This document shows, one piece after another, positions 1-64,000 of a stretch of DNA of 64,000 nucleotides. The notes under the pieces were generated by a model. The model saw only the letters and a list, made by a program, of their open reading frames with translations. It ran no database searches and had not been told where the DNA came from. Source of the stretch: Fibrobacteria bacterium (lineage in GTDB: Bacteria > Fibrobacterota > Fibrobacteria > UBA11236); contig JAYTHY010000042.1 of the NCBI GenBank assembly GCA_043732185.1, forward strand, positions 32,624 to 96,623. The letters run 5' to 3'. How positions within the stretch are numbered: position 1 is the stretch's first letter; the number at the start of each line of letters is the position of its first letter. The translations under genes were made by a program, and so were the position numbers.

Positions 1-1
1 G

Positions 2-118
2 GTCCTGGAATCCCTAAACGTCTCCGTCGAGGACTCCAAAATCATGGTGGATATCAAATACCGATTGGCCGGAACCGGTGACTCGCGTATGCTGCGCTTC
101 CAACACAAAGGAACTTGA
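2..118 (+). CDS. 3' end of probable GPW/gp25-family baseplate protein (partial, runs off window start)
   Basis: Frame 2 is open from the edge (VLESLNVSVEDSKIMVDIKYRLAGTGDSRMLRFQHKGT*, TGA 116-118). The beta-strand pattern fits a gp25 C-terminus, and it lies directly upstream of a baseplate J-like gene. Confidence 0.6.
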   Translation, partial: VLESLNVSVEDSKIMVDIKYRLAGTGDSRMLRFQHKGT

Positions 119-126
119 CAGGTAAA

Positions 127-2796
127 ATGTTTAGCGAAATCGAAAAACCCCTGCGGGAACTGGCATTAAGTGAGCCGCTGATGGCGCGTGCCCGGCTGAT
201 GACCGGTGTCGTCCCTGCAAATGCGCCCAATGGCATCAAACTTGTGCGCGTCCTTTCGGTTGACAACCTCAAGAATGAAGCGTTGCTGGAAATGCATTTC
301 TTCAATCTGAATCGACTGGCGGATATCGTTGCGGCCTATGCTGTGGATCGATCCGTGGCGAAAAAGATTTTTCCGATTTCGGGAGGATCGCGCATACGTG
401 CCGGAGCGGCCTTAGGGCAGGTACAAGTGGATGCCGCACCTTTACCCGCGCCCGCATCGATCGTCCTACCGTCCCCGACTGTGCCTGTGTTGGTCCTGCG
501 AGTGGCACCCATCGGAGATTATTCCACCTACACCATCGGGATAAGTGCGCTGCAAGCCTCCGGATGGGTTTTTGACCCGCTGTTCGCGGAAATTGGTTTC
601 AAATTCCGGCCAGGCTGCTTCAACACCAATTGCGCACCCGGGTGGGACATGGCCATGCCGCCGTTGTCGGAGCCTTCCATCGATTATTTGGCAAAGGATT
701 ATGGATCCTTTCGTAAGACCATGATCGCTGCCATGATGGAGCGCGTTCCTGGATGGGAGCCAACTAGCGAAGGCGATCTCGATATGGTCCTGGCCGAACT
801 GTTCAGTGTGGCAGCCGATGAATTAAGCGACTTTCAAGATCGAGTGATGAACGAAGCCTACCTCGCATCCTCCCGTAAGCGCGTTTCCATCGCCAGGCAT
901 GCGCGATTAATGGATTACCATATTCATCAGGGGAACCAGGCGTCCACCTGGCTCGCGCTTGAGATCCTCCACTTTACCGGGCCAACCCAATCGTTCCAGC
1001 TCAAGGAAGGACTCAAAGTTTGGGCGGGTGAATCCAATGCCACCACAGGAACGGAAATCGATACCTCTGTGCATTTCGTTTCCAGGCATGCAACCAAAAC
1101 CGTTCATCAATATTTGAACAGCCTTGGACTCTACACTTGGAGCAATTCCATCACTACGCTCACAGCGGGGAGCACGCGGGCGGATGTAAAGGTATTTCAA
1201 AAGTATTACCTGGACGACACTGCAGGCGCCATTCCGGATTCCACAGAATCCGCCGCGAAGGCAGTCCAAGATCTGATCCGGAACGGCAAAGTCAAGCACC
1301 TGCTTATTCAAGAGCACCTAAACCCGGAAACGGGATTTTTTGCCGGTCGCGATCCCAATAAACGACAATTGCTAAACCTTATTTCCGGCCATGATTTGGC
1401 TACTGCCGCCACCGCGCTCCAAGATCCGGTTACCGGCGAATGGTTCATCCGCGTCCGCTGGGAAAAAAAAGATGCGTTACGGCGTGATTATTGTTTTCGG
1501 GTTGAATGTCCTGCAACGCACGCGGGCACGGCCATAGGGCCGGTCGACAACATTTCTCTTTTCCATGGAAATTTGATCGAAGTTTTTCACGGGAAGGAAG
1601 GCGCGGCGCTTTTCAAAAACCCCGGCGAAATTCTGGGAGAAACCGAGCCGCTCCAATTTCATTATGAGCGAACCCGCTGGGGCGCGTTGTGCCGTTTGCC
1701 AGATGCGCCTCTGTTGTATCGCTATTCAGAGCCGGGCGGTGATGCCCCTCCGGTTTCCACTTTGGACCTCCAAATCAAGGACCCGGCACTGGGAACAGCC
1801 ATACCTTGGTATGAAGTGCCCAGCTTCATTCATAGCGATGATTCCGCCAAGGGAGGGGATCATTTTGTCGTGGAAACGGATGAAGCCAAGCGCAGCGTGA
1901 TCCGTTTTGGGAATGGACGGAATGGCATGGAATTGTCCGACACGGCGGAAGTCACGGTCAAATACCAGTTTGGAGAACCCGGAGAAGGCAATGTCGGCGC
2001 GGACAGCATCCTCTATTTCGATGCTGCCTCTGTGTCAGTGGATCCAAATATTCCTGTGCTTAACGTGTATAGCTGCTGGAATCCCTTCGATGTGACTAAC
2101 GGCCGGGACCGGGAGCCTGTGGTGGAGATTCTCCGCCGGGTTCCGGAGGCCTATCGCCAACGGCAGCTTAGAGCCGTAACCCTGGCCGATTATGTTGCAT
2201 GGGCTGAAGGTATAGAAGGTGTTTCTCGCGCGGCCGCTAAATACGCATGGACCGGCAGCTGGCGAACCGTGCGCATCACAATAGATCCCATCGGTACCAA
2301 TGTGCTTTCCGATAGTTTGCGGAAACAAGTCGAGGCGGAGTTAAATGCCATCCGATTGATCGGCGAGGACATCGAAGTGCGTCCACCTCGATTTGTGCCT
2401 CTGGAAATAAAAGTTGCCGTGTGCGCGACTCCTGAGGTTTGGCCGGAGGATATCCAGTTTGTTCTTGAGCAAGAGTTTTCTGACGGATGGACACCCGATG
2501 GCCGCATGGGATTTTTCCATCCCGATTTATGGACGTTTGGGCAGGCGCTGCATGCCAGCCAAATCATTGGTCGGGCGATGTTGGTAAGTGGGGTGGAACA
2601 TTTCCTGGCCAAAAAAGTGGGCCCGACAAGTACCGGACCCTTGATCAGCGTTTCGATCAAGCGTTGGAATTCGCCTTTTCCGCCGGTAGAATCGCTTACC
2701 CAGTTGGATCACAATGAAATCATCATGGTCCAAAACGATCCGGATCATATGGAGTTCGGCACAATCTCCTTCGAAATCAAGGGAGGCAGGCGATGA
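127..2796 (+). CDS. eCIS baseplate assembly protein 1 (baseplate J/gp6-like)
   Basis: Motifs IDYLAKDYGSFRKTMI..VPGW...DLDMVLAELFS..ADELSDFQDRVMNEAYL, IRFGNGRNG, GNVGADSI, RAVTLADY..WTGSWRTVRITID. ATG 127 preferred over TTG 115. Confidence 0.85.
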   Translation: MFSEIEKPLRELALSEPLMARARLMTGVVPANAPNGIKLVRVLSVDNLKNEALLEMHFFNLNRLADIVAAYAVDRSVAKKIFPISGGSRIRAGAALGQVQVDAAPLPAPASIVLPSPTVPVLVLRVAPIGDYSTYTIGISALQASGWVFDPLFAEIGFKFRPGCFNTNCAPGWDMAMPPLSEPSIDYLAKDYGSFRKTMIAAMMERVPGWEPTSEGDLDMVLAELFSVAADELSDFQDRVMNEAYLASSRKRVSIARHARLMDYHIHQGNQASTWLALEILHFTGPTQSFQLKEGLKVWAGESNATTGTEIDTSVHFVSRHATKTVHQYLNSLGLYTWSNSITTLTAGSTRADVKVFQKYYLDDTAGAIPDSTESAAKAVQDLIRNGKVKHLLIQEHLNPETGFFAGRDPNKRQLLNLISGHDLATAATALQDPVTGEWFIRVRWEKKDALRRDYCFRVECPATHAGTAIGPVDNISLFHGNLIEVFHGKEGAALFKNPGEILGETEPLQFHYERTRWGALCRLPDAPLLYRYSEPGGDAPPVSTLDLQIKDPALGTAIPWYEVPSFIHSDDSAKGGDHFVVETDEAKRSVIRFGNGRNGMELSDTAEVTVKYQFGEPGEGNVGADSILYFDAASVSVDPNIPVLNVYSCWNPFDVTNGRDREPVVEILRRVPEAYRQRQLRAVTLADYVAWAEGIEGVSRAAAKYAWTGSWRTVRITIDPIGTNVLSDSLRKQVEAELNAIRLIGEDIEVRPPRFVPLEIKVAVCATPEVWPEDIQFVLEQEFSDGWTPDGRMGFFHPDLWTFGQALHASQIIGRAMLVSGVEHFLAKKVGPTSTGPLISVSIKRWNSPFPPVESLTQLDHNEIIMVQNDPDHMEFGTISFEIKGGRR

Positions 2797-5700
2797 GCGA
2801 TGTCGATAATGGCTGTGCCAACGAATGCGCGCTGCCCTTGCGGTTTCCGCAGCGGCCCGGGGAAAACCAGTTTGTGGCGCATGGCGCAGGATGTTCCTGC
2901 TGCCAGCCTGGGGCGAGCCTCACTTCCGACAATCGACCCGCCTTGCCGCATTTTAATTACCGTATCGGTACCTATGGAAGTATTCGCGAATGGCTCCTTC
3001 ACCAGATAAACCAGGCGCCAAACCTGCGGAGATGGACCCATCGCTCGCCGGATGATCCTGGTATCGCTTTGCTGGAAGGCGCAGCCATACTGGGTGACAT
3101 CCTCACATTCTATCAAGACACCTATGCCAACGAGGCTTATTTAAGAACCGCCAAATGGCGGGAAAGCATATCGGATCTGGTTCGACTGTTTGGATACAGG
3201 CTGTCCCCGGCCATTGGTGGTAAGGCTGTATTCGCATTCGAGATCAAAAAAGATGAGCCTGTGACGATACCCGCCGGGTTTCCTCTCAAGGCGTCTCTGG
3301 AAGGAGTGGATGCGCCCGCTGTCTTTGAAACCAACATAGAGTCGATTGCCTATCCCTGGCTCAGTCGCTTCAATTTGTTCCGGCCATTGGTGGACACGAC
3401 TTTCGACGCGGAATTCGAAATCGAAATTCCGGAACAGCACCTTTCATTTGTGGAGATCAAGATTGGGGAACGACTGATTCTCGGTGAAAGTGAATCTGTC
3501 TGGAGCAACCGGTCCTTGGAGCTGGAGAACGCGGACATGTATTTCGTCGAGGCCATTCGCGAATTGCACGGCACAAAAATATACCGGGTGAAAGGCAAGT
3601 TGAAGGATTGGTCGCCAAATAAAAACGTGTTTGCTTTGCGGATCGGTCGCACCTTTCATCATTTTGGACATAACGGCCCCGCCAAGATTATAAACTCTGC
3701 AAAACCCATCAAATCAATTTCCGCGGTGACGGTGGGATCCGGTTCAGGTTCGTCCAAAACCGTGAGCTCTTCGGAAATTCCCTACTTAAGTGTTCCTTTC
3801 ACAAGGCCCGTTACGGATGCGTCCGAGTACTATTCTGATTCCGCTTTGAGTCCCCCGGTGCGATACAGCGACTTTCCATTGGAGATGGAAGTCCAGGATC
3901 TGATTGCAGGGGGACCGGTAGTCATCCAGGCCCGATTCGCTTTCCCCGGCATCCGCAATGTTTCGGAATATTCTGAAGCCAAGACACTGGTTCGTACACT
4001 GGAAAAAGTCGAACCCATGACCATGACCTGGGGCGGGCTCAGCGAATCGATAACCCGAATTCGCATCGAGGAACGTATTTCCGATGCTGGGTTCTTGAAT
4101 ACCATTCCCGCCAATTTGTCCGTGGTGGCCGGGATGGAAGCGAGCCAAGCTGATACAGACGAGGAGAACGCTCGTGGCCTACTCGAAAGGGCCAATGCAG
4201 CGGCGGCTGCCGCCAAAGACGCAGCCGATGCCGCAGCCAAGGACGAGATCAGGGCCAAAGCGGAAGCCGCTGACCTAGCCGCCCGCGCCGATGCTGCGAT
4301 CAACAAGGCTGCGGTTTTGACTTTGGCTTATTCGGTTGCGGCCGCTGCGTTGAAAGACGACACAACCGATGCCATGACTAAAATAGCCGCCCAAAAAGCG
4401 GTTGACGCTTTGAATGCCGCCAATACATCTCAGCGTTCAACGAATGCTGCTGCCCTTGATGCTCAGAACCATCGTAACTTTGCGGTTCACGCTAAAGATG
4501 TAACGGTAGGGGCTGATATCGCTGCGGCAATTGGTGTTGCGATCTTGGATCCGATTTGTGCTCCAATTGTTGCCGGAGTATCGATTGTGGCCACAACCCT
4601 AGCGGCCAATTCCGCCAATCAGGCAGAGTCCGTTTTGCACAATGTTAATGAGGCAAAAAAGGACGTTGACCTGGCGCAAATTGCCACGTCTGTTGCAAAA
4701 GTTGCAGCTGATAATGCTGCCAGTGCCGCCGCCGCCGATGCAGACGCGACGCGACGCGCAGAAGAGGCGAAGCAGGAGGCAAATAAAGCTAAGGAAGATG
4801 CTGACAAAGCAGTCGAAAAAGCGCTAAAGGCAAAGCAGGCAGCCCATGAAGCTGAGCGGATTGCCGAAGAGAGGGCCGCGCGGGCACACATTACTGCCAA
4901 GGCTGTCGAAGTTGCTGAGGAGGACGTTGCAGCCGCGGTTGATATCGCCCTCGAAAAAAATCGTATCAAGAATACCCGGATGTACATTGGGGACGCTTTG
5001 TTCCACGAAGTGACAAGTCCAAAGTTGCAAGTTAAAGCCGCCCGTTTGGAAACCTCAGAGGTTAAAGGCGCTACACTCAATTATTTCGGCACCGCGGATC
5101 AAGTGAAAGCGCTCTCCGGCCGCCAAATTCTACTGGAAAAAAAAGGTTCTCAGCCCGGTCTTTTAACCGTCGAACCCGTACTGGAAAATTTTCCCGCCAG
5201 CACCAAGGATTTTGCCATCCTGCGGAAGATCAGTCTATCAAGCGCGGTCGCATACGCCGATTTCCCGAACCTAAAACCTGTGACTACTGTTTTCGGAAAT
5301 GTAGTCGAGGCCGATGAAGGCAAAACACAACCTGAAGTGGTGATCGGAAGCGGGGATGCCACGCGCGTATTTCAGAATTTTCAGGTTCCCAAAGCTCCGC
5401 TTACCTATCACATTGTCACGGAAAACAGCCCATCCGAAACACCAGCAGCGGAGGTCTACGTAGGTGGAAAGCTCTGGTCTAAGGTGGACAGCTTTTTCGG
5501 ACACGCGTCAGAGGAGCGAATCTACATCGTCCGGGAGGATGCTGCGGGAAATAGTTGGGTGCAATTCGGTGATGGAAAAACGGGCGCGCGCCTGCCCAGT
5601 GGCTCGGATAACGTGACTGTTATCTATCGAACAGGAGCCGGAGCTTATGGAGCGTTGAAAGACGACTCCAAGGTTCAGGCTTTGGCCAAGCTCAAAAACT

Positions 5701-6416
5701 TGGACAAGGTGCAAATGCCTGGTGTAGCTACGGGCGGAGCGCCACCGGAGAACGGGGAGAATGCGCGGGAGGCCGCGCCGGGCAAGATTCAAAGCCTTGG
5801 CCGTATCGTCAGCCTAAAGGATTTTGAAGCGGAGGCGGCGGCTATTCCCGGCGTGACTTTAGCTTCTGCCGCTTGGGGGCTCGATGATAATGTTCCCGCC
5901 GTTATCGTGACGGTGCTCATGGACACCGGACGTAGCGCCGAAATTCAGGCTGTCCGCGATATTCTTGTTGCCTACAATTCTTCGCGTGGTGCAGGACGCA
6001 CGCCGATTCTCGTGAAGGAAGGCAAGCGAATGTATGTTACCCTCACCATTCGTTATGCGCTTCAAGCGGGCTTCCGCGCCGATTTAACCGAACCCATAAT
6101 ACGCGGTGCTTTGGGTGGGACTGCCGCATCCCCGGACAAGCAGGAAACTTCGGCGGGACTCTTCGGAATCAAGCGACGGCGTTTTGGCGGCCGCGAATAC
6201 GCCTCGTCCGTCGAAGGAACGATCCAAAATGTTCAGGGTGTTCTTTGGGCAAAGGCCATCACCTTTACAGCTCTAGGGGAGGCGGACGATCCGGAACCGC
6301 TGGCATTGCCGTCTGTAGCCGTCTTCTCCCCCATGGTTCCCTGTGATGCCGGTCACATTCTCAGCCTGTATGACAAGCATTTGTTCTTGACCGCGGTCAA
6401 GTCAAAGGAAAGCTGA
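2793..6416 (+). CDS. eCIS baseplate assembly protein 2 (baseplate J-like) with long Ala-rich coiled-coil insertion
   Basis: DNRPALPHFNYRIGTY, DDPGIALLE..AILGDILTFYQDTYANEAYLRTA, VQFGDGKTGARLPSG, RIVSLKDFE. ATGA overlap with the upstream gene. Confidence 0.85.
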   Translation: MSDVDNGCANECALPLRFPQRPGENQFVAHGAGCSCCQPGASLTSDNRPALPHFNYRIGTYGSIREWLLHQINQAPNLRRWTHRSPDDPGIALLEGAAILGDILTFYQDTYANEAYLRTAKWRESISDLVRLFGYRLSPAIGGKAVFAFEIKKDEPVTIPAGFPLKASLEGVDAPAVFETNIESIAYPWLSRFNLFRPLVDTTFDAEFEIEIPEQHLSFVEIKIGERLILGESESVWSNRSLELENADMYFVEAIRELHGTKIYRVKGKLKDWSPNKNVFALRIGRTFHHFGHNGPAKIINSAKPIKSISAVTVGSGSGSSKTVSSSEIPYLSVPFTRPVTDASEYYSDSALSPPVRYSDFPLEMEVQDLIAGGPVVIQARFAFPGIRNVSEYSEAKTLVRTLEKVEPMTMTWGGLSESITRIRIEERISDAGFLNTIPANLSVVAGMEASQADTDEENARGLLERANAAAAAAKDAADAAAKDEIRAKAEAADLAARADAAINKAAVLTLAYSVAAAALKDDTTDAMTKIAAQKAVDALNAANTSQRSTNAAALDAQNHRNFAVHAKDVTVGADIAAAIGVAILDPICAPIVAGVSIVATTLAANSANQAESVLHNVNEAKKDVDLAQIATSVAKVAADNAASAAAADADATRRAEEAKQEANKAKEDADKAVEKALKAKQAAHEAERIAEERAARAHITAKAVEVAEEDVAAAVDIALEKNRIKNTRMYIGDALFHEVTSPKLQVKAARLETSEVKGATLNYFGTADQVKALSGRQILLEKKGSQPGLLTVEPVLENFPASTKDFAILRKISLSSAVAYADFPNLKPVTTVFGNVVEADEGKTQPEVVIGSGDATRVFQNFQVPKAPLTYHIVTENSPSETPAAEVYVGGKLWSKVDSFFGHASEERIYIVREDAAGNSWVQFGDGKTGARLPSGSDNVTVIYRTGAGAYGALKDDSKVQALAKLKNLDKVQMPGVATGGAPPENGENAREAAPGKIQSLGRIVSLKDFEAEAAAIPGVTLASAAWGLDDNVPAVIVTVLMDTGRSAEIQAVRDILVAYNSSRGAGRTPILVKEGKRMYVTLTIRYALQAGFRADLTEPIIRGALGGTAASPDKQETSAGLFGIKRRRFGGREYASSVEGTIQNVQGVLWAKAITFTALGEADDPEPLALPSVAVFSPMVPCDAGHILSLYDKHLFLTAVKSKES

Positions 6417-6417
6417 T

Positions 6418-9048
6418 ATGTCGGACGAAAAACGCGTGGAACTTTATCGTCGACTTCCGGAAATCTACCGGATCAAGGATGAAGGCCTGCCCGAAAAATA
6501 TCTGCATGACGGAGAGCGAGTGGAGGCGTACCAGCTCCGCAGCTTTCTGGAACCGGTGGAGGGCATGTTTTCCGCCATCCACGAAAATATTGAATCGCTC
6601 TATCATGATTTCTTCATCGAAACCTGCGATGAGTGGGTGGTTCCCTATATCGCCGATCTTTTAGGCACCACGCACCTTTCCGGAGATGCATGGACGCTGC
6701 GCGCCGATGTCGCCGACACCATTGCGCTACGCCGCCGCAAAGGAACGCTCGGAGCCGTCGAGCTCCTTGCCTTCATTTTGACAAAATGGGGCGTGCATTG
6801 CGTGGAGCTTCTGGAAAATCTGGTCTGGAATCAGCACCTCAACCATCAGCGTCCAGACGAAGGCGGAGCGCCACCTTATGGCTTGCTCAAATTGTCTCGT
6901 GGGGCGCCCATCCGAGGCGGAACCGTGACGCTGCGCGATCCATCCTTGCTGGCCCAGCTAAACACCCCATTCGATCCCTTCGCCCATGTAGTTGATGTGC
7001 AGCCGCACGCTATCGGCCAGGTCCGCCATAACCTACCCAACCTGGCAGTCTACTTCTGGAGATTGAAAGAGTACCGGCTGAACGTCGTCAAACCCCGATC
7101 GAGATCGGTCATTCCTTCTCCCGGTGCTTCTCCCATCGTTCGCATCCATATCGATCCAGTGCCGATGAATACGCTCTCCGCGCCCTATGTCAAAAATAAC
7201 AACCAGCCGGGAGGGCGCCCGGTAACTTTGTTCAATACCAATCGCTTTGACCTTTTTAACAGGAAGCGTACAGGTATCGACAAACTCAATCTTTCGGCAC
7301 TCAAACCACGGATCTCCACCGTGGACCAGGTCCCGGGGCCTATTCCGATGGAGCGATTGTCTGATTTGGAATTCGCCAAGCAGTATGATGCCTCGCTGGC
7401 TTCATCTACGCCGCAACCCTTGGAGACCTTTGCCGCTGCAGCGTTCACTGCGCCGCAAGAATATGTCGCTGTGGAAACGTATGACGTGCTGAATCCGAAT
7501 CTGAATGCGTTGGACATTTCCGATCAGGGTTTGCAATTGCATCTTCCCGACTCCATTTTTCCAGGCGAGGCGTGGCCCCATACATCCCTTCCGCGTTACT
7601 GGACCATTCGTGGAGAAAACCTCTGCGCCTGGGAAAGAGGCCTCAATCCGCCGCTCAAGGTTCGCGAAATCGCCATCGATCCTGAGCGGGGACGCATGTG
7701 CATGGGTGTCGCCGACGATGCCCAGGCTAAGGCGATTGTCGAGGATATGTTGGTGACCTTTACTTATGGTGCGGTCGGAGACGTCGGTGCACATCCCATT
7801 TCATATCCCGCTTTGCCCAAAGCCTTCAATCATGAAATGAACCCCTTGGTGATTTACAAATCCGTGAACCTGCGCCAAGGGCCGGACTTGCAACAGTCTT
7901 TGGAAGCTGCGCTCGTGGCCGCGCAGCAAAAAGTAGCTGCCGATCCGGAACTCTTTGGAAATGTCCCGATTGTTTTAGAGATAGTCGACAGTCGCACGCA
8001 TAGGCTGGATATCGGCGCACTCCCAGCATCGGTCTTCGTTACGGAAGGTGGCGTACCCAGTATAAAATTGAATGCACCCCTCATCATCCGCGCCGCAGAC
8101 GGGCAGCGCCCAATACTTGAGCTGGTCCAACCACTCGCCTTTAGGCCTGCCAAATTAATCGGCACGAATGCGGCCCTTCAGGGTCAACTGGATGCCATGA
8201 TGGGCAGTCTGTTCGTGCGCTTAGAAGGCCTGTATGTCGCACGGGAATTAAATTATCCAGCTGGTCTGCCGCTCATCAGTCGCGCTGCGCTGAACAAGTT
8301 GGAAATCTTGAATTGCACGCTTGATCCCGGTGGATTCATGCGCTTTAACCATACCCGCGCCCCGCTGTTGCCGGGCATTAGGCTTTTTGAACCTTATGGA
8401 TTTGAGGATCCCGCGGAGAAACTGGCCTTCAAGCAAACTCCAGAACTCATCATCCAGCGATCGGTTTGCGGCGCAGTTTTCACCGATCCCGGATACCGAA
8501 TCTGCATCAACGATTCCATTCTCGATTCCGTCCCGGTTACACTTCAAGGTGGGGGTGGACAGCAGGATGTCTTCGCCCTCTCCGGAGCGACCGATCCGGC
8601 AAGCGGGTATGCCGGGCAAACGACTCTGAAAAATGTCACCTGCCTGGGAAGGGTACGGACCGCGAGTATCGACGGGAGTGGCGGCATTTTCAAGGGGTTT
8701 GTCGATGTTTATGATCCACAATCCGGTTGCCTAAAATATTGCTATTTCACGGATGACACGGTTGTTCCCGGTCCAGCGGACGGTGCGATAAACCGTTTGC
8801 CCCAACACTTTGCCTGCGTCAACGGAAAGGAAGCCCGACTGGTCTTTACCAGTGAGTGCTTCGGAAACGCTGCATACTGTCAGCTCTCACTCGAATGTGA
8901 TCCGGATATTCTGGAACGGGGAGTAGGCAACGATCAAATGGGTGCTTTCAATTTTCTGCGGGAAGCCCACAAGTGGGCCAATTTAAAAATCAGGTTTAGA
9001 GAATTCATGCCGGTAGGGATCAAACCGATTTTGATTCCGGTAACTTAG
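6418..9048 (+). CDS. phage tail protein I (P2 gpI)-like baseplate wedge protein with C-terminal extension
   Basis: LYRRLPEIYRIKD, LYHDFFIETCDEWVVPYIADLLG, RADVADTIALRRRKGT, IAIDPERGR, and a C-terminal GAF..REFMPVG. Confidence 0.75.
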   Translation: MSDEKRVELYRRLPEIYRIKDEGLPEKYLHDGERVEAYQLRSFLEPVEGMFSAIHENIESLYHDFFIETCDEWVVPYIADLLGTTHLSGDAWTLRADVADTIALRRRKGTLGAVELLAFILTKWGVHCVELLENLVWNQHLNHQRPDEGGAPPYGLLKLSRGAPIRGGTVTLRDPSLLAQLNTPFDPFAHVVDVQPHAIGQVRHNLPNLAVYFWRLKEYRLNVVKPRSRSVIPSPGASPIVRIHIDPVPMNTLSAPYVKNNNQPGGRPVTLFNTNRFDLFNRKRTGIDKLNLSALKPRISTVDQVPGPIPMERLSDLEFAKQYDASLASSTPQPLETFAAAAFTAPQEYVAVETYDVLNPNLNALDISDQGLQLHLPDSIFPGEAWPHTSLPRYWTIRGENLCAWERGLNPPLKVREIAIDPERGRMCMGVADDAQAKAIVEDMLVTFTYGAVGDVGAHPISYPALPKAFNHEMNPLVIYKSVNLRQGPDLQQSLEAALVAAQQKVAADPELFGNVPIVLEIVDSRTHRLDIGALPASVFVTEGGVPSIKLNAPLIIRAADGQRPILELVQPLAFRPAKLIGTNAALQGQLDAMMGSLFVRLEGLYVARELNYPAGLPLISRAALNKLEILNCTLDPGGFMRFNHTRAPLLPGIRLFEPYGFEDPAEKLAFKQTPELIIQRSVCGAVFTDPGYRICINDSILDSVPVTLQGGGGQQDVFALSGATDPASGYAGQTTLKNVTCLGRVRTASIDGSGGIFKGFVDVYDPQSGCLKYCYFTDDTVVPGPADGAINRLPQHFACVNGKEARLVFTSECFGNAAYCQLSLECDPDILERGVGNDQMGAFNFLREAHKWANLKIRFREFMPVGIKPILIPVT

Positions 9049-9061
9049 AAAGAGGCGACGA

Positions 9062-12000
9062 ATGAGAGGCGATTTTTCCACTTGGAACAAAGATGGATCT
9101 CGAAATTTTAGAGGCACCCTGCATCAACAAGGCCGGGTCCTGATCGATAGGGATTGGAACGCGCAAACCGAGATCAACATTGAGTGGCAGCAAACTGCCG
9201 GACGCGATGCATTCGGTGCGGGTGTGGCCGCAGTTCCAGCGGAACTTCCGCAGGGCTTTAAGGTCACGGGCGCAAAAATAGTTGGCAGTGATGTTTTGGT
9301 GGCCGTAAGCAAAGGGCGGGTTTGGGCGGACGGCCTGCTAGTAGAATCTCCCAAGGATATTTCCAATCGCATCGCCAGTTACCTGAACCTGCCCCCAAAG
9401 ACATTGCCCAACCCGAATGCCGCTCCACGTGATGCCGTGATTCTGGAGTCCTGGCTGGAGGAGTTGAATCCATTCCAGGCCACGTCGCTGCTGATTGAAC
9501 CCGCGCTTGGCGGTGTCGATACTACGGAACGTGTTCAAACCGCTTTTCGTTTTCGACTCTTCCGAATGGAGTCTGGCGACACGTGCGATTCGATTTTGCC
9601 AAAACTTGCGGACGATTTTTCGGCCAAAGGAAAACTTACCGTTAAACTAGATCCCTTCACGGATACCGGCGGTGATTGCCCGGTGGTGGAAAGCGGCGGG
9701 TATACGGGATTCGAGCATCGACTCTACCGCATTGAAATAGCCGAGACCGCCAAAGCCGGCGCCTGGTTCAAATGGTCTCAGTTCAACGGCGGATTGGTGG
9801 GCACAGGGGATTTCGACGCGCCAAGTAGAAAGGTTTCCATTCACGGGAACCTGAATGCGATTCTCCATTGCGGCGTAAGCGAGTTTTATTTCGAAGCCTT
9901 GGATTTGGATGACGCAACCGGCTACTGGCGCGTGGCCTATGCCGCCAAGGCCACTCTGGGACCGGATAACAAGCTCGCCTTGCCTACCCCGGCGCACCCG
10001 GACGAATTTCTAGGTCCCTATCCACCTGCTCCTGTCACGGGCAAGCGCTTTTTCCGACTCTGGAACGGCATTGAACCCATTGCCGATTATGTCACGGCCG
10101 AAAAAGATTTGCCAGACCTGGTTGGAATAAAATTGAAATTCGATACCACAGTAGCTGCAAAGTATACACCATCCGATTTCTGGACCTTCCAGGTTCGAGC
10201 CGGTGAGATTGGAAATCCCGCAGTGTTGGTAGGCGATCCGGTTACCTTTGTAGGTGCGCCGCCGCAAGGCATTCTTTATCACCGCGTGCCATTGGCAGAA
10301 ATCATGTGGTCTGCCACCGGGGTGGACATCGAAGACTGTCGCCGCATTTTTCTGCCGCTTACCAAACTCAAAACCTGCTGCACGTATCGCGTAGGTGACG
10401 GTGTCCATTCCCACGGAGAATTCACACGGATCCAGGATGCGATCAACGCCCTCCCCAAATCGGAGGGGGGCGAAGTATGCATTTTGCCTGGTGTCTACAC
10501 AGAAAACATCGTCCTGGACGCGCCGCATAATCGCAACATCCTCCTGAAAGGTTGCGGCAAACGCACGGTCCTCCGCTCCGGCACGAAGGATCCGGTTATC
10601 CGCGTCCAATCGGGACAAAACATCCATATCGAATCGCTAGCGGTGGAAGCGAATGAAGATGGAATAGGGATTTTACTCAACGGCGAAGAAAAAACCGCGA
10701 GCAACGGAAACCGCGAAAAATATCTGAAAGATATCACCCTCTCCGAACTCTTCATAACGGCGGCAAAAGGTTCTGCCATCAAGGCTTTTGTTGCCCAATG
10801 CTTGACTTTAAATGATTCCGTGATCCAGATCAAGGATGCGGAAACGCGGGAGATTGCGGTCTATTTGGCGGGTGATGACATGCTCGTAAAAGGCTGCGAA
10901 ATCCGAGTTGTTACCGAGCAACTGGCCAAACTCGGCGAAGCTACATCCAACGATCTGAATCATCTGTATCCCGCCAAAGGCGCACCAGGTGGGTTACAGA
11001 TAGCCGGTGGGTCCGAACGCGTCCGTATTCTCGACAACTTGATCGTCAGTGGTACGCGAAACGGAATTACTTTGGGCAGCGTGGATCTGATCCGGCAAGG
11101 CCATTTGATCCGGAATCACATCCCCATCCACTGGATAGGCGAGCTCGAGGATTGCTGTAAGCCGGACGATGGCTTTGTGGACGACGGAAACACAACCGAA
11201 GATGGCAGCATTCCGGTAGCCGGACCACCGCTTGAAGATATTTTGATTCAGGCCAATCGTATTTTCAATATGGGCCGCAACGGGATTGGCGTGGTCACGT
11301 TCTTCAGTCTCGGCGACAAAACCGATCCGAAAGATGTGTCGGCCATCGGGAAGAATACTGAGAAAGGCGTGGTTTCCGTTTCCAAGTTGGTCATCTGCGA
11401 GAACCGGATCGAGCGCTGCTTGAATTCCAATCTCCAGGAAATTCCGGAAAAGTTCGGATCCCTAATGGGCTACGGCGGCATTTCCCTGGCGGATACCGAG
11501 GCCTTCGTGGTCCGGGATAATTTCATCATCGACAACGGTCCTGATTTTCTGGAACCGATTTGCGGGATTTTTGTGCTATCGGGTCAAGGTATCGAGATAT
11601 CGCGCAATCATATTCTGAACAACGGCATGCGAAACCAAAAGGAGTTGAACGCGAAAACCGTAAAGCGGGGGCCCCGTGGCGGCATTTACATAGCCATGGC
11701 GCGAACCTCGGGAATCGACGTCATTCCTGGTTCGGATCGGAGTATGTATTTCGCCAGCGGGTTTCCAGCGGCCAAGATCCATGACAATTGTGTCACCGTT
11801 CCGCTGGGTAGAAGCCTGACCCTTATTGCAAATGGACCCGTGTCCGTCATCGGCAATCGGTTCACGAGCTTTGGTCTACGCCCCATCAATTTCCTTTCGT
11901 TGATCCTATCGGTGGCCACGCAAGGCAGTCTGAAGGCCGAATTGTTATGGGACCTCATTGACTTGATTGCCGGAAACATCTTCATTTTCAATCAGGGAAT

Positions 12001-12580
12001 GCTGGCTCTCATCCCAGCTATGGATCATGGATTTAAGAATATCCAATCAGGCACAGCTGCAAATGCCCAGGTGGAAAAAACTCCCGTTACCCTGAACGCT
12101 GTATCACTTCCAAAAAACCAGGTCCGTTATTTTGCTACGGGTACCGTTCTATTCACCAACAATCAATGTCACCAGAACCTGGCCACACCGGCGCCATCCT
12201 TTGCATTATCATCGATATGTATCGCCAGTTTGGATGATGTAGGTTTTCACACGAATCAATGCGATTGCGATCTGGATCAGGACTTTTTGATGGTCAATGC
12301 CTTTATATTTGGAATGACAGCAAGAATCAGTGATAACCGGTTTCGAGAATCTCTGATGAAAGTATTTTTTTCCGCCGCGACATTCGGAATGCAAGTTATC
12401 ACTACAGACAACGAATCCATCCATTGCCTACTTGTACTGGGCACCGCCTACCTAAAACGACACAACCTGGTTCTGCTTGAAATCGGAACCATCAATGGCG
12501 ACATAACCAAGGTGGATGGTCCGCATGTTTGCGACAATATTATGAAGTTGTTCAAAAATTTTGGCATCCCTAATAAATAA
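9062..12580 (+). CDS. DUF6519-like protein with C-terminal right-handed parallel beta-helix (putative tail fibre/spike)
   Basis: N-terminal MRGDFS...QQGRVLIDRDWN, GRVWADGLL, EPALGGVDTTERVQ, GYTGFEHRLYRIEI, FKWSQFNG. Then IQDAINALP..GGEVCILPGVY and repeated I.x.N.x.I beta-helix rungs. Confidence 0.75.
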   Translation: MRGDFSTWNKDGSRNFRGTLHQQGRVLIDRDWNAQTEINIEWQQTAGRDAFGAGVAAVPAELPQGFKVTGAKIVGSDVLVAVSKGRVWADGLLVESPKDISNRIASYLNLPPKTLPNPNAAPRDAVILESWLEELNPFQATSLLIEPALGGVDTTERVQTAFRFRLFRMESGDTCDSILPKLADDFSAKGKLTVKLDPFTDTGGDCPVVESGGYTGFEHRLYRIEIAETAKAGAWFKWSQFNGGLVGTGDFDAPSRKVSIHGNLNAILHCGVSEFYFEALDLDDATGYWRVAYAAKATLGPDNKLALPTPAHPDEFLGPYPPAPVTGKRFFRLWNGIEPIADYVTAEKDLPDLVGIKLKFDTTVAAKYTPSDFWTFQVRAGEIGNPAVLVGDPVTFVGAPPQGILYHRVPLAEIMWSATGVDIEDCRRIFLPLTKLKTCCTYRVGDGVHSHGEFTRIQDAINALPKSEGGEVCILPGVYTENIVLDAPHNRNILLKGCGKRTVLRSGTKDPVIRVQSGQNIHIESLAVEANEDGIGILLNGEEKTASNGNREKYLKDITLSELFITAAKGSAIKAFVAQCLTLNDSVIQIKDAETREIAVYLAGDDMLVKGCEIRVVTEQLAKLGEATSNDLNHLYPAKGAPGGLQIAGGSERVRILDNLIVSGTRNGITLGSVDLIRQGHLIRNHIPIHWIGELEDCCKPDDGFVDDGNTTEDGSIPVAGPPLEDILIQANRIFNMGRNGIGVVTFFSLGDKTDPKDVSAIGKNTEKGVVSVSKLVICENRIERCLNSNLQEIPEKFGSLMGYGGISLADTEAFVVRDNFIIDNGPDFLEPICGIFVLSGQGIEISRNHILNNGMRNQKELNAKTVKRGPRGGIYIAMARTSGIDVIPGSDRSMYFASGFPAAKIHDNCVTVPLGRSLTLIANGPVSVIGNRFTSFGLRPINFLSLILSVATQGSLKAELLWDLIDLIAGNIFIFNQGMLALIPAMDHGFKNIQSGTAANAQVEKTPVTLNAVSLPKNQVRYFATGTVLFTNNQCHQNLATPAPSFALSSICIASLDDVGFHTNQCDCDLDQDFLMVNAFIFGMTARISDNRFRESLMKVFFSAATFGMQVITTDNESIHCLLVLGTAYLKRHNLVLLEIGTINGDITKVDGPHVCDNIMKLFKNFGIPNK

Positions 12581-12598
12581 CTTGCGAGACATGAGGAA

Positions 12599-13288
12599 AT
12601 GAATATGGAAGCTAGACAAAAAATTACCGTCGAACAGGCTGCTTCGGAACTGGATCGGAGCATGGAGAGCCTGGATGAATTGCGCGCCGCGCACCTAGGG
12701 GAATCGCTCAAAGTAGAAGGCGCCAAAGGGAATGTGTATGTCCGCGAACACGCGCGTTTGCTAGGGAAATACGGTAAGGGCCATCCTCGCACTTTGGATA
12801 TAGAGGCGCGAATGAAAGCCAATCAGATGTACCAGGCAGCTATCGTTACAGAATACCACAACGCGTCAACGCCGCGCCCCCAGCCCAGCAAGGGTTGGGC
12901 TTTGGACGGATTCGTCCGCTCAACCGATGGCCGGCCAGTGCATGGGGTGACGGTAGGTTTATACGATCGGGCGAATATGTGGCAACAGAGTTTTGGACAT
13001 GCCTGTACGGATAAGGACGGATATTTTTCCCTACGGGTTGATACGCTTCCGGAAAAACCGACCAGCCCATTATTCGTGCGGGCCGCCAAGGAAAGGCGGA
13101 TCCTCCCATCCCGTGATTTGCCCGTGCTCCCCAAAGCCGGTGCCACCAAAAGAGTGGAAATTATTTTGGGGGAACAGAATGATAAGAAAGAGGATTGCCT
13201 GCCGCCGGACGGGCAAATTACTCCGATGTCTACGCCTCCTGAGATCCAAGAAAACGAAAAGCCCGCTACCAAGAAAAATCGCAAATGA
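12599..13288 (+). CDS. eCIS accessory protein: N-terminal helical region plus carboxypeptidase-regulatory/transthyretin-like beta-sandwich
   Basis: LDGFVRSTDGRPVHGVTVGLYD...ACTDKDGYFSL pattern. GAGG-like SD upstream; sits in the operon. Confidence 0.6.
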   Translation: MNMEARQKITVEQAASELDRSMESLDELRAAHLGESLKVEGAKGNVYVREHARLLGKYGKGHPRTLDIEARMKANQMYQAAIVTEYHNASTPRPQPSKGWALDGFVRSTDGRPVHGVTVGLYDRANMWQQSFGHACTDKDGYFSLRVDTLPEKPTSPLFVRAAKERRILPSRDLPVLPKAGATKRVEIILGEQNDKKEDCLPPDGQITPMSTPPEIQENEKPATKKNRK

Positions 13289-13298
13289 ATCCGGAGCC

Positions 13299-15662
13299 AT
13301 GAAGACTTTTACATCGGATATACCGAAAAGAAAATTGCCGGAGACGGTGCATTCGCAGGACTGGACTGCAGAAAAATCGAGTGGCGTTCCGGAACCCTTT
13401 GGCCAAGGTCCGGTGCCTATCCTTCGCAAAGCTTCTTGTTCCTGCGGGGGCGGTTGTGCCTCCTGCCACGCATCCTCGAATGGTTTGCAGGTGTCCGAGC
13501 TTGGTGGTCCGGCTGAAATGGAAACGAGTAGGCAGAGAAATGAATGGAAGCCGCTGCCACTGGGTGTCGGGGCCTCTTCACAAAGCCCCGGGCATGTCCT
13601 TAAGGCATTGGACTCCGGCGGACAAGCACTCGATTCTCAAACCCGTAATTTTTTTGAACCGCGTCTGGGATACGATCTTAGCGGCGTTCGTGTACATACG
13701 GGCTCAAATGCCGAACACTCGGCGGCTGAGGTTAGTGCCAATGCCTACACCTTGGGCCAAAACATTGTTTTTGGAGCGGCTCGATTCGAGCCTGATACGC
13801 ATCAGGGCCGCCTCTTGCTTGGCCACGAGCTGACACATGTTGTCCAGCAAAGCAAAGCTCAGATCCATGCGCATGCATTTGAACCTGAAAATTCGCCAGC
13901 GGAACGCGAAGCCAGCACGGTAGCGAACGACATCGTTTACGGCGGCGCTCAAAATACTGTGACAGCCATTCCTAAGGGAATTCCTCGCGACGTGGGTTTT
14001 GCTGCACGAGGGCCTATTCCGGATGCGTATGGCCTAGGATACAATGAGATCCTAACTCGTGGCGGTCAGGGTTCGATGGCTGCTGTGTTTGACTTAGCAT
14101 CCCTCGAGACGGCATCGATGGATGCGGATCTGGGGAAATTTGACGCGATGACTCCGGAGAAGAAAAGCGCAATCCTGGCGCTCGAGCCTTACGCAGTAGG
14201 ATCCGCATGCGCACGCTGGTTCAATCGGCTGCGCGCGCACGCGAATGTGACAACTGCTTTGTCAACGATGCCGAAGTTGACGCCCGAACAAGAACGGGAA
14301 GGTGAGCTCGCATACTACCAGTCGACACGAGCGTCACAGTTAGATTCCGCTTACAGGCAATTCCTTGTAGAGCTTCCGCAACTTTCACCGGACCAGATTT
14401 ATGACCGGTGGAAGTCGGACCGGACGCGTTTTATAAAGATCGCATCGACTCCGAATCATGGCCTCCCTCCGGAGCAGATGATCCTAATCTATCGGCTCTA
14501 CTGGGGCGATTTCCGAGAAAGAGCCGTCGCGAAACAAATTGACCTCAACAACCGCCGACTCGGAGCAACGGATGAATTCGATCACGCAGAGAGAGAGGAA
14601 GAATTCGCAAATGCAGCTCTTGCTGCGGTTGTCGACGCGCATGAAAACCTTTTGGCAGCGCAGGCAATCGGTAGGAGCTTGACACTGGACGTACTAACCG
14701 AATACGCCCTCAACTCGGTCGGCTTTCGACAGGGGTTGGCACTACTCGCTATGGCCATTGGATCGGTAGGCCAGGTTCGTGGAACCGGCTCGCCTCGTCC
14801 CACAAAATCGAGCGCTACACCCGCAACATCACAGCCCGTTGCAAGTTCCGCGCGCCAGCAAGGGCCACCGAATTTGGAAGTGATTCAGGGCGGCGGTCAA
14901 GGACGCGCCGCGCCGTCGGTTAACACGACACCGGCCGTGAACCAGCCGGTTGCCTATACAGGGCAAGGTGGAGCTGCTCCTAACCTTGCCCTCGATCCCG
15001 TTGTCGCGCCAGTCGTGGCACCACGCCACCTGCAAAGCGTTCCAATGCCTGCGCCAGTTCCAGTCCAAGCTCCCGTGATTATGCCCGCACCCAGCCCATT
15101 AGCGCCTACTGTTGCACCTATCTCTGCCATTTCGCCCTTTGCAGCCATCGGAATAGGGGTGGCCTCTCGAATCGGCACATCACAACTTCCTCGCCCTGAT
15201 GTGGACACGGATTTGGATGAACCGGTAAAGCGTGGCCAGTGCACGTACCAATCGATTCCCCAGCAATTCGGGAGGTTCCCGTGCCACGCGGCGTACGCTA
15301 CAAGTCTTAGTGGTGTTTCGCGAGAAGTTCGAGTCAAAAATCCCATCGAGCAGTCGGTTGATTTCGATGCCATGAATCACGGCGGTATGCTCTTCGAAGT
15401 GAAAACGGGATACCGATGGTTGCCATTCATGAAGGACGAGAAGCGCAAAAATGAAATCATAACCCGGTTCTGGCTGCAAGCGGTGAATCAGCTGATGGTG
15501 GCTGGAAGTTGCGGCCACCCCTTGAAGTGGTATTTCAACGACCCGTATGCTGCCAGTTTTTTCGGAGCAGTGAATTCGCCCTATCCTAAATACTTCGGTG
15601 CCCCGTTGCCTGTTGAGGTTTGGTACGTTCCTTATGCTTGCGACCAGGATAGTGATGGATAG
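13299..15662 (+). CDS. DUF4157 (eCIS core) effector 1 with C-terminal restriction-endonuclease-fold (Tox-REase-5-like) toxin
   Basis: RKASCSCGGGCASC leader. Core RNFFEPRLGYDLSGVRVHT..ANAYTLGQNIVF..LLGHELTHVVQQ. C-terminal VDFDA..LFEVKTGY..QAVNQ..LKWYF. Start moved to ATG 13299 to avoid overlapping the upstream gene. Confidence 0.75.
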   Translation: MKTFTSDIPKRKLPETVHSQDWTAEKSSGVPEPFGQGPVPILRKASCSCGGGCASCHASSNGLQVSELGGPAEMETSRQRNEWKPLPLGVGASSQSPGHVLKALDSGGQALDSQTRNFFEPRLGYDLSGVRVHTGSNAEHSAAEVSANAYTLGQNIVFGAARFEPDTHQGRLLLGHELTHVVQQSKAQIHAHAFEPENSPAEREASTVANDIVYGGAQNTVTAIPKGIPRDVGFAARGPIPDAYGLGYNEILTRGGQGSMAAVFDLASLETASMDADLGKFDAMTPEKKSAILALEPYAVGSACARWFNRLRAHANVTTALSTMPKLTPEQEREGELAYYQSTRASQLDSAYRQFLVELPQLSPDQIYDRWKSDRTRFIKIASTPNHGLPPEQMILIYRLYWGDFRERAVAKQIDLNNRRLGATDEFDHAEREEEFANAALAAVVDAHENLLAAQAIGRSLTLDVLTEYALNSVGFRQGLALLAMAIGSVGQVRGTGSPRPTKSSATPATSQPVASSARQQGPPNLEVIQGGGQGRAAPSVNTTPAVNQPVAYTGQGGAAPNLALDPVVAPVVAPRHLQSVPMPAPVPVQAPVIMPAPSPLAPTVAPISAISPFAAIGIGVASRIGTSQLPRPDVDTDLDEPVKRGQCTYQSIPQQFGRFPCHAAYATSLSGVSREVRVKNPIEQSVDFDAMNHGGMLFEVKTGYRWLPFMKDEKRKNEIITRFWLQAVNQLMVAGSCGHPLKWYFNDPYAASFFGAVNSPYPKYFGAPLPVEVWYVPYACDQDSDG

Positions 15663-15692
15663 GTTCACTTGGAGGGGAGAGGTAAACGGCCT

Positions 15693-17171
15693 ATGAACGC
15701 AAGAGCCATGAACCAGAGAGAGTCTGCAAATTTCGATTTACAAAAGCACCGTCAAGGGGACCGGGCGGAACTTTTCCGGGAAATTTTCCCCGGGATGGCC
15801 GACCAGAATAGGGTTTCGGTCTTTCGCAAAGCCTCATGTTCCTGCGGAGGGGGTTGTCCCTCTTGCCAGGAATCCTCAAATAATTTGCAACTGTCTCAAC
15901 CCGGTGATCCGGCAGAAGTGGAAGCCGATCAGGTTGCCGAAAAAATCATGAGGATGCCCAACAACGAAAGCGGGAAACTCCGGAGTGAATCCAAACCGGA
16001 GGCTTGGCCGATCCAAAATCCGGCATTCGCCAGCCAGGCAGCCGGTTCCGGTGGCGTTCCGCTCGATACCGGACTCCGTGGTTTTTTTGAACCACGCTTC
16101 GGCGCAGATCTCAGCGAAGTTCGGATTCACTCGGGACACACGGCGGCGGAGTCCGCCCAAGCCATCGACGCTAAGGCTTTCACGATGGGTAGCAATATTT
16201 TTTTCAATGCAGGAGAATATCAGCCGGAAACAACTTCGGGAAAACACCTCCTTGCCCATGAACTCGCACATGTCCGCCAAGGTGGCGGTGGCATCCGGCG
16301 CTGCGCCAATCCTGCAGTGAATGACCCAAAATTTGATTGGCAAATCGGTAAAGTCAAAAAGCATCCCAACTATCTGGCTTTGGCGGATAAAACTGAGGCC
16401 GATGATGTATTGGTCGAGTTGAAAAAGCAACCTGCGTGCCTTTGGATGCTGGAAAAGTTTCTGACGCTACTGGATACGGCGGAAAAAAGTGAGGCAACCA
16501 TCACTTTGGAAACCAATGATTCAACTGCAGCTGCGGTAGCGGACGAAAAGACACGCGTAGCGATTCCCGCCCAGGCGAAAAACCTGACACTTGAAGAGAC
16601 CCTCTCCGCGGATCCGAAACGGAAATGGGTGAAAGTCACCGGAAAATTTGGGAACGGGAAATACGAGGTTGACAATACAGATCCAAAAAATATTGTGGTG
16701 CGGGCGAAAATATTCCTGCAGACAGCAGGTACTGGCAAGGTTGCGGATGTGGATAGCGTCAAGGCGATGGAAGACGCGATTGAAAAAGCGGCATCGACCA
16801 AGGGGTTCACGGTGGATCTCACTTTTGTGAACACGGCCGGGAATGATGCGTTTGAAGTGGATGTGAATCCAGGAGCATGGGAGGACGCAACGAACTGGGC
16901 AGGAGGAGAACCCCTGGGGTTCGCGCATGAATTTTTCCACCTCATGTTCTATGAAGTGGACCGCTACAACTATATCGATGCCCATTCCACCAACGCATCG
17001 ATGATGATACCATCCAGGATCCATTGGTTTTTGCTGCAATTGAAAAAACCGGCAGGCTGGGACAACCCCGCTTCCATTGCCGCCGGTGGGCCTCATCCAC
17101 TCGACGATGATATTTGCAGGGTGGCCGGATTGCCTGAAGCCGATTGCATCCGAAAACGGAGATCTCCTTAA
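15693..17171 (+). CDS. DUF4157 effector 2 with C-terminal zincin-type metallopeptidase toxin
   Basis: RKASCSCGGGCPSC leader, core FFEPRFGADLSEVRIH..AKAFTMGSNIFF..LLAHELAHVRQ, and a second Zn motif AHEFFHLMFYEVDRY at about 16923-16970. Confidence 0.75.
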   Translation: MNARAMNQRESANFDLQKHRQGDRAELFREIFPGMADQNRVSVFRKASCSCGGGCPSCQESSNNLQLSQPGDPAEVEADQVAEKIMRMPNNESGKLRSESKPEAWPIQNPAFASQAAGSGGVPLDTGLRGFFEPRFGADLSEVRIHSGHTAAESAQAIDAKAFTMGSNIFFNAGEYQPETTSGKHLLAHELAHVRQGGGGIRRCANPAVNDPKFDWQIGKVKKHPNYLALADKTEADDVLVELKKQPACLWMLEKFLTLLDTAEKSEATITLETNDSTAAAVADEKTRVAIPAQAKNLTLEETLSADPKRKWVKVTGKFGNGKYEVDNTDPKNIVVRAKIFLQTAGTGKVADVDSVKAMEDAIEKAASTKGFTVDLTFVNTAGNDAFEVDVNPGAWEDATNWAGGEPLGFAHEFFHLMFYEVDRYNYIDAHSTNASMMIPSRIHWFLLQLKKPAGWDNPASIAAGGPHPLDDDICRVAGLPEADCIRKRRSP

Positions 17172-17187
17172 CTGGAGAGACCCTACA

Positions 17188-20100
17188 ATGGAACGATTGG
17201 CGGCATCGAACAAAACGGACCCCGCCCGAAATAAAACGCGTGGTGCTGCGCCTATACCTGAAAATGTAGACACCACTTATGGATTGGGTGGTTTTCCCGA
17301 CATTATTTACCGTAAAGCTGCCTGTGCCTGCGGCGGCGGATGTCCAGCTTGCCTGGCAAATTCCGGTAGCCTGAGGGTTTCCCAACCTGGAGATCAGACA
17401 GAAGTAGAGGCGGATAAGGTTGCGGATGAAATCATGCGCGCCCCGACCCTGCATCGAAAGGCTTTATCCACAACAGGAGATGCGTCTTCCAAAGCCGCAG
17501 ATCATGTGCAGAAAGCAGTTCAAGCGGGCGGTCGCCCTCTGGAGGATCGAACCCGTCAATTTTTCGAACCGCGCATTGGATATGATCTAAGTTCGGTTCG
17601 GCTGCACACGGGCGAGAGCGCGGCGCAATCCGCACACGCGTTACAAGCAAGAGCGTATACACTAGGCAACGACATCGTTTTCGGAGAAAATGAATACACG
17701 GAAGATTCTGAAAGCGGTAAACGACTGCTCGCGCACGAGCTTGCGCATGTCACCGGAAACCATTCCGGCATCCATCGGGATCCTAAACCCGATGCTGTGG
17801 TGGACCCAGTGGAGGTGAGGCTAGAGGGATTGCCAACCGATGGCCTAAAACTGATGGCCAAGGCTGAACGTACAGGCGCGAACATCATCGATGCAGAAAT
17901 GGTGATGAACGGTGACTTGGTGCTTCCCGAATTCGGGGTGCATGACAATGCTGGAAAGGTATGGGCTTGGATAAACGTACCCGGGAAAAACGCCCTTGAC
18001 GTTCCCGTCAACAGGGCATTCGCCAAAGCCCGCGGCTTCAATTATCCGATTTTGCACGGGTTCATCGAATTTAAATACCTCGGCAACATCACCATTCCGA
18101 TTACCATTTATGCAAAGCCTCCCGAAAAAGTGGAGCCACCCGCTCCAGTTTCAGTAGAGCCTCCCAAAAGGGACAAGCCCAGTCCGCCCGAGGCGCAGCC
18201 CGCCAAAGATTTGATCAGCCAAGCGACTTCGTGGTCGATTTTGAGTAAAAAAGATCTCGGGAAAAAACTGCTCGATTATGCAGATGGTGGAGATTTTTCG
18301 ACACCGGATTCCGTGCTCGAAGAATTATGGAGCAACAATCGGGACGATGTAAGCTTTGAAATGACCCTAGCCGCCAGCGACGAACAGCTTGCGGGAATGG
18401 CGGAAACTGCGGACGGACGGAAATTTCTGGACCGGCTCTACGATGAATTGACAAGTGGTTCCGCAGATGAAAAAGAGCAAGCCCAAGCCGAGCGCATACT
18501 GATGGCCAAAGCGGGTCGCATCGATCCCAAAAAATTCATGAACGCGGAAAAATCGGCCATGGTTATCCCATTCTCCGGATCCGGGTTCACTAAATTCAGC
18601 TCCGCTTCCCTGTCCGTGCATCGTATGGACAACGGAAACATTTGGGTGCGCAGCCACATGAAAACCGAGCATTGGAAGGATGCAAAACTTTCACCCGAGC
18701 ACTATGCCATTATGTACTCCGGGATAGAAATGGATCCGGACACAGTCGTAGGGGTATACCTCTACGACGAAGGCGGAAAAATCATCTACATGCCGGCGCT
18801 TTATCTGCTTCAACTGAGCAATACAGATACCACGAAAGTGGGAATGATGGCGGGAGAAGCTTTCGTTACGGGCCTTACTTTTGGACTAGGTGGAGAGGCG
18901 GTGGCTGTCGGCGAAACTGCGAACGCTTCACGCGCTGCAATTTGGGGCGCACGTGCAGTCAATTATCTGAAATGGACCGACCGGGCTGCCACTGCGGTTG
19001 CAGCCGCAAGCACTTTGGTCAACGACCACAGGGGTTGGATTATTGAAAAATTCGGAGATGACGGGCGCTGGATCCTTAAGGAATGGGCCAAGGTCGATCG
19101 GATCTTGATGATCTACGGGTTGGCGAGAGGTGCAGTCGCATTGGGCCAAATGGGGTACGGTTTGCGGGCAAGTTGGAAAAATTGGCGGACCGCGGCTAGC
19201 AAGGTCGACGATTTGGCTGCGGACGAAAAGAAAATAGTCGATGAACTGTCTTCGAACGTGGAGCAGACCCTAGAAGAAATAGAAACGGCCCAGGCAAAAG
19301 CAGGAATGGGAGCGAAAGCACCGACAGCCAATGTCGCAGGGGAAGCAGATGCGGCAGCGGATGAAATAAACGTCCTAAATAAAAACGATACTGTCTCCAC
19401 TGCGGGTGAAGTAGAGGGTGCCGGCGCTGAAGTTGTTGATTTGGATCAGTATAGGAAACAGCAAGCTGCCAAAAAGGCAGCCAAACAATCGGCACCAATC
19501 CAGCAATTGAAAAAAACGGGAACCGATGATACCGTGGCGGTTGCCCAGGATTCGACCATTGCGGCGAACGACAATGCGGAGATTGTAGACGCGCCTTCAA
19601 CCTCAACCAACACCAGTACCAGCACTCGAAAATCAGCGGGAACCGCCACGGTTACCCCCATTAAGCCACGTGTGGAAGTCGATCTCTCCGAATTCCCCAA
19701 TGGCGCCGACCTGACGAAAGACAAATGGATTGGGAAAAAATGGAAACCGGGAGATGATTTACCCAAAGGATATGTGCCACTAAAGGACGGAGGGATTCGA
19801 CGGGGCCCCGGTTTTAGAGAGAAAAATTTTGTCCCGCTCGAAGTGAAAGATGGAAAGTTGGCCGTCGGCACTGCAGGAGAGCGCATCAGCAATCCCTCTG
19901 TGATGAACAGAAACTACAAGAGCGCTGTGGGCCAGGAGCTGCGGGCAAAAAACCCTGGTTGGACCGAAGCCAAACTGGAGGCGGAATTGATCAAAGAAGT
20001 GGAAAAGAATTCCGTCCACCATTTGATACCAGATAATGTGGTTCAAGATCATCCGCTTGCCCAAGCCGCGACCAAAGCGGGGTACAGTCTCGATAACGCC

Positions 20101-20409
20101 GGTAACCTAAAGGGGTTGCCCAAATCAAAGGTATTGACGGACATCGAGGCCGGCGAGATGGGGCATTGGACCAGTCACCCTCAGTATGATCGGCTCGTCA
20201 AAGACGAGCTCGACACGGTCCAAAAAGCGTTGGAAAAGGAGTTCAAGTCGCTCGATAAGGTGCCCAAACAGCGTTTGCTTGATGCACTGAAAAGCGTCGA
20301 AGACAAGCTCCGAAAACTGATCGAGGACGGCAAGGCTCCCATTAAGGACGGCCATCTAGCAGAGGATGAGCCAAGGGATTCCAATGATGAATCGGAATCC
20401 TATGCTTGA
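17188..20409 (+). CDS. DUF4157 effector 3 with C-terminal AHH-family HNH nuclease
   Basis: RKAACACGGGCPAC leader, core FFEPRIGYDLSSVRLHT..ARAYTLGNDIVF..LLAHELAHV, C-terminal SVHHLIP...HPL...YSLDNAGNLKGLP...HWTSHPQYDRLV. ATG 17188 follows a GGAG SD. Confidence 0.8.
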   Translation: MERLAASNKTDPARNKTRGAAPIPENVDTTYGLGGFPDIIYRKAACACGGGCPACLANSGSLRVSQPGDQTEVEADKVADEIMRAPTLHRKALSTTGDASSKAADHVQKAVQAGGRPLEDRTRQFFEPRIGYDLSSVRLHTGESAAQSAHALQARAYTLGNDIVFGENEYTEDSESGKRLLAHELAHVTGNHSGIHRDPKPDAVVDPVEVRLEGLPTDGLKLMAKAERTGANIIDAEMVMNGDLVLPEFGVHDNAGKVWAWINVPGKNALDVPVNRAFAKARGFNYPILHGFIEFKYLGNITIPITIYAKPPEKVEPPAPVSVEPPKRDKPSPPEAQPAKDLISQATSWSILSKKDLGKKLLDYADGGDFSTPDSVLEELWSNNRDDVSFEMTLAASDEQLAGMAETADGRKFLDRLYDELTSGSADEKEQAQAERILMAKAGRIDPKKFMNAEKSAMVIPFSGSGFTKFSSASLSVHRMDNGNIWVRSHMKTEHWKDAKLSPEHYAIMYSGIEMDPDTVVGVYLYDEGGKIIYMPALYLLQLSNTDTTKVGMMAGEAFVTGLTFGLGGEAVAVGETANASRAAIWGARAVNYLKWTDRAATAVAAASTLVNDHRGWIIEKFGDDGRWILKEWAKVDRILMIYGLARGAVALGQMGYGLRASWKNWRTAASKVDDLAADEKKIVDELSSNVEQTLEEIETAQAKAGMGAKAPTANVAGEADAAADEINVLNKNDTVSTAGEVEGAGAEVVDLDQYRKQQAAKKAAKQSAPIQQLKKTGTDDTVAVAQDSTIAANDNAEIVDAPSTSTNTSTSTRKSAGTATVTPIKPRVEVDLSEFPNGADLTKDKWIGKKWKPGDDLPKGYVPLKDGGIRRGPGFREKNFVPLEVKDGKLAVGTAGERISNPSVMNRNYKSAVGQELRAKNPGWTEAKLEAELIKEVEKNSVHHLIPDNVVQDHPLAQAATKAGYSLDNAGNLKGLPKSKVLTDIEAGEMGHWTSHPQYDRLVKDELDTVQKALEKEFKSLDKVPKQRLLDALKSVEDKLRKLIEDGKAPIKDGHLAEDEPRDSNDESESYA

Positions 20410-20469
20410 AGGGCAGAAGAAAATGACTTTGCCCAATTTCGCAACTCAATAGTTTTAATTCGCAGCGGG

Positions 20470-22950
20470 CTAAACCCCCGCTCTATTCCTCCTTAAAAGT
20501 TCTTCCGTAGAACATTCCCGCTTGGGAGTGTACCCTTCCAGCGGCAACATATGCTCATGCACGGCATCCAGAAAATCATTCGGCATGGGGAAAAAGGAGT
20601 CTTCCACCTCATCGGCCGGAGTAATCCAATTGCGGCTTCCAATCACCACCGGAGGCGCGTCCAAATCGTCAAAAGCAAAGCGGCTGATGCTGTTAGCCAT
20701 AGTGTGCAGAAAGCTTCCGCGTTCGCAGGCGTCGGATGCCAACAGGATTTTTCCGGTTTTCTTAACGCTGGCAAGCACCAAGTCATAATTGAAAGGGACA
20801 ATGCTGCGCGCGTCGATGACTTCCACGGAAAGGCCGTATTCCGCTTCCAAAATTTTGGCCGCGTCCAGGGCTCGGTAGAGAGTGGCGCCCACAGTTAAGA
20901 TGGTGAGATCTGTACCGGATTTTTTGATATCCGGTTCGCCGAATGCCACACTGTAGGATTCTACGGGCACGCCACCGGGATGGAAATGCTCGGGCTCGTC
21001 ATAGATGCGTTGGCTTTCGAAGAAGATGACGGGATCGGTGCCGGTCAAGGCGGCATTCATCAAGCCTTTGGCATCATACGGAGAGGCGGGAAAGGCCACT
21101 TTGAGTCCGGGAATATGGGCCACGAGACTGGTCCAATCTTGGGAATGCTGCGCGCCGTATTTAGAGCCCACGGATACGCGGAGCACCAAAGGCATGCGCA
21201 GCAATCCGCCGGACATGCTCTGCCATTTGGACATTTGATTGAAGATTTCATCGCCCGAGCGGCCCATAAAGTCGCAGTACATGAGTTCCGCAATCACGCG
21301 GCCGCCTTCCAGAGCGTAGCCCACAGCGGTGCCGACGATGGCGGCTTCGCTGATGGGCGAATTGAACAAGCGATGGTACGGTAACGCCTCCGTTAACCCG
21401 CGGTATACGGCAAACGCGCCGCCCCAATCCCGATTTTCTTCACCATAGGCGATAAGCGTGGGGTCGATATAGAAGCGGTCGAAAATGGCTTCAAAGAGTG
21501 CGTCGCGGATGGCGATGCATTTGATCTTAGGAAGCTTCTGGCCATTTTCATCCAGAGCCGAACGCGAACGGCCGGCAAGTTGCGCAACGCGGGGATTGTC
21601 TGCCTTGGCCAGCAGGGTTTCCGGTGTGCGGGTCGTATCCATGCTTTCCACTGTGCCGTTGGAGAACATGACTTTTTCAATCGTGCAGCCGATGCTCATT
21701 TGGTTTTCGCGCGGGGAAATATTGAGGTCCACCGATTTTTTATAGGCACGCAAAATGCGGTCGTCGATTTTTTGTTTTATCGCGTCCAAGTCCATGGTAG
21801 AACAAATTTTTCCCGCGACCAATCCTTCCGCATACGCGACGAGCGAATCCTGCTGCTGCCACATTTCCACTTCGCTTTTTTCCCGGTAGCTAGACGCATC
21901 CGAAGGCGAGTGGCCCGAGAACCGGTAGGTGATGGTGTCGAGTAGAACAGGGCCATCGCCTTTGATGATGATGTCGCGTTTGCGCCGGATGCCGTCGATA
22001 ACGGCCAAGGGATTGTAGCCGTCGATGCGTTCGGCGTGCATTTGCTCTGGATTGACGCCTGCACCCATGCGAGCCAGGACTTTAAAGCCCATGGTTTCGC
22101 CTACGGGTTGGCCGCCCATGCCATAGAAATTGTTGGTGAAGTTGACGATAATAGGCAAGCCACCGCGATGGGCTTCGTCCCAAAGGGTCTTGAACTGATC
22201 CATGGTGGCAAAGCACAAGGCTTCCCAAGTTGGACCGCAGCCCGCGCTGGCGTCGCCGATATTACAGATGACGATACCGGGCTTTCCGTTCACCTTTTTG
22301 AAAAGTGCCGCACCCACGGCGATATCCGCAGAACCGCCTACAATGGCGTTATTGGGCATGATGCCAAAGGGCGGAAAGAAGGCGTGCATGGAACCGCCCA
22401 GGCCTTTATTGAAACCGTAGTCGCGGGCAAAAATTTCAGCCAGGGATCCGTAGATGAGAAAGTCAACGGCCAAGTCCTTAACCGTGGTACCGGAGGGATC
22501 TTTTTCAACCACCTTCAACGCATGACCACCAAAATAGTTGGTCATGATATCCATCAGCTGTTTGTCGTCCAGCTTGTGGATGGCGGATAGGCCCTTGGCC
22601 AGAATCTCTCCATGGGACCGATGCGATCCAAAGATATGATCGTCCACGCCCAGCAAATATGCTTGACCAACCGCCGAAGCCTCCTGCCCGATGGAAAGAT
22701 GCGCGGGGCCGCGATGATTGTAAGCAGTGCCGCCGAAGGTGCCTTTGATTTTGACCTCGTTAAGCATGGTCTCAAAGGAACGGATCACCTGCATGTCGTG
22801 TTGGATGCGGACCAAATCGTCCTTGGTGAAATTTCCGGAAGCGGCTTCTTGCTTCAGCGTTTTGCCGTATTGATTGATTGGAATGGGTGAGAATTCGACA
22901 AAGCCTTTGGACCGGGCCTCTTTGGGATGGATGACTATACTCTTGGGCAT
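20470..22950 (-). CDS. TPP-dependent 2-oxoacid/acetoin dehydrogenase E1, fused alpha+beta subunits
   Basis: [23 protein letters not shown] motif GDA...[37 protein letters not shown]. Confidence 0.9.
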
Positions 22951-22959
22951 GCAGGACTC

Positions 22960-23754
22960 CTAAGTCGGTTTATCGATGTGTTTAAGTGGTTCGGATTCGG
23001 GAAAGACTACGGTAATTCTATGGGTTTGGAAAAAAGTCATCCAGGCTTCATCGGGACGGGTGTCGGTGACGATGCTTGATATGGCCGTCCACTCTACAAT
23101 TTTGAAAAGGGAGGGCGATAGGAATTTGGTTTGGTCCGCGACCAGTATTGCACGGCGGCTGTTGTGTACGGCTTGGCGATTGAAATGGGCGGATTCGACA
23201 TCGCTGGCCGAAGGTCCGAAGTCCGCGCTCAGGCCATCTGCACCTAAAAAACAAATGTAGCCGCGGAGTTGATCGAAAGTGGCGGCAGCAATAGGACCTA
23301 CGCAATCCATTCTATCCGGCCGGTATTGGCCGCCTATCAGAATGACATTGGTATTGGGGGCGTCGAGTTCGATAGCCAATCGGGCAGAGTTGGTGATAAT
23401 GGATAGTCCGCGTTTTCGTTTGAGAAAGGGAGCCATCATAAAGCAGGTGGTGCCGGAATCCAAAAATATCTGTTCACCATCCTGGACCAGAGAAGCCGCC
23501 AATCGGCCGATAGACTCTTTGGCTCCTGGACTGCGCTGATGCTTGGATCGAAATGAGAAATCCGAGGACCGGCGAATCACCGCCCCCCCATAAACCAAGT
23601 CGATTTCGCCTTCTTCCGACAAGGTTTTCAGGTCCCGACGGATAGTAGCCTCGGAAGCACCCATGGCTGTCGCCAAATCCACCACGGTGGCGGACCGATG
23701 GCCGAATATTTCGTCCAAAATGTGTTGGCGACGATTTTGAGCAGAACTTCCCAT
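22960..23754 (-). CDS. DeoR/GlpR-family transcriptional regulator
   Basis: RRQHIL..SEATIRRDL HTH, IFLDSGTT, IITNS, ADQTKF. ATG at 23754. Confidence 0.9.
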   Translation of the reverse strand: MGSSAQNRRQHILDEIFGHRSATVVDLATAMGASEATIRRDLKTLSEEGEIDLVYGGAVIRRSSDFSFRSKHQRSPGAKESIGRLAASLVQDGEQIFLDSGTTCFMMAPFLKRKRGLSIITNSARLAIELDAPNTNVILIGGQYRPDRMDCVGPIAAATFDQLRGYICFLGADGLSADFGPSASDVESAHFNRQAVHNSRRAILVADQTKFLSPSLFKIVEWTAISSIVTDTRPDEAWMTFFQTHRITVVFPESEPLKHIDKPT

Positions 23755-23797
23755 TGGCTTGAAAAATATACCGTAATGACGTACTTTAGTCAAAGTC

Positions 23798-23839
23798 TTG
23801 ATTGAAAAAAGAAAGAATTGATTTAATTAACGAAGAATT
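23798..23839. promoter_or_regulatory. tandem imperfect direct repeat, candidate DeoR operator in the divergent promoter
   Basis: TTGATTGAAAAAAGAAAGAATT (23798) and TTGATTTAATTAACGAAGAATT (23818): 20-bp period, 17/22 identical. Confidence 0.4.
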
Positions 23840-23962
23840 ATGATGGCTTTACTCCGGTTAGCGGAAGTCGGCAACATTGCTACATCGTACGTTCGGCGTA
23901 AGAGGCGCGCTGAGTACGGCTAGTATTTGCCGTCCCTAAAAAAGGAAAGTGTCAGAAAAAGT

Positions 23963-25225
23963 ATGCAGATTGTTGAATGGCTTAAGTCAATCGGTTCGGT
24001 AGAGAAAATGCGCGCAGCCGCTAAAACGGTTTCCGCCATTCCGCTTAAAGTGAATTCGCACGTGCATCTGCCTCCTAACTTTTCCGCCTTCACCACGGTG
24101 GAACAAGTTTTGGATTTGGCGGTAGCGCAAGATGTCAGAGTGATCGGCGTCACCAATTATTACGACTATCAAGTGTATGTGAAATTTGCCGAGCTCGCAA
24201 AAAAGGCGCGCGTGTTTCCGATTTTTGGATTGGAGATCATCAGTTTGATCGATCGCTTGGTCAAGGATAAGGTCAAGATAAACGATCCCGGCAATCCCGG
24301 TCGCATGTACATCTGCGGCAAGGGCGTAACCCGTTTCCTGCCCGTACCGGCGGGACCCGCGTCCATTTTGGAAACCATTCGCGCCAACGACACGCAGCGT
24401 ATGCGGGAGATGGTCGATAAAGTGGCGGCTTTATTTATCGCTGCGGGCTGTGACCTCTCGGTTACGGAACCAGGTGTCAAAAAGATGATTTCCAACCGGC
24501 ATAAATGTCCCGAAGATATCGTCTATTTGCAAGAGCGTCACATCGCGCAGGCTTTTCAGGAATCCTTATTCGCCAAAGTTGCAAGCGACAAGCGCGCTCA
24601 AATCCTCACGCAAGTTTACGGCACCGCGCCCAAAGCCGGGGCAGATGATGCTGTGCAGTTTCAGAATGAATTCCGATCGCATTTGCTTAAAGCCGGAAAA
24701 CCAGCTTTTGTGGTCGAAACCTTTGTGGACGAAATCGAAGCCAAAAAAATGATTCTGGGCATGGGAGGGATTCCTTGCTACCCAACCCTGGCGGATGGTG
24801 CGAGCCCCTTGTGTCCGTACGAAGCGACGCCGGAAATACTGATCGAAAACATACTCGGCATGGGTATATATATGGCCGAGTTCATTCCCATTCGGAATAC
24901 CCCAGAGGTTTTGCAAACCTATGTCAAAGCCATGCGTGCTGCAGGATTAGTGGTGGTAGGTGGAACGGAACACAATACCCTTGAGCTCATTCCGCTGGAA
25001 CCCACTTGCTTAAAAAGCGCCCCAGTTCCTGAGGATATCAAAGCGATATTCTGGGAAGGCGCGTGTGTCATTGCCGCCCATCAGTTTTTGTTGGCGCAAG
25101 GACAAGCCGGATTCGTGGACGCAGACGGTGCGTTGTGCGCGGGATATGCTTCCGCCGATGCCCGAATTAAAGCTTTTGCGGCACTAGGAGCCGCTGTCAT
25201 TCAAACCGACCTCGGAGTGTCATAA
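23963..25225 (+). CDS. PHP-domain metal-dependent phosphoesterase-like protein
   Basis: NSHVH, GVTNYYD, IFGLEI, ERHIA and GTEHN metal-binding motifs. Confidence 0.7.
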   Translation: MQIVEWLKSIGSVEKMRAAAKTVSAIPLKVNSHVHLPPNFSAFTTVEQVLDLAVAQDVRVIGVTNYYDYQVYVKFAELAKKARVFPIFGLEIISLIDRLVKDKVKINDPGNPGRMYICGKGVTRFLPVPAGPASILETIRANDTQRMREMVDKVAALFIAAGCDLSVTEPGVKKMISNRHKCPEDIVYLQERHIAQAFQESLFAKVASDKRAQILTQVYGTAPKAGADDAVQFQNEFRSHLLKAGKPAFVVETFVDEIEAKKMILGMGGIPCYPTLADGASPLCPYEATPEILIENILGMGIYMAEFIPIRNTPEVLQTYVKAMRAAGLVVVGGTEHNTLELIPLEPTCLKSAPVPEDIKAIFWEGACVIAAHQFLLAQGQAGFVDADGALCAGYASADARIKAFAALGAAVIQTDLGVS

Positions 25226-25227
25226 AG

Positions 25228-27312
25228 ATGGAATGGCCCAAGTTTAGCTCCAGTGACACAACTATGGATCAATTGGTCAAGCTTTCCCAGTTTTATGGGC
25301 ACGATTCGGAAATGGTCATTGCCGGAGGTGGAAACACTTCCTGTAAAGTGGCAGACTCAATTTGGGTAAAGGGAAGTGGAACCTCGCTGGCGACTATTGC
25401 TCCAGAGGGTTTTGTGGAAATGAAACGGGCTGCATTGTACAGCCTGTTGGAACAAAATCTCAGCCCCGATCGCATGCAGCGCGAGGCTGAGTTCAAAGCC
25501 CAAGTGTTGGCAGCGCGAATCCATCCGGAACGGGGTCAGCGACCCAGTGTGGAATCGGTTTTACACAATTTGCTGCCGCGCACTTTCGTCGTGCACACCC
25601 ATTCGACCCTGGTCAATATGTTTACTTGCGCGTTACAGGGAGAAAGCATCCTGCGCGCCAAATTAGGCAATACGTTTATCTGGATAGGCGAGGTGGATCC
25701 TGGATTCCAGTTGGCTCGTACGCTATTTGAGGCTTTGCAAAAGTTCAAAAAAGAAACCGGACAGGACTGCCCCAGAGCCGTGATCATGGAAAACCATGGT
25801 CTGGTGGTTTCCGGCAATACCCCGGAAGAAGTCAAAGCCGATACCGATTGGCTGCTTGCGGCCATCCGCCCGCTAATTGAAGCCGTATCCTCCAAGACAG
25901 CCTTTGGGAGTGCCTCTACTGTTGACGCAATAGAAGCCAGAAAACAAATCAACGTGATCGGGCCTGCCCTACGTGGACTTTTAGGCACCGCGGACAGGCT
26001 CAAAGTCGCACGCTTCGAGGACTCGCCGGAAGTGATGGAACTGGTTTGCGGCAGTGAAGGCCAAACCGTTGTGGCCGGAGGCGCACTCTCCCCGGATCAA
26101 ATCGTGTATTGCAAAAGTTTTCCGCTTTGGTTTGAACCGATTAAAGACGAGGCGGCTCGGGAAACGGTTCTGCGTTTGCGCCAAGCCATAGAAGCGCATA
26201 TCGCGGCCACGCGCTTTTCGCCCTTGGTGGTGCTGGTCAAGAATGTCGGCATGTTTGGGATCGGGGAGGATGTCAAGAGTGCCCAAATCTCGGTATGGGT
26301 GTATAAGGACGCGGTGAAAATCATGGCCGGAGCCCGGAGATTGGGTGGCATCCGCTATTTAAAATCTGACTTCCGAAAATTCATTGAAGATTGGGAAGTA
26401 GAAAGCTATCGAAAAAGTGTTTCTGCCGCTAAGGGATCGCAAGGTCGCGTGGCAGGAAAGATCGCCGTGATTACTGGAGCGGCGCAAGGTTTTGGATTGG
26501 AAATCAGCCAGCATTTTGTTTCTGAAGGCGGCGTTGCGGTACTCACCGATATGAATGCCGATGGAGCGTCTAAAGCGGCTGCGCAGTTGTGTAAGGATAG
26601 AGGCGAGCAAAACCTAGGTGCTGCTTCCGCCCAAGGAGGGTCCGCCATAGGGTGGTCCGCAATCGGATTGCCGGTAAACGTTACGGATAGCGCTAGCTTG
26701 GATGCCATGATTCATGCGGTGATTCGCGCCTTTGGCGGCTTCGATGTTTTCATCTCCAATGCGGGCGTGGTCAAGGCAGGCAGCGTCAAGACGCAAAGCG
26801 AAAAAGACTTCGACTTTGTGACTACAGTGAACTATAAGGGTTTTTTCCTCTGCACGCAAAAAGCCGCGCAAGTGCTGGCCATACAACATTTGGCCAGACC
26901 TGGATATTTGACGGACATCATTCAGATCAATTCTAAAAGTGGATTGGTGGGCTCAAATAAAAACGGAGCCTACGCAGGCAGCAAATTCGGAGGCATCGGG
27001 CTAGTTCAATCCTTTGCCATGGAATTGGTCGAGGATGGCATCAAAGTTAATGCGGTGTGTCCCGGCAACTTTTTTGATGGCCCTCTCTGGAGCGATCCCA
27101 AAACCGGCCTTTTCATGCAGTACCTGAACTCGGGCAAGGTGCCGGGAGCCAAGACCATTTTGGATGTCAAGAAATTTTATGAAGCTAAAGTTCCGATGGG
27201 GCGCGGCACCACTACTGCGGACGTGATGAAGGCTATTTATTATCTCATCGATCAGAAATATGAAACTGGCCAAGCTGTTCCCGTGAGCGGCGGGCAAGTG
27301 ATGCTGAAATAA
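25228..27312 (+). CDS. class II aldolase/adducin-domain plus SDR oxidoreductase fusion (SDR half resembles sorbitol-6-phosphate dehydrogenase)
   Basis: GGGNTS.K, RPSVES.LH, VVHTH, MENHGL; then TGAAQGFG, SNAG, NSKSG..GSNKNGAYAGSKFGGIG, VCPGN. Confidence 0.85.
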   Translation: MEWPKFSSSDTTMDQLVKLSQFYGHDSEMVIAGGGNTSCKVADSIWVKGSGTSLATIAPEGFVEMKRAALYSLLEQNLSPDRMQREAEFKAQVLAARIHPERGQRPSVESVLHNLLPRTFVVHTHSTLVNMFTCALQGESILRAKLGNTFIWIGEVDPGFQLARTLFEALQKFKKETGQDCPRAVIMENHGLVVSGNTPEEVKADTDWLLAAIRPLIEAVSSKTAFGSASTVDAIEARKQINVIGPALRGLLGTADRLKVARFEDSPEVMELVCGSEGQTVVAGGALSPDQIVYCKSFPLWFEPIKDEAARETVLRLRQAIEAHIAATRFSPLVVLVKNVGMFGIGEDVKSAQISVWVYKDAVKIMAGARRLGGIRYLKSDFRKFIEDWEVESYRKSVSAAKGSQGRVAGKIAVITGAAQGFGLEISQHFVSEGGVAVLTDMNADGASKAAAQLCKDRGEQNLGAASAQGGSAIGWSAIGLPVNVTDSASLDAMIHAVIRAFGGFDVFISNAGVVKAGSVKTQSEKDFDFVTTVNYKGFFLCTQKAAQVLAIQHLARPGYLTDIIQINSKSGLVGSNKNGAYAGSKFGGIGLVQSFAMELVEDGIKVNAVCPGNFFDGPLWSDPKTGLFMQYLNSGKVPGAKTILDVKKFYEAKVPMGRGTTTADVMKAIYYLIDQKYETGQAVPVSGGQVMLK

Positions 27313-27332
27313 CCAGAGGAAGGATTGAATCC

Positions 27333-28958
27333 ATGAGCGCCATTCCCGAAACCCAGTTTGCCATCCAACTCGTAGGTCCCGGCGATCTCAAGTTGAATCC
27401 ATCCAAAGAAGTCTTCAAGCCAGGGCCCCATCAGATTCTGGTCAAAACCGAGGCCGTGGGCCTGTGTTTTTCCGATCTGAAATTGCTGAAACATTTTACC
27501 GAGCATCCTCGTAAGAATGAAATCCTCAAAGGCATGGATTTGGGCATTCTCAAGGAAATCGCCAGCTATGTCCCTGGAAACAAGCCCACCGTTCCCGGGC
27601 ATGAGGTTTCCTGCCGCATCGTGGCCATCGGCTCCGAAGTCAAGCAGCACAAAGTGGGCGAGCGCGTGCTGGTGCAAACCGATTACCGCGATTTGCCGAC
27701 TAATGGATCCACCGCGGCCTTCGGCTACAATTTCGAGGGTGGATTGCAAGAATACGTGCTCATGGACGAGCGGGTTGTAGTGGATAAAAAAGGCGAGCGT
27801 TTCTTAATCCCGGTCAGCGAACATTTGTCGGCCAGCGCCATCGCCATGATCGAGCCTTACGCTTGCGTAGAGGATTCATATGTGACCGATGAGCGCGTCA
27901 CCATCACGGCTGGCGGCAATATGCTGGTTGTCACTGAGGATGCGAATATCAAGCCTGAGAGTTTGAAGCTGCCGTGGAGCAAACAGGGCATGCCTGCGAA
28001 AATCGTGGTCCGCAAAAGCTCTGAGCTCCAGGACTTACCGCATGAAGGTTTCCAGGACATCATTGCCTTTGCACCAAACAAAGCCACGGTGGAAATCCTG
28101 AACGATAAGCTCTCCCCCAGTGGCACCATCAACTTAGTCATGTGCGGTAAGAAATTTGGCGCGCCGGTCAATATGGGTGTGGGGCGTCTGCATTATGGCG
28201 GCACCCGCTGGGTCGGCTCCACCGGAAGCGATGAAAGCGAAGGGTACCGCTGGGTACCCGCAACCGGTGAGTTACGGGATGACGATAAAGTCCTGGTCAT
28301 CGGGGCCGGGGGGCCCATGGGTCAGATGCATGTTATCCGCGCCGTGGCTTCCGGCAAGCGCAATATCAGCGTGGTGGCAACGGACATGGACGACTCCCGC
28401 CTGGAATCCTTGCGGGCCAAAGCCGAGCCATTGGCCAAGGTCGCCAAAGCTGGGCTTCGCATGGTGAATACGGTCAAGCATCCCTTATCCGAATCCTTCA
28501 GTTACGTGGCCTTGATGGCGCCGATTCCTGCCTTGGTGGCGCAAGCAGTCAAAGATTGTACCCCAGGTGGCATCATTAATATTTTTGCAGGTATCGCCGC
28601 TACCGTGAAACATGAGATCGATTTGGATCTGGTGGTTGAGAAAAAAATATTCCTGTTCGGCACCAGCGGGTCCAATATCCGTGACATGAAAATCGTGCTT
28701 GAAAAAGTCCAGTCTGGACAATTTGACACCAATTGTTCTTTGGATGCGGTGAGCGGCATGGCGGGAGCCAAAGACGGCCTCGACGCCGTTGAGAATCGGA
28801 CCTTGGCGGGTAAAATCGTCGTTTACCCCCAGCTTCACAATTTGCCATTGACGCCGCTTTCTGAACTCGGTAAGAAATTTCCAACAGTCGCGGCAAAGCT
28901 CAATAATGGGCAATGGACCAAGGCCGCTGAAGATGAACTTTTACGCGTAGCCAATTAG
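27333..28958 (+). CDS. Zn-dependent medium-chain dehydrogenase (L-sorbose-1-phosphate reductase-like)
   Basis: GLCFSDLK, PGHE, FGYNFEGGLQEY, EPYACV, and the Rossmann motif GAGGPMG. Confidence 0.75.
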   Translation: MSAIPETQFAIQLVGPGDLKLNPSKEVFKPGPHQILVKTEAVGLCFSDLKLLKHFTEHPRKNEILKGMDLGILKEIASYVPGNKPTVPGHEVSCRIVAIGSEVKQHKVGERVLVQTDYRDLPTNGSTAAFGYNFEGGLQEYVLMDERVVVDKKGERFLIPVSEHLSASAIAMIEPYACVEDSYVTDERVTITAGGNMLVVTEDANIKPESLKLPWSKQGMPAKIVVRKSSELQDLPHEGFQDIIAFAPNKATVEILNDKLSPSGTINLVMCGKKFGAPVNMGVGRLHYGGTRWVGSTGSDESEGYRWVPATGELRDDDKVLVIGAGGPMGQMHVIRAVASGKRNISVVATDMDDSRLESLRAKAEPLAKVAKAGLRMVNTVKHPLSESFSYVALMAPIPALVAQAVKDCTPGGIINIFAGIAATVKHEIDLDLVVEKKIFLFGTSGSNIRDMKIVLEKVQSGQFDTNCSLDAVSGMAGAKDGLDAVENRTLAGKIVVYPQLHNLPLTPLSELGKKFPTVAAKLNNGQWTKAAEDELLRVAN

Positions 28959-28991
28959 TTTTCAAAGCCACTTTCAGTTCAAGGAAGCAGT

Positions 28992-30476
28992 ATGGACACT
29001 CAGAAATTCCACCGATACCTGGCAGTAGATCTTGGGGCCGAAAGCGGCCGGGTCATGTTGGGAACGTTGAGTCCAGGACCGGATCAAAAAGTCGAGATTG
29101 AAGAAATTTACCGATTCGCCAATGCGGGCGTTTCGATTTGCGGAACGCTGCGTTGGGATCCGCTCCATCTTTTCCAGGAGATCAAGGCCGGGTTGCGAAA
29201 AGCGGCGGCCCTGGGCGAACCCATCGACGGTATCAGCACCGATGCCTGGGGCGTGGACTATGTGCTCTTTCGGGATAAGGAGCCGATGCTGACCTTGCCC
29301 TTCCATTACCGCGATTCGCGTACGGACGGGGCCATGGAAAAAGTGTTCGCAAAAATCTCCGCCGACGTAATTTTTTCCGAAACCGGAATTCAGTTCATGT
29401 CGCTCAACACGTTGTTCCAGTTTTATATGGACTCGCAAGATCGTCCGGAAACGCTGGAGTGGGCGGATAGTTTTCTCAATATGGGCGATTACTTCAATTA
29501 TCTGATGTCGGGCGTACCCAAGGGGGAGGTAACCTTGGCGTCAACGACTCAATTGTTCAATCCGGCCACAGGTGAATGGGCCTGGAATGTAATCGGTAAG
29601 CTGGGCTTGCCCAAAAAGATTTTCCCACCTCTGGTTCCTGCGGGCACCATTCTGGGACCCTTACTTCCCGATATCGCCGTCCGCACGGGGCTTAAGAATG
29701 CGCAAGTCATCGCCACCTGTTCGCATGATACCGCTGCGGCTGTCGCTGCAATTCCAGGCAAGGGCGAACAGTGGGCTTTTATCAGTTCCGGCACCTGGTC
29801 CCTATTGGGAACGGAAGTCAAGTCTCCGGTCATCAATGCCACCAGCCGCAAATACAACTTTACCAATGAAGTCGGCTACGGCGGCACCATTATGTTGCGC
29901 AAGAATATTGTGGGATTGTGGATTGTGCAAGAGTGTCGGCGAGCCTGGGCGGAACTCGGAAATGAATATGATTATGATACGTTGACGGCAATGGCCGAGG
30001 CCGCGACCCCGCTGGTCAGCTTGATCAGGCCTGATGATCCTCGTTTTGGAAAGCCCGGTCGCATGGTTGGCAAGATCGCCGAATACTGCCGTGAATCCTC
30101 GCAGCCAGTTCCGACGGATCCCGGATCCATCGTGCGCTGTGCCTTGGAAAGCTTGGCACTCATTTATGCCCAAACCTTGGCGGAATGCGAAAGCGTGTCG
30201 GGGCAAAAGTTTACGAGCATTCATTTGGTCGGCGGAGGCAGTCGCAATCGCTTGCTCAACCAAGTTGCCGCCAATGCCACGGGACTCCCGGTTTTGGCCG
30301 GTCCAGTAGAAGCTACCGCAATCGGTAATATTCTGGTGCAAGCAAAAACCCTGGGCCATCTCCCCGGCGACTTGCGCGCGGTGGTGCGTGCGTCCTTCCC
30401 AGTGCAGACCTTTACTCCAGAAGACGGCGGCATCTGGAAGACAGCTTTGAAACTTTTCGGAACCTTACCGGTATAA
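28992..30476 (+). CDS. rhamnulokinase/L-fuculokinase-like FGGY carbohydrate kinase
   Basis: LAVDLGAESGRV, DAWGVDY, YRDSRT, TGIQF, SHDTA, SSGTWSLLG, FTNEVG, VGGGS, GPVEATAIGN. Confidence 0.88.
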   Translation: MDTQKFHRYLAVDLGAESGRVMLGTLSPGPDQKVEIEEIYRFANAGVSICGTLRWDPLHLFQEIKAGLRKAAALGEPIDGISTDAWGVDYVLFRDKEPMLTLPFHYRDSRTDGAMEKVFAKISADVIFSETGIQFMSLNTLFQFYMDSQDRPETLEWADSFLNMGDYFNYLMSGVPKGEVTLASTTQLFNPATGEWAWNVIGKLGLPKKIFPPLVPAGTILGPLLPDIAVRTGLKNAQVIATCSHDTAAAVAAIPGKGEQWAFISSGTWSLLGTEVKSPVINATSRKYNFTNEVGYGGTIMLRKNIVGLWIVQECRRAWAELGNEYDYDTLTAMAEAATPLVSLIRPDDPRFGKPGRMVGKIAEYCRESSQPVPTDPGSIVRCALESLALIYAQTLAECESVSGQKFTSIHLVGGGSRNRLLNQVAANATGLPVLAGPVEATAIGNILVQAKTLGHLPGDLRAVVRASFPVQTFTPEDGGIWKTALKLFGTLPV

Positions 30477-30481
30477 TAAAC

Positions 30482-32056
30482 TTGCAGCGCGCCCCATTAG
30501 CCGTTCAGAAATCTCTTGCCTTTATTCGCGAGGAGATTCAATTGGGAAAATGTGCTTCCGGAGACCGGCTTCCCCCCATTCGAATCCTGGCGAAGCAAGC
30601 TCAGGTTTCGGCCGCGGCCATGTGTTCGGCACTTGGTGTGTTACGCACCGAAGGACTACTTTCCGTGGTCCGAAATCGGGGCACTTATTTCGGTAAGCCG
30701 CCCAGTCAAAACGGCGGAATGACACCTATCTTTTTCGAATCTCAGCGGTGGCAACGCCTCAAGACTCAGATAGAAAAGGATATTTTTAACGGTCAATTCA
30801 CATCCGGAGAAGCCTTGCCTTCTCTTCGGGATCTGCAGAAAACTTACGACGTCTCTTTCAAAACCCTGCGCAAAGCCATGGAAGCCATTTCCGCCGAAGG
30901 AGTTGTCGTCCCGCATAAAAAAACCTACATGGTCCCGCACCTTACCCGTGCGCATGGCACCTTGGTTTTTGTCGGCGCTCCGGAAGCCGCATCCAAAATC
31001 AGTTTTGGCGGTTATCCGGTTACGGAGTTTCTTTCCGCCCTGCGCCGTGAATGCGGAAAAAGCCTCATTAACGTGGTGCTTATTTCGTTCGATCCGGATC
31101 GGCGCAAAAGTGTTTTTGAAAATCAGCTTTCCGCCCTGCACGATAAACATTCCGTGATCGGTTACATTCTTTGGACCTCCATGTTACCGGAGTTGAAGCT
31201 GGACCAGGCTTTGCAGGCCATACAGGATAAAAGCCGTCCGGCACTCAAAAAGGACAACCTCGAAAAACCCATTGCTGTAATCGATACCACTTGGGATATG
31301 CAGGTAACCAATTCCCTGCGCCGGCAAGCGGATATGGCGGGAATGGCTTTTCGTATTTTCATGGTGGCAGGCCAATTGGCGGGTCGGCGCGTCGGTCAAT
31401 ACTTGCTCAAACATGGCCATAGGAAGATCGCTTTCCTCTCTTATTGCCACAAGGAATTATGGTCAGAGCATCGGTATCAAGGTCTGCTCAAGGCTTTTCA
31501 AAGCGCAGGCTTTGCCGAAGGCGTGGGCAAGTTTGTGATTGAAGAAGTGGATGATCGATTTCAGGAATTGCCTGGACCGCCGGATCTGGAAGCGTATCGA
31601 AAAATTGCGGACGAGTTTCTGGCGGCCTCCGAGGATGCGGGGGAGGAATATCACGCCGCTTACGCATTGGAACAAATGATGGGTTCGGTGCGCAGTTATA
31701 TTCATCATTTAAAAATGACGGCGAGAGTAGAGCCTATTCTTAACGCAGTGGGCCGCGAACCTGGGCTGACCGCCTGCGTGGGCGCCAATGATCGAATGGC
31801 ATTGCTTGTCCGCAACTATTTTATAAAAAAGGGCACTCGCATTCCCCGGGATCTGTCCATCATCGGATTCGATGACAGTAAGGCGGCCACGGACAACGAT
31901 CTTTCCAGCTACAGTTTCACCTTTTCGGAAATCGCACGCAAAGTACTTGGCTATGTGCTCAGTCCCAGGCAAAGATTGTTGCTGCCGGGCTTGAATTCCT
32001 TTGAATGCGAAGGCTTGCTCATCGAACGCGGTACCAGCGGTTCGGCCCCAGCATGA
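30482..32056 (+). CDS. transcriptional regulator with two GntR wHTH domains and a LacI-type periplasmic-binding-fold sensor
   Basis: GDRLPPIRILA..VS..L..EGL and GEALPSLRDL..YDVS..TLRKAM; C-terminal ANDRMA, IPRDLSIIGFDDS, LIERGT. Confidence 0.8.
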   Translation: MQRAPLAVQKSLAFIREEIQLGKCASGDRLPPIRILAKQAQVSAAAMCSALGVLRTEGLLSVVRNRGTYFGKPPSQNGGMTPIFFESQRWQRLKTQIEKDIFNGQFTSGEALPSLRDLQKTYDVSFKTLRKAMEAISAEGVVVPHKKTYMVPHLTRAHGTLVFVGAPEAASKISFGGYPVTEFLSALRRECGKSLINVVLISFDPDRRKSVFENQLSALHDKHSVIGYILWTSMLPELKLDQALQAIQDKSRPALKKDNLEKPIAVIDTTWDMQVTNSLRRQADMAGMAFRIFMVAGQLAGRRVGQYLLKHGHRKIAFLSYCHKELWSEHRYQGLLKAFQSAGFAEGVGKFVIEEVDDRFQELPGPPDLEAYRKIADEFLAASEDAGEEYHAAYALEQMMGSVRSYIHHLKMTARVEPILNAVGREPGLTACVGANDRMALLVRNYFIKKGTRIPRDLSIIGFDDSKAATDNDLSSYSFTFSEIARKVLGYVLSPRQRLLLPGLNSFECEGLLIERGTSGSAPA

Positions 32057-32430
32057 ACCTGCTATTAAGTATTTTCTTTTGCATGCTGCTTTCGGCTTGC
32101 GCACATCATGATAAAGAGATGGAGCCGCTGTCTGCGCCCGCCTGGCGTTTGATTCCTGAGGCCATTGTGCTCGGTCAAAGGCGACAATTTTTTCTCTATG
32201 GCCGTCATCTTGATAGCGCCGAAGTCACAGTGCCGCCAAGCCTGCAAGTAGAAAAGGGCTTGCTTAAACCGGATGGTCGTGTACTGTCTTTATATTTAAC
32301 CGTCTCACCGCTAAACCCGGATTCCTTGGCTCGGGGCCAAAAGCAGGGGCTGCGGGAAGTGCGCATAAAGACACCGGATACTACCGCTGTGTTTATTCTT
32401 AAAGTCGTGGACGAAGCGCAGCCTCGCTGA
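32053..32430 (+). CDS. putative lipoprotein
   Basis: MNLLLSIFFCMLLSAC lipobox; ATGA overlap with the upstream stop. Confidence 0.6.
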   Translation: MNLLLSIFFCMLLSACAHHDKEMEPLSAPAWRLIPEAIVLGQRRQFFLYGRHLDSAEVTVPPSLQVEKGLLKPDGRVLSLYLTVSPLNPDSLARGQKQGLREVRIKTPDTTAVFILKVVDEAQPR

Positions 32431-32808
32431 CTTAATCGTTTTACCAACACCATGGGCCATAGCCGATGTCTATTGTGCTCACCGGTCGACTTTTTTCTTC
32501 CGGCATATCGATAGATCACCTTTTCCAATCTCATCCACATGTCGCTTACCGGACAGTAAAGAATTAGAGTCGCCTCTTTTGGCCAGCTGGGCCAAGCGCT
32601 ATTCATGGATTGGGACGGCCGAAAAACTTTTAGCGTATCTGAATGCTCGTACGCCATTTTGGCAACAAAGCATTGTTTTTCCGAATTAGCCGCACTCACC
32701 GTCTCCTTACCAAGCACGTTTCTACAGCTCCATAAAAACCAATAGGTTATAATTATTTGCGTTCATCTCAAGGTCTTGATGTAGCACATCAGTTACCTTT
32801 GAAAAATG

Positions 32809-32842
32809 GTGCACATATGGATCCTAGTGCACATTTGGATCC
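32809..32842. repeat. 16-bp tandem direct repeat next to the IS1634 left end
   Basis: GTGCACATATGGATCC ta GTGCACATTTGGATCC, 15/16 identical. Confidence 0.75.
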
Positions 32843-32854
32843 CATTATTTTTTG

Positions 32855-34148
32855 ACCTGCATTGCCTACAATTTCTCCTTCCTCCCATGGATACGATTTT
32901 GTAATCCTGGGTTGGCAAAGATTTGAAGCCTTAAAATGCTGGAAGTAGCAAATGACGAGATCCAAACATTACCCATGAATCATCATGGCCTCGTGGCAGC
33001 AGTCTGCAAGGATTGGCGAATAGCCGAAAGGATTGATGCGTGCCTGGGCGTGCATGATAAACCTATCGTCAGCCCCGGTCAATCCGTTGTCGCCATGATA
33101 CTGAATGGCCTTGGCTTCACCAATCGCCGTCTATACCTGACCCCGCAGTTTTTTGAGAGTAAGCCAGTCGAACGACTTCTTGATGAGGCGATTCAAGTCA
33201 AAGATTTAAATGATCATTCCTTGAACCACCTGGACACCACGAGTATTAGTGTATCCGGAGAATACGCAACAAGCAGTACTTTCCCTGGTCGTCAACGGAC
33301 CCGCCAGTATGCCGATTTGGATGGAGCCTCTGGATGGTAATAGTTCTGACAAAAAGAGCCTTCATGAGACCATCAAAAAGGTTCGTGCGTTTCAGAGCTG
33401 TATTCGAAGGATAAACTTCTTGCGAATAATGAATACCTGTGGCTCACGCGGGTTCCGGAAATCATTCTTGAAGCCCGGGACTTGGTGAGCAAAGAGGATG
33501 GGGCTATTACATGGCAACACAGCGAGAACGGCTGCAAGCAGGATGCTGAGAGTGAAGTGAAAATATTAAGGAAGAAGTACCCCTTGTACCATATTCACGG
33601 GGAGGCTGTTCCGATTCTAAAATATGCAGGTAGAGGCAAGCCAAGCGCGGACACTGTGCCAGAGGTCAAGGGCTACAAGTTAGATTTGGTGCTGGAAATG
33701 AATACCAAGGCGGTGGAGACGATGCTGACACTGAACAGAAAGGGACGATTTATTTTAGCCACAAATGATCTTGATGCAACAGGCTATTCAGATGAACGTA
33801 TGCTGAGTGAGTATAAGAGTCAGAAAAATGTGGAAGGTGGGTTTCGGTTTTTGAAGGACCCGTGGTTCATGGTGGATTCTGTTTTTCTAAAATCTCCGAG
33901 TCGAATTGAATCCTTGATGATGGTGATGATGCTTTGCTTGAGAACCCAACCATTCGCTGGATATTCCAGATCATGGAAGGCAAAGGCATGGTTCGTTTTT
34001 ATGAGCCGGGAGGGAATCGTCCAATTCGAGAGTTGGTGACAAACATGACGGACTTACGCAGGAAAATCATTCACCTATTTGGCGCAACGGCATGCCAAAT
34101 GTATGGCCTTAATCCAAATATGAGCTCGGGGGGTGTGGGAATGTAGGT
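32855..34148 (+). mobile_element. degenerate IS1634-family element
   Basis: Imperfect terminal inverted repeats ACCTGCATTGCC (32855-32866) and the reverse complement of GGGAATGTAGGT (34137-34148), 10/12, enclose the transposase fragments. Confidence 0.65.
32936..34146 (+). pseudogene. IS1634-family transposase pseudogene (frameshifts, internal deletions)
   Basis: HHGLVAAVC..IAERID, AMILNGLGFTNRRLYL.PQFF, HLDTTS, LDGNSSDK, GRFILATN, YKSQ..VEGGFRFLKDP.F, and NPTIRWIFQ are spread over four ORF fragments. Confidence 0.88.
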
Positions 34149-34175
34149 TTAAATCTACAGGTGTAAATATGTAAC

Positions 34176-34199
34176 AGTATCGGCTTGCAAGCTGATACT
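34176..34199. terminator. palindromic hairpin downstream of the PEP-CTERM gene and the IS remnant
   Basis: AGTATCGGCTTG CAAGCTGATACT, an inverted repeat with one mismatch/wobble and no U-tract. Confidence 0.35.
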
Positions 34200-34264
34200 C
34201 CCAAGGCTAAGCAGCAACAAAGGCGAAAAACGCACACTCATACGTCCAACTGCCGTTTCTAGGT

Positions 34265-34876
34265 TTATACGTTCGAACGTTTACGGCGAGCCACCAAGCT
34301 CATCAAGCCAAGCCCTGCAAGCATCAGCACGTAACTTTCTGGTTCTGGGACTGCAGACACAGAAACTTCAAACGCACCGTGGTCGTTGACGTAGTATGCA
34401 TCGTTCACAGCAGCGAAGATATGCTGGGAGCTAAACAGTGTTAGTTGCTTCGAATAACCGATTAAGAACCAATCGTCCGCATTGGTTGGTGGAGCCGACA
34501 GCGTATCGATGAGTTCGCCGATTTTGGCATTCGTTCCTGCTGGACCAAAGCTGCTATCCGCACTAAATGAAACGCTCGGATTGAAATATCCGTAGCCTCC
34601 TGTCGTTACAACAGAAGTTGGAGTGCCATCAGGATTGATAGTGAACGATGAATCAGGCACCAGATCAACCGTGCCACTGCCGGTTATGAGGTAAGTGCCT
34701 GCGCTGAATTCGCCCAGATCAAATACAACTGGCGCATATGGATTTGAGCCATTGGTAGAAACGGTGGTTTCCATTGTAGACAGGCTAAAACAAGCACCGG
34801 GACAAAGCGGCATTGCCATTACATGTAGTGGAGCTGCAAGCGCAAACAGGCAAGCTAAGATAAGGTGTTTTTTCAT
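34265..34876 (-). CDS. PEP-CTERM sorting-domain protein, possibly with a LecA/PA-IL-like lectin fold
   Basis: Signal peptide MKKHLILACLFALAAPLHVMA; C-terminal VPEPESYVLMLAGLGLMSLVARRKR. Confidence 0.88.
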   Translation of the reverse strand: MKKHLILACLFALAAPLHVMAMPLCPGACFSLSTMETTVSTNGSNPYAPVVFDLGEFSAGTYLITGSGTVDLVPDSSFTINPDGTPTSVVTTGGYGYFNPSVSFSADSSFGPAGTNAKIGELIDTLSAPPTNADDWFLIGYSKQLTLFSSQHIFAAVNDAYYVNDHGAFEVSVSAVPEPESYVLMLAGLGLMSLVARRKRSNV

Positions 34877-35578
34877 GGGAGCGACTTTCTTAAAATAGGA
34901 TGGTAAAAGGTGTGAATATTTAAAACTAAATATCAGGGATGTTGTTTATGTGTAGGCGATACAATTAATCGACATGTGCTTCGGCGACCTATAATTGCTA
35001 GGATTATATACCAAATAGATATTTTCTAAAATACTAAAATACCTAATACGGAAAATGGTGTCAAGTATTGAACGTGAACCTGACGCAAAAGTTAAGACTC
35101 GGAGGTAGTGTTGAAAATATGCAGGCTATTTTTGGTTTTTGGTTTAGTAGGATCTTGGTTGAATATTTTTGGTCAGGAAATCTGGACCCAAAGGAATCCG
35201 TACCCAACTGACAAGCATTTATACGCCTAGGCATGGACGGGTAAATATTTCGTTGCTGTAGGAACTAACGGAATCATCCTCACTTCTCCTGAGGGAATTA
35301 CTTGGACTAAAAGTAAACCAGAAAACGATACCGGCCTCGTTTCAATAGCTTGGAACGGCACACAATTAGTAGCTGTGGGTCTAAATGGAGCTATTCTCAC
35401 TTCGATAGATGGCATCAAATGGGTATCGAGAGTTTCTGGCACAAACAAGGTTTTGATTTCAATTACTTGGGCCGGAACCCAATTTGTTGTTGTAGGTGAA
35501 TCAGGGACAATCCTCACTTCACCGGATGGTCACACATGGACCTTAAGAAACTCTGGGACAACCAAGGTTTTGTATTCA

Positions 35579-36832
35579 GGGAACCTCTAAGAATATCGTT
35601 TTCGGATCCAAATTTTATATAGTAACCCCGATGTGACCTTTAAAATCGATTTTTGGATCGGTTCACTCCTGATTAGTACTCCTCTTGAGGCTCTTTTTCG
35701 CCCGGGCGCTTGGCCCGGACGGATCCCCCCTCATGTCGCACCCTCCAAGTAGGCGAATCGACTCAGGTTGTACACCAGATTCCGCAATCCTATCTTCGCC
35801 TCCGCCCGCACCTGCCCGACACACCGTGTCAGTATCCCGCCAGTCTTGCGTTCCATCCAACCAAACACATGCTCCACTCTTGCACGGATACGGGACTTCC
35901 TACGGTTCCGGCGCTTCTGCCCATCCGTCAAGGGATTCCCACGATATCCCTTTTGATTGAATCGAAAACAGTACCCCAGTCTCCCCAGTTTTTCCTCTTT
36001 CTCCTCGCTCAAATAAGCCGAGTCCCCATAGACCACGCCTCTCGTATTCCAAGGGTCGAGCAGATTTTCCAATTCCACACTGTCATGGACATGCGCCGGG
36101 GTCACCGTGTATCTCCGAATCAACTTATGCTTCACGTCCACGCTGACATGATCCTTATAACCGTAAAAGGTCTCGCCCCGTTTCTTCGTCCAGCGTGCAT
36201 CCATGTCTTTCTGCCGCAATACATTGGGGTTTTCCGAAAATGAGGCGGGCGTTTCGCCGTTCTTGATCTGACCGTTTTCTTCCGGTGTATTGCGCGATCT
36301 GGGAACTTCCACCATGGTGGCATCGACTATCATGCCCTTTTGCGCACGGTATCCAGCTTCCTGCAAATGCGTCTCAAAGCGTTCAAACAGGGGTTTGATG
36401 AACCCGCCTTTTGCCAAAATTTCTCGATAGAGCCAGATGGTTTTTTCATCCGGAATTCGTGTTTCGGCGCCAAAACCTAAGAAACGCATGAAGGAGAGTC
36501 GGTCCTTGATTTGAAATTCCATCTGATGATCCGACAAGCCATACAGGCTTTGCAGCACAAGGATTTTGAACATCAATAGCCCATCAAAGGGTTTCCGACC
36601 TGCATTATTCTTCTTCTCTTTACGCAGGGCTCGGTTTAGGTCCTTACGGAAAACGTCCCATGGGACTCTGCTTTGAAGGATTTCCAGAGGGTCTTTGAGA
36701 TCAGAGAGGGCTTGGAGGCGGTTGTCGATGTCGAATAAACCAAGTTGGGACATAGGGTTCTCCTTGTTCCAGGTAAATATAGTAACCTACGTGTTACGTA
36801 TCAAGTAAACAGAGTGATTTTTAGAGGCTCCC
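35579..36832 (-). mobile_element. intact IS5-family insertion sequence (1254 bp) with 4-bp TTCA target-site duplication
   Basis: Terminal IRs GGGAACCTCTAAGAAT and (reverse complement) GGGAGCCTCTAAAAAT; TTCA at 35575-35578 and 36833-36836. Confidence 0.93.
35731..36753 (-). CDS. IS5-family DDE transposase
   Basis: GRKPFD..LMFKILVLQ..Y.LSD, DRLSFMRFL, IVDAT, DMDARWTKK, YGYKDH, YGDSAY, RARVEHVFG. Confidence 0.93.
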   Translation of the reverse strand: MSQLGLFDIDNRLQALSDLKDPLEILQSRVPWDVFRKDLNRALRKEKKNNAGRKPFDGLLMFKILVLQSLYGLSDHQMEFQIKDRLSFMRFLGFGAETRIPDEKTIWLYREILAKGGFIKPLFERFETHLQEAGYRAQKGMIVDATMVEVPRSRNTPEENGQIKNGETPASFSENPNVLRQKDMDARWTKKRGETFYGYKDHVSVDVKHKLIRRYTVTPAHVHDSVELENLLDPWNTRGVVYGDSAYLSEEKEEKLGRLGYCFRFNQKGYRGNPLTDGQKRRNRRKSRIRARVEHVFGWMERKTGGILTRCVGQVRAEAKIGLRNLVYNLSRFAYLEGAT

Positions 36833-38528
36833 TTCAATTACTTCGACTGGTTCCCAACTCATTGCTGTTGGGGATGGAGGTATCATCCTTGCTTCTCCTG
36901 ATGGCATGGCATGGACTGCAAGAGCCTCTGGAATAACCAACCGGCTACTATTTGTAACTTGGACCGGTACACACCTCTTGGCCACCGGCAATTTCAGCCC
37001 TATGCTTACTTCTCCTGATGGTATTGCCTGGACTCAAATAAATTCAGGTACACCATGGTCCATAAATTCGGTAGTTCAAACAGGAACTCAGCTCATTGCT
37101 GTGGGGGATAGCGGAATTATCCTGACCTCTTCAGATTCCAAAACTTGGACCGAGAGAAACTCTGGAACTACCTTAAACCTCAATTCTGCAATCTGGACAG
37201 GTAGCCAGTTCCTAGCCACCGGAGAATTCGGAACTATTCTGACTTCTGGGGATGGATTTACCTGGAAAAAAAGGAACTTTGGAGTAATTGACCATTTACG
37301 CTCTATTGCCTGGACAGGTGCCCAACTAGTAGCTGTTGGTGAAAATGGTTCCATTCTGAGTTCTTCTGATGGGATAACTTGGACTGCACAAGCATCGGAA
37401 ACAAAGCAACCCCTCTTTAACATTATCTGGACGGGGACCCAGCTGATTGCAGTAGGCGACAGCGGATTAGTTCTGACCTCGCACGATGCAAAAACCTGGG
37501 CAAGAAAAAACGCAGGAACATTCAGCCAGCTCAATTCAATAGCTTGGAATGGAAAACAAATGGTAGCTGTAGGGGTCGACTTCAATGTATTTACTTCACC
37601 AGATGGTAACAATTGGACTGCTAGACCCTCAGAAATATTAAGAAGTCTCATGTTATCCATGGGGACGCTCAGATCTATAACCTGGACCGGCGCGCAATTT
37701 GTAGCTGTGGGAAGAAATGCAGCCCTTACGTCTCCAGATGGAATTACTTGGACAGCACAAAACCTAGGGGCAACAAATAGGCGGCTCGAATTCGTTTTTT
37801 GGACCGGTAATCAACTAGTAGCAGTTGGTGATAGTGGAACAATCCTAACATCTCCTGAGGGTATAAATTGGACTTTAAGGAATTCAGGAAAAGACAAAAC
37901 GCTCCTTTCGGTAACCAGTACTGGCACGCAACTCGTTGCAGTCGGGGAAGGTGGAACGGCTTTCGTATCTACTGATGGCATCACCTGGAATGAAAAGAAA
38001 ATTGGCATTGAAGATCTATGCTTTTCGATCACTTGGGCTGGCTCTCAACTGGTAGCTATAGGTGGTTGGGGTACAATTATCACATCTCCACAGCCTGTTT
38101 CAATCAATAGAAAAAAACCATTTCCTGTCGAAAATAAAATTTCAATTCAAATCTTTTCGAAAACCCTCTTTGCCGCCTTACCTAACGAGATGCTTGGACT
38201 TAATATTCGAGCAGCGATTTACAACGTTACAGGCCAAAAAATATTGAGCATTAATTCAAATAAATCACAAGGGAGATTAAATATTCCAATTTCAGGATTT
38301 CCTAAAGGGCGCTATTTATTTGAAGCGAAAGGGGAGAATACAAGGATTTTTAAATCATTCTTTTTAATTCAATAATTAATTCAATGATCTTAGGGATCCC
38401 CTCATATAGTTAACCCGAGGTGTTGGAGAATTATATCAATAGATGTTAAGGTGAATTACCATCCCGTAAATGGGCAAATAGTATTATCTTGTAAATAAAT
38501 AAGCGAATTGTTACACAAAGGAGAAGCT

Positions 38529-39608
38529 GTGGAAAAGACATCGAGTAGCATTTTCTGCCCAATAATTCTCATAATATTCTCGGCTATTCATGGCTCAACC
38601 AATTGGGAATTAATCGATTCCAAAGTCACCAACGATTTGAACAAGGTGTTTTTCGCTAGCGCAGGGACTGGATATATAGCTGGGTCTAAAGGCGTATTGC
38701 TTGTCACACAAGATACTGGAAAAACATGGCGGCGTCAAGATTTGGGTATCCCTCAGGATTTACTGTGTGGTTACTTCTTGGACTCTAAAGTGGGGTTTGT
38801 TGGTGGTTCCGGAGGGTTGCTGATGAAAACCACAGATTCCGGGAATAATTGGACTAAAATTTCTCTTTCAGACACATCAAGTTTAACTGACATTGTTTTT
38901 GCAACTCCAGCAAAAGGATTTGCAGCAGGAGGACTTAAATTTCTTCTCGCTACCATTGATAGTGGGAGAACCTGGTCCAAAGTCGATTTGAGCAATATGA
39001 TTTACGGTCACACCAATTCCTTATGTTTTCCATCGCCCATGATTGGCTTTGTGATAAGTGGGATCGGGTCTATTAAAACCACAGACGGAGGGGAGACCTG
39101 GAGAGCCATTCCGAGTCTGGCCGGTTTAGGCAACCTTACCGATTGCTACTTTCTAAGCGTGGACACAGGATTTATTGTCGAGAGGAGTTATCCCAATACA
39201 TTTCTTACTTTCGACCAGGCAATCACATTCAAATGGATTAGTGGAAAGAGCTCAAACGCAATTTCGTTTGTAACGCACGAGGTTGGATATATCGTTGAAA
39301 CTCAAAGAATTTTCAGGACCAGTAATCTGGGTCAAACATGGCAATTGGAAAATGCAGTACCCTTGCCGTTAAATGGTGCAACTGAATATTTAAAAGATGT
39401 TTTTGGCTTTGGTGGGAATGTGGTTTTGGCCGTTGGGAAAAGTGGATTCATTCTAAGAAAAGAAGAAAGCAATTCAACCTTACTTATTGAATCCAGGAGC
39501 AATGGTGTAGCTAATAGGCTAACCGGCAAGCGTAATGGTTTTAGCGCAGATGGGCGCGTTTCCGCAAACAAAAAGCGGTCAATAATGGGTCTACTCGGCT
39601 TAAAGTAG
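38529..39608 (+). CDS. secreted YCF48/BNR-repeat beta-propeller protein
   Basis: Signal-like N-terminus; repeats F....G.A.G..G.LL.T.DSG.TW; basic C-terminal tail with FSADGR. Confidence 0.75.
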   Translation: MEKTSSSIFCPIILIIFSAIHGSTNWELIDSKVTNDLNKVFFASAGTGYIAGSKGVLLVTQDTGKTWRRQDLGIPQDLLCGYFLDSKVGFVGGSGGLLMKTTDSGNNWTKISLSDTSSLTDIVFATPAKGFAAGGLKFLLATIDSGRTWSKVDLSNMIYGHTNSLCFPSPMIGFVISGIGSIKTTDGGETWRAIPSLAGLGNLTDCYFLSVDTGFIVERSYPNTFLTFDQAITFKWISGKSSNAISFVTHEVGYIVETQRIFRTSNLGQTWQLENAVPLPLNGATEYLKDVFGFGGNVVLAVGKSGFILRKEESNSTLLIESRSNGVANRLTGKRNGFSADGRVSANKKRSIMGLLGLK

Positions 39609-40280
39609 TTAGCGCTTCACAATTTCTAAACACGCTTTTACTTTTTCCAAATCCTTGTTGCCCGGTGACACCTCAACGCGGCTATTGAGATCCACCGCAA
39701 ACGGTGCGCATGCTTTGAGCGCAGCAGCCAAGTTTTCAGGGCCAAGCCCACCCGCCAAAAAATAGGGTACAGGAAAATCTATTTGCTTCAGTACATTCCA
39801 GTCGAAGGTTTCGCCGCTTCCACCAAACGCACCCTTTGCCGATTGCGAGGCTTGCGTGTCCACGAGAAAATATGCCAACGGATGAAACTGACCCTTAGCT
39901 GCAATTAAATTTTTGCGCAGACCGCCTAAGTCGGCAAGCTGCACATGCGGAATGGCTTTGATTACCGGTACCGGCATTTTGAGGATATACTCCCAATCTT
40001 CTTGACCATGAAGCTGCACATAGTGGATGCCCGTCAAGTCAACAATACGAAAGACCTCTTCCGGATCCGCATCGACAAAAACACCCACAGCCTTAGCATT
40101 CCGTAGACCGGCAATCATCGGTGTGGCTGATTCTGGGGCAATGTAGCGCGCACTTTTGGGGTAAAAGTTGAAACCGATCCAATCCACTTTCATTTTATCC
40201 AGCGCCGCGACCTCGGATGGATTGCGTAAGCCACAAATCTTGACTCGACAATAATCCGATTTTGAATCCGGGAATTTCAT
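39609..40280 (-). CDS. trpF: phosphoribosylanthranilate isomerase
   Basis: VKICGL, GFNFYPKSARY, VGVFVD, VQLHGQE, GGSGETFDW, LAGGLGPEN, DLNSRVE..PGNKD. Confidence 0.93.
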   Translation of the reverse strand: MKFPDSKSDYCRVKICGLRNPSEVAALDKMKVDWIGFNFYPKSARYIAPESATPMIAGLRNAKAVGVFVDADPEEVFRIVDLTGIHYVQLHGQEDWEYILKMPVPVIKAIPHVQLADLGGLRKNLIAAKGQFHPLAYFLVDTQASQSAKGAFGGSGETFDWNVLKQIDFPVPYFLAGGLGPENLAAALKACAPFAVDLNSRVEVSPGNKDLEKVKACLEIVKR

Positions 40281-40475
40281 AGGGCATGCCTTTAAGAATT
40301 TGGGGCTAGGGCCTTGGCCTGCCCCAGCATAGGGTACTTTCGGGCCCAGAAGGGTACCCGCACACCCAAAATAGAGATTTATTTCTTAAATTTTGATAGG
40401 GCTATTGGGTTATTTGTCCGTTTGTACGCGTTGGAAATTTGCATACTAGCCCCGAATTCTAGGAGAGTGGTAACC

Positions 40476-41411
40476 ATGGTTGAAGCAAAAAAAATTGTGA
40501 CCTTGGAAAACGTTGTTTTCAATTATCCTGCCGGCAATAATGCGTTGGATAAAATCTCCATGGATTTGTATGAAGGTGAAATTGTAGGTTTGGTGGGTGC
40601 CAATGGGGCGGGAAAAACCACACTCATGAAAATTTTGGCCGGTTATATGGATAAAACCGGTGGCAACTTGCATTACGCTGGCCGTCCGGTGGAAGAATAT
40701 TCCAATAAAAAATTAAGTGAATTTGTCACGCTTGTGGAACAAAACCCTGAAGGCCAGTTGGTGGGCCCAACGGTTGAGGATGAATTGGCGCGCGCCTGTC
40801 GTCTGATTGGCTTTGAAGGGCGCTTGATCCGGGAAAAAATCGATTTCGTCCTCAAGCTGGTCCGCATGCGGCAAGCCAGGGAATGGTATTTGGACGAGAT
40901 GTCTTGCGGTGAGCGCCGACGGATTGCCTTGGCGCTCTGTCTTATTGCCGATCCCACGGTCATTTTATTGGACGAACCCCTTTCGGATCTCGATCAAGTG
41001 GGTGTTCGGGATACCGTGGCGACGCTCAAGGAATTGAAACAACGGGGCCTTTGCATCGTGGTTTCTTCTCATCGGCTCGAGGATATTTTGGAATTGACGG
41101 ACCGATTGGCTGTGCTAGGTCTGGGCCGCCTGCTCATGCTCGACCATCCGCAAAAGGTGTTGAGCAATGAGGAGATTCTCAAAGCGGCAGCCATTAACTT
41201 GCCGGCCATTCAGCGTTTGTTCTTGCGTCTGCAGGTAGAAGGGCTGGTGACAGCCGATTCTCTCCCCTTAAGTCTCGATGAGGCCGTGAGCCAGGTGCGA
41301 GAGGCGCTGGAGCTTAGGGCTTTGGCCTCTAATGGGATGATAAACGCGTCATCGGGACAATCCAGCCTTGGCATGCCTCAGGAATCGGAACCAGCCCAGC
41401 AATCCGTCTGA
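40476..41411 (+). CDS. energy-coupling-factor (EcfA/CbiO-like) ABC ATP-binding protein
   Basis: Walker A GANGAGKTT, QNPEGQLVGPTVEDE, signature MSCGERRR, Walker B ILLDEP, H-loop SSH. Confidence 0.8.
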   Translation: MVEAKKIVTLENVVFNYPAGNNALDKISMDLYEGEIVGLVGANGAGKTTLMKILAGYMDKTGGNLHYAGRPVEEYSNKKLSEFVTLVEQNPEGQLVGPTVEDELARACRLIGFEGRLIREKIDFVLKLVRMRQAREWYLDEMSCGERRRIALALCLIADPTVILLDEPLSDLDQVGVRDTVATLKELKQRGLCIVVSSHRLEDILELTDRLAVLGLGRLLMLDHPQKVLSNEEILKAAAINLPAIQRLFLRLQVEGLVTADSLPLSLDEAVSQVREALELRALASNGMINASSGQSSLGMPQESEPAQQSV

Positions 41412-41487
41412 TTTCTTCCAATAGCCTGGAAAGCGTATCCATTTGGGTATGCTCCATTGACTCCAGATCTTCTACCTTAGAGTTGCT

Positions 41488-44343
41488 ATGGAACAAGAAA
41501 GCCTTTATCTCATCGATGTCTCGGCCTTGGCCTACAGATCTTTTTATGCCTTCATCAATAATCCATTAAAAAATTCTAAAGGGCAGGAAACTTCTGCCAT
41601 TTACGGTTTTGCCTCGCATACACTGCGCCTCCTCAAGGAATGCCAGCCCACTCATATTGCCTTCGTCAAGGACCTGCCCAAAAAAACCTTTCGCCACGAA
41701 CTGTATACGGAGTACAAGGCACATCGCAAGCCCATGCCCGATGAACTTGCCGCGCAGCTCCCGGTGATCGATGTTTTTGTTGAGACCTCTGGCCTTAGAA
41801 CCGTGGCCTTGGCCGGGTATGAAGCCGATGACGTGATGGCGACTCTGGCGATGCAGGCCAAAGCCAAATGCATGCAGGTTTTTATTGTGACCCGCGATAA
41901 GGACATGATGCAGCTCGTGGACGATCAGATTTTTCTTTTCGATTTGGGCAAAAATAATCAAGGCTCCGATATCATGGGTGCCAAAGAGGTCATGCAGAAA
42001 ATGGGCGTGCCTCCGATTAAAATCGTGGACTATTTGGCCTTGATAGGGGACGCCTCCGACAATGTTCCCGGAGTAGCTAAAATCGGTCCCAAGACGGCTG
42101 TGGAGCTTTTGGAAACCTACGGCACTTTGGAAAGCATTTATAAGAATGTGGACAATATCACAAAAAAAGGTTTGCGTGAAAATCTGAAAAACGATCGCGA
42201 CAACGCTTTTCTGTCGCAGCGACTCGTAACCTTGCATGCCGCGCTGGAATTGCCTTTGGGCATTGACGACCTCTCCTACAAGGGGGTTGATGCAGAAGCT
42301 ATGACCGCTTTTGTCGAAGAATGGGAATTGCGCAGTTTGCTTAGGCTGATACCCGGGGCCCCAACAGCCGCCGCCCGAAAATTGGCAGCCACCGTTCGTG
42401 AAGCGGCCATTGACCAGAATCATGCCAACGCGACGCAGGCTGCTGCAGTCGAGCAGCGTCAAGGTGAGGCTCAAAACGCAGCAAGCATTTCCCCGTCTAT
42501 TCCTGCACCGGAAGCCAAATATGAATTGGTAGCGACTCCGGAAGCCTTGGCCGACTTGGTCGTCAAACTAAAGGCCGCTCCGCTCATCGCCGTTGACACG
42601 GAAACGACGGACTTAGACACAAAAATTGCGGACTTGGTGGGCCTCTGTTTATCGATTGAAGCCGAAGCGGGTTATTACCTTCCCGTTGGCCACCTTGTCG
42701 GTCCGAATTTAGTCTTATCGGTGGTGGTGGCAGCTTTAAAACCCATTTTCGATGATCCGAACAAACGCCTGCTTTTTCACAATGCCAAGTATGATCTGCC
42801 TGTTTTGGCGCGCCACGGACTGCTGCCGCAGGGATTAGAAAAACCAGGAAAACTGGTGGATACGATGGTCGCCGCCTATCTGGCCAATCCAGGTGAGCGT
42901 AATCTTTCTTTGGACGATTTGTCGCTGCGGCATTTCAACCACACCATGATTCCCATTGAGGCGCTTATCGGCAAGGCCACGCGCGGCGCTGGAGCCAAGA
43001 CGCAAAAAAGTTTTGCGGAAGTTCCGGTGGCGGAAGCCTGCCGTTACGGTGCCGAAGATGCCGATATCACTTTTCGACTCTGGCAACATTATGAGCCCGA
43101 ACTCTCAGAGAAAAATCTAACCCAGCTCTTCTTCAATATCGAGATGGCGCTAGTGCCAGTATTGACCGAGATGGAAGGTAAGGGTATTTCTCTCGATGTC
43201 CCAGCCCTCAAAACAATGTCGCTGCAGCTTTCCACCGAGATTACTCGATTGGAAAAAGACATCCACGCCCTAGCGGGTGGAGAGTTCAACATCAATTCGC
43301 CAATGCAGCTCCAGGAAGTGCTTTTCGAAAAGCTGCATCTCAAGACCGGAAAAAAAACCAAAACCGGTTTTTCCACCGATGCCGATGTGTTGCAAAAGCT
43401 GGAAGGTGAACATGAAATCATCGCCAAGCTGCTCGATTACCGTGAGTCCACCAAATTACAGAACACGTATGTGGATGCCCTGCCACAGATGGTCCATCCC
43501 AAAACTGGCCGTATCCATACCCATTATTCCCAAGTGATAGCGGCTACGGGACGCTTATCGAGCATCAACCCAAATCTCCAGAATATCCCCATCCGCACCG
43601 AACTCGGCCGCGTGATTCGCAAATGCTTTACTGCTTCTTCTCCAGACAAGGTGCTGCTGTGCGCGGACTATTCCCAGATTGAACTGCGACTGTTGGCGCA
43701 TCTCAGCGGGGATCCGGTATTGCGGGAAGCGTATCAGCAAAATCTGGATATCCATACCCGGACGGCTGCGGCTTTGTATCAGGTGGCGGAAGATAAAGTG
43801 ACCTCTGATATGCGGCGCAGCGCCAAGGTGGTTAACTTCGGTGTGCTTTACGGCATGGGTGCCACTCGTTTGGCTGCGCAGCTCAAGATTCCCCGGCCCG
43901 ATGCCGCCTTATTCATAGCCAATTATTTTTCCACCTATGCCAAGGTGGAAGAGTATATTCGAAACACTGTGGACCTAGGGCGTAAGCTCGGTTATGTGGA
44001 AACACTGGCGGGACATAGACGTTACCTGCCTGACCTGCTTTCCGATAACCGGCAGTTCAAAGAAAATGCGGAACGGATTGCCGCCAATACCCCGATTCAA
44101 GGCAGCGCTGCGGATTTGATCAAAATTGCCATGATAAAAATCCACCATAAATTGAAGTCTCTGCCATATCCATGCGACATGTTGCTGCAAGTCCATGATG
44201 AACTTGTCTTTGAAGTGGCGAAACCCGATATCGAAGCTGTTTCAAAACTGGTCAAGGTGGAAATGGAGAGTGCCATGCAGTTGGAGGTCCCGTTGCTGGT
44301 AGAGATCGGAACAGGTCATAACTGGCTGGAGGCGCATAGCTGA
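41488..44343 (+). CDS. polA: DNA polymerase I
   Basis: 5'-3' exonuclease (YEADD, GDASDNVPGV..IGPKTA), 3'-5' exonuclease DTETT, and polymerase motifs TGRLSS..PNLQNIP, DYSQIELR, QVHDEL. Confidence 0.97.
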   Translation: MEQESLYLIDVSALAYRSFYAFINNPLKNSKGQETSAIYGFASHTLRLLKECQPTHIAFVKDLPKKTFRHELYTEYKAHRKPMPDELAAQLPVIDVFVETSGLRTVALAGYEADDVMATLAMQAKAKCMQVFIVTRDKDMMQLVDDQIFLFDLGKNNQGSDIMGAKEVMQKMGVPPIKIVDYLALIGDASDNVPGVAKIGPKTAVELLETYGTLESIYKNVDNITKKGLRENLKNDRDNAFLSQRLVTLHAALELPLGIDDLSYKGVDAEAMTAFVEEWELRSLLRLIPGAPTAAARKLAATVREAAIDQNHANATQAAAVEQRQGEAQNAASISPSIPAPEAKYELVATPEALADLVVKLKAAPLIAVDTETTDLDTKIADLVGLCLSIEAEAGYYLPVGHLVGPNLVLSVVVAALKPIFDDPNKRLLFHNAKYDLPVLARHGLLPQGLEKPGKLVDTMVAAYLANPGERNLSLDDLSLRHFNHTMIPIEALIGKATRGAGAKTQKSFAEVPVAEACRYGAEDADITFRLWQHYEPELSEKNLTQLFFNIEMALVPVLTEMEGKGISLDVPALKTMSLQLSTEITRLEKDIHALAGGEFNINSPMQLQEVLFEKLHLKTGKKTKTGFSTDADVLQKLEGEHEIIAKLLDYRESTKLQNTYVDALPQMVHPKTGRIHTHYSQVIAATGRLSSINPNLQNIPIRTELGRVIRKCFTASSPDKVLLCADYSQIELRLLAHLSGDPVLREAYQQNLDIHTRTAAALYQVAEDKVTSDMRRSAKVVNFGVLYGMGATRLAAQLKIPRPDAALFIANYFSTYAKVEEYIRNTVDLGRKLGYVETLAGHRRYLPDLLSDNRQFKENAERIAANTPIQGSAADLIKIAMIKIHHKLKSLPYPCDMLLQVHDELVFEVAKPDIEAVSKLVKVEMESAMQLEVPLLVEIGTGHNWLEAHS

Positions 44344-44969
44344 TGGGGAAGATTATCATTGGCGTGACAGGGAATATCGCTAGCGGCAAATCGGCCACGG
44401 CACGGTTGCTTCAGGAAAAAGGCTGTAGTCTTGTGGATGCCGACGTCGTTGCCCATGAATTGTACGGATATGATCATGCGCTGGTGCGCCAAATAGGTCA
44501 GGAGTTTGGATCGGATGTCGTCTGGTCCAATGGCATGCTTGATCGAAAAAAGCTCGGCAGCCTTGTCTTTGGTCGGCCCGATGCCATGGTGGCTTTGAAC
44601 CGTATTGTGCATCCAGCCTTAATCAATGCTATTCGCGAGCGCATCCGATCTTCGCAGCGGGTGATGAACCGATTGGTTTTGGATGCGGCGTTGATCATCG
44701 AGCTTGGCTTTGCTGCGGAAGTGGATTATCTCGTTCTGGTTTCCGCGTCCATTCCTGTGCGTTTGGAAAGATTGCGGGAGCGCAGTGGATTTTCCGAAGA
44801 GGAGGCGATGCGGCGTATCGACAGCCAAGTTCCTGAAGAGCTCAAGCTGCAACATGCTGATTTCGTCATCAAGAATGAAACGACAAAGGAATACCTCCAA
44901 GAACAGGTCGACGCACTTTGGGATGAGATCCTATCCAGAGAAGCGTATGCCGAGGACAACCCCGAATAG
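44343..44969 (+). CDS. coaE: dephospho-CoA kinase
   Basis: IIGVTGNIASGKS, VDAD, LDRKKLG..VF, LNRIVHP; follows polA. Confidence 0.95.
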   Translation: MGKIIIGVTGNIASGKSATARLLQEKGCSLVDADVVAHELYGYDHALVRQIGQEFGSDVVWSNGMLDRKKLGSLVFGRPDAMVALNRIVHPALINAIRERIRSSQRVMNRLVLDAALIIELGFAAEVDYLVLVSASIPVRLERLRERSGFSEEEAMRRIDSQVPEELKLQHADFVIKNETTKEYLQEQVDALWDEILSREAYAEDNPE

Positions 44970-45022
44970 ACATCTAATAACCGATAACCTATTACCCCTA
45001 TAACCGATAACAGGAGTGCCCG

Positions 45023-45736
45023 ATGGATAAAAAGGTAATCGTACTTGCGGCTTTAGCTGCACTAGGAGGCATTGGTCTTGGAGTGCTGCGCGCACCGGCA
45101 CGAAAGAATGGTGGTGAAAAAGCACAGGATCTTTTCCCTCCGGAAAAATTACTCGGACAGGTTGCCAATACCAACATCAAGGTGGTCGAAGACGGCAAGG
45201 ACGGGCGACCGGTGTTGGCCATTGCAATTACTCAATTCGGAATCAAACCCGAACAGATTAGCCCTACCGGGTACGGAGCTCTCCACGCCTTGCACCGTCA
45301 GTATCCTAAAACCGATTGGGTTTCGGTATTTATCGCAGAGGATTCGGCTATGGCTGATGCCTCCAATTGGGTGGCTGTGGCTGAGCTGCGTCTTGGTAAG
45401 GTTACCGTAACCGGTGGGATTCCCACTCAAGCTGAATTCGATTCCTTGCGCATTATCGGCCAACCCTTAAAACGGCCGGCACCGGAGGACCTATCGGCTG
45501 TCGCGATGGTATTCGATAGTACAGAAGGTCTTACCAGCGAACGCTGGGAGCTTTCCCATACTCTACTTGGAGCCGGTTCGGGGCGGATAGACAAATCCAA
45601 TTTTCTTGAGTTGGATCTGGAAACCGCGGCGCTGCATTCTGTGGCCAAGGCAGTAGGCAAGGATGCTAAGACACTTGAAGCTACTGTGCAAAATGTCACC
45701 CGGTTCTATTGGATGAAAGCCGGAGAACCCTTGTGA
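45023..45736 (+). CDS. hypothetical membrane-anchored protein
   Basis: N-terminal hydrophobic helix; AGGAG SD upstream. Confidence 0.55.
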   Translation: MDKKVIVLAALAALGGIGLGVLRAPARKNGGEKAQDLFPPEKLLGQVANTNIKVVEDGKDGRPVLAIAITQFGIKPEQISPTGYGALHALHRQYPKTDWVSVFIAEDSAMADASNWVAVAELRLGKVTVTGGIPTQAEFDSLRIIGQPLKRPAPEDLSAVAMVFDSTEGLTSERWELSHTLLGAGSGRIDKSNFLELDLETAALHSVAKAVGKDAKTLEATVQNVTRFYWMKAGEPL

Positions 45737-45787
45737 TTTTCCTTTTTGGCAGACTTTTTGGGCTTTTTCACACGTCCTATAAAAGGC

Positions 45788-45814
45788 GGGAACTTATTTT
45801 AGCCCAGCTTGTCT
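45788..45814 (+). promoter_or_regulatory. ECF-sigma-type promoter motif GGGAACTT-N15-GTCT
   Basis: The same motif with the same spacing recurs at 47431-47457. Confidence 0.55.
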
Positions 45815-45815
45815 A

Positions 45816-46409
45816 ATGGAAAGTATCCCGCAGGACATCCATCGGCCAGAAGATACCGAGGACCAGGAGTGGGTTCGGGTCTTTCAAGCCGGACGGGAAG
45901 AGGGTTTCAATCGCTTGGTGATCAAGCACAAGGACCGTATTTACGGTTTGTGCCTAAGGTTGCTTTCCGATCGGGATCTGGCTGAGGATGCAGCCCAGGA
46001 GAGTTTTGTGAAGGTGTATCATGGCCTTAAAGAGTTTCGGATGGAAGCGAAATTCTCTTCCTGGCTTTACCGCATTGCCGTAAACACTTGCAAAAATCAC
46101 TTGGCATCGAAAGCGTACCGGGACTCACGCGACAATCGCGATTTGGAAGCGGCCGACACGGATGACCTGCTTGCCAGACGTGCCCAGAACCCGGCTCAAG
46201 TGTTGGAGTCCAAAGGCAAACAGCAGGCGATTGAAACGGCAATTGCGCGATTGCCGGAAGAACAACGTCTCTTGGTGGTGCTTAGGGATGTGGAAGACCG
46301 ATCCTACGATGAAATAACCGCCATGACGGGTTTGCCTCTCGGTACGCTCAAGTCCAGGCTCAATCGGGGCCGAGGTCAGTTGCAGGAATGGTTACGGGAG
46401 TTATGGTAA
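45816..46409 (+). CDS. ECF RNA polymerase sigma factor
   Basis: AEDAAQESFVKVY..L..FR..AKFSSWLYRIAVN; region 4 LPEEQR..VVLRD...SYDEI...LPLGTLKSRLNRGR. Confidence 0.93.
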   Translation: MESIPQDIHRPEDTEDQEWVRVFQAGREEGFNRLVIKHKDRIYGLCLRLLSDRDLAEDAAQESFVKVYHGLKEFRMEAKFSSWLYRIAVNTCKNHLASKAYRDSRDNRDLEAADTDDLLARRAQNPAQVLESKGKQQAIETAIARLPEEQRLLVVLRDVEDRSYDEITAMTGLPLGTLKSRLNRGRGQLQEWLRELW

Positions 46410-47390
46410 ATGGCTGAGCTACTCGATCACTTAAGCGGCGATACCCTTTGCGAATATGCCGAAGGTTTGCTCGATGCGGTGGCACGTTCTGCGGCGGATG
46501 TGCATTTGCAATCATGCGAGAAGTGCCGTCAGGAACTTCGCGTGGTGCAAACATACTTCACCGATATGGCAGCTTTGGAACCCGTTCGGGCCCCGGCCGA
46601 CTTCTTGACCAAAGTACGAGCCCGGGTGGAACGGCCGGCACCTCTGAAAACCTTTTGGAACCGACTATCCAATCCCTGGCGCCTGATTCCAGCACAACTT
46701 GCCTTGCTTACTTTGCTTGGCATCACCATTTTAACTGTTTATCTGCAGCAAACGGGCGGACTCTCTAAAAACGATACACCCTATACCGAGCCTCGATCTC
46801 CGGCCGCTTCCCTGAATGCACCGGCCTCTGCCCCTGCCCCTGCCCAAAAACCCATCCAAAAGTTATCGGATACACAGACATCCAATGCCAAGGAGGAACT
46901 TTACACTGACGACAGGATATCCACCTCCCAATCGGAACGAAAACAGATTGCCAAATTGGAATTGCAAAAACGCAAAACGAATTTGGAACCGGCTGCGCCT
47001 AAGGAAATGGTGGCGGGTTCATCCTCAGAATCCTTAATGGGATCTGCAACTGGGGCCTTGGGAAGAGGTCGGGCTTTGGCTAAATCAGAGGCTCCGGCTT
47101 CTGAGGCTGAACCCGCCGCCCTATTCTTGGATTATAGTCTGCGATTGGCAGTGGGCAAAGATTCAGCCGCCTTTTGGATGGGTTTACAAGCCATGGGAGC
47201 GAAAGTATTACGGGACGAGCATCAAAATGCGTCCCAGGGCCATAGCTATACCGTCTCACTTCCAGCTGCCATGCAAAAGGATCTTCACACGTACCTGACG
47301 CGCTACGGTAGCGTAGAAAGTCGGAAAAGCATTCTAACTAGCCCTGACGCTTCCGAAATCCGTTTCCGATTAAGTGTTATTCTGCCCTAA
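46410..47390 (+). CDS. zinc-finger (HxxxCxxC) membrane anti-sigma factor
   Basis: HLQSCEKC, a single TM helix, and position right after the sigma gene. Confidence 0.85.
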   Translation: MAELLDHLSGDTLCEYAEGLLDAVARSAADVHLQSCEKCRQELRVVQTYFTDMAALEPVRAPADFLTKVRARVERPAPLKTFWNRLSNPWRLIPAQLALLTLLGITILTVYLQQTGGLSKNDTPYTEPRSPAASLNAPASAPAPAQKPIQKLSDTQTSNAKEELYTDDRISTSQSERKQIAKLELQKRKTNLEPAAPKEMVAGSSSESLMGSATGALGRGRALAKSEAPASEAEPAALFLDYSLRLAVGKDSAAFWMGLQAMGAKVLRDEHQNASQGHSYTVSLPAAMQKDLHTYLTRYGSVESRKSILTSPDASEIRFRLSVILP

Positions 47391-47430
47391 TAGACCAGAA
47401 TCAGGCCTTTTCAGATAATTTTAATTTCCT

Positions 47431-47457
47431 GGGAACTTTTTCGGATTGTTCCGGTCT
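47431..47457 (+). promoter_or_regulatory. ECF-sigma-type promoter upstream of the vWA gene
   Basis: GGGAACTT-N15-GTCTTAA, about 50 bp before the ATG. Confidence 0.6.
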
Positions 47458-47506
47458 TAAGCATACCAGCCCAAGAACTGGTCACCTTAAACCCCAGGAG
47501 AATCCG

Positions 47507-49432
47507 ATGCGCCAACCCTTTAAGTACACGCTGTCCGCCTTAACCTTAAGCCTGATTTGCGCCGCCTGTTCCATAAAGAAATCCGAAGTAGGTTCCCAAG
47601 CCCAAGTCCCAGAGGAATCGACCTTGGCCAAAGAAGCGGAAGCAAATGATGTCGAACGCTTCAATATGACTCTAGATGACAAATCGAATCGAGGTATAAC
47701 CACAATTTCTGGTCAAGTCAGTGCGCCCATAAGGAGTAAATTAACGGACCGTCTCTATCCTCAAACCCTGGCCTCGGTTTCCCCAGAGAAAAAAGCGGAA
47801 GCTCAGGCTAATGTCTATAAATACAAAGAGGGTTCCGCAGCTGGGGCAAAACCCGCCGCCAAAGTTTCGACCCTGTGCGCCGCGCCTTCACCCGAGGCGA
47901 ATCGTCCATACCGGGCCTTGAGCCGTGAGAATCGCACGATGGATAAGATGTACCGGGCCGAATACGATGGTGCTGAAGAATATGCGTCCCTTTATGAAAA
48001 CTCGTTCATGGATGCCCGCACCAGTCCGCTCTCCACTTTTTCCATTGATGTGGATGGCGCTTCATACTCCAACACGCGGCGCTTTCTGCAAGAAGGCCAG
48101 TTGCCCCCCACCGATGCCGTGCGCATCGAGGAGTTCATCAATTATTTCAGTTACGATTACCCCCAGCCCACCGGATCGGATCCCTTTTCGATCATCACGG
48201 AGGTGGCGACTACGCCTTGGAATCCCGAAACCAAACTTGTGCATATTGGTTTACAGGGCCGCCGCACGGACTCCGAAAAACTACCACCAAGCAATCTGGT
48301 ATTTCTCATTGATGTTTCCGGCTCCATGTCATCGGAAGACAAATTGCCCCTGCTCAAAAACGGATTCGACATGCTTATCGATCAAATGCGCCCTCAGGAC
48401 AAGGTTTCCATCGTCGTTTATGCAGGGGCTGCTGGCATGGTATTGCCCCCAACTTCCGGCAACGACAAAGAAACCATTCGTGAAGCACTCTCCCGCTTGA
48501 GCGCGGGCGGATCGACAGCCGGAGGCGCCGGGTTGATGTTGGCCTATCAAGCGGCCCAACAGAGCTTCATCCGGGGCGGGAGCAATCGTGTGATATTAGC
48601 CACCGACGGCGACTTCAACGTGGGCGTTTCCAGCGACCAGGAACTGATTCGGCTAATTGAGGAAAAGCGCAAAAGCGGAGTATTCCTTTCCGTGCTTGGT
48701 TTCGGTACCGGCAATATCAAGGACGCCAAGATGGAACAGCTTGCGGACAAGGGCAATGGCAATTACTTCTATATCGACAATATCAATGAGGCCAGAAAAG
48801 TGCTTGTGGAAAAAATGGCCGGCACGCTTTTCACCATTGCCAAGGATGTGAAACTGCAAATTGAATTCAATCCCGCCCAAGTCAAATCCTATCGGTTGAT
48901 CGGCTATGAAAACCGGGTGCTGGCGGCGGAAGATTTCAATAACGACAAAAAGGATGCCGGAGAATTAGGTTCAGGCAGTAATGTCACTGCGCTTTATGAA
49001 ATCATCACCGTACATCCATCCCGGCCAAGTGTGGACCCACTCAAATATCAGAAAGATGGCTCGCATCATGGCTGGAACTGGGGATTTGGCGGCACTGATG
49101 AAAGTGGCGAATTGCTGACGGTAAAATTCCGCTACAAGCAGCCTACCGGCTCAACCAGTAAATTGCTGACTCGTACGCTTTGCGACAAGTCCGTCGCCTG
49201 GCAGGACGCTTCTCAGAATTTCCGTTTCTCAGCAGCCGCAGCCGGTTTTGGCTTGGTCCTGCGCGGTTCCCAGTATCGCGGAAACCTGGATTTGGATAAA
49301 GTCGCGAGTATGGCGCGGGGCGCTCGGGGACGCGATATCGATGGTCATCGAGCCGAGTTTTTGAATCTGGTGGAAACTGCCAAGTCGCTGGGCGGGTATA
49401 GCCGCATGGATTCCAGACAGGACCAGGAGTAA
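47507..49432 (+). CDS. YfbK-like von Willebrand factor A lipoprotein
   Basis: Lipobox CAAC, PLSTFSIDVD.ASY, VRIEEFINYF, MIDAS motif DVSGSM, ATDGDFNVG, IAKDVKLQIEFNP, DAGELGSG. Confidence 0.9.
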   Translation: MRQPFKYTLSALTLSLICAACSIKKSEVGSQAQVPEESTLAKEAEANDVERFNMTLDDKSNRGITTISGQVSAPIRSKLTDRLYPQTLASVSPEKKAEAQANVYKYKEGSAAGAKPAAKVSTLCAAPSPEANRPYRALSRENRTMDKMYRAEYDGAEEYASLYENSFMDARTSPLSTFSIDVDGASYSNTRRFLQEGQLPPTDAVRIEEFINYFSYDYPQPTGSDPFSIITEVATTPWNPETKLVHIGLQGRRTDSEKLPPSNLVFLIDVSGSMSSEDKLPLLKNGFDMLIDQMRPQDKVSIVVYAGAAGMVLPPTSGNDKETIREALSRLSAGGSTAGGAGLMLAYQAAQQSFIRGGSNRVILATDGDFNVGVSSDQELIRLIEEKRKSGVFLSVLGFGTGNIKDAKMEQLADKGNGNYFYIDNINEARKVLVEKMAGTLFTIAKDVKLQIEFNPAQVKSYRLIGYENRVLAAEDFNNDKKDAGELGSGSNVTALYEIITVHPSRPSVDPLKYQKDGSHHGWNWGFGGTDESGELLTVKFRYKQPTGSTSKLLTRTLCDKSVAWQDASQNFRFSAAAAGFGLVLRGSQYRGNLDLDKVASMARGARGRDIDGHRAEFLNLVETAKSLGGYSRMDSRQDQE

Positions 49433-49450
49433 CCTTCAAGGTACATAAAG

Positions 49451-49478
49451 GACTTCGGGCTTACCAAAGTCCGAAGTC
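49451..49478 (+). terminator. stem-loop downstream of the vWA gene
   Basis: GACTTCGGGCTT-acca-AAGTCCGAAGTC, a 12-bp stem with one G-U pair. Confidence 0.55.
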
Positions 49479-49495
49479 TCGATTATTTTAGAGAT

Positions 49496-50038
49496 ATGTT
49501 GCACTATTTTAATTTACCAGGCTATGGCGGGTCCGGTCCCAAGCATTGGCAAACCCTGTGGGAAAAAATGGACCCGACTTTCGAACGCGTGGAACAGCAA
49601 AACTGGAAACACCCTGTGTGCTCGGAATGGGTGGCAACCTTGGATGCAAAAGTCACTGCGTCCGCTGGTCCAATTATTCTGGTGGCCCACAGCCTGGCTT
49701 GCCTGCTCGTGGCCCACTGGGCGGTAGCGGCATCACCCGGGAACGTGGCGAAGGTGACAGGCGCGTTCCTGGTCGGCTTTCCGGATACGGGAAGCGCGGT
49801 TTTTCCAGAGGCCGCATTAGATTTCGCTCCGCTGCCGCTTAACCCGCTTCCTTTCCCCAGCCTTATTGTAGCTAGTACCGATGACCCTTATGGCACTCCC
49901 GAATTCGCGAGGCAATGTGCTCGGGCCTTTGGCTGTGGAATCGTTATACTAGGCGCCCGGGGCCATATTAACGGGGATAGCGGTTTGGGCACTTGGGAAG
50001 AGGGCAGAAAGTTATTGGATGCCTTTACGCTCTTTTAG
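49496..50038 (+). CDS. RBBP9/YdeN-family alpha/beta hydrolase
   Basis: PGYGGSGPKHWQTLWE, VAHSLAC, ASTDDPY, GHINGDSGLGTW. Confidence 0.9.
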   Translation: MLHYFNLPGYGGSGPKHWQTLWEKMDPTFERVEQQNWKHPVCSEWVATLDAKVTASAGPIILVAHSLACLLVAHWAVAASPGNVAKVTGAFLVGFPDTGSAVFPEAALDFAPLPLNPLPFPSLIVASTDDPYGTPEFARQCARAFGCGIVILGARGHINGDSGLGTWEEGRKLLDAFTLF

Positions 50039-50098
50039 AATGCCTTTACACTCCTATAGTTTGAGAGAACCGGGCATAGGCACTATATTTAGCCCATT

Positions 50099-50175
50099 GG
50101 TCGTTTAGCTCAGTTGGTTAGAGTACATCGTTCACATCGATGGGGTCGAAGGTTCAAATCCTTCAACGACCACCA
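50099..50175 (+). tRNA. tRNA-Val(CAC)
   Basis: Acceptor stem GGTCGTT/AACGACC, anticodon arm CATCG-TTCACAT-CGATG, T-loop GTTCAAATC, encoded CCA. Confidence 0.95.
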
Positions 50176-50217
50176 AATCCCCTCACATACATCTCGAGCG
50201 CCCCTTTTTATCCCGCA

Positions 50218-50233
50218 TGTGATATACATCACT
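50218..50233. promoter_or_regulatory. CRP box 1
   Basis: TGTGA-tataca-TCACT. Confidence 0.75.
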
Positions 50234-50260
50234 GCATAACGACTCCTTTTTGCTTCTCCC

Positions 50261-50276
50261 TGTGATGTGCCTCACT
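50261..50276. promoter_or_regulatory. CRP box 2
   Basis: TGTGA-tgtgcc-TCACT. Confidence 0.75.
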
Positions 50277-50374
50277 GAATCCAATTGGTTTGCATGCTAG
50301 TTTATTCTTCAGTCATCGGATAAAATCAAATCCGGTAGTATAGACAACCTTAAATTGAACGCAGGAGAATAATC

Positions 50375-51151
50375 ATGATTCAGTCTAACCCCACCACTAC
50401 TTCCACCAGTACTTTCAATACCACCACCGTCGCCTCCGCCGCGGATTCTTCCTTGGAGCGCAAACTTACAATCTTGCGTCGCGCGGATTTGTTTTCTGCT
50501 TTGGCGGATCCGGTGCTCCGTCGATTGGCCGGAACCTTGACGGAAAGAGCGTATACTGGCGGGGCGACAATCATGCGGGCGGAGGAGCCCGGAAATGGAC
50601 ATTTTTACATCGTGGCAGAAGGCGAAGTGGCCGTGGTGCTGCAAACAGCGGATGGAAAGGAAACAGTATTAGCAACGTTACTGCCTGGTGAATTCTTTGG
50701 TGAAATGTCCATTCTGGATGAAGCGCCCAGAGCGGCGACAGCCAGAGCCGTCAAGGCTGCACGGGTTATGGTATTGCGCCGGGAGGATTTCAAACGGTAC
50801 TTGCATGAATGTCCAGACCTGGCCTATGCACTGCTTACGGAAATGAATAGACGCTTGCGCCAAAGCAATCGTAAGGTGGCGGGTCTTTCCTATCAATCCA
50901 TGCAAGCTCGGGTGGCTGCAATGCTGATGCGTCTGACCGAGGACCGGGGCGTTCGTCAAAAGGAGGCTGGCTTAATTCGTGTACTGATCCGCAACCGACC
51001 CACGCAGCAGTTTTTAGCGGAAATGGCTGGCACGACACGAGAATCGGTATCGCGCACTTTGGCCGCATGGGGCCGTCAAGGCTTGGTGCGAGCCCGGGGA
51101 CGCGATTTGTTCATTTTGGAAGAAGAACAAATCAAGGCGATGGCGAGCTAG
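50375..51151 (+). CDS. Crp/Fnr-family (CRP-like, cNMP-binding) transcriptional regulator
   Basis: FFGEMSILDEAPRAATA cNMP cassette; HTH TQQFLAEMAGTTRESVSR. Confidence 0.92.
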   Translation: MIQSNPTTTSTSTFNTTTVASAADSSLERKLTILRRADLFSALADPVLRRLAGTLTERAYTGGATIMRAEEPGNGHFYIVAEGEVAVVLQTADGKETVLATLLPGEFFGEMSILDEAPRAATARAVKAARVMVLRREDFKRYLHECPDLAYALLTEMNRRLRQSNRKVAGLSYQSMQARVAAMLMRLTEDRGVRQKEAGLIRVLIRNRPTQQFLAEMAGTTRESVSRTLAAWGRQGLVRARGRDLFILEEEQIKAMAS

Positions 51152-51185
51152 CTTGCCACAAAGTCAAAGTCAAAGGAACACGCCG

Positions 51186-52574
51186 TCACTCACAGCGGAA
51201 TTTAGAGCTGCCCTCGGGAATCTCTTCGGGGTACTTTCCGTCAAAACACGCGGAGCAATAGTTTCCAGATCCGCCCGGTGCTACGCCAAGTAGCCCTTTG
51301 ATACTTAAGTATTCCAAGCTGTCCGCGCCCAGTAACTTACGGGTTTCCTCTTGGGTCAAATTGCTGGCGATGAGTTCGGTTTTGGAGGGAAAATCCATCC
51401 CGTAAAAGCAAGGGTTGCGCACTGGAGGCGAACTGATACGGATATGCACTTCCTTGGCACCGGCATCGCGCAGCATTTTAGTCAGGAATTTAAGCGTTGT
51501 ACCCCGGACAATGGAGTCATCCACCATGACCACCCGTTTGCCCTTGAGCACGCCGACAATAGTATTGAACTTGAGCCGAACCTTTTGCTCGCGCACATTC
51601 TGGGACGGATCGATAAACGTACGGCCAACATAATGATTGCGCAGCAATCCGATGTCAAAGGAAATGCCCGCTTCTTGCGCATAGCCAAGCGCGGCGGTAT
51701 TGCTGGAGTCGGGAACGGAAATGACCACATCCGCTTTAACGGGATGTTCTTTGGCAAGCGCCTTGCCGATGCGTCGACGAATTTTATCGCAACTTTCTTC
51801 AAAGATGCGCGAGTCCGGACGGGCGAAGTAGACGAATTCAAAAATGCAGTGGGCCCGATGGGGCTTGGTAGTAAAGGTTACCGACTCAATGCCATTGTTG
51901 TTGATGGCGCACAATTCACCGGGTTTGATGTCGCGTACATAGCTGGCGCCGAGCAAATCCAGGGCACAGGTTTCTGATGCAACTACCCAGGCTTTGTCCA
52001 ATCGGCCCAGGCATAATGGCCGGATACCGAAGCCGTCGCGCGCCACGTACATTTCATTCTTGGTCAAAAAAACCAGGCAGAAGGATCCGGTGAGCTGCGC
52101 CAAGGTTTCCGAAATGGCGTCGATCAACGCAACTTGTTTGGATCGGGCAATTAAATGGAGAATGATTTCTGTGTCCGATGTGCTTTGGAAAATATGGCCG
52201 TCTTCTTCCATAAGTTTTCGGATATCGGGGGCGTTGACGATATTGCCATTGTGGGCCACGGCAATGGGGCCCCGTTTGGTGGACACCAGCATGGGCTGGG
52301 CATTGCTTAAGTTGGAGTTGCCGGAGGTTGAATACCGCACATGGCCGATGGAAGCGGTGCCGAGCATGGAGGCAATTTCTTTTTCCTCCCGATTGAGCTC
52401 GGTGACGAGACCCATGCGTTTCAAGAGGTGGATACTCTCACCATTGGCGGTAGCCACGCCAACGCTTTCTTGGCCGCGATGTTGAAGGGAATAAAGACCC
52501 ATGACTACGCGTCGGGTCACCTCGGGTCCATCGAAAACCCCCATGATTCCACATTCATCGTTTATCCGCTCCAA
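51186..52574 (-). CDS. purF: amidophosphoribosyltransferase
   Basis: DECGI, LQHRGQES, GHVRYST, HNGN, CIFEFVYFARPDS, VDDSIVRGTT, PCFYGMD. Confidence 0.96.
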   Translation of the reverse strand: MERINDECGIMGVFDGPEVTRRVVMGLYSLQHRGQESVGVATANGESIHLLKRMGLVTELNREEKEIASMLGTASIGHVRYSTSGNSNLSNAQPMLVSTKRGPIAVAHNGNIVNAPDIRKLMEEDGHIFQSTSDTEIILHLIARSKQVALIDAISETLAQLTGSFCLVFLTKNEMYVARDGFGIRPLCLGRLDKAWVVASETCALDLLGASYVRDIKPGELCAINNNGIESVTFTTKPHRAHCIFEFVYFARPDSRIFEESCDKIRRRIGKALAKEHPVKADVVISVPDSSNTAALGYAQEAGISFDIGLLRNHYVGRTFIDPSQNVREQKVRLKFNTIVGVLKGKRVVMVDDSIVRGTTLKFLTKMLRDAGAKEVHIRISSPPVRNPCFYGMDFPSKTELIASNLTQEETRKLLGADSLEYLSIKGLLGVAPGGSGNYCSACFDGKYPEEIPEGSSKFRCE

Positions 52575-52740
52575 AAGGCCGCCTCGGTTGATGGGACCGG
52601 AAATATAGAACTTGAGGGCCGGTTCTATGCAGATTAGGGCTCTTATAGGCCGCGGTAAATTAACCCTAAAATGTCGATTTTGAACGATTGAGCTAGAAAC
52701 GGGCCTCGCCCTCCCTTTATACTGTCGGTAAGGTAAAAGT

Positions 52741-53712
52741 ATGCTGTCGCAAAGTTCATTTTCAGAAATTGGCCGAATCGTTGCCGTTGGCGATTTGCAC
52801 GGGAATTATGGCGGATTTCGAAAAATCCTACTCGAAACCGGGCTCATTGATAGACGCGGGCATTGGAAGACCAAGGACACCCATCTGGTACAGCTCGGAG
52901 ACATTCTCGGCCGAGGTGGAGAGCCTGGTAAAATTTTCAAACTGCTGCGCCGATTGGAAGTTGAAGCTCCCGGATACAATTCTCGCGTGCACGTGCTATT
53001 GGGAAATCACGAGGCCATGTCGATGAGCGGGCTGCTCATCTATAATACATTGGAAGAGTTTCAGGATTTGGCGGAACAGGAATTTACGGATCCCTTGGAG
53101 ACCCTCAATGGCGGTTCCAATGGACGCGATGCTGTAGGCCCGGTGCGGACCCAAACCATTCCATCACACGATTGGTCCCCAGTGGCCGATGCCAAAAGAG
53201 ACAAGCGCATGGACATGCTCGGGTGCCGGGAGTTTCGAGCCAGTCTTTCGCCGGGGGGCAAAGTAGGCAAATGGCTGGCAACGCATGATTCGGCGGTGAT
53301 TCTCAACGGATCCCTTTTTGTACATGGCGGCCTGAACCAAGCGCATGGCTGCCAGCCTTTAGACGATCTCAATAGGCAGGTGCGCCTAGAGTTGACCCGT
53401 TTTCTGCCCCCGGATGCGGGAAAGGATCTGACGCACAAGAAAGATGGACCGCAGTGGAACCGTGAATTCACCTTGCGCCCTAGTGAAAAAAAAGGCCGGG
53501 AACTGGATCAAGTATTGGATTACCATCACTGCCAACGCATGGTAGTTGGGCACACGCCAACCTCATGCATTAAACCGTCTCAAGGTGGCCGGATTGTCCC
53601 GCTGTATGATGAAAAGTTACTGTGCATCGATACGGGAATAGGAAAATCCTATGGCGAAAATTTAAGCGCGCTGACCATTGAAAACGGTAGTGTATCGCCC
53701 CAGTATCTTTGA
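52741..53712 (+). CDS. calcineurin-like metallophosphoesterase (Shewanella-like phosphatase type)
   Basis: GDLHG, GDILGRG, LGNHE, FVHGG, VVGHTP, IDTG. Confidence 0.88.
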   Translation: MLSQSSFSEIGRIVAVGDLHGNYGGFRKILLETGLIDRRGHWKTKDTHLVQLGDILGRGGEPGKIFKLLRRLEVEAPGYNSRVHVLLGNHEAMSMSGLLIYNTLEEFQDLAEQEFTDPLETLNGGSNGRDAVGPVRTQTIPSHDWSPVADAKRDKRMDMLGCREFRASLSPGGKVGKWLATHDSAVILNGSLFVHGGLNQAHGCQPLDDLNRQVRLELTRFLPPDAGKDLTHKKDGPQWNREFTLRPSEKKGRELDQVLDYHHCQRMVVGHTPTSCIKPSQGGRIVPLYDEKLLCIDTGIGKSYGENLSALTIENGSVSPQYL

Positions 53713-53762
53713 ATAGCAGAGCCTTACTATATTTTAGCTAGCCTTCACGTGGAGAAAAAAAT

Positions 53763-54083
53763 ATGGTCGCGCCCAACAGTGAATTCGATGATAAAAATCC
53801 GCAAGCCATCAATATCGAATTGTCGGAGGCAGCGGCCGAAGGCATTTATTCCAACCTGGTGCTGGTCAGCCATTCCCCATCTGAATTTGTCATCGATTTT
53901 GCTCGACTACTACCCGGACCGCCCAAGGGCAAGGTGTTCGCCCGCATCATCATGACGCCGATCCATGCCAAATCCCTAATCGCAACGTTACAGGAAAACT
54001 TGGGACGCTATGAACGCAGCTTTGGCAATATCATCCCGCCGGCAGGCCCTGGATCTCAGCCTCCGGGCGAGTTCGATCTCTGA
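53763..54083 (+). CDS. DUF3467-family protein
   Basis: AEGIYSNL..VSHSPSEFVIDF..L.PG..K.KV.ARIIMTP.HAK. Confidence 0.8.
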   Translation: MVAPNSEFDDKNPQAINIELSEAAAEGIYSNLVLVSHSPSEFVIDFARLLPGPPKGKVFARIIMTPIHAKSLIATLQENLGRYERSFGNIIPPAGPGSQPPGEFDL

Positions 54084-54104
54084 TTGGGATAGGCGCGCTA
54101 TCCC

Positions 54105-54704
54105 ATGAAAGTTGTTTGTCTGGACATGGAAGGAGTTTTGACTCCGGAAATTTGGAAGCATGTCGCCAAGCGCGCGCAAATCCCAGGTTTAAACTTAACC
54201 ACCCAGGACGTCAAAGATTATCGTGAGCTTATGGACAGACGGGTTCAGATATGCCACGACAATAATGTGACGCTGGCGCACATTCAAGGATATATTGCGG
54301 AACTGGAAATCTACGAAGGAGCGCGGGAATTTTTGGACTGGGTACGCGAGCGCTATCAACTGGTTATCCTGTCAGACACCTTCGCCGAATTTGCCGAACA
54401 TTTCCTGAGGCTGTTGGGACGGCCCACTCTCTTTTGTCATAACATTGTTTTTAACGCTTCAGTGGGCCGATTGGAATATTCCCTTAGGCAGGAGAATGCC
54501 AAGGCGAAGGCTGTTCAAGCCATCCGTTCCTTAAACATGCGCACCCTTGCTGCTGGTGATTCTTACAATGACATTCACATGCTTAAAGAAGCGGACGTGG
54601 CCACCTTTTTCCGAGCGCCGGCGACTATCAATGAAGAATATCCCGATTACGGAAACTTGCAAACCTATGCCGAGCTTAAGGATTTTATTTTGAATGCGCT
54701 TTGA
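54105..54704 (+). CDS. thrH: phosphoserine phosphatase/homoserine phosphotransferase (HAD)
   Basis: CLDMEGVLTPEIW, VILSDTF, PTLFCH, AAGDSYND..ML. Confidence 0.88.
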   Translation: MKVVCLDMEGVLTPEIWKHVAKRAQIPGLNLTTQDVKDYRELMDRRVQICHDNNVTLAHIQGYIAELEIYEGAREFLDWVRERYQLVILSDTFAEFAEHFLRLLGRPTLFCHNIVFNASVGRLEYSLRQENAKAKAVQAIRSLNMRTLAAGDSYNDIHMLKEADVATFFRAPATINEEYPDYGNLQTYAELKDFILNAL

Positions 54705-54938
54705 GCGCTATTGAAGTGCTGCGTGCACCCACGGAGAAGATTCAGTTTTTTCCACAATGTAAGTTTTAACCCATTTGTATTCTTGTTCATTCAATATTAA
54801 ATAGACTGACATTATAAAATCTTGTTACCATCTTGCTCACAATTATTGTCTAAGATGATCTCTTTGGTCACCGGGACTAGATGAAACTGTTTTTCCAAAA
54901 CCGCAATCCGATTTCCATGAAAAGAAGGAAAGAATAAA

Positions 54939-56240
54939 ATGGCCAGATTAAAAATCACTGAAAGCCTAAAACCAAGTGAAATGAAATCGAAAAAACCAAA
55001 GCGGAATGGGCAGTATAGATTGGCCAGATTGGCCGTACTACCGTTGTGCATCTTTCTTTTTGCCAAACCCAGCAAAGCTGAAAATCCTAGTACCGATACA
55101 ACCATAAATGGAAGGCCGAGTTGTCCTGATGCCGAGTTCAATTTTCGGCGGATCACACCAAGAACATTCATTTTGAGTGTGAAGTCCATTCGGGAAAGCT
55201 TCTTCGAGATTGGATTCAATGAATTGGATTCTTCAAATGGTGATTCCGGAAAATCTTTCGCGAAATCATTTAGACAATGGGCAAGTCCTGCAGGCGAAAA
55301 AGTGGATGTTTTCTTTGAAGATCTTGCGCCGATTATTTCGCGCGGAGGTTATGTGAAAGTCCATTATCATTCCTTGCAATCAGATTGCGACAGTTCCGTC
55401 CATAAATTCAAGTTGGTCCGAGTCTTCGATGTCAATGTCCTCCAATTCGACGGTGGGCGCGTATACAGTTTAGAGCACGATGGCAGTTGGCATAATTCCG
55501 CTGAATACGGGATACGGGCCTCGTCACAGTGGAATAGCTGGATCGATGGTTTTGCGGATATCCGCTATGCGTCTCTGGGTAGAATCGACACTTCTGGCCA
55601 TGGCCTCGACTCATTGAATTCCTTAGTCAAAAATCAAGGGATGGGTACGCAACAATTTCAAAATCCATTTGATAGCAGAGGTGGCGTATTCAGAACTAAC
55701 CTGTCCTTGCAATTTCATATCCCTCGACCTGAACGTAGCTGGCCATCTAATTGGACACCTCTTGCGTCGCTATCGGTAATTTTAGGTGGCGGCGCGACGT
55801 CCAATCCTGGCGATGTGCTCAATCAACTGCACCCACGATATTTTATCGGGTTCGGAATGAACGTGGAGGACTACAGTATCGGAGGTGTCAGTGACAATGC
55901 GAGTACATCCGGATTTGTTCATTTTCTGCTTGTAAAAGACAAATTATGGCGATGGGATGAAACCCAGCCAAGCATAGACACCTCTTTACCGCCAACCGTC
56001 GTCCCAAAGCACGAATTCGGTCGATTCGTTGTGGAAGGCCAGCTGGAAATTCCCGGTTTGGGTGGCAAGAATATTAAGCCTGCCTTGGAAGGGTATATCG
56101 ATACTCCCATTTCTTCCGTAAACGTGTTCGACACCTTTTGGAAAGTCCACGATGGCGCCAACCCCGTTTCAGTTGTCAGCATCAGTGTTCTGTTGCACTT
56201 CGATCTGACAGCACTAAAGGCTATTGTCGGCAGGGAATGA
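54939..56240 (+). CDS. exported hypothetical protein, putative outer-membrane beta-rich protein (paralogue of the C-terminal half of the next gene)
   Basis: Signal peptide ending AKPSKA; amphipathic beta-strands. The start may be a downstream ATG (54981). Confidence 0.55.
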   Translation: MARLKITESLKPSEMKSKKPKRNGQYRLARLAVLPLCIFLFAKPSKAENPSTDTTINGRPSCPDAEFNFRRITPRTFILSVKSIRESFFEIGFNELDSSNGDSGKSFAKSFRQWASPAGEKVDVFFEDLAPIISRGGYVKVHYHSLQSDCDSSVHKFKLVRVFDVNVLQFDGGRVYSLEHDGSWHNSAEYGIRASSQWNSWIDGFADIRYASLGRIDTSGHGLDSLNSLVKNQGMGTQQFQNPFDSRGGVFRTNLSLQFHIPRPERSWPSNWTPLASLSVILGGGATSNPGDVLNQLHPRYFIGFGMNVEDYSIGGVSDNASTSGFVHFLLVKDKLWRWDETQPSIDTSLPPTVVPKHEFGRFVVEGQLEIPGLGGKNIKPALEGYIDTPISSVNVFDTFWKVHDGANPVSVVSISVLLHFDLTALKAIVGRE

Positions 56241-58288
56241 TATTGGTTATGGTATTCAAATCGGGTCTGCGAACCGTCATGGGTTCTTGGAGTTTGGCCA
56301 CTATAATTGGTGCATGTGCTTTATCTGCACAAGGAAATGAGACGGTTCGCCCGGGCTTAAAAGACGTGCTGCCACAAATCTATGTGGCTGCTTTGAAAGC
56401 GGACTCAGCTTATATGGAGCAGCCTTGCGAAGGAAGCGATTCGTCCCAGTGTAGGGTCATCCCGTTTCATTATAGGGGCGATATTCTTTTCAAAGGGGAA
56501 AGACAAGCGGTCTTGCAAACGGATCCTGATAGTTTGGTGCAGTGGCTTTCTATCCAAGGAACCGATGGCCTGGTCGATGGTGTAGTGGATGCGGACATTG
56601 GGCTGGTGTATGTGGAAGCGCTGGGAATGGAGGTTCATAAGGGCTTCTATGCAGCCACCGAGGCCTTATACAAAAATCTTTTACCTCATTTGCGGAAAGA
56701 TTGCCGTATCCGAATTGCCGGACACAGTCTTGGTGGAGCGATGTCCATTTTAATGGCCAACCTGCTTGTCACGGATTATCGGGTGGAGAGCTGCATCACC
56801 TTTGGTCAACCAAAAGTCACAAATGAATCTGGTAGCCAAGTCGCGGCCAAACGACTCAAAGACAAAAATGTCAGGTATATCCGCGTTGTCGATGAACTCG
56901 ACATTGTACCCAAGGTTCCGCCGATCGACTTAAGAATTTTTAAGCGCCTCTTTGCTTCTGTCTATTTCCATTTCGGTGACGAATTGCATCTTGGAGATAG
57001 CAGAGTTGGCCTCGTTTCAACCACTTTCCAAACAAAGAACTGGTTGCAATCTACTCTAGCGGCAATTCCCCGGACGTGCCGGCTCATAGCGATGGAATGT
57101 CGTCAGGATAAATCCTGGCGAACAATAAAGAATTTTGCAAAGGCTAATATCATCGATCATTTTATGGTCAATTATATTGGACGATTGGAGACATTGATCC
57201 GGCAAAACGCTATTGTATTTACCCCGTATGCTAAACTCAAAAGACTCTGTCCGGAGTACCCGCTCAAATCACTCAAGACCTGTCTCCAAACCTGTTTCCA
57301 GCCTGTATTCCAAATGCGTCAATTGAGAAAGAACGAATATTCTATTTCTATTGAATCGGAATGTCGGGAACAGGTAGAGCTCGAAGTGCGGAGTCTGAGT
57401 ACCGATGGAGCCAATCCAGCACCAATTCTAAGTACGGTTACAGCGACTGCGGATTCCAATGCTCCGAAAACGCGTTTGGCCCTATCTCCCAATCAGGCCA
57501 TCCAAGCTTCAGGTGGCTGGGTGAGGTTGGAGTATCATACTGTCGATTCTACATGCGCTTCGCCGGTGTATGGACGGCAGTATCTGCGCGCAGCTAAAAC
57601 CAACAGCGTGATTTTTAGGGTGGGAGCCATGGAAGATGCGACACCAAGCTGGACCCCGACTTTGGAATGGAACCTGATTGCCAGTTCGTTTTGGTTAACC
57701 TGGTTGGAAGGGACCGCAGAGTTTGGGTTGACTGCGCTCAAGCCTGTAGAATACGGAGGCTGGCGGGACGTGATCCGAAATGGATCTGGCCAATTTGATC
57801 CTTTCCAGGACCAGGGCCGTTTATTTCAGGCCCGTTTAACCGCCCATGCCTATCCGGTACCCGCTTCTTTCGTCCCTTCATTTATGGCTGATTTGGAATT
57901 CGCTTCTCAGCCAGGTGGATCGTCCCATGGCACTCGTCTTTACCCAGGACTGTTTGCCATGACCCAAATGGATATTCCAACCTGGTGCTGGACAACCGGA
58001 TGGAGATGGGGCAGCCAGCCCTTGGGTCTGGTCCGCGCGGGATTTGGATACAATAGTCTTTTCGCTTCCTTACCAGCGCCAGGAAAAGGCGATTATCAGG
58101 CGGATTGGAGGCTTGAAGTCGAAATAGGGAGATCGCTGGTCAAATCTTTTTACGTCGTCCCAGTGCTGCGCCTGGTTCAAACGACGCCTATTTGGGACAA
58201 GCAAGTGGGCCCATCCCTGCTGACCTACAGTGCTTTGGTCGACATAGATGTCGGCGCCATGGGCCGTATTTTCGGAATTGGAGAATAA
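56237..58288 (+). CDS. lipase class 3 domain fused to a putative beta-barrel-like domain
   Basis: IQGTD, VHKGFY, AGHSLGGA, TFGQPKV, RVVDELDIVPKVP, DHFMVNY. ATGA overlap at 56237. Confidence 0.75.
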   Translation: MILVMVFKSGLRTVMGSWSLATIIGACALSAQGNETVRPGLKDVLPQIYVAALKADSAYMEQPCEGSDSSQCRVIPFHYRGDILFKGERQAVLQTDPDSLVQWLSIQGTDGLVDGVVDADIGLVYVEALGMEVHKGFYAATEALYKNLLPHLRKDCRIRIAGHSLGGAMSILMANLLVTDYRVESCITFGQPKVTNESGSQVAAKRLKDKNVRYIRVVDELDIVPKVPPIDLRIFKRLFASVYFHFGDELHLGDSRVGLVSTTFQTKNWLQSTLAAIPRTCRLIAMECRQDKSWRTIKNFAKANIIDHFMVNYIGRLETLIRQNAIVFTPYAKLKRLCPEYPLKSLKTCLQTCFQPVFQMRQLRKNEYSISIESECREQVELEVRSLSTDGANPAPILSTVTATADSNAPKTRLALSPNQAIQASGGWVRLEYHTVDSTCASPVYGRQYLRAAKTNSVIFRVGAMEDATPSWTPTLEWNLIASSFWLTWLEGTAEFGLTALKPVEYGGWRDVIRNGSGQFDPFQDQGRLFQARLTAHAYPVPASFVPSFMADLEFASQPGGSSHGTRLYPGLFAMTQMDIPTWCWTTGWRWGSQPLGLVRAGFGYNSLFASLPAPGKGDYQADWRLEVEIGRSLVKSFYVVPVLRLVQTTPIWDKQVGPSLLTYSALVDIDVGAMGRIFGIGE

Positions 58289-58332
58289 GCCCTATTGTGA
58301 CACCGTGATTTAAGAATTAAACTTGTTTCTCT

Positions 58333-60033
58333 GTGCAAGTCAAAAATTTACGCCGTTCATTAAACTGTATTCCATTGGCTCTGGCGTTGACAGTCAGTCT
58401 AGCTACTCATTCCATTCAAGCCGACACGCCAGTTTCAGTTCTGGCTTCACAGTGCCGCATCGATACGCCAGGTCGCATCGAAGTGCTGGACGGCATCCGC
58501 TATGAATATGTCAACCAAGGGTCGAAAACGCCATTGGTTCTGGTGGTACCCGGATTTACCCAGCACAATCGCTCAATGGAATTTTGTATGGTTCGCGATC
58601 ATTTTCTAAGCAGAGGCCTGTCTGTACTGATTATGAATCCACCTCAACACGGTGAAGATTTCCAGTGGACTGGAAAAATATACTCCTGGGGGGAACAGGA
58701 GGCGCGGGATCTAAAAATCTTAACAGACAGCTTGGGTTTGTTCACCAAGCACCCTCAAATCCACGCGCTTGGATTTTCCATCGGCGCAAAGACGGTGATA
58801 CGCTTTGCATCATTGGAAGGCATCAATGGGCACTTAACTTCAGTTATGGCTGTGGCACCCCCATATAGAGTCAGCGACATCAATTCGCGCCTTTCCGGGG
58901 ACATCGGCAAGCCAATGGAAGGTATGATTTCCTCAGGTGCTGCAGTGGATAGAAGTGGGTATGCGCGCATGCTATACATAGCCGCCTTTGGAATGACGAA
59001 AGCGTTGACATCCAATCGTGCCAGCCCTGCCGATGAGATTCTTGCTGTGAGGGATCCCTTGTTGCTTGTGCATGGTTCGGATGATTGGTTGATTAAAGCC
59101 AACCACTCCGTGCGGCTTTACAATCGTTCCGAACCAGGACAATCCGTTGCCCTAGTGATTCTGGATACGCGTACGCATGCAGAGGATTTGATAAGCAGGG
59201 ACCGATCCGCAGTTCGTCAAGGATTGTTCGATGTATTGGATCATTGGGTGGGTTTGACTGCTTCCGGACAAGCGGCACTTCCAAAGGATAGTTTGCAATC
59301 CAGGCTAAAAATCATGTTGGATTCCATTCCATGGGTAAAGGATAACCGTGTTTCGGCGCAGCAGGTTTCTCTGCTTGACCATCCGACCCTATTTCAATCC
59401 GCGGATCGATTGTGGTATACGGCTCCCCAGAATCAGCCTTCGCTGGCCGAGGTGCACTATTCACATTCTTTGAATGCAAAGAATGGTGCCCATTTGAGAA
59501 TGGATGTGGCTCCTTGGCGCGGTGACAAGAATTTACTGAGCGGTTTTGCGGCAGGATTGAACTTGGAAGACAGTGTTGGCAAGGTCCCCAACGGTATGGA
59601 GGCAAACCTATCCTATGCGCAAACTTGGGGTTCAGTCTTATTGTTCCGACGCATTGGGTTTTTGACCGGCATTGGAGGAGAATCCCAACGACGTATTCTA
59701 TCCATGGATTTATGTCTCTACTTACTAAACTTCCAATTGAACTACGGAACTTTTGATACGCAGCGGCGCGACGCGGAGCTGGCGTTCAGCCTACCTTTAA
59801 TCAGTGATGCAGCCGCCTCGTATTTTTTGGGAGTGGGATACAGCGCTTTTTTGACAGGATCAGTGAAGGGCTACCAGCGGGATACTTTTCACTCTTTTTT
59901 AGTATGGGGCCCTAAACGCCAAATTTTTGGAACACGGATTCGGTTTAATCTACAATACCAGCAAGAAGGACCTTTGTCCGCAGGATGGACCCCAACCTTT
60001 TCAGCTGGCGCGTCCCTGTCTCTATTTGAATAA
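58333..60033 (+). CDS. exported alpha/beta hydrolase with a C-terminal beta-strand-rich (barrel-like) domain
   Basis: Signal peptide, VVPGFTQ, GFSIG nucleophile elbow, LLVHGSDDWLI, THAED, terminal strand TFSAGASLSLFE. Confidence 0.7.
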   Translation: MQVKNLRRSLNCIPLALALTVSLATHSIQADTPVSVLASQCRIDTPGRIEVLDGIRYEYVNQGSKTPLVLVVPGFTQHNRSMEFCMVRDHFLSRGLSVLIMNPPQHGEDFQWTGKIYSWGEQEARDLKILTDSLGLFTKHPQIHALGFSIGAKTVIRFASLEGINGHLTSVMAVAPPYRVSDINSRLSGDIGKPMEGMISSGAAVDRSGYARMLYIAAFGMTKALTSNRASPADEILAVRDPLLLVHGSDDWLIKANHSVRLYNRSEPGQSVALVILDTRTHAEDLISRDRSAVRQGLFDVLDHWVGLTASGQAALPKDSLQSRLKIMLDSIPWVKDNRVSAQQVSLLDHPTLFQSADRLWYTAPQNQPSLAEVHYSHSLNAKNGAHLRMDVAPWRGDKNLLSGFAAGLNLEDSVGKVPNGMEANLSYAQTWGSVLLFRRIGFLTGIGGESQRRILSMDLCLYLLNFQLNYGTFDTQRRDAELAFSLPLISDAAASYFLGVGYSAFLTGSVKGYQRDTFHSFLVWGPKRQIFGTRIRFNLQYQQEGPLSAGWTPTFSAGASLSLFE

Positions 60034-60092
60034 CGATTTAGAATAGTGGGCCCCATTTTGGGATTGTTTATTGTGCTTGCATTTGAATATGA

Positions 60093-60112
60093 ATATTCGT
60101 ATATTCTAATAT
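60093..60112. promoter_or_regulatory. candidate ArsR (BigR/SqrR-type) operator
   Basis: Imperfect palindrome ATATTC-N8-TAATAT abutting the ATG at 60113. Confidence 0.45.
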
Positions 60113-60415
60113 ATGAAATCAAAAGAGTTGACTTTACTCGTTAAAAATGCCGAAGCCGCTTCTGATGGCTTGAAATCATTGGCGCATCCAACCCGGCTTC
60201 TGGCAGTCTGTTTTATCGGTTCAGGGGAAAAAATGGTGGGTGAGTTGGAGGTTTTCTTGGGCACATCCCAAAGCAACGTTTCCCAGCATCTTGCCAAATT
60301 GCGTGACAAGGGCATCTTAGCCACCCGCAAAGAAGGCAACCAAGTGTTTTACCGGCTCAAGGACAAAAAAGTCCTCAACCTTATCAGTGCTTTGCAATCC
60401 CTGTATTGTAGTTGA
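60113..60415 (+). CDS. ArsR/SmtB regulator, BigR/SqrR-like persulfide sensor
   Basis: LKSLAHPTRLLAVC, SQSNVSQHLAKLR, and a C-terminal LYC giving the two-Cys arrangement. Confidence 0.85.
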   Translation: MKSKELTLLVKNAEAASDGLKSLAHPTRLLAVCFIGSGEKMVGELEVFLGTSQSNVSQHLAKLRDKGILATRKEGNQVFYRLKDKKVLNLISALQSLYCS

Positions 60416-60448
60416 ATTTTCTTGTAAGGCTTAAGGAAAAGCGGAAGC

Positions 60449-61252
60449 ATGCACTTTGAACTTGGATTTGTATTGGCCGGCCTTGCAGGCCTTAGTCTGG
60501 GCTTAGTTGGAGGCGGGGGGGCCTTGCTCACGGTTCCAATTTTGGTATATGGTTTTCAGGTATCGGCTGTTCTAGGCACGGCCTATTCATTATTCATCGT
60601 TGGGGTTACAAGTTTTGTTGGCGCGATAATGGCCTTACGCAGTAAGCATGTGGTCTTCCGGGTGGTGCTTATGTTTGCCCCGCCTGCTTTTCTCGGCATA
60701 TTTCTGTCCAGAAATTTTATTCTTCACGAAATCCCTGCAAGGATAAGCATAGGAAACCACTTCTCCCAATCCCGTGAAGGCTTGCTGATGTGTGCGTTCG
60801 GATTGGTGATGGTTTTGGCCGCAGTACTAACGTTACGGAAACCTGTAAAAAACCCACCAGCCGCGCAATTAGAATTAAGCATTTCCAACTTGGTAATCTT
60901 GGGATTTACCGTAGGAATTCTAACTGGGCTTTTTGGAGCGGGGGGTGGATTTCTGATAGTTCCGGCTTTGCTTTTCTTTGCTGCCTTGCCAATGGAAAAC
61001 GCCATTGGTACATCTTTAGCAATCATAGCGATCGATGCATGGTTCGGGCTTGCCAGCGACTTGGGTCATTATCAGGGTTGGGATTGGAATTTCGTTTTTT
61101 ACTTCAGTGGATTTTCATTGGCAGGCGTGATGATTGGACAATATTTCAGCAGTCGGATAAGGGGCACCCATCTTAAGACCGTATTTGCCTGGCTGACCAT
61201 GCTCTTAGGGTTGGGGCTTTTCATAAAAGAATTTGTGCAAGGAATAGTATGA
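60449..61252 (+). CDS. TauE/SafE sulfite exporter family protein
   Basis: GLSLGLVGGGGALLTVPILVY and GLFGAGGGFLIVPAL; multiple TM segments. Confidence 0.9.
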   Translation: MHFELGFVLAGLAGLSLGLVGGGGALLTVPILVYGFQVSAVLGTAYSLFIVGVTSFVGAIMALRSKHVVFRVVLMFAPPAFLGIFLSRNFILHEIPARISIGNHFSQSREGLLMCAFGLVMVLAAVLTLRKPVKNPPAAQLELSISNLVILGFTVGILTGLFGAGGGFLIVPALLFFAALPMENAIGTSLAIIAIDAWFGLASDLGHYQGWDWNFVFYFSGFSLAGVMIGQYFSSRIRGTHLKTVFAWLTMLLGLGLFIKEFVQGIV

Positions 61253-62706
61253 TTCTCAAAAAGTTTTATTTGAAATGCCTTTCCCATGGCTCCTATTTCT
61301 TGGCCGATGAAGCATCGCGTGAGGCAGCCATCATTGATCCTCAGAGAGATGTGGAACAATATTTATCCATCCTGACGGAAGAGGGTTACCGGCTGAAATA
61401 CATCTTGGAAACCCATGTACATGCCGATTTCGTATCCGGGCATTGGGATTTGGCGGAGCAAACAGGCGCCAAAGTGGTATTTGGAGCAAAGGCTTTAGCG
61501 AAAAAACCATTTTTAAAAGTTCGGGATGGTGACGAACTTAAATTGGGCGCAGCGATTTCGATCCATGTTCTGGAAACACCGGGCCATACTCCGGAAAGTG
61601 TATGTTACCTAGTCCATGATTTGAAAGCCCCAGACTCCGTGCCCATTTTATTTTCCGGCGATACTCTATTTGTCGGAGATGTGGGCAGGCCGGATCTGCT
61701 GGGAACTAAAATGCCCGCATCGGAGCTGGCCCTGTTGCTCTATAATTCCCTTGAATATAAAATCAAGACGCTGCCTGATGAGACCCGTGTTTACCCTGCG
61801 CATGGGGCGGGATCGGCTTGTGGGAAAAAAATCGGTGATGCTGAGTTCACGACGATTGGAGCCGAGAAAAAAAATAATTACGCCCTGCAAGCCAAGGATC
61901 AGGAAACCTTTATCCACCTTGTCACTTCGGACCTTCCTGCTGCTCCGGGATATTTTACGGAGGACGTCAGGCTTAATTTGGAAGGCGTGCGTTCCTTGAA
62001 GGATGTTGTTCTGGAATTAAAGGCATTATCCATAGCGGAAGTGCAGTCGGCGGTGTTGGAAGGCTCAATGGTGCTGGATACCCGTTCATCGGATGAATAT
62101 TCATCCGGCTCCATTCCCAATGCAATCAATATCGGATTGGAAGGACAGTTTTCACCTTGGCTCGGGACGCTTTTTCCGCCTGACGTTTCCATCGTATTGC
62201 TTTGCGAGGCCGGCACGGAAGAAGAAGCGGCAATCCGGTGTGGTCGTATTGGCTATGAAAAAATTGTGGGCTTTGTGGCAGGCGGTTTCGAGTCCTGGAA
62301 AAATCAAGGGGGACCAGTCGCGCAATTTGTTCGCCTAAGCCCATCAGAATGGAGCGCTTTGGATTTACGTCAACCAGAATTATCCACGAATAAAAAGCTG
62401 CTGCCAGGTGAAGATGTTCCCATATTACTTGATGTTCGCAACCCATCGGAAACTGAACAAGGTGTGATTCCTGGTGCCACAATTATTCCCCTTAATCGGC
62501 TGAATTCGGAAATGGACACATTGGATCGAAATAGACCAATACGTATTTATTGCGGAAGCGGTTACCGTTCTTCCATCGCGGCGAGCATTTTGCGTAACCG
62601 GGGTTACAAAAATATACAGGATTTATCCGGAGGAATGAATGCCTATGGCAGAGCGGGTCTGCCAGTGCATTATTTTTTGGAATCTGAATTGCATAAAATG
62701 TCGTAA
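61249..62706 (+). CDS. persulfide dioxygenase-like MBL-fold hydrolase fused to two rhodanese domains
   Basis: ETHVHADFVSG, TPGHTPE, GDTLFVGDVGRPDL, PAHGAGSACG; active rhodanese loop YCGSGYRS. Confidence 0.9.
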   Translation: MILKKFYLKCLSHGSYFLADEASREAAIIDPQRDVEQYLSILTEEGYRLKYILETHVHADFVSGHWDLAEQTGAKVVFGAKALAKKPFLKVRDGDELKLGAAISIHVLETPGHTPESVCYLVHDLKAPDSVPILFSGDTLFVGDVGRPDLLGTKMPASELALLLYNSLEYKIKTLPDETRVYPAHGAGSACGKKIGDAEFTTIGAEKKNNYALQAKDQETFIHLVTSDLPAAPGYFTEDVRLNLEGVRSLKDVVLELKALSIAEVQSAVLEGSMVLDTRSSDEYSSGSIPNAINIGLEGQFSPWLGTLFPPDVSIVLLCEAGTEEEAAIRCGRIGYEKIVGFVAGGFESWKNQGGPVAQFVRLSPSEWSALDLRQPELSTNKKLLPGEDVPILLDVRNPSETEQGVIPGATIIPLNRLNSEMDTLDRNRPIRIYCGSGYRSSIAASILRNRGYKNIQDLSGGMNAYGRAGLPVHYFLESELHKMS

Positions 62707-62738
62707 ACGCTTGAACAACTCATAAAAAGGAGAATTGT

Positions 62739-62945
62739 ATGATAAAGAATATCGCCACCTTCGACCGCATTGGTAGAGTGGCTTTCGGAATAATAGTATT
62801 GGCAATGTTCCTACTAGGCAAAATCAGCGGAGTCTTGGCAATCAGCCTGGGGGCCTTGAGTTTAATTTTTTTAGGGACCAGCCTGCTTGGCTTCTGCCCC
62901 ATTTATAAAATGCTTGGAATCTCAACCTGTAAAGTGAAGGAATAA
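62739..62945 (+). CDS. DUF2892/YgaP-like small membrane protein
   Basis: KNI..FDR..R, two TM segments, GFCPIYKMLGISTC. Confidence 0.85.
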   Translation: MIKNIATFDRIGRVAFGIIVLAMFLLGKISGVLAISLGALSLIFLGTSLLGFCPIYKMLGISTCKVKE

Positions 62946-62950
62946 CCGAG

Positions 62951-63268
62951 ATGTTCACGTTTATTAAAAACGCATTGGGATTGGGAGAAACGATTGACTT
63001 TGCAGCATTGGTTCAAGAAGGGGCCCAAATTGTGGATGTCCGGACCAAGGATGAATTTCAAGGTGGACATATAAAAGGGTCGGTGAATATTCCTCTCCAA
63101 GTTCTGACGCATAAACTGTCCAGCATTCGTAAAGACAAAACAGTCATTGTCTGTTGTGCCAGCGGAGCGCGAAGCGCCAGTGCGAAAGGGATTTTGACAT
63201 CCAGTGGATTTTCGGATGTGCACAATGGTGGAGGATGGAGAGGTTTGCAGGGAAAATTGAACCGTTAG
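62951..63268 (+). CDS. rhodanese-like sulfurtransferase
   Basis: IVDVRT..EF..GHIKGSVNIPL, CCASGARS. Confidence 0.9.
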   Translation: MFTFIKNALGLGETIDFAALVQEGAQIVDVRTKDEFQGGHIKGSVNIPLQVLTHKLSSIRKDKTVIVCCASGARSASAKGILTSSGFSDVHNGGGWRGLQGKLNR

Positions 63269-63327
63269 ACTCACTGCGGGTGGGATGACACGCAATGGGA
63301 AGCTATGTTGATTAATTAGGAAATATC

Positions 63328-64000
63328 ATGTCTCGCTCGCAACGCCTGTTAGAAATATTGGAAATTTTAAGACGCAATCGGTATCCGATAACGGGCGCCG
63401 CATTGGCGCAGAAGCTTGGCATCAGTCCACGATCGCTATACCGGGACATCGTTACTCTACAGGCGCAAGGCGCATCCATCGAAGGCGCCACCGGTCTAGG
63501 CTACATTCTGAAACCCGGTTTCACTTTGCCTCCTTTGATGTTTCAGCCCGATGAAATTGAGGCTCTGGTGCTTGGAGCCCGGTGGGTAGCGGAGCGGACA
63601 GACGATATCCTGGGAGCTGCCGCAGAAAATGCCTTAGCCAAAATTGCAGCCGTACTTCCGCCGCATTTGCGAGTAGAATTGGATAACAATACGCTCATGA
63701 TACCTCCTGGAGCGCTCAAGGCTTCGGAAGGAAAGAATATTCCTGCCCTGCGAAAAGCCATTCGCGATCAGAAAAAAGTGAAGCTTGTCTATCGAGACGG
63801 CAAAGACCAAGGAACCTCCCGTATCGTTTGGCCGTTTGCCCTGGCTTTCTTTGACACCTCTCGGGTGGTCGTCACAAGGTGCGAGATGCGGGCGGGATTC
63901 CGGAATTTCCGTACGGATCGCATCGAAAGCGCAGAGGTGCTAGGCAAGGTTTATCCGCGGAAACGCCAGGTGTTGCTTGAGGAATGGCGCATTCAGGAAG
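63328..64000 (+). CDS. YafY-family HTH-WYL transcriptional regulator (partial, runs off window end)
   Basis: Hand translation: MSRSQRLLEILEILRRNRYPITGAALAQKLGISPRSLYRDIVTLQAQGASIEG..GLGYIL.PGF.LPPLMF..RIVWPFALAFF..CEMRAGFRNFRTDRI. Absent from the ORF track because it has no stop in the window. Confidence 0.88.
   Translation, partial: MSRSQRLLEILEILRRNRYPITGAALAQKLGISPRSLYRDIVTLQAQGASIEGATGLGYILKPGFTLPPLMFQPDEIEALVLGARWVAERTDDILGAAAENALAKIAAVLPPHLRVELDNNTLMIPPGALKASEGKNIPALRKAIRDQKKVKLVYRDGKDQGTSRIVWPFALAFFDTSRVVVTRCEMRAGFRNFRTDRIESAEVLGKVYPRKRQVLLEEWRIQE

Follow-up and report, generated by a model that had tools for sequence, protein, structure and literature searches.

A contractile injection system locus with three DUF4157 cargo candidates in an uncultured Fibrobacteria bacterium

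Positions 2-20409 of the window, i.e. of the whole 64,000-nucleotide stretch of DNA analysed here, belong to one contractile injection system (CIS) on the chromosome, of which they form the distal half; the whole locus spans about 32 kb and 20 genes. We consider it very likely that the locus specifies a CIS with DUF4157 cargo, and likely that the system as a whole loads three DUF4157 toxins and expels them by contraction into a target. It belongs to a well-described kind of system, and publications have already described DUF4157-toxin genes arranged in tandem at the 3' ends of such loci (passages in PMC8213781, PMC8894135 and PMC11297309, on eCIS); the host is an uncultured and little-studied sediment bacterium. 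The reading of open reading frames, combined with Pfam, revealed nine tightly packed genes in positions 2-20409, all on the + strand, with spacings between an overlap of 4 bases and a gap of 18 bases (or 30, should ORF7 begin at ATG). An earlier note on this DNA had described a co-directional run of gp25-like, two baseplate J-like, gpI-like, DUF6519/beta-helix, accessory and three DUF4157 genes, and every one of these was found in place on this strand. The genes and their domains are:

2..118, + strand: 3' end of a gp25-like baseplate wedge gene (GPW_gp25, E 6.8e-12 on L001:19662-19997)
127..2796, + strand: ORF1, 889 aa, baseplate J/gp6-like protein, Cis11-like paralog a (Baseplate_J, 4.5e-9)
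2793..6416, + strand: ORF2, 1207 aa, second baseplate J-like protein, Cis11-like paralog b (TIGR02243, BLASTP to ORF1)
4056..5000, + strand: alanine-rich insertion in ORF2, residues ~422-736 (composition and Kyte-Doolittle scans)
6418..9048, + strand: ORF3, 876 aa, baseplate protein with weak gpI/gp7 similarity, in the position of Cis12 (Tail_P2_I)
9062..12580, + strand: ORF4, 1172 aa, DUF6519-class (eBAP5) tail fibre containing a right-handed beta-helix (Pfam)
12599..13288, + strand: ORF5, 229 aa, accessory protein (CarboxypepD_reg, 4.5e-4, sub-threshold only)
13299..15662, + strand: ORF6, 787 aa, cargo candidate (Pfam eCIS_core, 3e-28)
13629-13859, + strand: DUF4157 of ORF6 (Pfam eCIS_core)
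15180-15659, + strand: C-terminal domain of ORF6, PD-(D/E)xK nuclease-like (predicted fold)
15669 (TTG) or 15693 (ATG)..17171, + strand: ORF7, 500 aa (492 from ATG), cargo candidate (Pfam eCIS_core, 5e-31)
16059-16289, + strand: DUF4157 of ORF7 (Pfam eCIS_core)
about 16320-17168, + strand: C-terminal metzincin-like HExxH domain of ORF7 (model, fold matches, conservation)
17188..20409, + strand: ORF8, 1073 aa, cargo candidate with a long middle part (Pfam eCIS_core, 4.5e-28)
17536-17763, + strand: DUF4157 of ORF8 (Pfam eCIS_core)
about 19990-20280, + strand: predicted AHH nuclease domain of ORF8 (AHH, PF14412, 9e-12)

The next gene (20470-22950) is encoded by the opposite strand and converges with the cargo run. 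The gp25-like gene as a whole encodes 126 aa, with its start 263 bases upstream of the window and its frame and stop codon read directly from the sequence. ORF1 and ORF2 both match TIGR02243 (4e-43 and 5e-33, respectively, both below the curated cut-off) and align collinearly with each other in BLASTP (2e-8 and 9e-7), and ORF2 is therefore a paralog of ORF1. ORF2 itself contains no Pfam family and has 290 homologs at E<=0.001. In the related G016, which belongs to a different genus, the ORF1 ortholog is 71% identical. Tail_P2_I matches ORF3 with an E-value of 0.0043 and 17.4 bits, which is below the cut-off of 20.6, and it also matches three of three ORF3 orthologs (best 0.0012). ORF1 to ORF4 showed no sequence match to solved chains, and this included ORF3 against the PDB. 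In ORF4, residues 1-168 match DUF6519 (3.3e-9, 36.3 bits, cut-off 22.4) and residues 769-879 match Beta_helix (7.6e-6, 26.1 bits, cut-off 25.9). An N-terminal DUF6519 together with a beta-helix is the pattern of the eBAP5 fibre class, which parts of PMC12923769 describe as having an N-terminal baseplate anchor and often a C-terminal beta-helix of pectin-lyase fold. The N-terminal 112 aa of ORF5 are 38% identical to the gene in the same position in G016.

The remaining structural genes of the CIS were found by a Pfam scan of the 12 kb upstream of the window:

Upstream of the window: sheath (Phage_sheath_1, 1e-11)
Upstream of the window: gp19 tube (1e-39)
Upstream of the window: Pvc16_N cap (2e-18)
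Upstream of the window: AAA ATPase (1e-28)
Upstream of the window: CIS_tube-like protein (weak match)
Upstream of the window: spike (Phage_base_V, 5e-13)
Upstream of the window: DUF4280/PAAR-like gene (weak, E 0.013)

The earlier note had pointed to this region for such genes, and sheath, tube, spike, AAA ATPase and, weakly, a PAAR-like gene were indeed there; a LysM domain, which it had also named, was absent from the upstream annotation. Sheath, tube, gp25, gp6-like, gp7-like, spike and tip, the eCIS gene set, thus lie in one cluster, the gp7-like (E 0.0043) and PAAR-like (0.013) matches being weak. The genome contains only one gp19-type tube gene. All markers that separate eCIS from phage tails and the canonical T6SS, i.e. 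Pvc16_N (2e-18), AAA ATPase (1e-28) and DUF4157 (three eCIS_core matches), are present as well, in agreement with the eCIS-type gene order and DUF4157 association that had been claimed.

Tube, sheath and baseplate genes descend from phage tails, and the locus could be read as the tail of a defective prophage, or as an R-type tailocin whose only means of killing is puncture. We regard this as extremely improbable. Pfam scans of the larger ORFs on the 96.6 kb contig detected no capsid, portal, terminase, integrase or lysis genes; capsid, terminase and T6SS membrane-complex families were absent from the 32.6 kb upstream. The same holds for capsid, terminase and T6SS membrane-complex genes among the 32 other ORFs of at least 150 aa in the window, as had been asserted previously. 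Furthermore, the sheath matches a pyocin sheath in the PDB with only 5e-6, as compared to 2e-74 for CIS sheaths, and the locus carries the eCIS markers Pvc16_N, AAA ATPase, DUF4157 and DUF6519. ClpP, ClpX, Lon and DivIVA genes are located further upstream of the CIS locus, and PolA, CoaE and purF-like genes downstream of it; with housekeeping genes on both flanks, the locus is therefore not considered a prophage. The upstream region is free of phage head genes and does contain sheath and tube, and the CIS reading has thereby withstood both findings that the earlier note had named as speaking against it.

The sheaths closest to that of the present system in the PDB are those of S. coelicolor (8bky, 2.2e-74) and H. 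borinquense (9ezm, 3.4e-72), whereas the matches to AFP, PVC and AlgoCIS range from 1e-37 to 8e-43. According to passages in PMC10066040 and PMC11566945, the S. coelicolor and H. borinquense machines operate within the cell or from the membrane. The present system might likewise be cell-bound, either membrane-tethered and firing on contact (haloarchaeal type) or intracellular and acting under stress (Streptomyces type), with the DUF4157 proteins still being secreted effectors. We consider this unlikely, but several observations other than the sheath point in its direction. The H. borinquense cluster has two cis11 genes, and five DUF4157 proteins are secreted, some of which are encoded off-cluster (PMC11566945); these features are matched here by the two baseplate-J paralogs and by cargo encoded outside the locus. 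In addition, the tCIS is anchored by extensions of baseplate and fibre proteins (PMC8894136), and the only strongly hydrophobic stretch that a hydropathy scan revealed in our locus (ORF2 residues 572-605, window 4506-4607) is the centre of the alanine-rich ORF2 insertion. This insertion is conserved, being present in all 20 ORF2 homologs of at least 1100 aa among the 120 closest listed, which belong to several phyla, and it is kept in place in G016. It is conceivable, if rather doubtful, that these ~315 residues with their hydrophobic tip fold into a long, membrane-engaging helical arm. The system would then represent the Streptomyces/haloarchaeal branch in a Gram-negative bacterium and be tethered to its own membrane or inserted in that of its target. 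If true, this mode of action would be one so far undescribed in diderms, in which DUF4157 nucleases are delivered without immunity genes.

Other findings argue against a cell-bound system. The ranking of the tube is opposite to that of the sheath, with tCIS and AlgoCIS (2.8e-11) coming first. A diderm envelope would require a trans-envelope complex of a kind that the locus does not encode; a crude hydropathy scan of 22 proteins revealed no multi-pass membrane protein in or near it. The host already has a canonical T6SS sheath gene (TssC) on another contig. Moreover, the beta-helix fibre belongs to the eBAP5 class, which parts of PMC12923769 list among the receptor-binding proteins of eCIS. In H. 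borinquense, a six-helix membrane anchor gene lies beside the cluster and toxic effectors have downstream immunity partners (PMC11566945), neither of which was found here; only the hydrophobic hairpin of ORF2 is present, and no immunity gene follows any of the cargo genes. It should also be noted that H. borinquense and S. coelicolor are both single-membrane hosts and that, in the passages of PMC10066040 concerned, the S. coelicolor effectors are not DUF4157 proteins and no tail fibre is mentioned for its cluster. Judging by analogy, we lean somewhat towards particles that would act outside the cell.

ORF6, ORF7 and ORF8 share one plan, namely an N-terminal region, DUF4157 and then a variable C-terminal domain. 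Their alignment revealed a common RKAxCxCGGGCxxC motif, followed in ORF7 and ORF8 by an acidic PGDxxExEAD-type motif that is degenerate in ORF6, and the HExxH motif within DUF4157 is intact in all three. The C-terminal domains are mutually unrelated. By analogy with known systems, these proteins are most likely cargo or toxin candidates of the CIS. It could be argued that they are not payload at all, but act as processing proteases or chaperones on cargo from other loci, or are effectors attached to the spike. The intact HExxH motifs would fit this view, as would the DUF4157 part of the ORF7 model, for which VgrG2b, with its metallopeptidase effector domain, ranks first among the fold matches (Z 7.0, rmsd 3.0, 86 residues). 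Danov et al. propose that DUF4157 may act as a chaperone, either in cis or in trans (in a passage of PMC11297309), and the haloarchaeal study, in which the tube lumen showed no density, proposed spike attachment (PMC11566945). Nevertheless, we judge this view highly unlikely: each of the three proteins has its own toxin-like C-terminal domain, and the AlgoCIS proteins that share this plan are lumen cargo for which DUF4157 is dispensable in loading (parts of PMC8894135 and of preprint 10.64898/2026.05.27.728243).

The earlier note had assigned two nucleases and one protease to these candidates, and predicted folds and profiles support this assignment, although Pfam itself names only AHH. That domain is predicted at the end of ORF8, where the match reaches 45.4 bits against a gathering cut-off of 22.3 (1.4e-12 with the last 236 aa alone). 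The HH dyad is present, and the protein has VHH in place of the AHH after which the family is named.

ORF6 is predicted to end in a PD-(D/E)xK nuclease fold. The model of its C-terminal domain (pLDDT 91) is matched best by chains of TseT-TsiT entries with Z 10.5 (rmsd 4.1, 128 residues) and 10.2, the titles of which do not state which chain is the toxin; the next row has Z 6.2, and the ranking continues with Card1, Can2, Vsr and CdiA-CT nucleases. Foldseek returned no match at E<=0.001 for this model. The D-x9-E-x-K motif is well conserved in the family, D63 being invariant and E73 and K75 being kept in at least 90%. No Pfam family was found for the C-terminal domain of ORF6 itself at E-values up to 10. 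However, Tox-REase-5 (PF15648) matches 11 of 33 family members (best 1.9e-5) and DUF6310 matches 18 of 33. There are 94 relatives of the domain, one of which weakly matches Teneurin YD-shell (E 0.011), and 50 of the 67 that were scanned carry DUF4157. TseT, a Tox-REase-5 PD-(D/E)xK effector of the Pseudomonas aeruginosa T6SS, thus resembles ORF6 in its fold and in the conserved D...ExK. It differs in that ORF6 itself has no detectable sequence match to it, that TseT takes a PAAR/chaperone route whereas the ORF6 domain sits behind DUF4157, and that no TsiT-like immunity gene adjoins ORF6.

The C-terminal domain of ORF7 appears, from its model, to be a metzincin-like zinc protease. Ranks 2-17 of its fold matches are zinc metalloproteases in 15 of 16 rows with Z 5.2-6.0, values below 8 being in the common range for the tool, and Foldseek returned no match for the ORF7 model at E<=0.001. 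Among 31 sequences of the domain, the HExxH motif, D423 and M437 are invariant, with a spacing that is not the canonical HExxHxxGxxH/D. The domain occurs in 40 proteins, 39 of which also carry PF13699, and is thus almost confined to positions behind DUF4157. The first 69 residues of the ORF7 model have pLDDT values below 50, consistent with a disordered N-terminus.

The overall arrangement is reminiscent of AlgoCIS of Algoriphagus machipongonensis, in which Cgo1 and Cgo2 fill the tube lumen (parts of PMC8894135) and loading depends on Alg15, an AAA protein, and on the N-terminal region, while DUF4157 is dispensable (parts of preprint 10.64898/2026.05.27.728243). Both clusters include an AAA ATPase and cargo with a disordered N-terminus, DUF4157 and differing C-terminal domains. 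Both have a short cargo with a second metalloprotease-like motif (Cgo1 of 498 aa and ORF7 of 492/500 aa, compared by plan and length) and one of more than 1000 aa (Cgo2 of 1228 aa and ORF8 of 1073 aa). None of the 40 relatives of the ORF7 domain, 10 of which were NCBI-sourced, was a 498-aa NCBI protein of Cgo1 length. Cgo1 toxicity in E. coli is described as independent of either HExxH motif in a part of PMC8894135. On the other hand, AlgoCIS has two cargo genes, as compared to three in the cluster and one elsewhere here, two of the present cargoes are predicted nucleases, the present sheath is much nearer to those of Streptomyces and haloarchaea, and two Cis11-like paralogs and a DUF6519-class fibre are found here.

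By analogy with AlgoCIS, the ATPase would recognise the disordered N-termini, unfold the three cargo proteins and feed them into the lumen of the tube. Once the fibre had bound the target surface, the sheath would contract, and the expelled cargo would refold into the PD-(D/E)xK nuclease (ORF6), the metzincin-like zinc protease (ORF7) and the AHH nuclease (ORF8). The cargo would be stored unfolded and perhaps be released by lysis of the producer, which may explain why immunity genes are lacking; against this reading, no lysis genes were recognised within the locus. No immunity gene was found downstream of any cargo gene, the gaps measuring 6-30 and 16 bases. In the 60 bases between ORF8 and the converging gene, ORFs lying wholly inside the gap are at most 35 aa long and due to chance only. 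Similarly, no immunity genes were found beside the cargo genes of G016, and none are reported for AlgoCIS in the passages concerned. The cargo candidates thus show the variable, exchanged C-terminal domains of polymorphic toxins, but not the cognate downstream immunity gene. As far as the relevant passages of Geller 2021 (PMC8213781) and Danov 2024 (PMC11297309) go, eCIS-associated toxins have an N-terminal DUF4157, a long linker and a C-terminal toxin domain, often lack an immunity gene, and include restriction-endonuclease-type and peptidase-type toxins. Tox-REase-5/DUF6310-like and metzincin-like families are not named in these passages.

The block from the sheath to the last DUF4157 gene is syntenic in G016, with different flanks. 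There, the cargo genes follow in the order AHH type, a gene with the ORF6-type C-terminal domain, and a different third gene. The ortholog of ORF8 is 72% identical, and the ORF6-type C-terminal domain is identical in 110 of 160 positions, while the middle part of ORF6, between DUF4157 and the C-terminal domain, is unrelated. The cargo set may turn over via recombination between the conserved N-terminal parts. The reshuffled cassette of G016, together with a fourth cargo gene of the host that is located elsewhere in the genome on contig C89, is in line with the earlier suggestion of interchangeable warheads. The same contig also has a 94-aa N-terminal remnant.

The nine genes at 2-20409 all lie on the plus strand, and neighbours overlap by as much as 4 bases or lie up to 18 bases apart (30 if ORF7 begins at its ATG). 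They had been described in the earlier note as the baseplate module of an extracellular contractile injection system (eCIS) followed by a three-gene effector cassette, and every gene in that description was borne out by ORF calls and family matches. Annotation of the upstream sequence, as proposed there, added a sheath, a tube, a Pvc16_N cap, an AAA ATPase, a spike and a weak PAAR-like gene.

Genes of the locus in order, with E-values of family matches
Upstream of the window (32.6 kb)
Sheath, 801 aa
gp19 tube, 1e-39
261-aa protein, matches to T4_baseplate and a PHROG baseplate-hub family
336-aa protein, no assigned family
Cap, Pvc16_N 2e-18
AAA ATPase, 719 aa, 1e-28
CIS_tube protein, weak match
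99-aa and 387-aa proteins, no assigned family
Spike, Phage_base_V 5e-13
DUF4280/PAAR-like protein, weak match, 0.013
gp25
In the window
2-118, plus strand: last 39 codons of the gp25-like gene
127-2796, plus strand: ORF1, Baseplate_J 4.5e-9
2793-6416, plus strand: ORF2, no Pfam match
6418-9048, plus strand: ORF3, Tail_P2_I 0.0043, below the cut-off
9062-12580, plus strand: ORF4, DUF6519 3.3e-9 and Beta_helix 7.6e-6
12599-13288, plus strand: ORF5, sub-threshold matches only
13299-15662, plus strand: ORF6, eCIS_core (DUF4157; 3e-28 to 5e-31 across ORF6-ORF8)
15669-17171, plus strand: ORF7, eCIS_core (same range)
17188-20409, plus strand: ORF8, eCIS_core (same range) and AHH nuclease domain 9e-12

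PHROGs and NCBIfam gave no name for the 336-, 99- and 387-aa proteins or ORF5, the 261-aa protein being the exception. In G016, a related genome of another genus, the block from the sheath gene to the last DUF4157 gene is syntenic with that of the source genome (identities of 78% for the sheath, 88% for the tube, 53% for ORF2 and 70%/58% for ORF4), and none of the window's flanking genes was found near it. The CIS unit therefore runs from the sheath gene through ORF8 and comprises some 20 genes over about 32 kb. The gp19-type tube gene is present in a single copy in the source genome. Capsid, portal or terminase genes, which would have indicated a prophage, were searched for by Pfam family over the whole contig, and none was found. 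The locus, known here from its genes, is a real CIS, complete and with a cassette of DUF4157 cargo genes.

Beyond the CIS, the upstream side carries genes for ClpP, ClpX, Lon and DivIVA. Two tandem paralogs in the contig stretch before the window (L001:3578-4837 and L001:5007-6263, plus strand), of 419 and 418 aa and 76% identical to each other, matched no family, nor did a 381-aa neighbour; all three probably lie outside the CIS since they are not kept beside that of G016. The downstream flank holds a gene converging on ORF8 for an 826-aa single-chain E1 dehydrogenase alpha/beta fusion (20470-22950, minus strand; E1_dh, Transket_pyr and Transketolase_C), sugar-metabolism genes, PolA, CoaE and a purF-like gene. 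At 32000-40000 the G+C content is 0.42-0.47 against about 0.52; this region encodes a PEP-CTERM protein (34265-34876, minus strand), a DDE transposase (35731-36753, minus strand), a type IX secretion sorting-domain protein (36906-38375) and a BNR/Ycf48-like protein (38508-39608). Promoter-like sequences within the cassette were counted at chance level (7 versus 5.5 +/- 2.1), and no RNA runs containing the cassette were listed.

Both ORF1 (4e-43) and ORF2 (5e-33) match TIGR02243, "putative baseplate assembly protein", below the curated cut-off, and the two align with each other as a pair of collinear blocks (2e-8 and 9e-7). By this comparison, ORF2 is a true paralog of ORF1. The weak gpI-like signal of ORF3 was seen again in all three of its orthologs. 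No relevant PDB sequence was retrieved with ORF1-ORF4 singly or with a three-sequence ORF3 profile, and a complex prediction with N-terminal pieces of ORF1, ORF3 and ORF2 scored 0.15 against a mark of 0.32. About 315 residues of ORF2 (residues about 422-736; window 4056-5000) form an alanine-rich insertion, the centre of which (residues 572-605; window 4506-4607) is the sole strongly hydrophobic stretch of the locus, with a hydropathy of up to 2.15. The insertion is found at the same place in the G016 ortholog. ORF2 has 290 homologs at E<=0.001, and the best 120 of these were scanned protein by protein. Among these 120, all 20 homologs of at least 1100 aa have the alanine-rich block, with the hydrophobic peak inside it in at least 14, and the 100 shorter ones lack the insertion, any alanine-rich window being present in 5 of them. 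One of the carriers is named Aquincola sp. For tCIS, it is reported that the machine is tethered to a membrane by extensions of its baseplate and fibre proteins (PMC8894136).

Different components of the locus point to different modes of action. The closest solved sheaths are those of Streptomyces coelicolor Cis2 (8bky, 2.2e-74) and H. borinquense (9ezm, 3.4e-72), and matches to the PVC, AFP, tCIS and AlgoCIS sheaths are far weaker (8e-43 to 1e-37). The S. coelicolor CIS is reported to operate in the cytoplasm (PMC10066040) and the haloarchaeal CIS to be bound to the membrane; the latter has two cis11 genes, and among the five DUF4157 proteins that it secretes, the toxic ones have immunity partners (PMC11566945). 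The sheath would therefore suit a cell-bound CIS. However, the tube points in the opposite direction, being nearest to tCIS (2.7e-12) and AlgoCIS (2.8e-11), and ORF4 fits the eBAP5 fibre class, reported to comprise 658 genes with DUF6519 and frequent beta-helix ends (PMC12923769). Such a fibre speaks for target binding from outside. On balance, we regard a cell-bound system as rather unlikely and consider it probable, though by no means certain, that the particles are released and act outside the cell. Because the locus combines features of released and cell-bound systems, it may be of use in finding the genes that determine how such a system acts.

The three cargo candidates share a common plan. 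An alignment revealed the motif RKAxCxCGGGCxxC in ORF6, ORF7 and ORF8, followed by an acidic motif, LxVSQPGDxxEVEAD, in ORF7 and ORF8 that is degenerate in ORF6, and then by a DUF4157 domain with an intact HExxH in all three. Before and after these elements the proteins are mutually unrelated. This plan matches that described for Cgo1 (ALPR1_12695, 498 aa) and Cgo2 (1228 aa), which are reported to occupy the AlgoCIS tube lumen and to be lost upon contraction (PMC8894135). According to a preprint, loading into AlgoCIS depends on the AAA protein Alg15 and on a disordered N-terminal region of the cargo but not on DUF4157 (10.64898/2026.05.27.728243). In general form, the four-cysteine (CxC...CxxC) and acidic ((D/E)xxEx(E/K/Q)A(D/N/E)) motifs lie upstream of DUF4157 at 13425-13560, 15825-15960 and 17311-17445. 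Across phyla, they occur in 26 and 33 of 38 members of the ORF7 C-terminal family, respectively, and in 22 and 29 of 46 members of the ORF6 C-terminal family. Those parts of the cargo-loading literature that were accessible to us mention neither motif. Gene conversion as the process keeping the motif alike found no consistent support: over 135 bases of motif DNA, the three G016 copies are 83-86% identical and the window's three only 59-67%.

The earlier note had assigned two nucleases and one protease to the cassette. This assignment agrees with the family and model data, the protease being likely only. For ORF8, the AHH match is above the cut-off, and the HH dyad is present. The last 160 residues of ORF6 have 94 relatives, 69 of them at 1e-10 or better. 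We scanned the 67 longer relatives, setting aside 26 short ones and the record of the window itself, and found DUF4157 in 50, DUF6310 alone in 2 and nothing in 15. In a 33-sequence alignment, the family shows D-x9-E-x-K with D63 invariant and E73 and K75 nearly so (D690, E700 and K702 of ORF6); DUF6310 is matched by 18 and Tox-REase-5 by 11 of the 33, and ORF6 itself matches neither. Searched against the PDB at E up to 10, the family profile retrieved no sequence. The top fold matches of the C-terminal model (pLDDT 91, pTM 0.85) are chains of two Pseudomonas TseT-TsiT entries (Z 10.5, rmsd 4.1 over 128 residues; Z 10.2), far ahead of Card1 (6.2) and a series of other PD-(D/E)xK nucleases. TseT is reported to be a Tox-REase-5 PD-(D/E)xK effector (PMC9635880). 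The entry titles are silent on which chain is the toxin; the matched chain is likely the toxin one, because the lower rows are nucleases and because of the Pfam link.

PF13699 is present in 39 of the 40 relatives of the part of ORF7 that follows DUF4157, and H412-E413-x-x-H416 (numbered from the ATG), D423 and M437 are invariant in a 31-sequence alignment. The AlphaFold model has a pLDDT of 80 overall, above 90 in the C-terminal domain and below 50 at residues 1-69. With an exhaustive aligner, the DUF4157 part matched the VgrG2b effector domain (6h56_B; Z 7.0, rmsd 3.0, 86 residues). For residues about 310-482, zinc metalloproteases (among them adamalysin, ulilysin, snapalysin, ADAMs and astacin) account for 15 of the 16 matches ranked 2-17, with Z-scores of 5.2-6.0, a range that the tool calls common. 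The C-terminal domain is likely a metzincin-like protease, as predicted from alignment and model. Foldseek found no PDB match at E<=0.001 for the ORF7 model or the ORF6 C-terminal model. A scan of genome contigs with the ORF7 alignment returned mostly bare DUF4157, covered the whole protein at 1 of 73 loci and did not retrieve Algoriphagus. For predicted DUF4157 toxins, 983 of 1130 are reported to have no other annotated domain (PMC11297309); here, two C-terminal families that stand almost only behind DUF4157 are given likely activities.

No immunity gene was found beside ORF6-ORF8, and the same is true for the G016 cassette. Since only 6-30 and 16 bases separate the cargo genes, and 60 bases separate ORF8 from the converging gene, the immunity genes that help to define classic polymorphic toxin systems are lacking here. 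Many eCIS toxins are reported to be likewise without them (Geller et al., PMC8213781). Storage of the toxins as unfolded chains in the tube would be a plausible reason.

The cargo set differs between the genomes. The first cassette gene of G016 encodes an AHH protein that shares 72% identity with ORF8. The second is identical to ORF6 at 110 of the last 160 residues and 38% identical in the N-terminal part, the middle being essentially unrelated (77 of 293 residues aligned), and the third encodes a DUF4157 protein of 1017 aa with a different C-terminus. The source genome has a fourth DUF4157 cargo-type gene off the locus, about 150 bases from the end of contig C89 (L094:10427-13147, minus strand, 906 aa), with cysteine and acidic N-terminal motifs as at the locus; its match to a GH-E HNH nuclease (1.3e-4) is sub-threshold. 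It is followed immediately by a 94-aa ORF (L094:10025-10309, minus strand) left over from the N-terminus of a further cargo protein and then by an MFS transporter gene, and there is no obvious immunity gene behind the pair. Of 296 genomes from the phylum, 56 carry DUF4157 (32 among the 172 good ones), and tandem arrays of 2 to 5 are frequent, which indicates that the arrangement is common rather than exceptional. Fibres resembling ORF4 occur in 8 of 41 relatives, a count that includes the source genome.

Two studies have sediment metagenome runs that contain near-identical DNA. When contigs from four DNA runs were compared with the cassette, they gave only short pieces and strain-level differences. 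In contigs X3, X4 and X6, from other sediment runs, a diverged stretch of equal length replaces 15664-15915 in the N-terminal region of ORF7, and in X3 and X4, 40 bases of the ORF8 linker before DUF4157 (17439-17480) are replaced by 103. These replacements show that strain-level variation is concentrated in the N-terminal regions of the cargo. An apparent joint of 13750 to 16251, fusing ORF6 and ORF7 within DUF4157, was dismissed as a likely repeat artefact (one contig, depth 2.6, 23 letters on one side).

Altogether, the first reading of the locus is supported, and a CIS with DUF4157 cargo is a kind of system already known. A full-text search for "contractile injection" and "Fibrobacter", with hits judged by title and abstract, found no CIS description from Fibrobacterota; the locus thus adds a complete and well-delimited CIS for this phylum. 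As a canonical T6SS sheath subunit gene, tssC (VipB family, 1.9e-128), lies on another contig (G000:C112:132486-133388, minus strand), the host has both a T6SS and a CIS. As a partial check on the host as an uncultured Fibrobacteria bacterium, the source genome has 24 matches to TIGR02147 (Fsuc_second), which we take to be typical of Fibrobacter; all are above the cut-off and form a large paralogous family, compared with 0 of 14 control genomes.

Follow-up and report, generated by a model that had tools for sequence, protein, structure and literature searches.

The second of two gp6/Cis11-like baseplate wedge proteins encoded in a contractile injection system operon of a Fibrobacteria bacterium was found to contain a long helical insert, predicted to fold as an antiparallel hairpin, whose distal half is, by alignment, a swapped module: deeply diverged types of it sit on near-identical backbones. 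We tentatively read this arm as a modular stalk that presents a contact tip to the target surface. The sequence analysed, referred to below as the window, is a single stretch of 64,000 nucleotides, and the genes that concern us here are the following.

115..2796, + strand: Cis11a, the first gp6/Cis11-like paralogue, 893 aa (Pfam Baseplate_J 4.5e-09; TIGR02243 4.1e-43)
2793..6416, + strand: P0001 (Cis11b), the second gp6/Cis11-like baseplate wedge protein and host of the insert, an ORF of 1207 aa
6418..9048, + strand: Cis12-like baseplate protein, 876 aa (weak Pfam Tail_P2_I match, 0.0043, under its cut-off)
9062..12580, + strand: tail fibre with a DUF6519 (eBAP5) anchor and a right-handed beta-helix (Pfam DUF6519 3.3e-09, Beta_helix 7.6e-06)
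12993..20409, + strand: three putative cargo or effector proteins with eCIS_core (DUF4157; Pfam 2.3e-28, 4.9e-31, 4.8e-28), mechanically listed as ORFs 12993..15662, 15669..17171 and 17077..20409, all on the + strand

The operon is a complete contractile injection system, made up of sheath, tube, Pvc16_N cap, AAA ATPase, spike, two Cis11 paralogues, Cis12/Tail_P2_I, fibre and eCIS_core cargo, the third eCIS_core protein carrying an AHH nuclease domain (Pfam 1e-11). A 126-aa ORF occupies the gp25 position; the gp25-like and PAAR labels are given by position, without a family match. Both in the window and in locus L003 the P0001 gene sits between the gp25-like, PAAR and spike genes and the Cis12/Tail_P2_I and fibre genes, and related loci of four phyla have this gene order too, up to the point where each contig ends. 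The Cis12-like gene was seen in 8 of 10 related loci, the other two contigs stopping short of that position. DUF6519 has been described as eBAP5, a baseplate-anchor domain in the tail fibres of extracellular contractile injection systems (PMC12923769). When scored in those loci whose DNA extends to that point, the fibre gene was present with the insert (the window and L006, the Pseudaquabacterium terrae S2 locus of protein P0007) as well as without it (L007, L008, L010-L013). The preliminary description of this DNA had suggested that the arm might grip a membrane in place of a tail fibre, and this suggestion is unsupported because an eBAP5 beta-helix fibre gene lies two genes downstream of P0001. 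A scan of the fibre protein for hydrophobicity only placed its best 19-residue Kyte-Doolittle (KD19) window, 1.59, at aa 966 of 1172.

P0001 missed the curated family cut-offs for gp6/Cis11, yet its similarity to the family was significant: it matched TIGR02243 at 5e-33 with 114.5 bits (curated cut-off 155.8) and the baseplate wedge family PHROG 219 at 2.3e-18, while no Pfam family was found at E<=0.01. Its similarity to Cis11a was weak and lay in the N-terminal part, and a profile search of PDB sequences aligned its C-terminal part only. Foldseek matched the P0001 model to the baseplate of the Streptomyces contractile injection system (9gtp_1G, 1.2e-15), to 9vzk_T (9.9e-15), to T4 gp6 (5iv5_A, 2e-12) and also to a phage P1 baseplate protein, and VIA gave Z 13.5 against the T4 gp6 chain 5hx2_D (390 aligned) and Z 12.6 against 9gtp_1G (422 aligned). 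The middle and C-terminal domains of P0001 are thus predicted to have the gp6-like fold; the AlphaFold2 model also contains N-terminal helices at residues 54-126, the kind of element that in gp6/Cis11 proteins builds the core bundle of the wedge together with Cis12 and the other Cis11. Two copies of afp11 have been reported in eCIS subtypes IIa and IIc (PMC6899500) and in haloarchaeal clusters (PMC11566945), and the solved CIS-Sc wedge is described as two Cis11 and one Cis12 (PMC12237407). We infer that, of the two gp6 positions in a single wedge, Cis11a takes one and Cis11b the other.

Within P0001 the insert and its parts lie as follows.

4110..4994, + strand: whole helical hairpin insert, aa 440-734 (AlphaFold2 helices; matches to antiparallel stalks)
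4110..4349, + strand: proximal arm 1, conserved stalk, aa 440-519 (pLDDT 85-94 over most of it; 95% identity to P0002)
4350..4742, + strand: exchangeable distal module including the tip, aa ~520-650 (28% identity to P0002)
4350..4373, + strand: joint motif LKDDTTDA, aa 520-527, at which the helix breaks and the exchanged module has its left border
4518..4607, + strand: hydrophobic tip IAAAIGVAILDPICAPIVAGVSIVATTLAA, aa 576-605 (KD19 maximum 2.15)
4545..4559, + strand: apex turn LDPIC, aa 585-589, the only part between the arms that the insert-only model leaves out of helix
4725..4748, + strand: motif AAAADADA, aa 645-652, conserved in the alignments, at which the exchanged module has its right border
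4743..4994, + strand: heptad-periodic proximal arm 2, aa 651-734 (pLDDT 80-94; 94% identity to P0002)

The segment first noticed (4134-4975) corresponds to aa 448-728 and its tip (4518-4607) to aa 576-605, exactly as had been described. The composition of the segment sets it apart from the rest of the protein. Alanine makes up 35% of arm 1 (aa 448-575), 30% of the tip and 31% of arm 2 (aa 606-728), while the flanks have 8-12%. The two longest runs free of proline and glycine in P0001 both lie in the insert, one of 137 aa that begins at 596 and one of 110 aa that begins at 463; outside the insert the longest such run is 32 aa and Pro plus Gly amount to 14.4%, and the probability that a given stretch of 100 aa lacks both residues is ~2e-7. 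The Ala-rich helical arms flanking a hydrophobic turn were therefore confirmed. Given the insert alone, AlphaFold2 put 440-518, 524-584 and 590-734 into helix and made 585-589 a turn; in full-length P0001 the helices were 440-520, 525-571 and 608-724. The five insert-only models differed widely (mean pLDDT 75.2, 71.5, 59.8, 55.4 and 53.7). The insert model aligned with the PrgA stalk 6z9l_A (VIA Z 16.7, rmsd 4.3 for 296 aligned residues in model 1..300) and with the hairpin of a chemoreceptor (TMq 0.61, 301 columns), and the P0001 model with the R-domain hairpin of colicin E3 (Z 12.2 over model 441..717), although VIA itself remarks that Z under about 13 is common for long coiled-coil folds. 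Since these matches cover both arms, the geometry should be that of an antiparallel hairpin, and the modelling supports a long two-helix hairpin with ~145 residues per arm, as had been proposed.

The structure matches of the insert are generic long coiled coils, and Foldseek with the insert alone returned no match at E<=0.001. An arrangement as a coiled coil agreed with the sequence in one arm and not in the other: the period of ~3.5 observed in arm 2 was matched by 1 of 500 and 0 of 1000 shuffles, whereas that of arm 1 was matched by 160 of 500 and 124-636 of 1000 and was not significant. The alpha helix rises 1.5 A per residue, so ~145 residues give an arm of ~21 nm. The arm is slightly longer than the 18-19 nm first estimated because the model places the tip itself in helix. 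Self-association of the hairpin, put to a complex prediction with three copies, got no answer (score 0.00, mark 0.42), which counts neither for it nor against it. The insert as a known domain was considered and found no support: Pfam held nothing for the region at E<=0.01, the ESM Atlas gave no usable match, and the weak PHROGs match of arm 2 to the tail-fibre family phrog_4242 (1.6e-4, 22 bits) was read as compositional.

The ten best KD19 windows of P0001 all fall inside the tip, and their maximum, 2.15, is the highest among the 21 operon-region proteins scanned, the next being 1.69. A hydrophobic-Asp-Pro-hydrophobic pattern recurs at the apex in homologues, with the Asp-Pro semi-conserved, and the insert midpoint is the most hydrophobic and least charged 25-aa window in 13 of the 14 insert-bearing homologues. 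The preliminary description had seen in this apex a membrane-inserting tip, a view that the results do not establish. LDPIC splits the 30-aa hydrophobic stretch into helix ends of ~9 and ~16 residues, with Asp586 in the turn, and these ends are too short for a double crossing of the bilayer; a bitopic transmembrane hairpin has two uncharged helices of ~18-20 or more residues joined by a short turn, and the tip does not. KD19 reached >=1.6 at the tip in just 7 of the 14 insert-bearing homologues, and the hydrophobic-minus-charged score of the tip, 11, lies within the range of 8-14 covered by ordinary segments in 100 insert-less homologues. The pLDDT at the tip is low (27-38 in the full-length model, 51-54 in the insert-only model). 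On the modelled lengths of the helix ends (~9-16 residues), a monotopic dip into one leaflet could occur.

The exchange became apparent when P0001 was compared with P0002, its closest relative, from the same genus (G008/L005). The two proteins are 98% identical in the N part, 95% in the first proximal region, 28% in the distal region, 94% in the second proximal region and 97% in the C part; at the DNA level, identity is 35-58% within about 4380-4740 and mostly 93-100% in the flanks. The two distal modules match each other over 19 aa only. That of P0001 is nearest to those of P0003, P0005 and P0007 (39-41%, 66-76 bits) and that of P0002 to those of P0028 and P0006 (34-36%, 67-70 bits), so that module types do not track the backbone, the evidence on these types coming from 14 proteins. 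The exchanged part is bounded by the two motifs. LKDDTTDA lies 67 residues before the apex and AAAADADA 58 after it, so that they stand roughly opposite each other in the hairpin; no row of the 14-row alignment departs from the lysine and the two aspartates of the former (insert-construct residues K86, D87 and D91), and AlphaFold2 broke the helix at 519-523 in both the full-length and the insert-only models. Such a pattern of exchange is known for the receptor-binding parts of fibres and bacteriocins. It could also have come about through relaxed constraint on an exposed part together with recombination at conserved joint motifs.

We found no silent or alternative cassettes: tblastn with all 14 inserts on the same genome matched the gene alone. 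Contigs from metagenome runs X3-X6 carried P0001's own module type at 95-99% identity, a type that recurs at this identity in runs from three studies, and no alternative joints were seen in these contigs, which lose rare variants. Breaks between contigs were noted, and in X4 also two alleles of 128 bp at 4475-4602. Of the 40 differences listed from natural populations in four other metagenome runs, 31 were synonymous, the variants at the tip (I580V, V582I and A583V) were all apolar, and the motifs are invariant across relatives that share 29-66% identity over the insert. These comparisons show the insert gene to be, by its substitutions, under purifying selection.

Among the 120 homologues listed, 14 carry the hairpin and 104 have <=60 aa at the insertion site; the suspicion that the arm is no standard feature of Baseplate_J proteins was borne out by these counts and by the empty Pfam search, and the alignment identified it as a lineage-restricted insertion. 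In 150 family representatives (the best at 50% clustering, of which 14 longer rows were checked for inserts) a long helical insert was found in two, P0004 with the hairpin type and P0025 with another type; the 14 other longer homologues checked (957-1164 aa) contained no long Ala-rich, Pro/Gly-free insert. Six changes were needed on the backbone tree to explain the distribution of the insert, and an AU test with 44 rows rejected a single clade of insert bearers (p=0.0026). By these alignments and trees the hairpin is an accessory, lineage-restricted insert with a patchy distribution. Shorter inserts occur at the same site in P0075 and P0077, and the site also bears unrelated short or acidic inserts. 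An insert-only search of 5.8 billion proteins, limited to proteins of 663-2113 aa sharing exact words with the query, returned P0002 as the sole match. Six other homologues were found to have a different Ala-rich insert of ~420 aa at another site, with a Gly/Pro-containing hydrophobic stretch (KD19 1.42-2.16). Homology of the two insert types was considered and rejected (HHalign probability 5.5%).

The fold class, the insert status of the hairpin, the modular exchange, the purifying selection and the hydrophobic apex were established by the analysis, and they form the ground for our proposal on the role of the arm, a modular stalk presenting a target-surface contact tip. The accessory module would project from a surface loop in the beta-rich middle region of P0001 and, presumably, outward. 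The stalk would be an Ala-rich antiparallel two-helix coiled coil of ~21 nm, built from a conserved proximal half (~80 residues per arm), a conserved joint in which LKDDxTDA stands opposite AAAADADA, and an exchangeable distal half (~65 residues per arm) that ends in an uncharged Ala/Ile/Val cap around the Asp-Pro turn. It would keep the contact element at a distance from the baseplate, presumably with one arm per wedge and six per particle, and the cap would touch the surface of the target cell, be it a receptor or a membrane's outer face, adding a second, fibre-independent step of binding or triggering. The contact-stalk proposal has its difficulties: the locus already has a fibre, which makes a second binder unnecessary, most family members function without the arm, and a receptor-binding surface that is soluble would not usually be a hydrophobic cap almost free of charge; such a cap would suit a lipid or a protein partner equally. 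A bolder form of the proposal, possible but in our judgement doubtful, is a second fibre-independent targeting device in which the outer half of the 21-nm stalk and its lipid- or receptor-seeking cap are traded as a cassette from strain to strain, the device having arisen at least twice at two sites of this protein and the cap, which would grip or sense the envelope of the target, feeding the firing trigger via the iris-forming Cis11 ring.

The hydrophobic apex may also be read as a producer-membrane anchor, modelled on T6SS-like or thylakoid-anchored systems, in which the cap dips into the producer's cytoplasmic or other membrane and the machine is held perpendicular at a distance set by the 21-nm stalk. 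The apex is the most hydrophobic 19-residue window of the 21 operon-region proteins scanned (2.15 vs 1.69), among which there is no obvious transmembrane segment fit for an anchor, the most hydrophobic 25-aa window lies at the midpoint in 13 of 14 homologues, and helix ends of ~9-16 residues could be buried in one leaflet. Precedents have been described in the tCIS Cis12 extension and the Cis13 C-terminal transmembrane helix (PMC8894136) and in the Cis11 cage region that touches the membrane in T6SSiv (PMC8894135) and haloarchaeal T6SS (PMC11566945). However, the apex does not have the length of a transmembrane hairpin, it places an Asp-Pro at its deepest point, and half of the tips (7 of 14) stay below a KD19 of 1.6. 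A tether to the producer membrane is disfavoured because the distal module is exchanged: a role at the cell's own membrane offers no obvious reason for diverged modules on 97-98% identical backbones. The locus moreover keeps a beta-helix tail fibre and eCIS_core cargo, typical of released eCIS, the arm is missing at the site in 104 of the 120 listed relatives, and the other operon genes are present with or without the arm wherever the DNA of related loci extends. We consider such an anchor unlikely.

The same cap would be most simply satisfied by burial against protein, and the six arms might form a helical cage around or below the spike, or dock fibres or neighbouring particles, the caps serving as protein-protein contacts. 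This structural role would agree with a tip whose hydrophobic score equals that of ordinary buried segments, with nearest full-length matches (chemoreceptor, Smc/MukB arms) that act as bundles or paired arms, and with the spike cages that Cis11 inserts are reported to form in AlgoCIS, tCIS, MACs and T6SSiv (PMC8894135, PMC8894136). Yet the known cages are beta-rich carbohydrate-binding modules and not helices, and a fixed partner should not tolerate module types at ~25-35% identity on one backbone unless the partner co-varies, the insert-bearing loci with flanks being two; a strut of this kind therefore seems improbable to us. It is very unlikely that the insert is a tolerated decoration without a specific role, a recombination-prone, low-complexity Ala-rich coil in a permissive loop. 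Most relatives lack the insert, others have unrelated short or acidic inserts at the same site, and the insert sequence alone finds just P0002, with Pfam and the Atlas empty, all of which such a coil would explain. It would not explain the predominance of synonymous differences (31/40) and the conservative changes at the tip, the motifs that stay invariant at 29-66% insert identity, the hydrophobic midpoint cap retained in 13 of 14, the second, non-homologous insert of like kind at another site, or the fact that one module type, 95-99% identical, persists across the runs of three studies.

The choice of target and the firing cue of contractile injection systems are understood in few models only; tail fibres are the determinants known so far, joined in AlgoCIS by a cage of sugar-binding modules. 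New here are, on alignment evidence, the distal half of the hairpin as a swapped module and the six homologues with a non-homologous Ala-rich insert and a hydrophobic stretch elsewhere. If the contact-stalk reading is true, a helical, cassette-swappable wedge arm would add a new class to the elements that set specificity or trigger firing, metagenomes could be searched for such elements with a simple sequence marker (LKDDxTDA and AAAADADA on either side of a hydrophobic Asp-Pro apex), and a naturally modular site would join the evolutionary hotspots of these machines. If the arm is a membrane anchor instead, it would mark one more independent way in which released systems became cell-attached, here in Fibrobacterota, where none has been studied.

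The likeness of the arm to systems outside this family is one of form. Colicins E2, E3, E9 and Ia and the PrgA stalk have a long antiparallel two-helix stalk with a binding element at the far end, and the R domains of colicins E2/E3/E9 matched the insert with VIA Z 11.0-12.2 over 122-138 residues, a likeness of fold only; the matched colicin entry 2ysu is titled as a complex with BtuB. In the action proposed for it, the P0001 stalk resembles these R-domain hairpins, which hold out an apex that binds the receptor. No colicin chain was returned by the PDB sequence searches, and the likeness, without sequence homology, is as expected between any long coiled coils. Exchange of modules among relatives is typical of colicins, while to our knowledge their apexes are not hydrophobic caps; colicins are soluble toxins and PrgA is a surface protein, whereas P0001 belongs to a baseplate. 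The channel helices of TcA and viral fusion-peptide hairpins, whose hydrophobic tips enter membranes, likewise have an Ala/Gly/Ile/Val-rich uncharged tip on long helices, an analogy only; TcdA1 and XptA1 did not match the insert significantly (Foldseek E 0.14-0.4, VIA Z 9.4), and nothing in P0001 points to oligomeric pore formation.

The anchors of tCIS and Streptomyces CisA, like the tip, contain hydrophobic segments, which are described as tying the baseplate to the producer membrane and as consisting of a helix at the C terminus of a fibre-like trimer, an amphipathic Cis12 helix or a separate bitopic protein. P0001, unlike these, has the internal apex of a hairpin in a Cis11 paralogue, too short for the bilayer, and no comparable transmembrane stretch was found in the 21 operon-region proteins scanned for hydrophobicity. 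P0001 shares its fold with Streptomyces CIS Cis11, T4 gp6 and the phage P1 baseplate protein, and its operon position with gp6/Cis11 (Afp11, Baseplate_J) proteins. None of the solved gp6/Cis11 relatives listed is reported to have a long helical hairpin such as that predicted in P0001, and in the literature covered no helical hairpin insert in a Cis11/Afp11-type protein was found described. A parallel is offered by Alg11 of AlgoCIS and the Cis11 of Anabaena tCIS, in which, as in P0001, a large domain is inserted in the middle of the protein. Inserts in Cis11 have been called an evolutionary hotspot, domain IV of Alg11 building the spike cage, for which binding of a secondary receptor and opening before firing are proposed (PMC8894135, PMC13314943), and the roles put forward for Cis11-type inserts include control of firing and, in T6SSiv, membrane attachment (PMC8894135, PMC13314943, PMC8894136). 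The Alg11 cage is described as beta-rich carbohydrate-binding modules, residues 278-643, which jut out at the tip of domain III (PMC8894135). The P0001 insert, unlike it, is all-helical in the models, with a hydrophobic apex and a swappable distal half, and does not have the make-up of a cage; no sequence similarity was found between the Alg11/tCIS cage inserts and the P0001 insert. The action we propose for the P0001 stalk nevertheless resembles that proposed for the spike-cage inserts of Alg11 in AlgoCIS.

The helical segment lies in P0001, a baseplate protein encoded in a complete contractile injection system (CIS) operon that begins on the contig upstream of the window (C42:32624-96623; source genome 4.46 Mb) and extends 20 kb into it. 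The operon starts with genes for the sheath, a gp19-type tube and a baseplate-hub-like protein, then a Pvc16_N cap and an AAA ATPase, and continues with a Phage_base_V spike, a 111-aa ORF and a 126-aa ORF at the gp25 position; no family matched either of these ORFs. The following genes come next:

115..2796, Cis11a, the first Baseplate_J protein, directly before P0001
2793..6416, + strand, P0001 ('Cis11b'), ORF of 1207 aa
6418..9048, protein with a weak Tail_P2_I match, after P0001
9062..12580, DUF6519 and beta-helix protein (tail fibre)
12993-20409, three eCIS_core (DUF4157) proteins in a row, with an AHH nuclease domain at the C terminus of the last

In the mechanical ORF listing, 12599..13288 overlaps 12993..15662 and 15669..17171 overlaps 17077..20409, so that the start codons there are provisional. 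Behind the fibre gene, an ORF of 229 aa (12599-13288) showed a weak CarboxypepD_reg match (4.5e-4) and had a counterpart in six of ten related loci (L007, L008, L010-L013). Just upstream of the CIS operon (locus L003), tandem paralogues of 418-419 aa (3578-4837 and 5007-6263) are 76% identical, and a 381-aa ORF (2371-3516) lies beside them, upstream of the sheath gene; Pfam matched none of the three. In the related loci examined, which come from Betaproteobacteria, Acidobacteriota and Verrucomicrobiota, the fibre and other operon genes were found wherever the DNA extends, with or without the insert.

The AlphaFold2 model of P0001 (residues 8-1207, 120 aligned sequences, mean pLDDT 77.6) was matched by Foldseek to the Streptomyces CIS baseplate protein 9gtp_1G (1.2e-15), to phage P1, Klebsiella phage KP1 and T4 gp6, and to chains of the Anabaena tCIS (7b5h_AH) and of AlgoCIS (7aeb_G); VIA Z against the 9gtp_1G and T4 gp6 chains was 12.6-13.5. 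Since TIGR02243 matched the sequence under its curated cut-off (5e-33) and a Pfam search of P0001 returned no family, we assign it to the gp6/Cis11-type wedge proteins by predicted fold and context rather than by curated sequence thresholds. Two afp11 copies are described for eCIS subtypes IIa and IIc (PMC6899500) and likewise for haloarchaeal clusters (PMC11566945), and the Streptomyces CIS wedge is described as two Cis11 and one Cis12 (PMC12237407); by analogy, Cis11a and Cis11b would occupy both Cis11 positions of one wedge. The preliminary description had suggested that the arm might act in place of a tail fibre. DUF6519 is, however, described as eBAP5, which belongs to a set of five N-terminal domains anchoring eCIS tail fibres to the baseplate and occurring downstream of Tail_P2_I genes (PMC12923769); the gene at 9062..12580 therefore gives the locus a regular fibre, and that suggestion is not supported.

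The segment originally flagged, nt 4134-4975, was recovered as aa 448-728, and its hydrophobic stretch, IAAAIGVAILDPICAPIVAGVSIVATTLAA, as aa 576-605 (nt 4518-4607). The Ala content of the segment is 30-35%, that of its flanks 8-12%. The two longest Pro/Gly-free runs of P0001 (137 and 110 aa), both within it, are far beyond chance; the longest such run elsewhere is 32 aa, and Pro plus Gly there amount to 14.4%. Helices span 440-520, 525-571 and 608-724 in the full-length model, with unconfident coil in between, and 440-518, 524-584 and 590-734 in a model of the insert only, built on an alignment of the 13 other insert-bearing homologues and broken only at 519-523 (LKDDT) and 585-589 (LDPIC). 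In the latter, pLDDT exceeded 85 over the proximal third of both arms, fell to 60-70 further out and was 51-54 around the apex, and the five insert-only models diverged (mean pLDDT 75.2 down to 53.7). Structure matches spanning both arms comprised the stalk of PrgA (296 residues aligned over model 1..300 at Z 16.7 and rmsd 4.3), the arms of Smc, MukB and cohesin, the receptor-binding hairpins of colicins E2/E9 (Z 11.0-11.6) and E3 (Z 12.2), and chemoreceptor hairpins (TMq up to 0.61 over 301 columns). These are generic coiled-coil likenesses, and Foldseek with the insert alone found no match at E<=0.001. Because the matches span both arms, we read the insert as a hairpin with antiparallel arms, which supports the first proposal in this respect. 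Heptad periodicity was clear in arm 2 and not in arm 1. The arm is indeed long, about 21 nm in the model (~145 residues per arm) rather than the 18-19 nm first estimated. A weak match of the phage tail-fibre family phrog_4242 to arm 2 (window 4599-4883, aa 603-697; E 1.6e-4, 22 bits) is probably compositional, and antisense ORFs over the insert (3830-4306, - strand, 158 aa; 4619-5080, - strand, 153 aa) most likely just reflect the GC-rich codons for Ala in the sense strand.

All ten best 19-residue Kyte-Doolittle windows of P0001 fall in the tip, whose maximum (2.15) is the highest among 21 operon-region proteins scanned (next, 1.69). The most hydrophobic and least charged 25-aa window lies at the insert midpoint (0.49-0.55) in 13 of the 14 insert bearers, the exception being P0011. 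Neither the length nor the sequence of the tips is constant; Pro and Gly occur in them, and their centre often reads hydrophobic-Asp-Pro-hydrophobic. Several features speak against taking the membrane-inserting tip of the preliminary description as a membrane-spanning element: the hydrophobic cap comprises ~9 and 16 residues either side of the turn in the insert-only model, with Asp at the apex, just 7/14 tips reach the threshold of 1.6 on the 19-residue scale, and, on a scale that leaves Ala out, its hydrophobicity does not exceed that of ordinary segments from the 100 insert-less relatives. The tip could possibly dip into one leaflet or contact a protein.

The main new result is that the distal half of the hairpin is an exchanged module. 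P0001 and its closest relative, P0002 of the same-genus genome G008, are 98% identical in the N part, 95% in proximal arm 1, 28% distally (521-650), 94% in proximal arm 2 and 97% in the C part. DNA identity is 35-58% at ~4380-4740 against mostly 93-100% outside, with the transition at 4321-4380. The borders coincide with two conserved motifs, LKDDxTDA at aa 520 and AAAADADA at aa 645, which are 67 and 58 residues away from the apex on its N- and C-terminal side; the two would therefore roughly face each other in the hairpin, making the exchanged unit a structurally complete distal half-hairpin. The two modules align to each other over 19 residues only; that of P0001 is nearest to those of P0003, P0005 and P0007 (39-41%), and that of P0002 to those of P0028 and P0006 (34-36%). 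Other pairs are similarly mosaic: P0007 and P0009 (81-89% identical in the backbone, 33% distally), and P0003 and P0007 (71-81% and 60%). No second copy or silent cassette of the insert was found in the source genome.

The stretch 3800-5400 was detected in at least 14 sediment and freshwater metagenome runs from five studies, two of which runs possibly represent the source DNA. Contigs of four of the 14 listed runs (X3-X6, three studies) carry the same module type as P0001 at 95-99% identity. Among 40 listed of their 79 differences 31 are synonymous, and the tip differs by five synonymous changes and I580V, V582I and A583V; the module is under constraint. Contigs of X3, X4 and X6 break at 4475-4602, and X4 holds two 128-bp alleles there, in the first half of the tip, with clustered, mostly synonymous differences, which hints at strain micro-diversity.

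The insert proved accessory and lineage-restricted rather than a standard Baseplate_J feature. Among 120 listed of 290 homologues (E<=0.001), its site holds 282-331 aa in 14, 91-104 aa in two and <=60 aa in 104; P0077 carries a helical-looking insert of ~85 aa there, lacking the hydrophobic turn, and P0075 an acidic one. On a backbone-column tree of all 120 (FastTree) the 14 bearers required six changes, and an AU test rejected them as one group (p=0.0026) in an IQ-TREE repeat on 44 rows, namely the 14 bearers and 30 picked from neighbouring subclades, the other 76 being omitted. Invariant residues and motifs are common to the proximal arms, and the insert therefore has a single origin, followed by repeated loss or by movement between loci through recombination. 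Among the 14 further genomes of this genus, a close P0001 orthologue was found only in G008; weaker matches within the genus occur in G004 (1.3e-80) and G012 (8.3e-5), and G016, of another genus of the family, has a 53%-identical, insert-bearing copy (P0005). Besides G008 and G016, six of the 40 relatives searched gave more distant matches; the operon is therefore patchy among kin, which fits horizontal spread of the locus.

Insertion was not restricted to this site. Six proteins of one clade (P0016, P0025, P0060, P0073, P0074 and P0079; 1333-1357 aa) carry an Ala-rich insert of ~420 aa at P0001 aa ~232-245 (window about 3486-3527), presumably helical by composition, with a Gly/Pro-containing hydrophobic stretch (19-residue Kyte-Doolittle 1.42-2.16). 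HHalign found no relation to the P0001-type insert (probability 5.5%), and this would be a second, independent solution. Out of 9181 hits at E<=0.001, the best 150 representatives at 50% clustering include just one bearer of each type, P0004 with the P0001 type and P0025 with the other. Pro-rich repetitive inserts of 95-135 aa (PPVTV, TPPQMTV among other motifs) occupy a third site, after residue 315 of P0012, in P0041, P0114, P0115 and P0119.

We tentatively favour reading the arm as an element contacting the target surface, because near-identical backbones have exchanged its outer half, purifying selection conserves each module type and the locus otherwise resembles a released, fibre-bearing eCIS. 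The stalk would hold the contact element, with arm direction, copy number and partner all presumed. Anchoring to the producer's membrane has precedents in tCIS, described as anchored through an extension of Cis12 and a transmembrane helix at the C terminus of Cis13 (PMC8894136), and in T6SSiv, described as attached through a site on a Cis11-type cage (PMC8894135, PMC13314943); beside the short cap and the fibre gene we consider it unlikely here. A strut, cage or docking role, improbable to a similar degree, recalls Alg11, whose domain IV (residues 278-643) is reported to form the spike cage from carbohydrate-binding modules, a cage for which binding to a secondary receptor and opening ahead of iris expansion are proposed (PMC8894135, PMC13314943); the module exchange is the observation to set against it. 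Cis11 inserts are described there as an evolutionary hotspot. Given the constraint on the module, we hold a tolerated decoration to be very unlikely.

In the literature on contractile injection systems that we consulted, no description of such a helical insert was found. Baseplate extensions of these systems are a known kind of insert, and the helical arm is a new form of it. Compared with the Alg11 cage, the arm of P0001 is a different solution in the same kind of protein.
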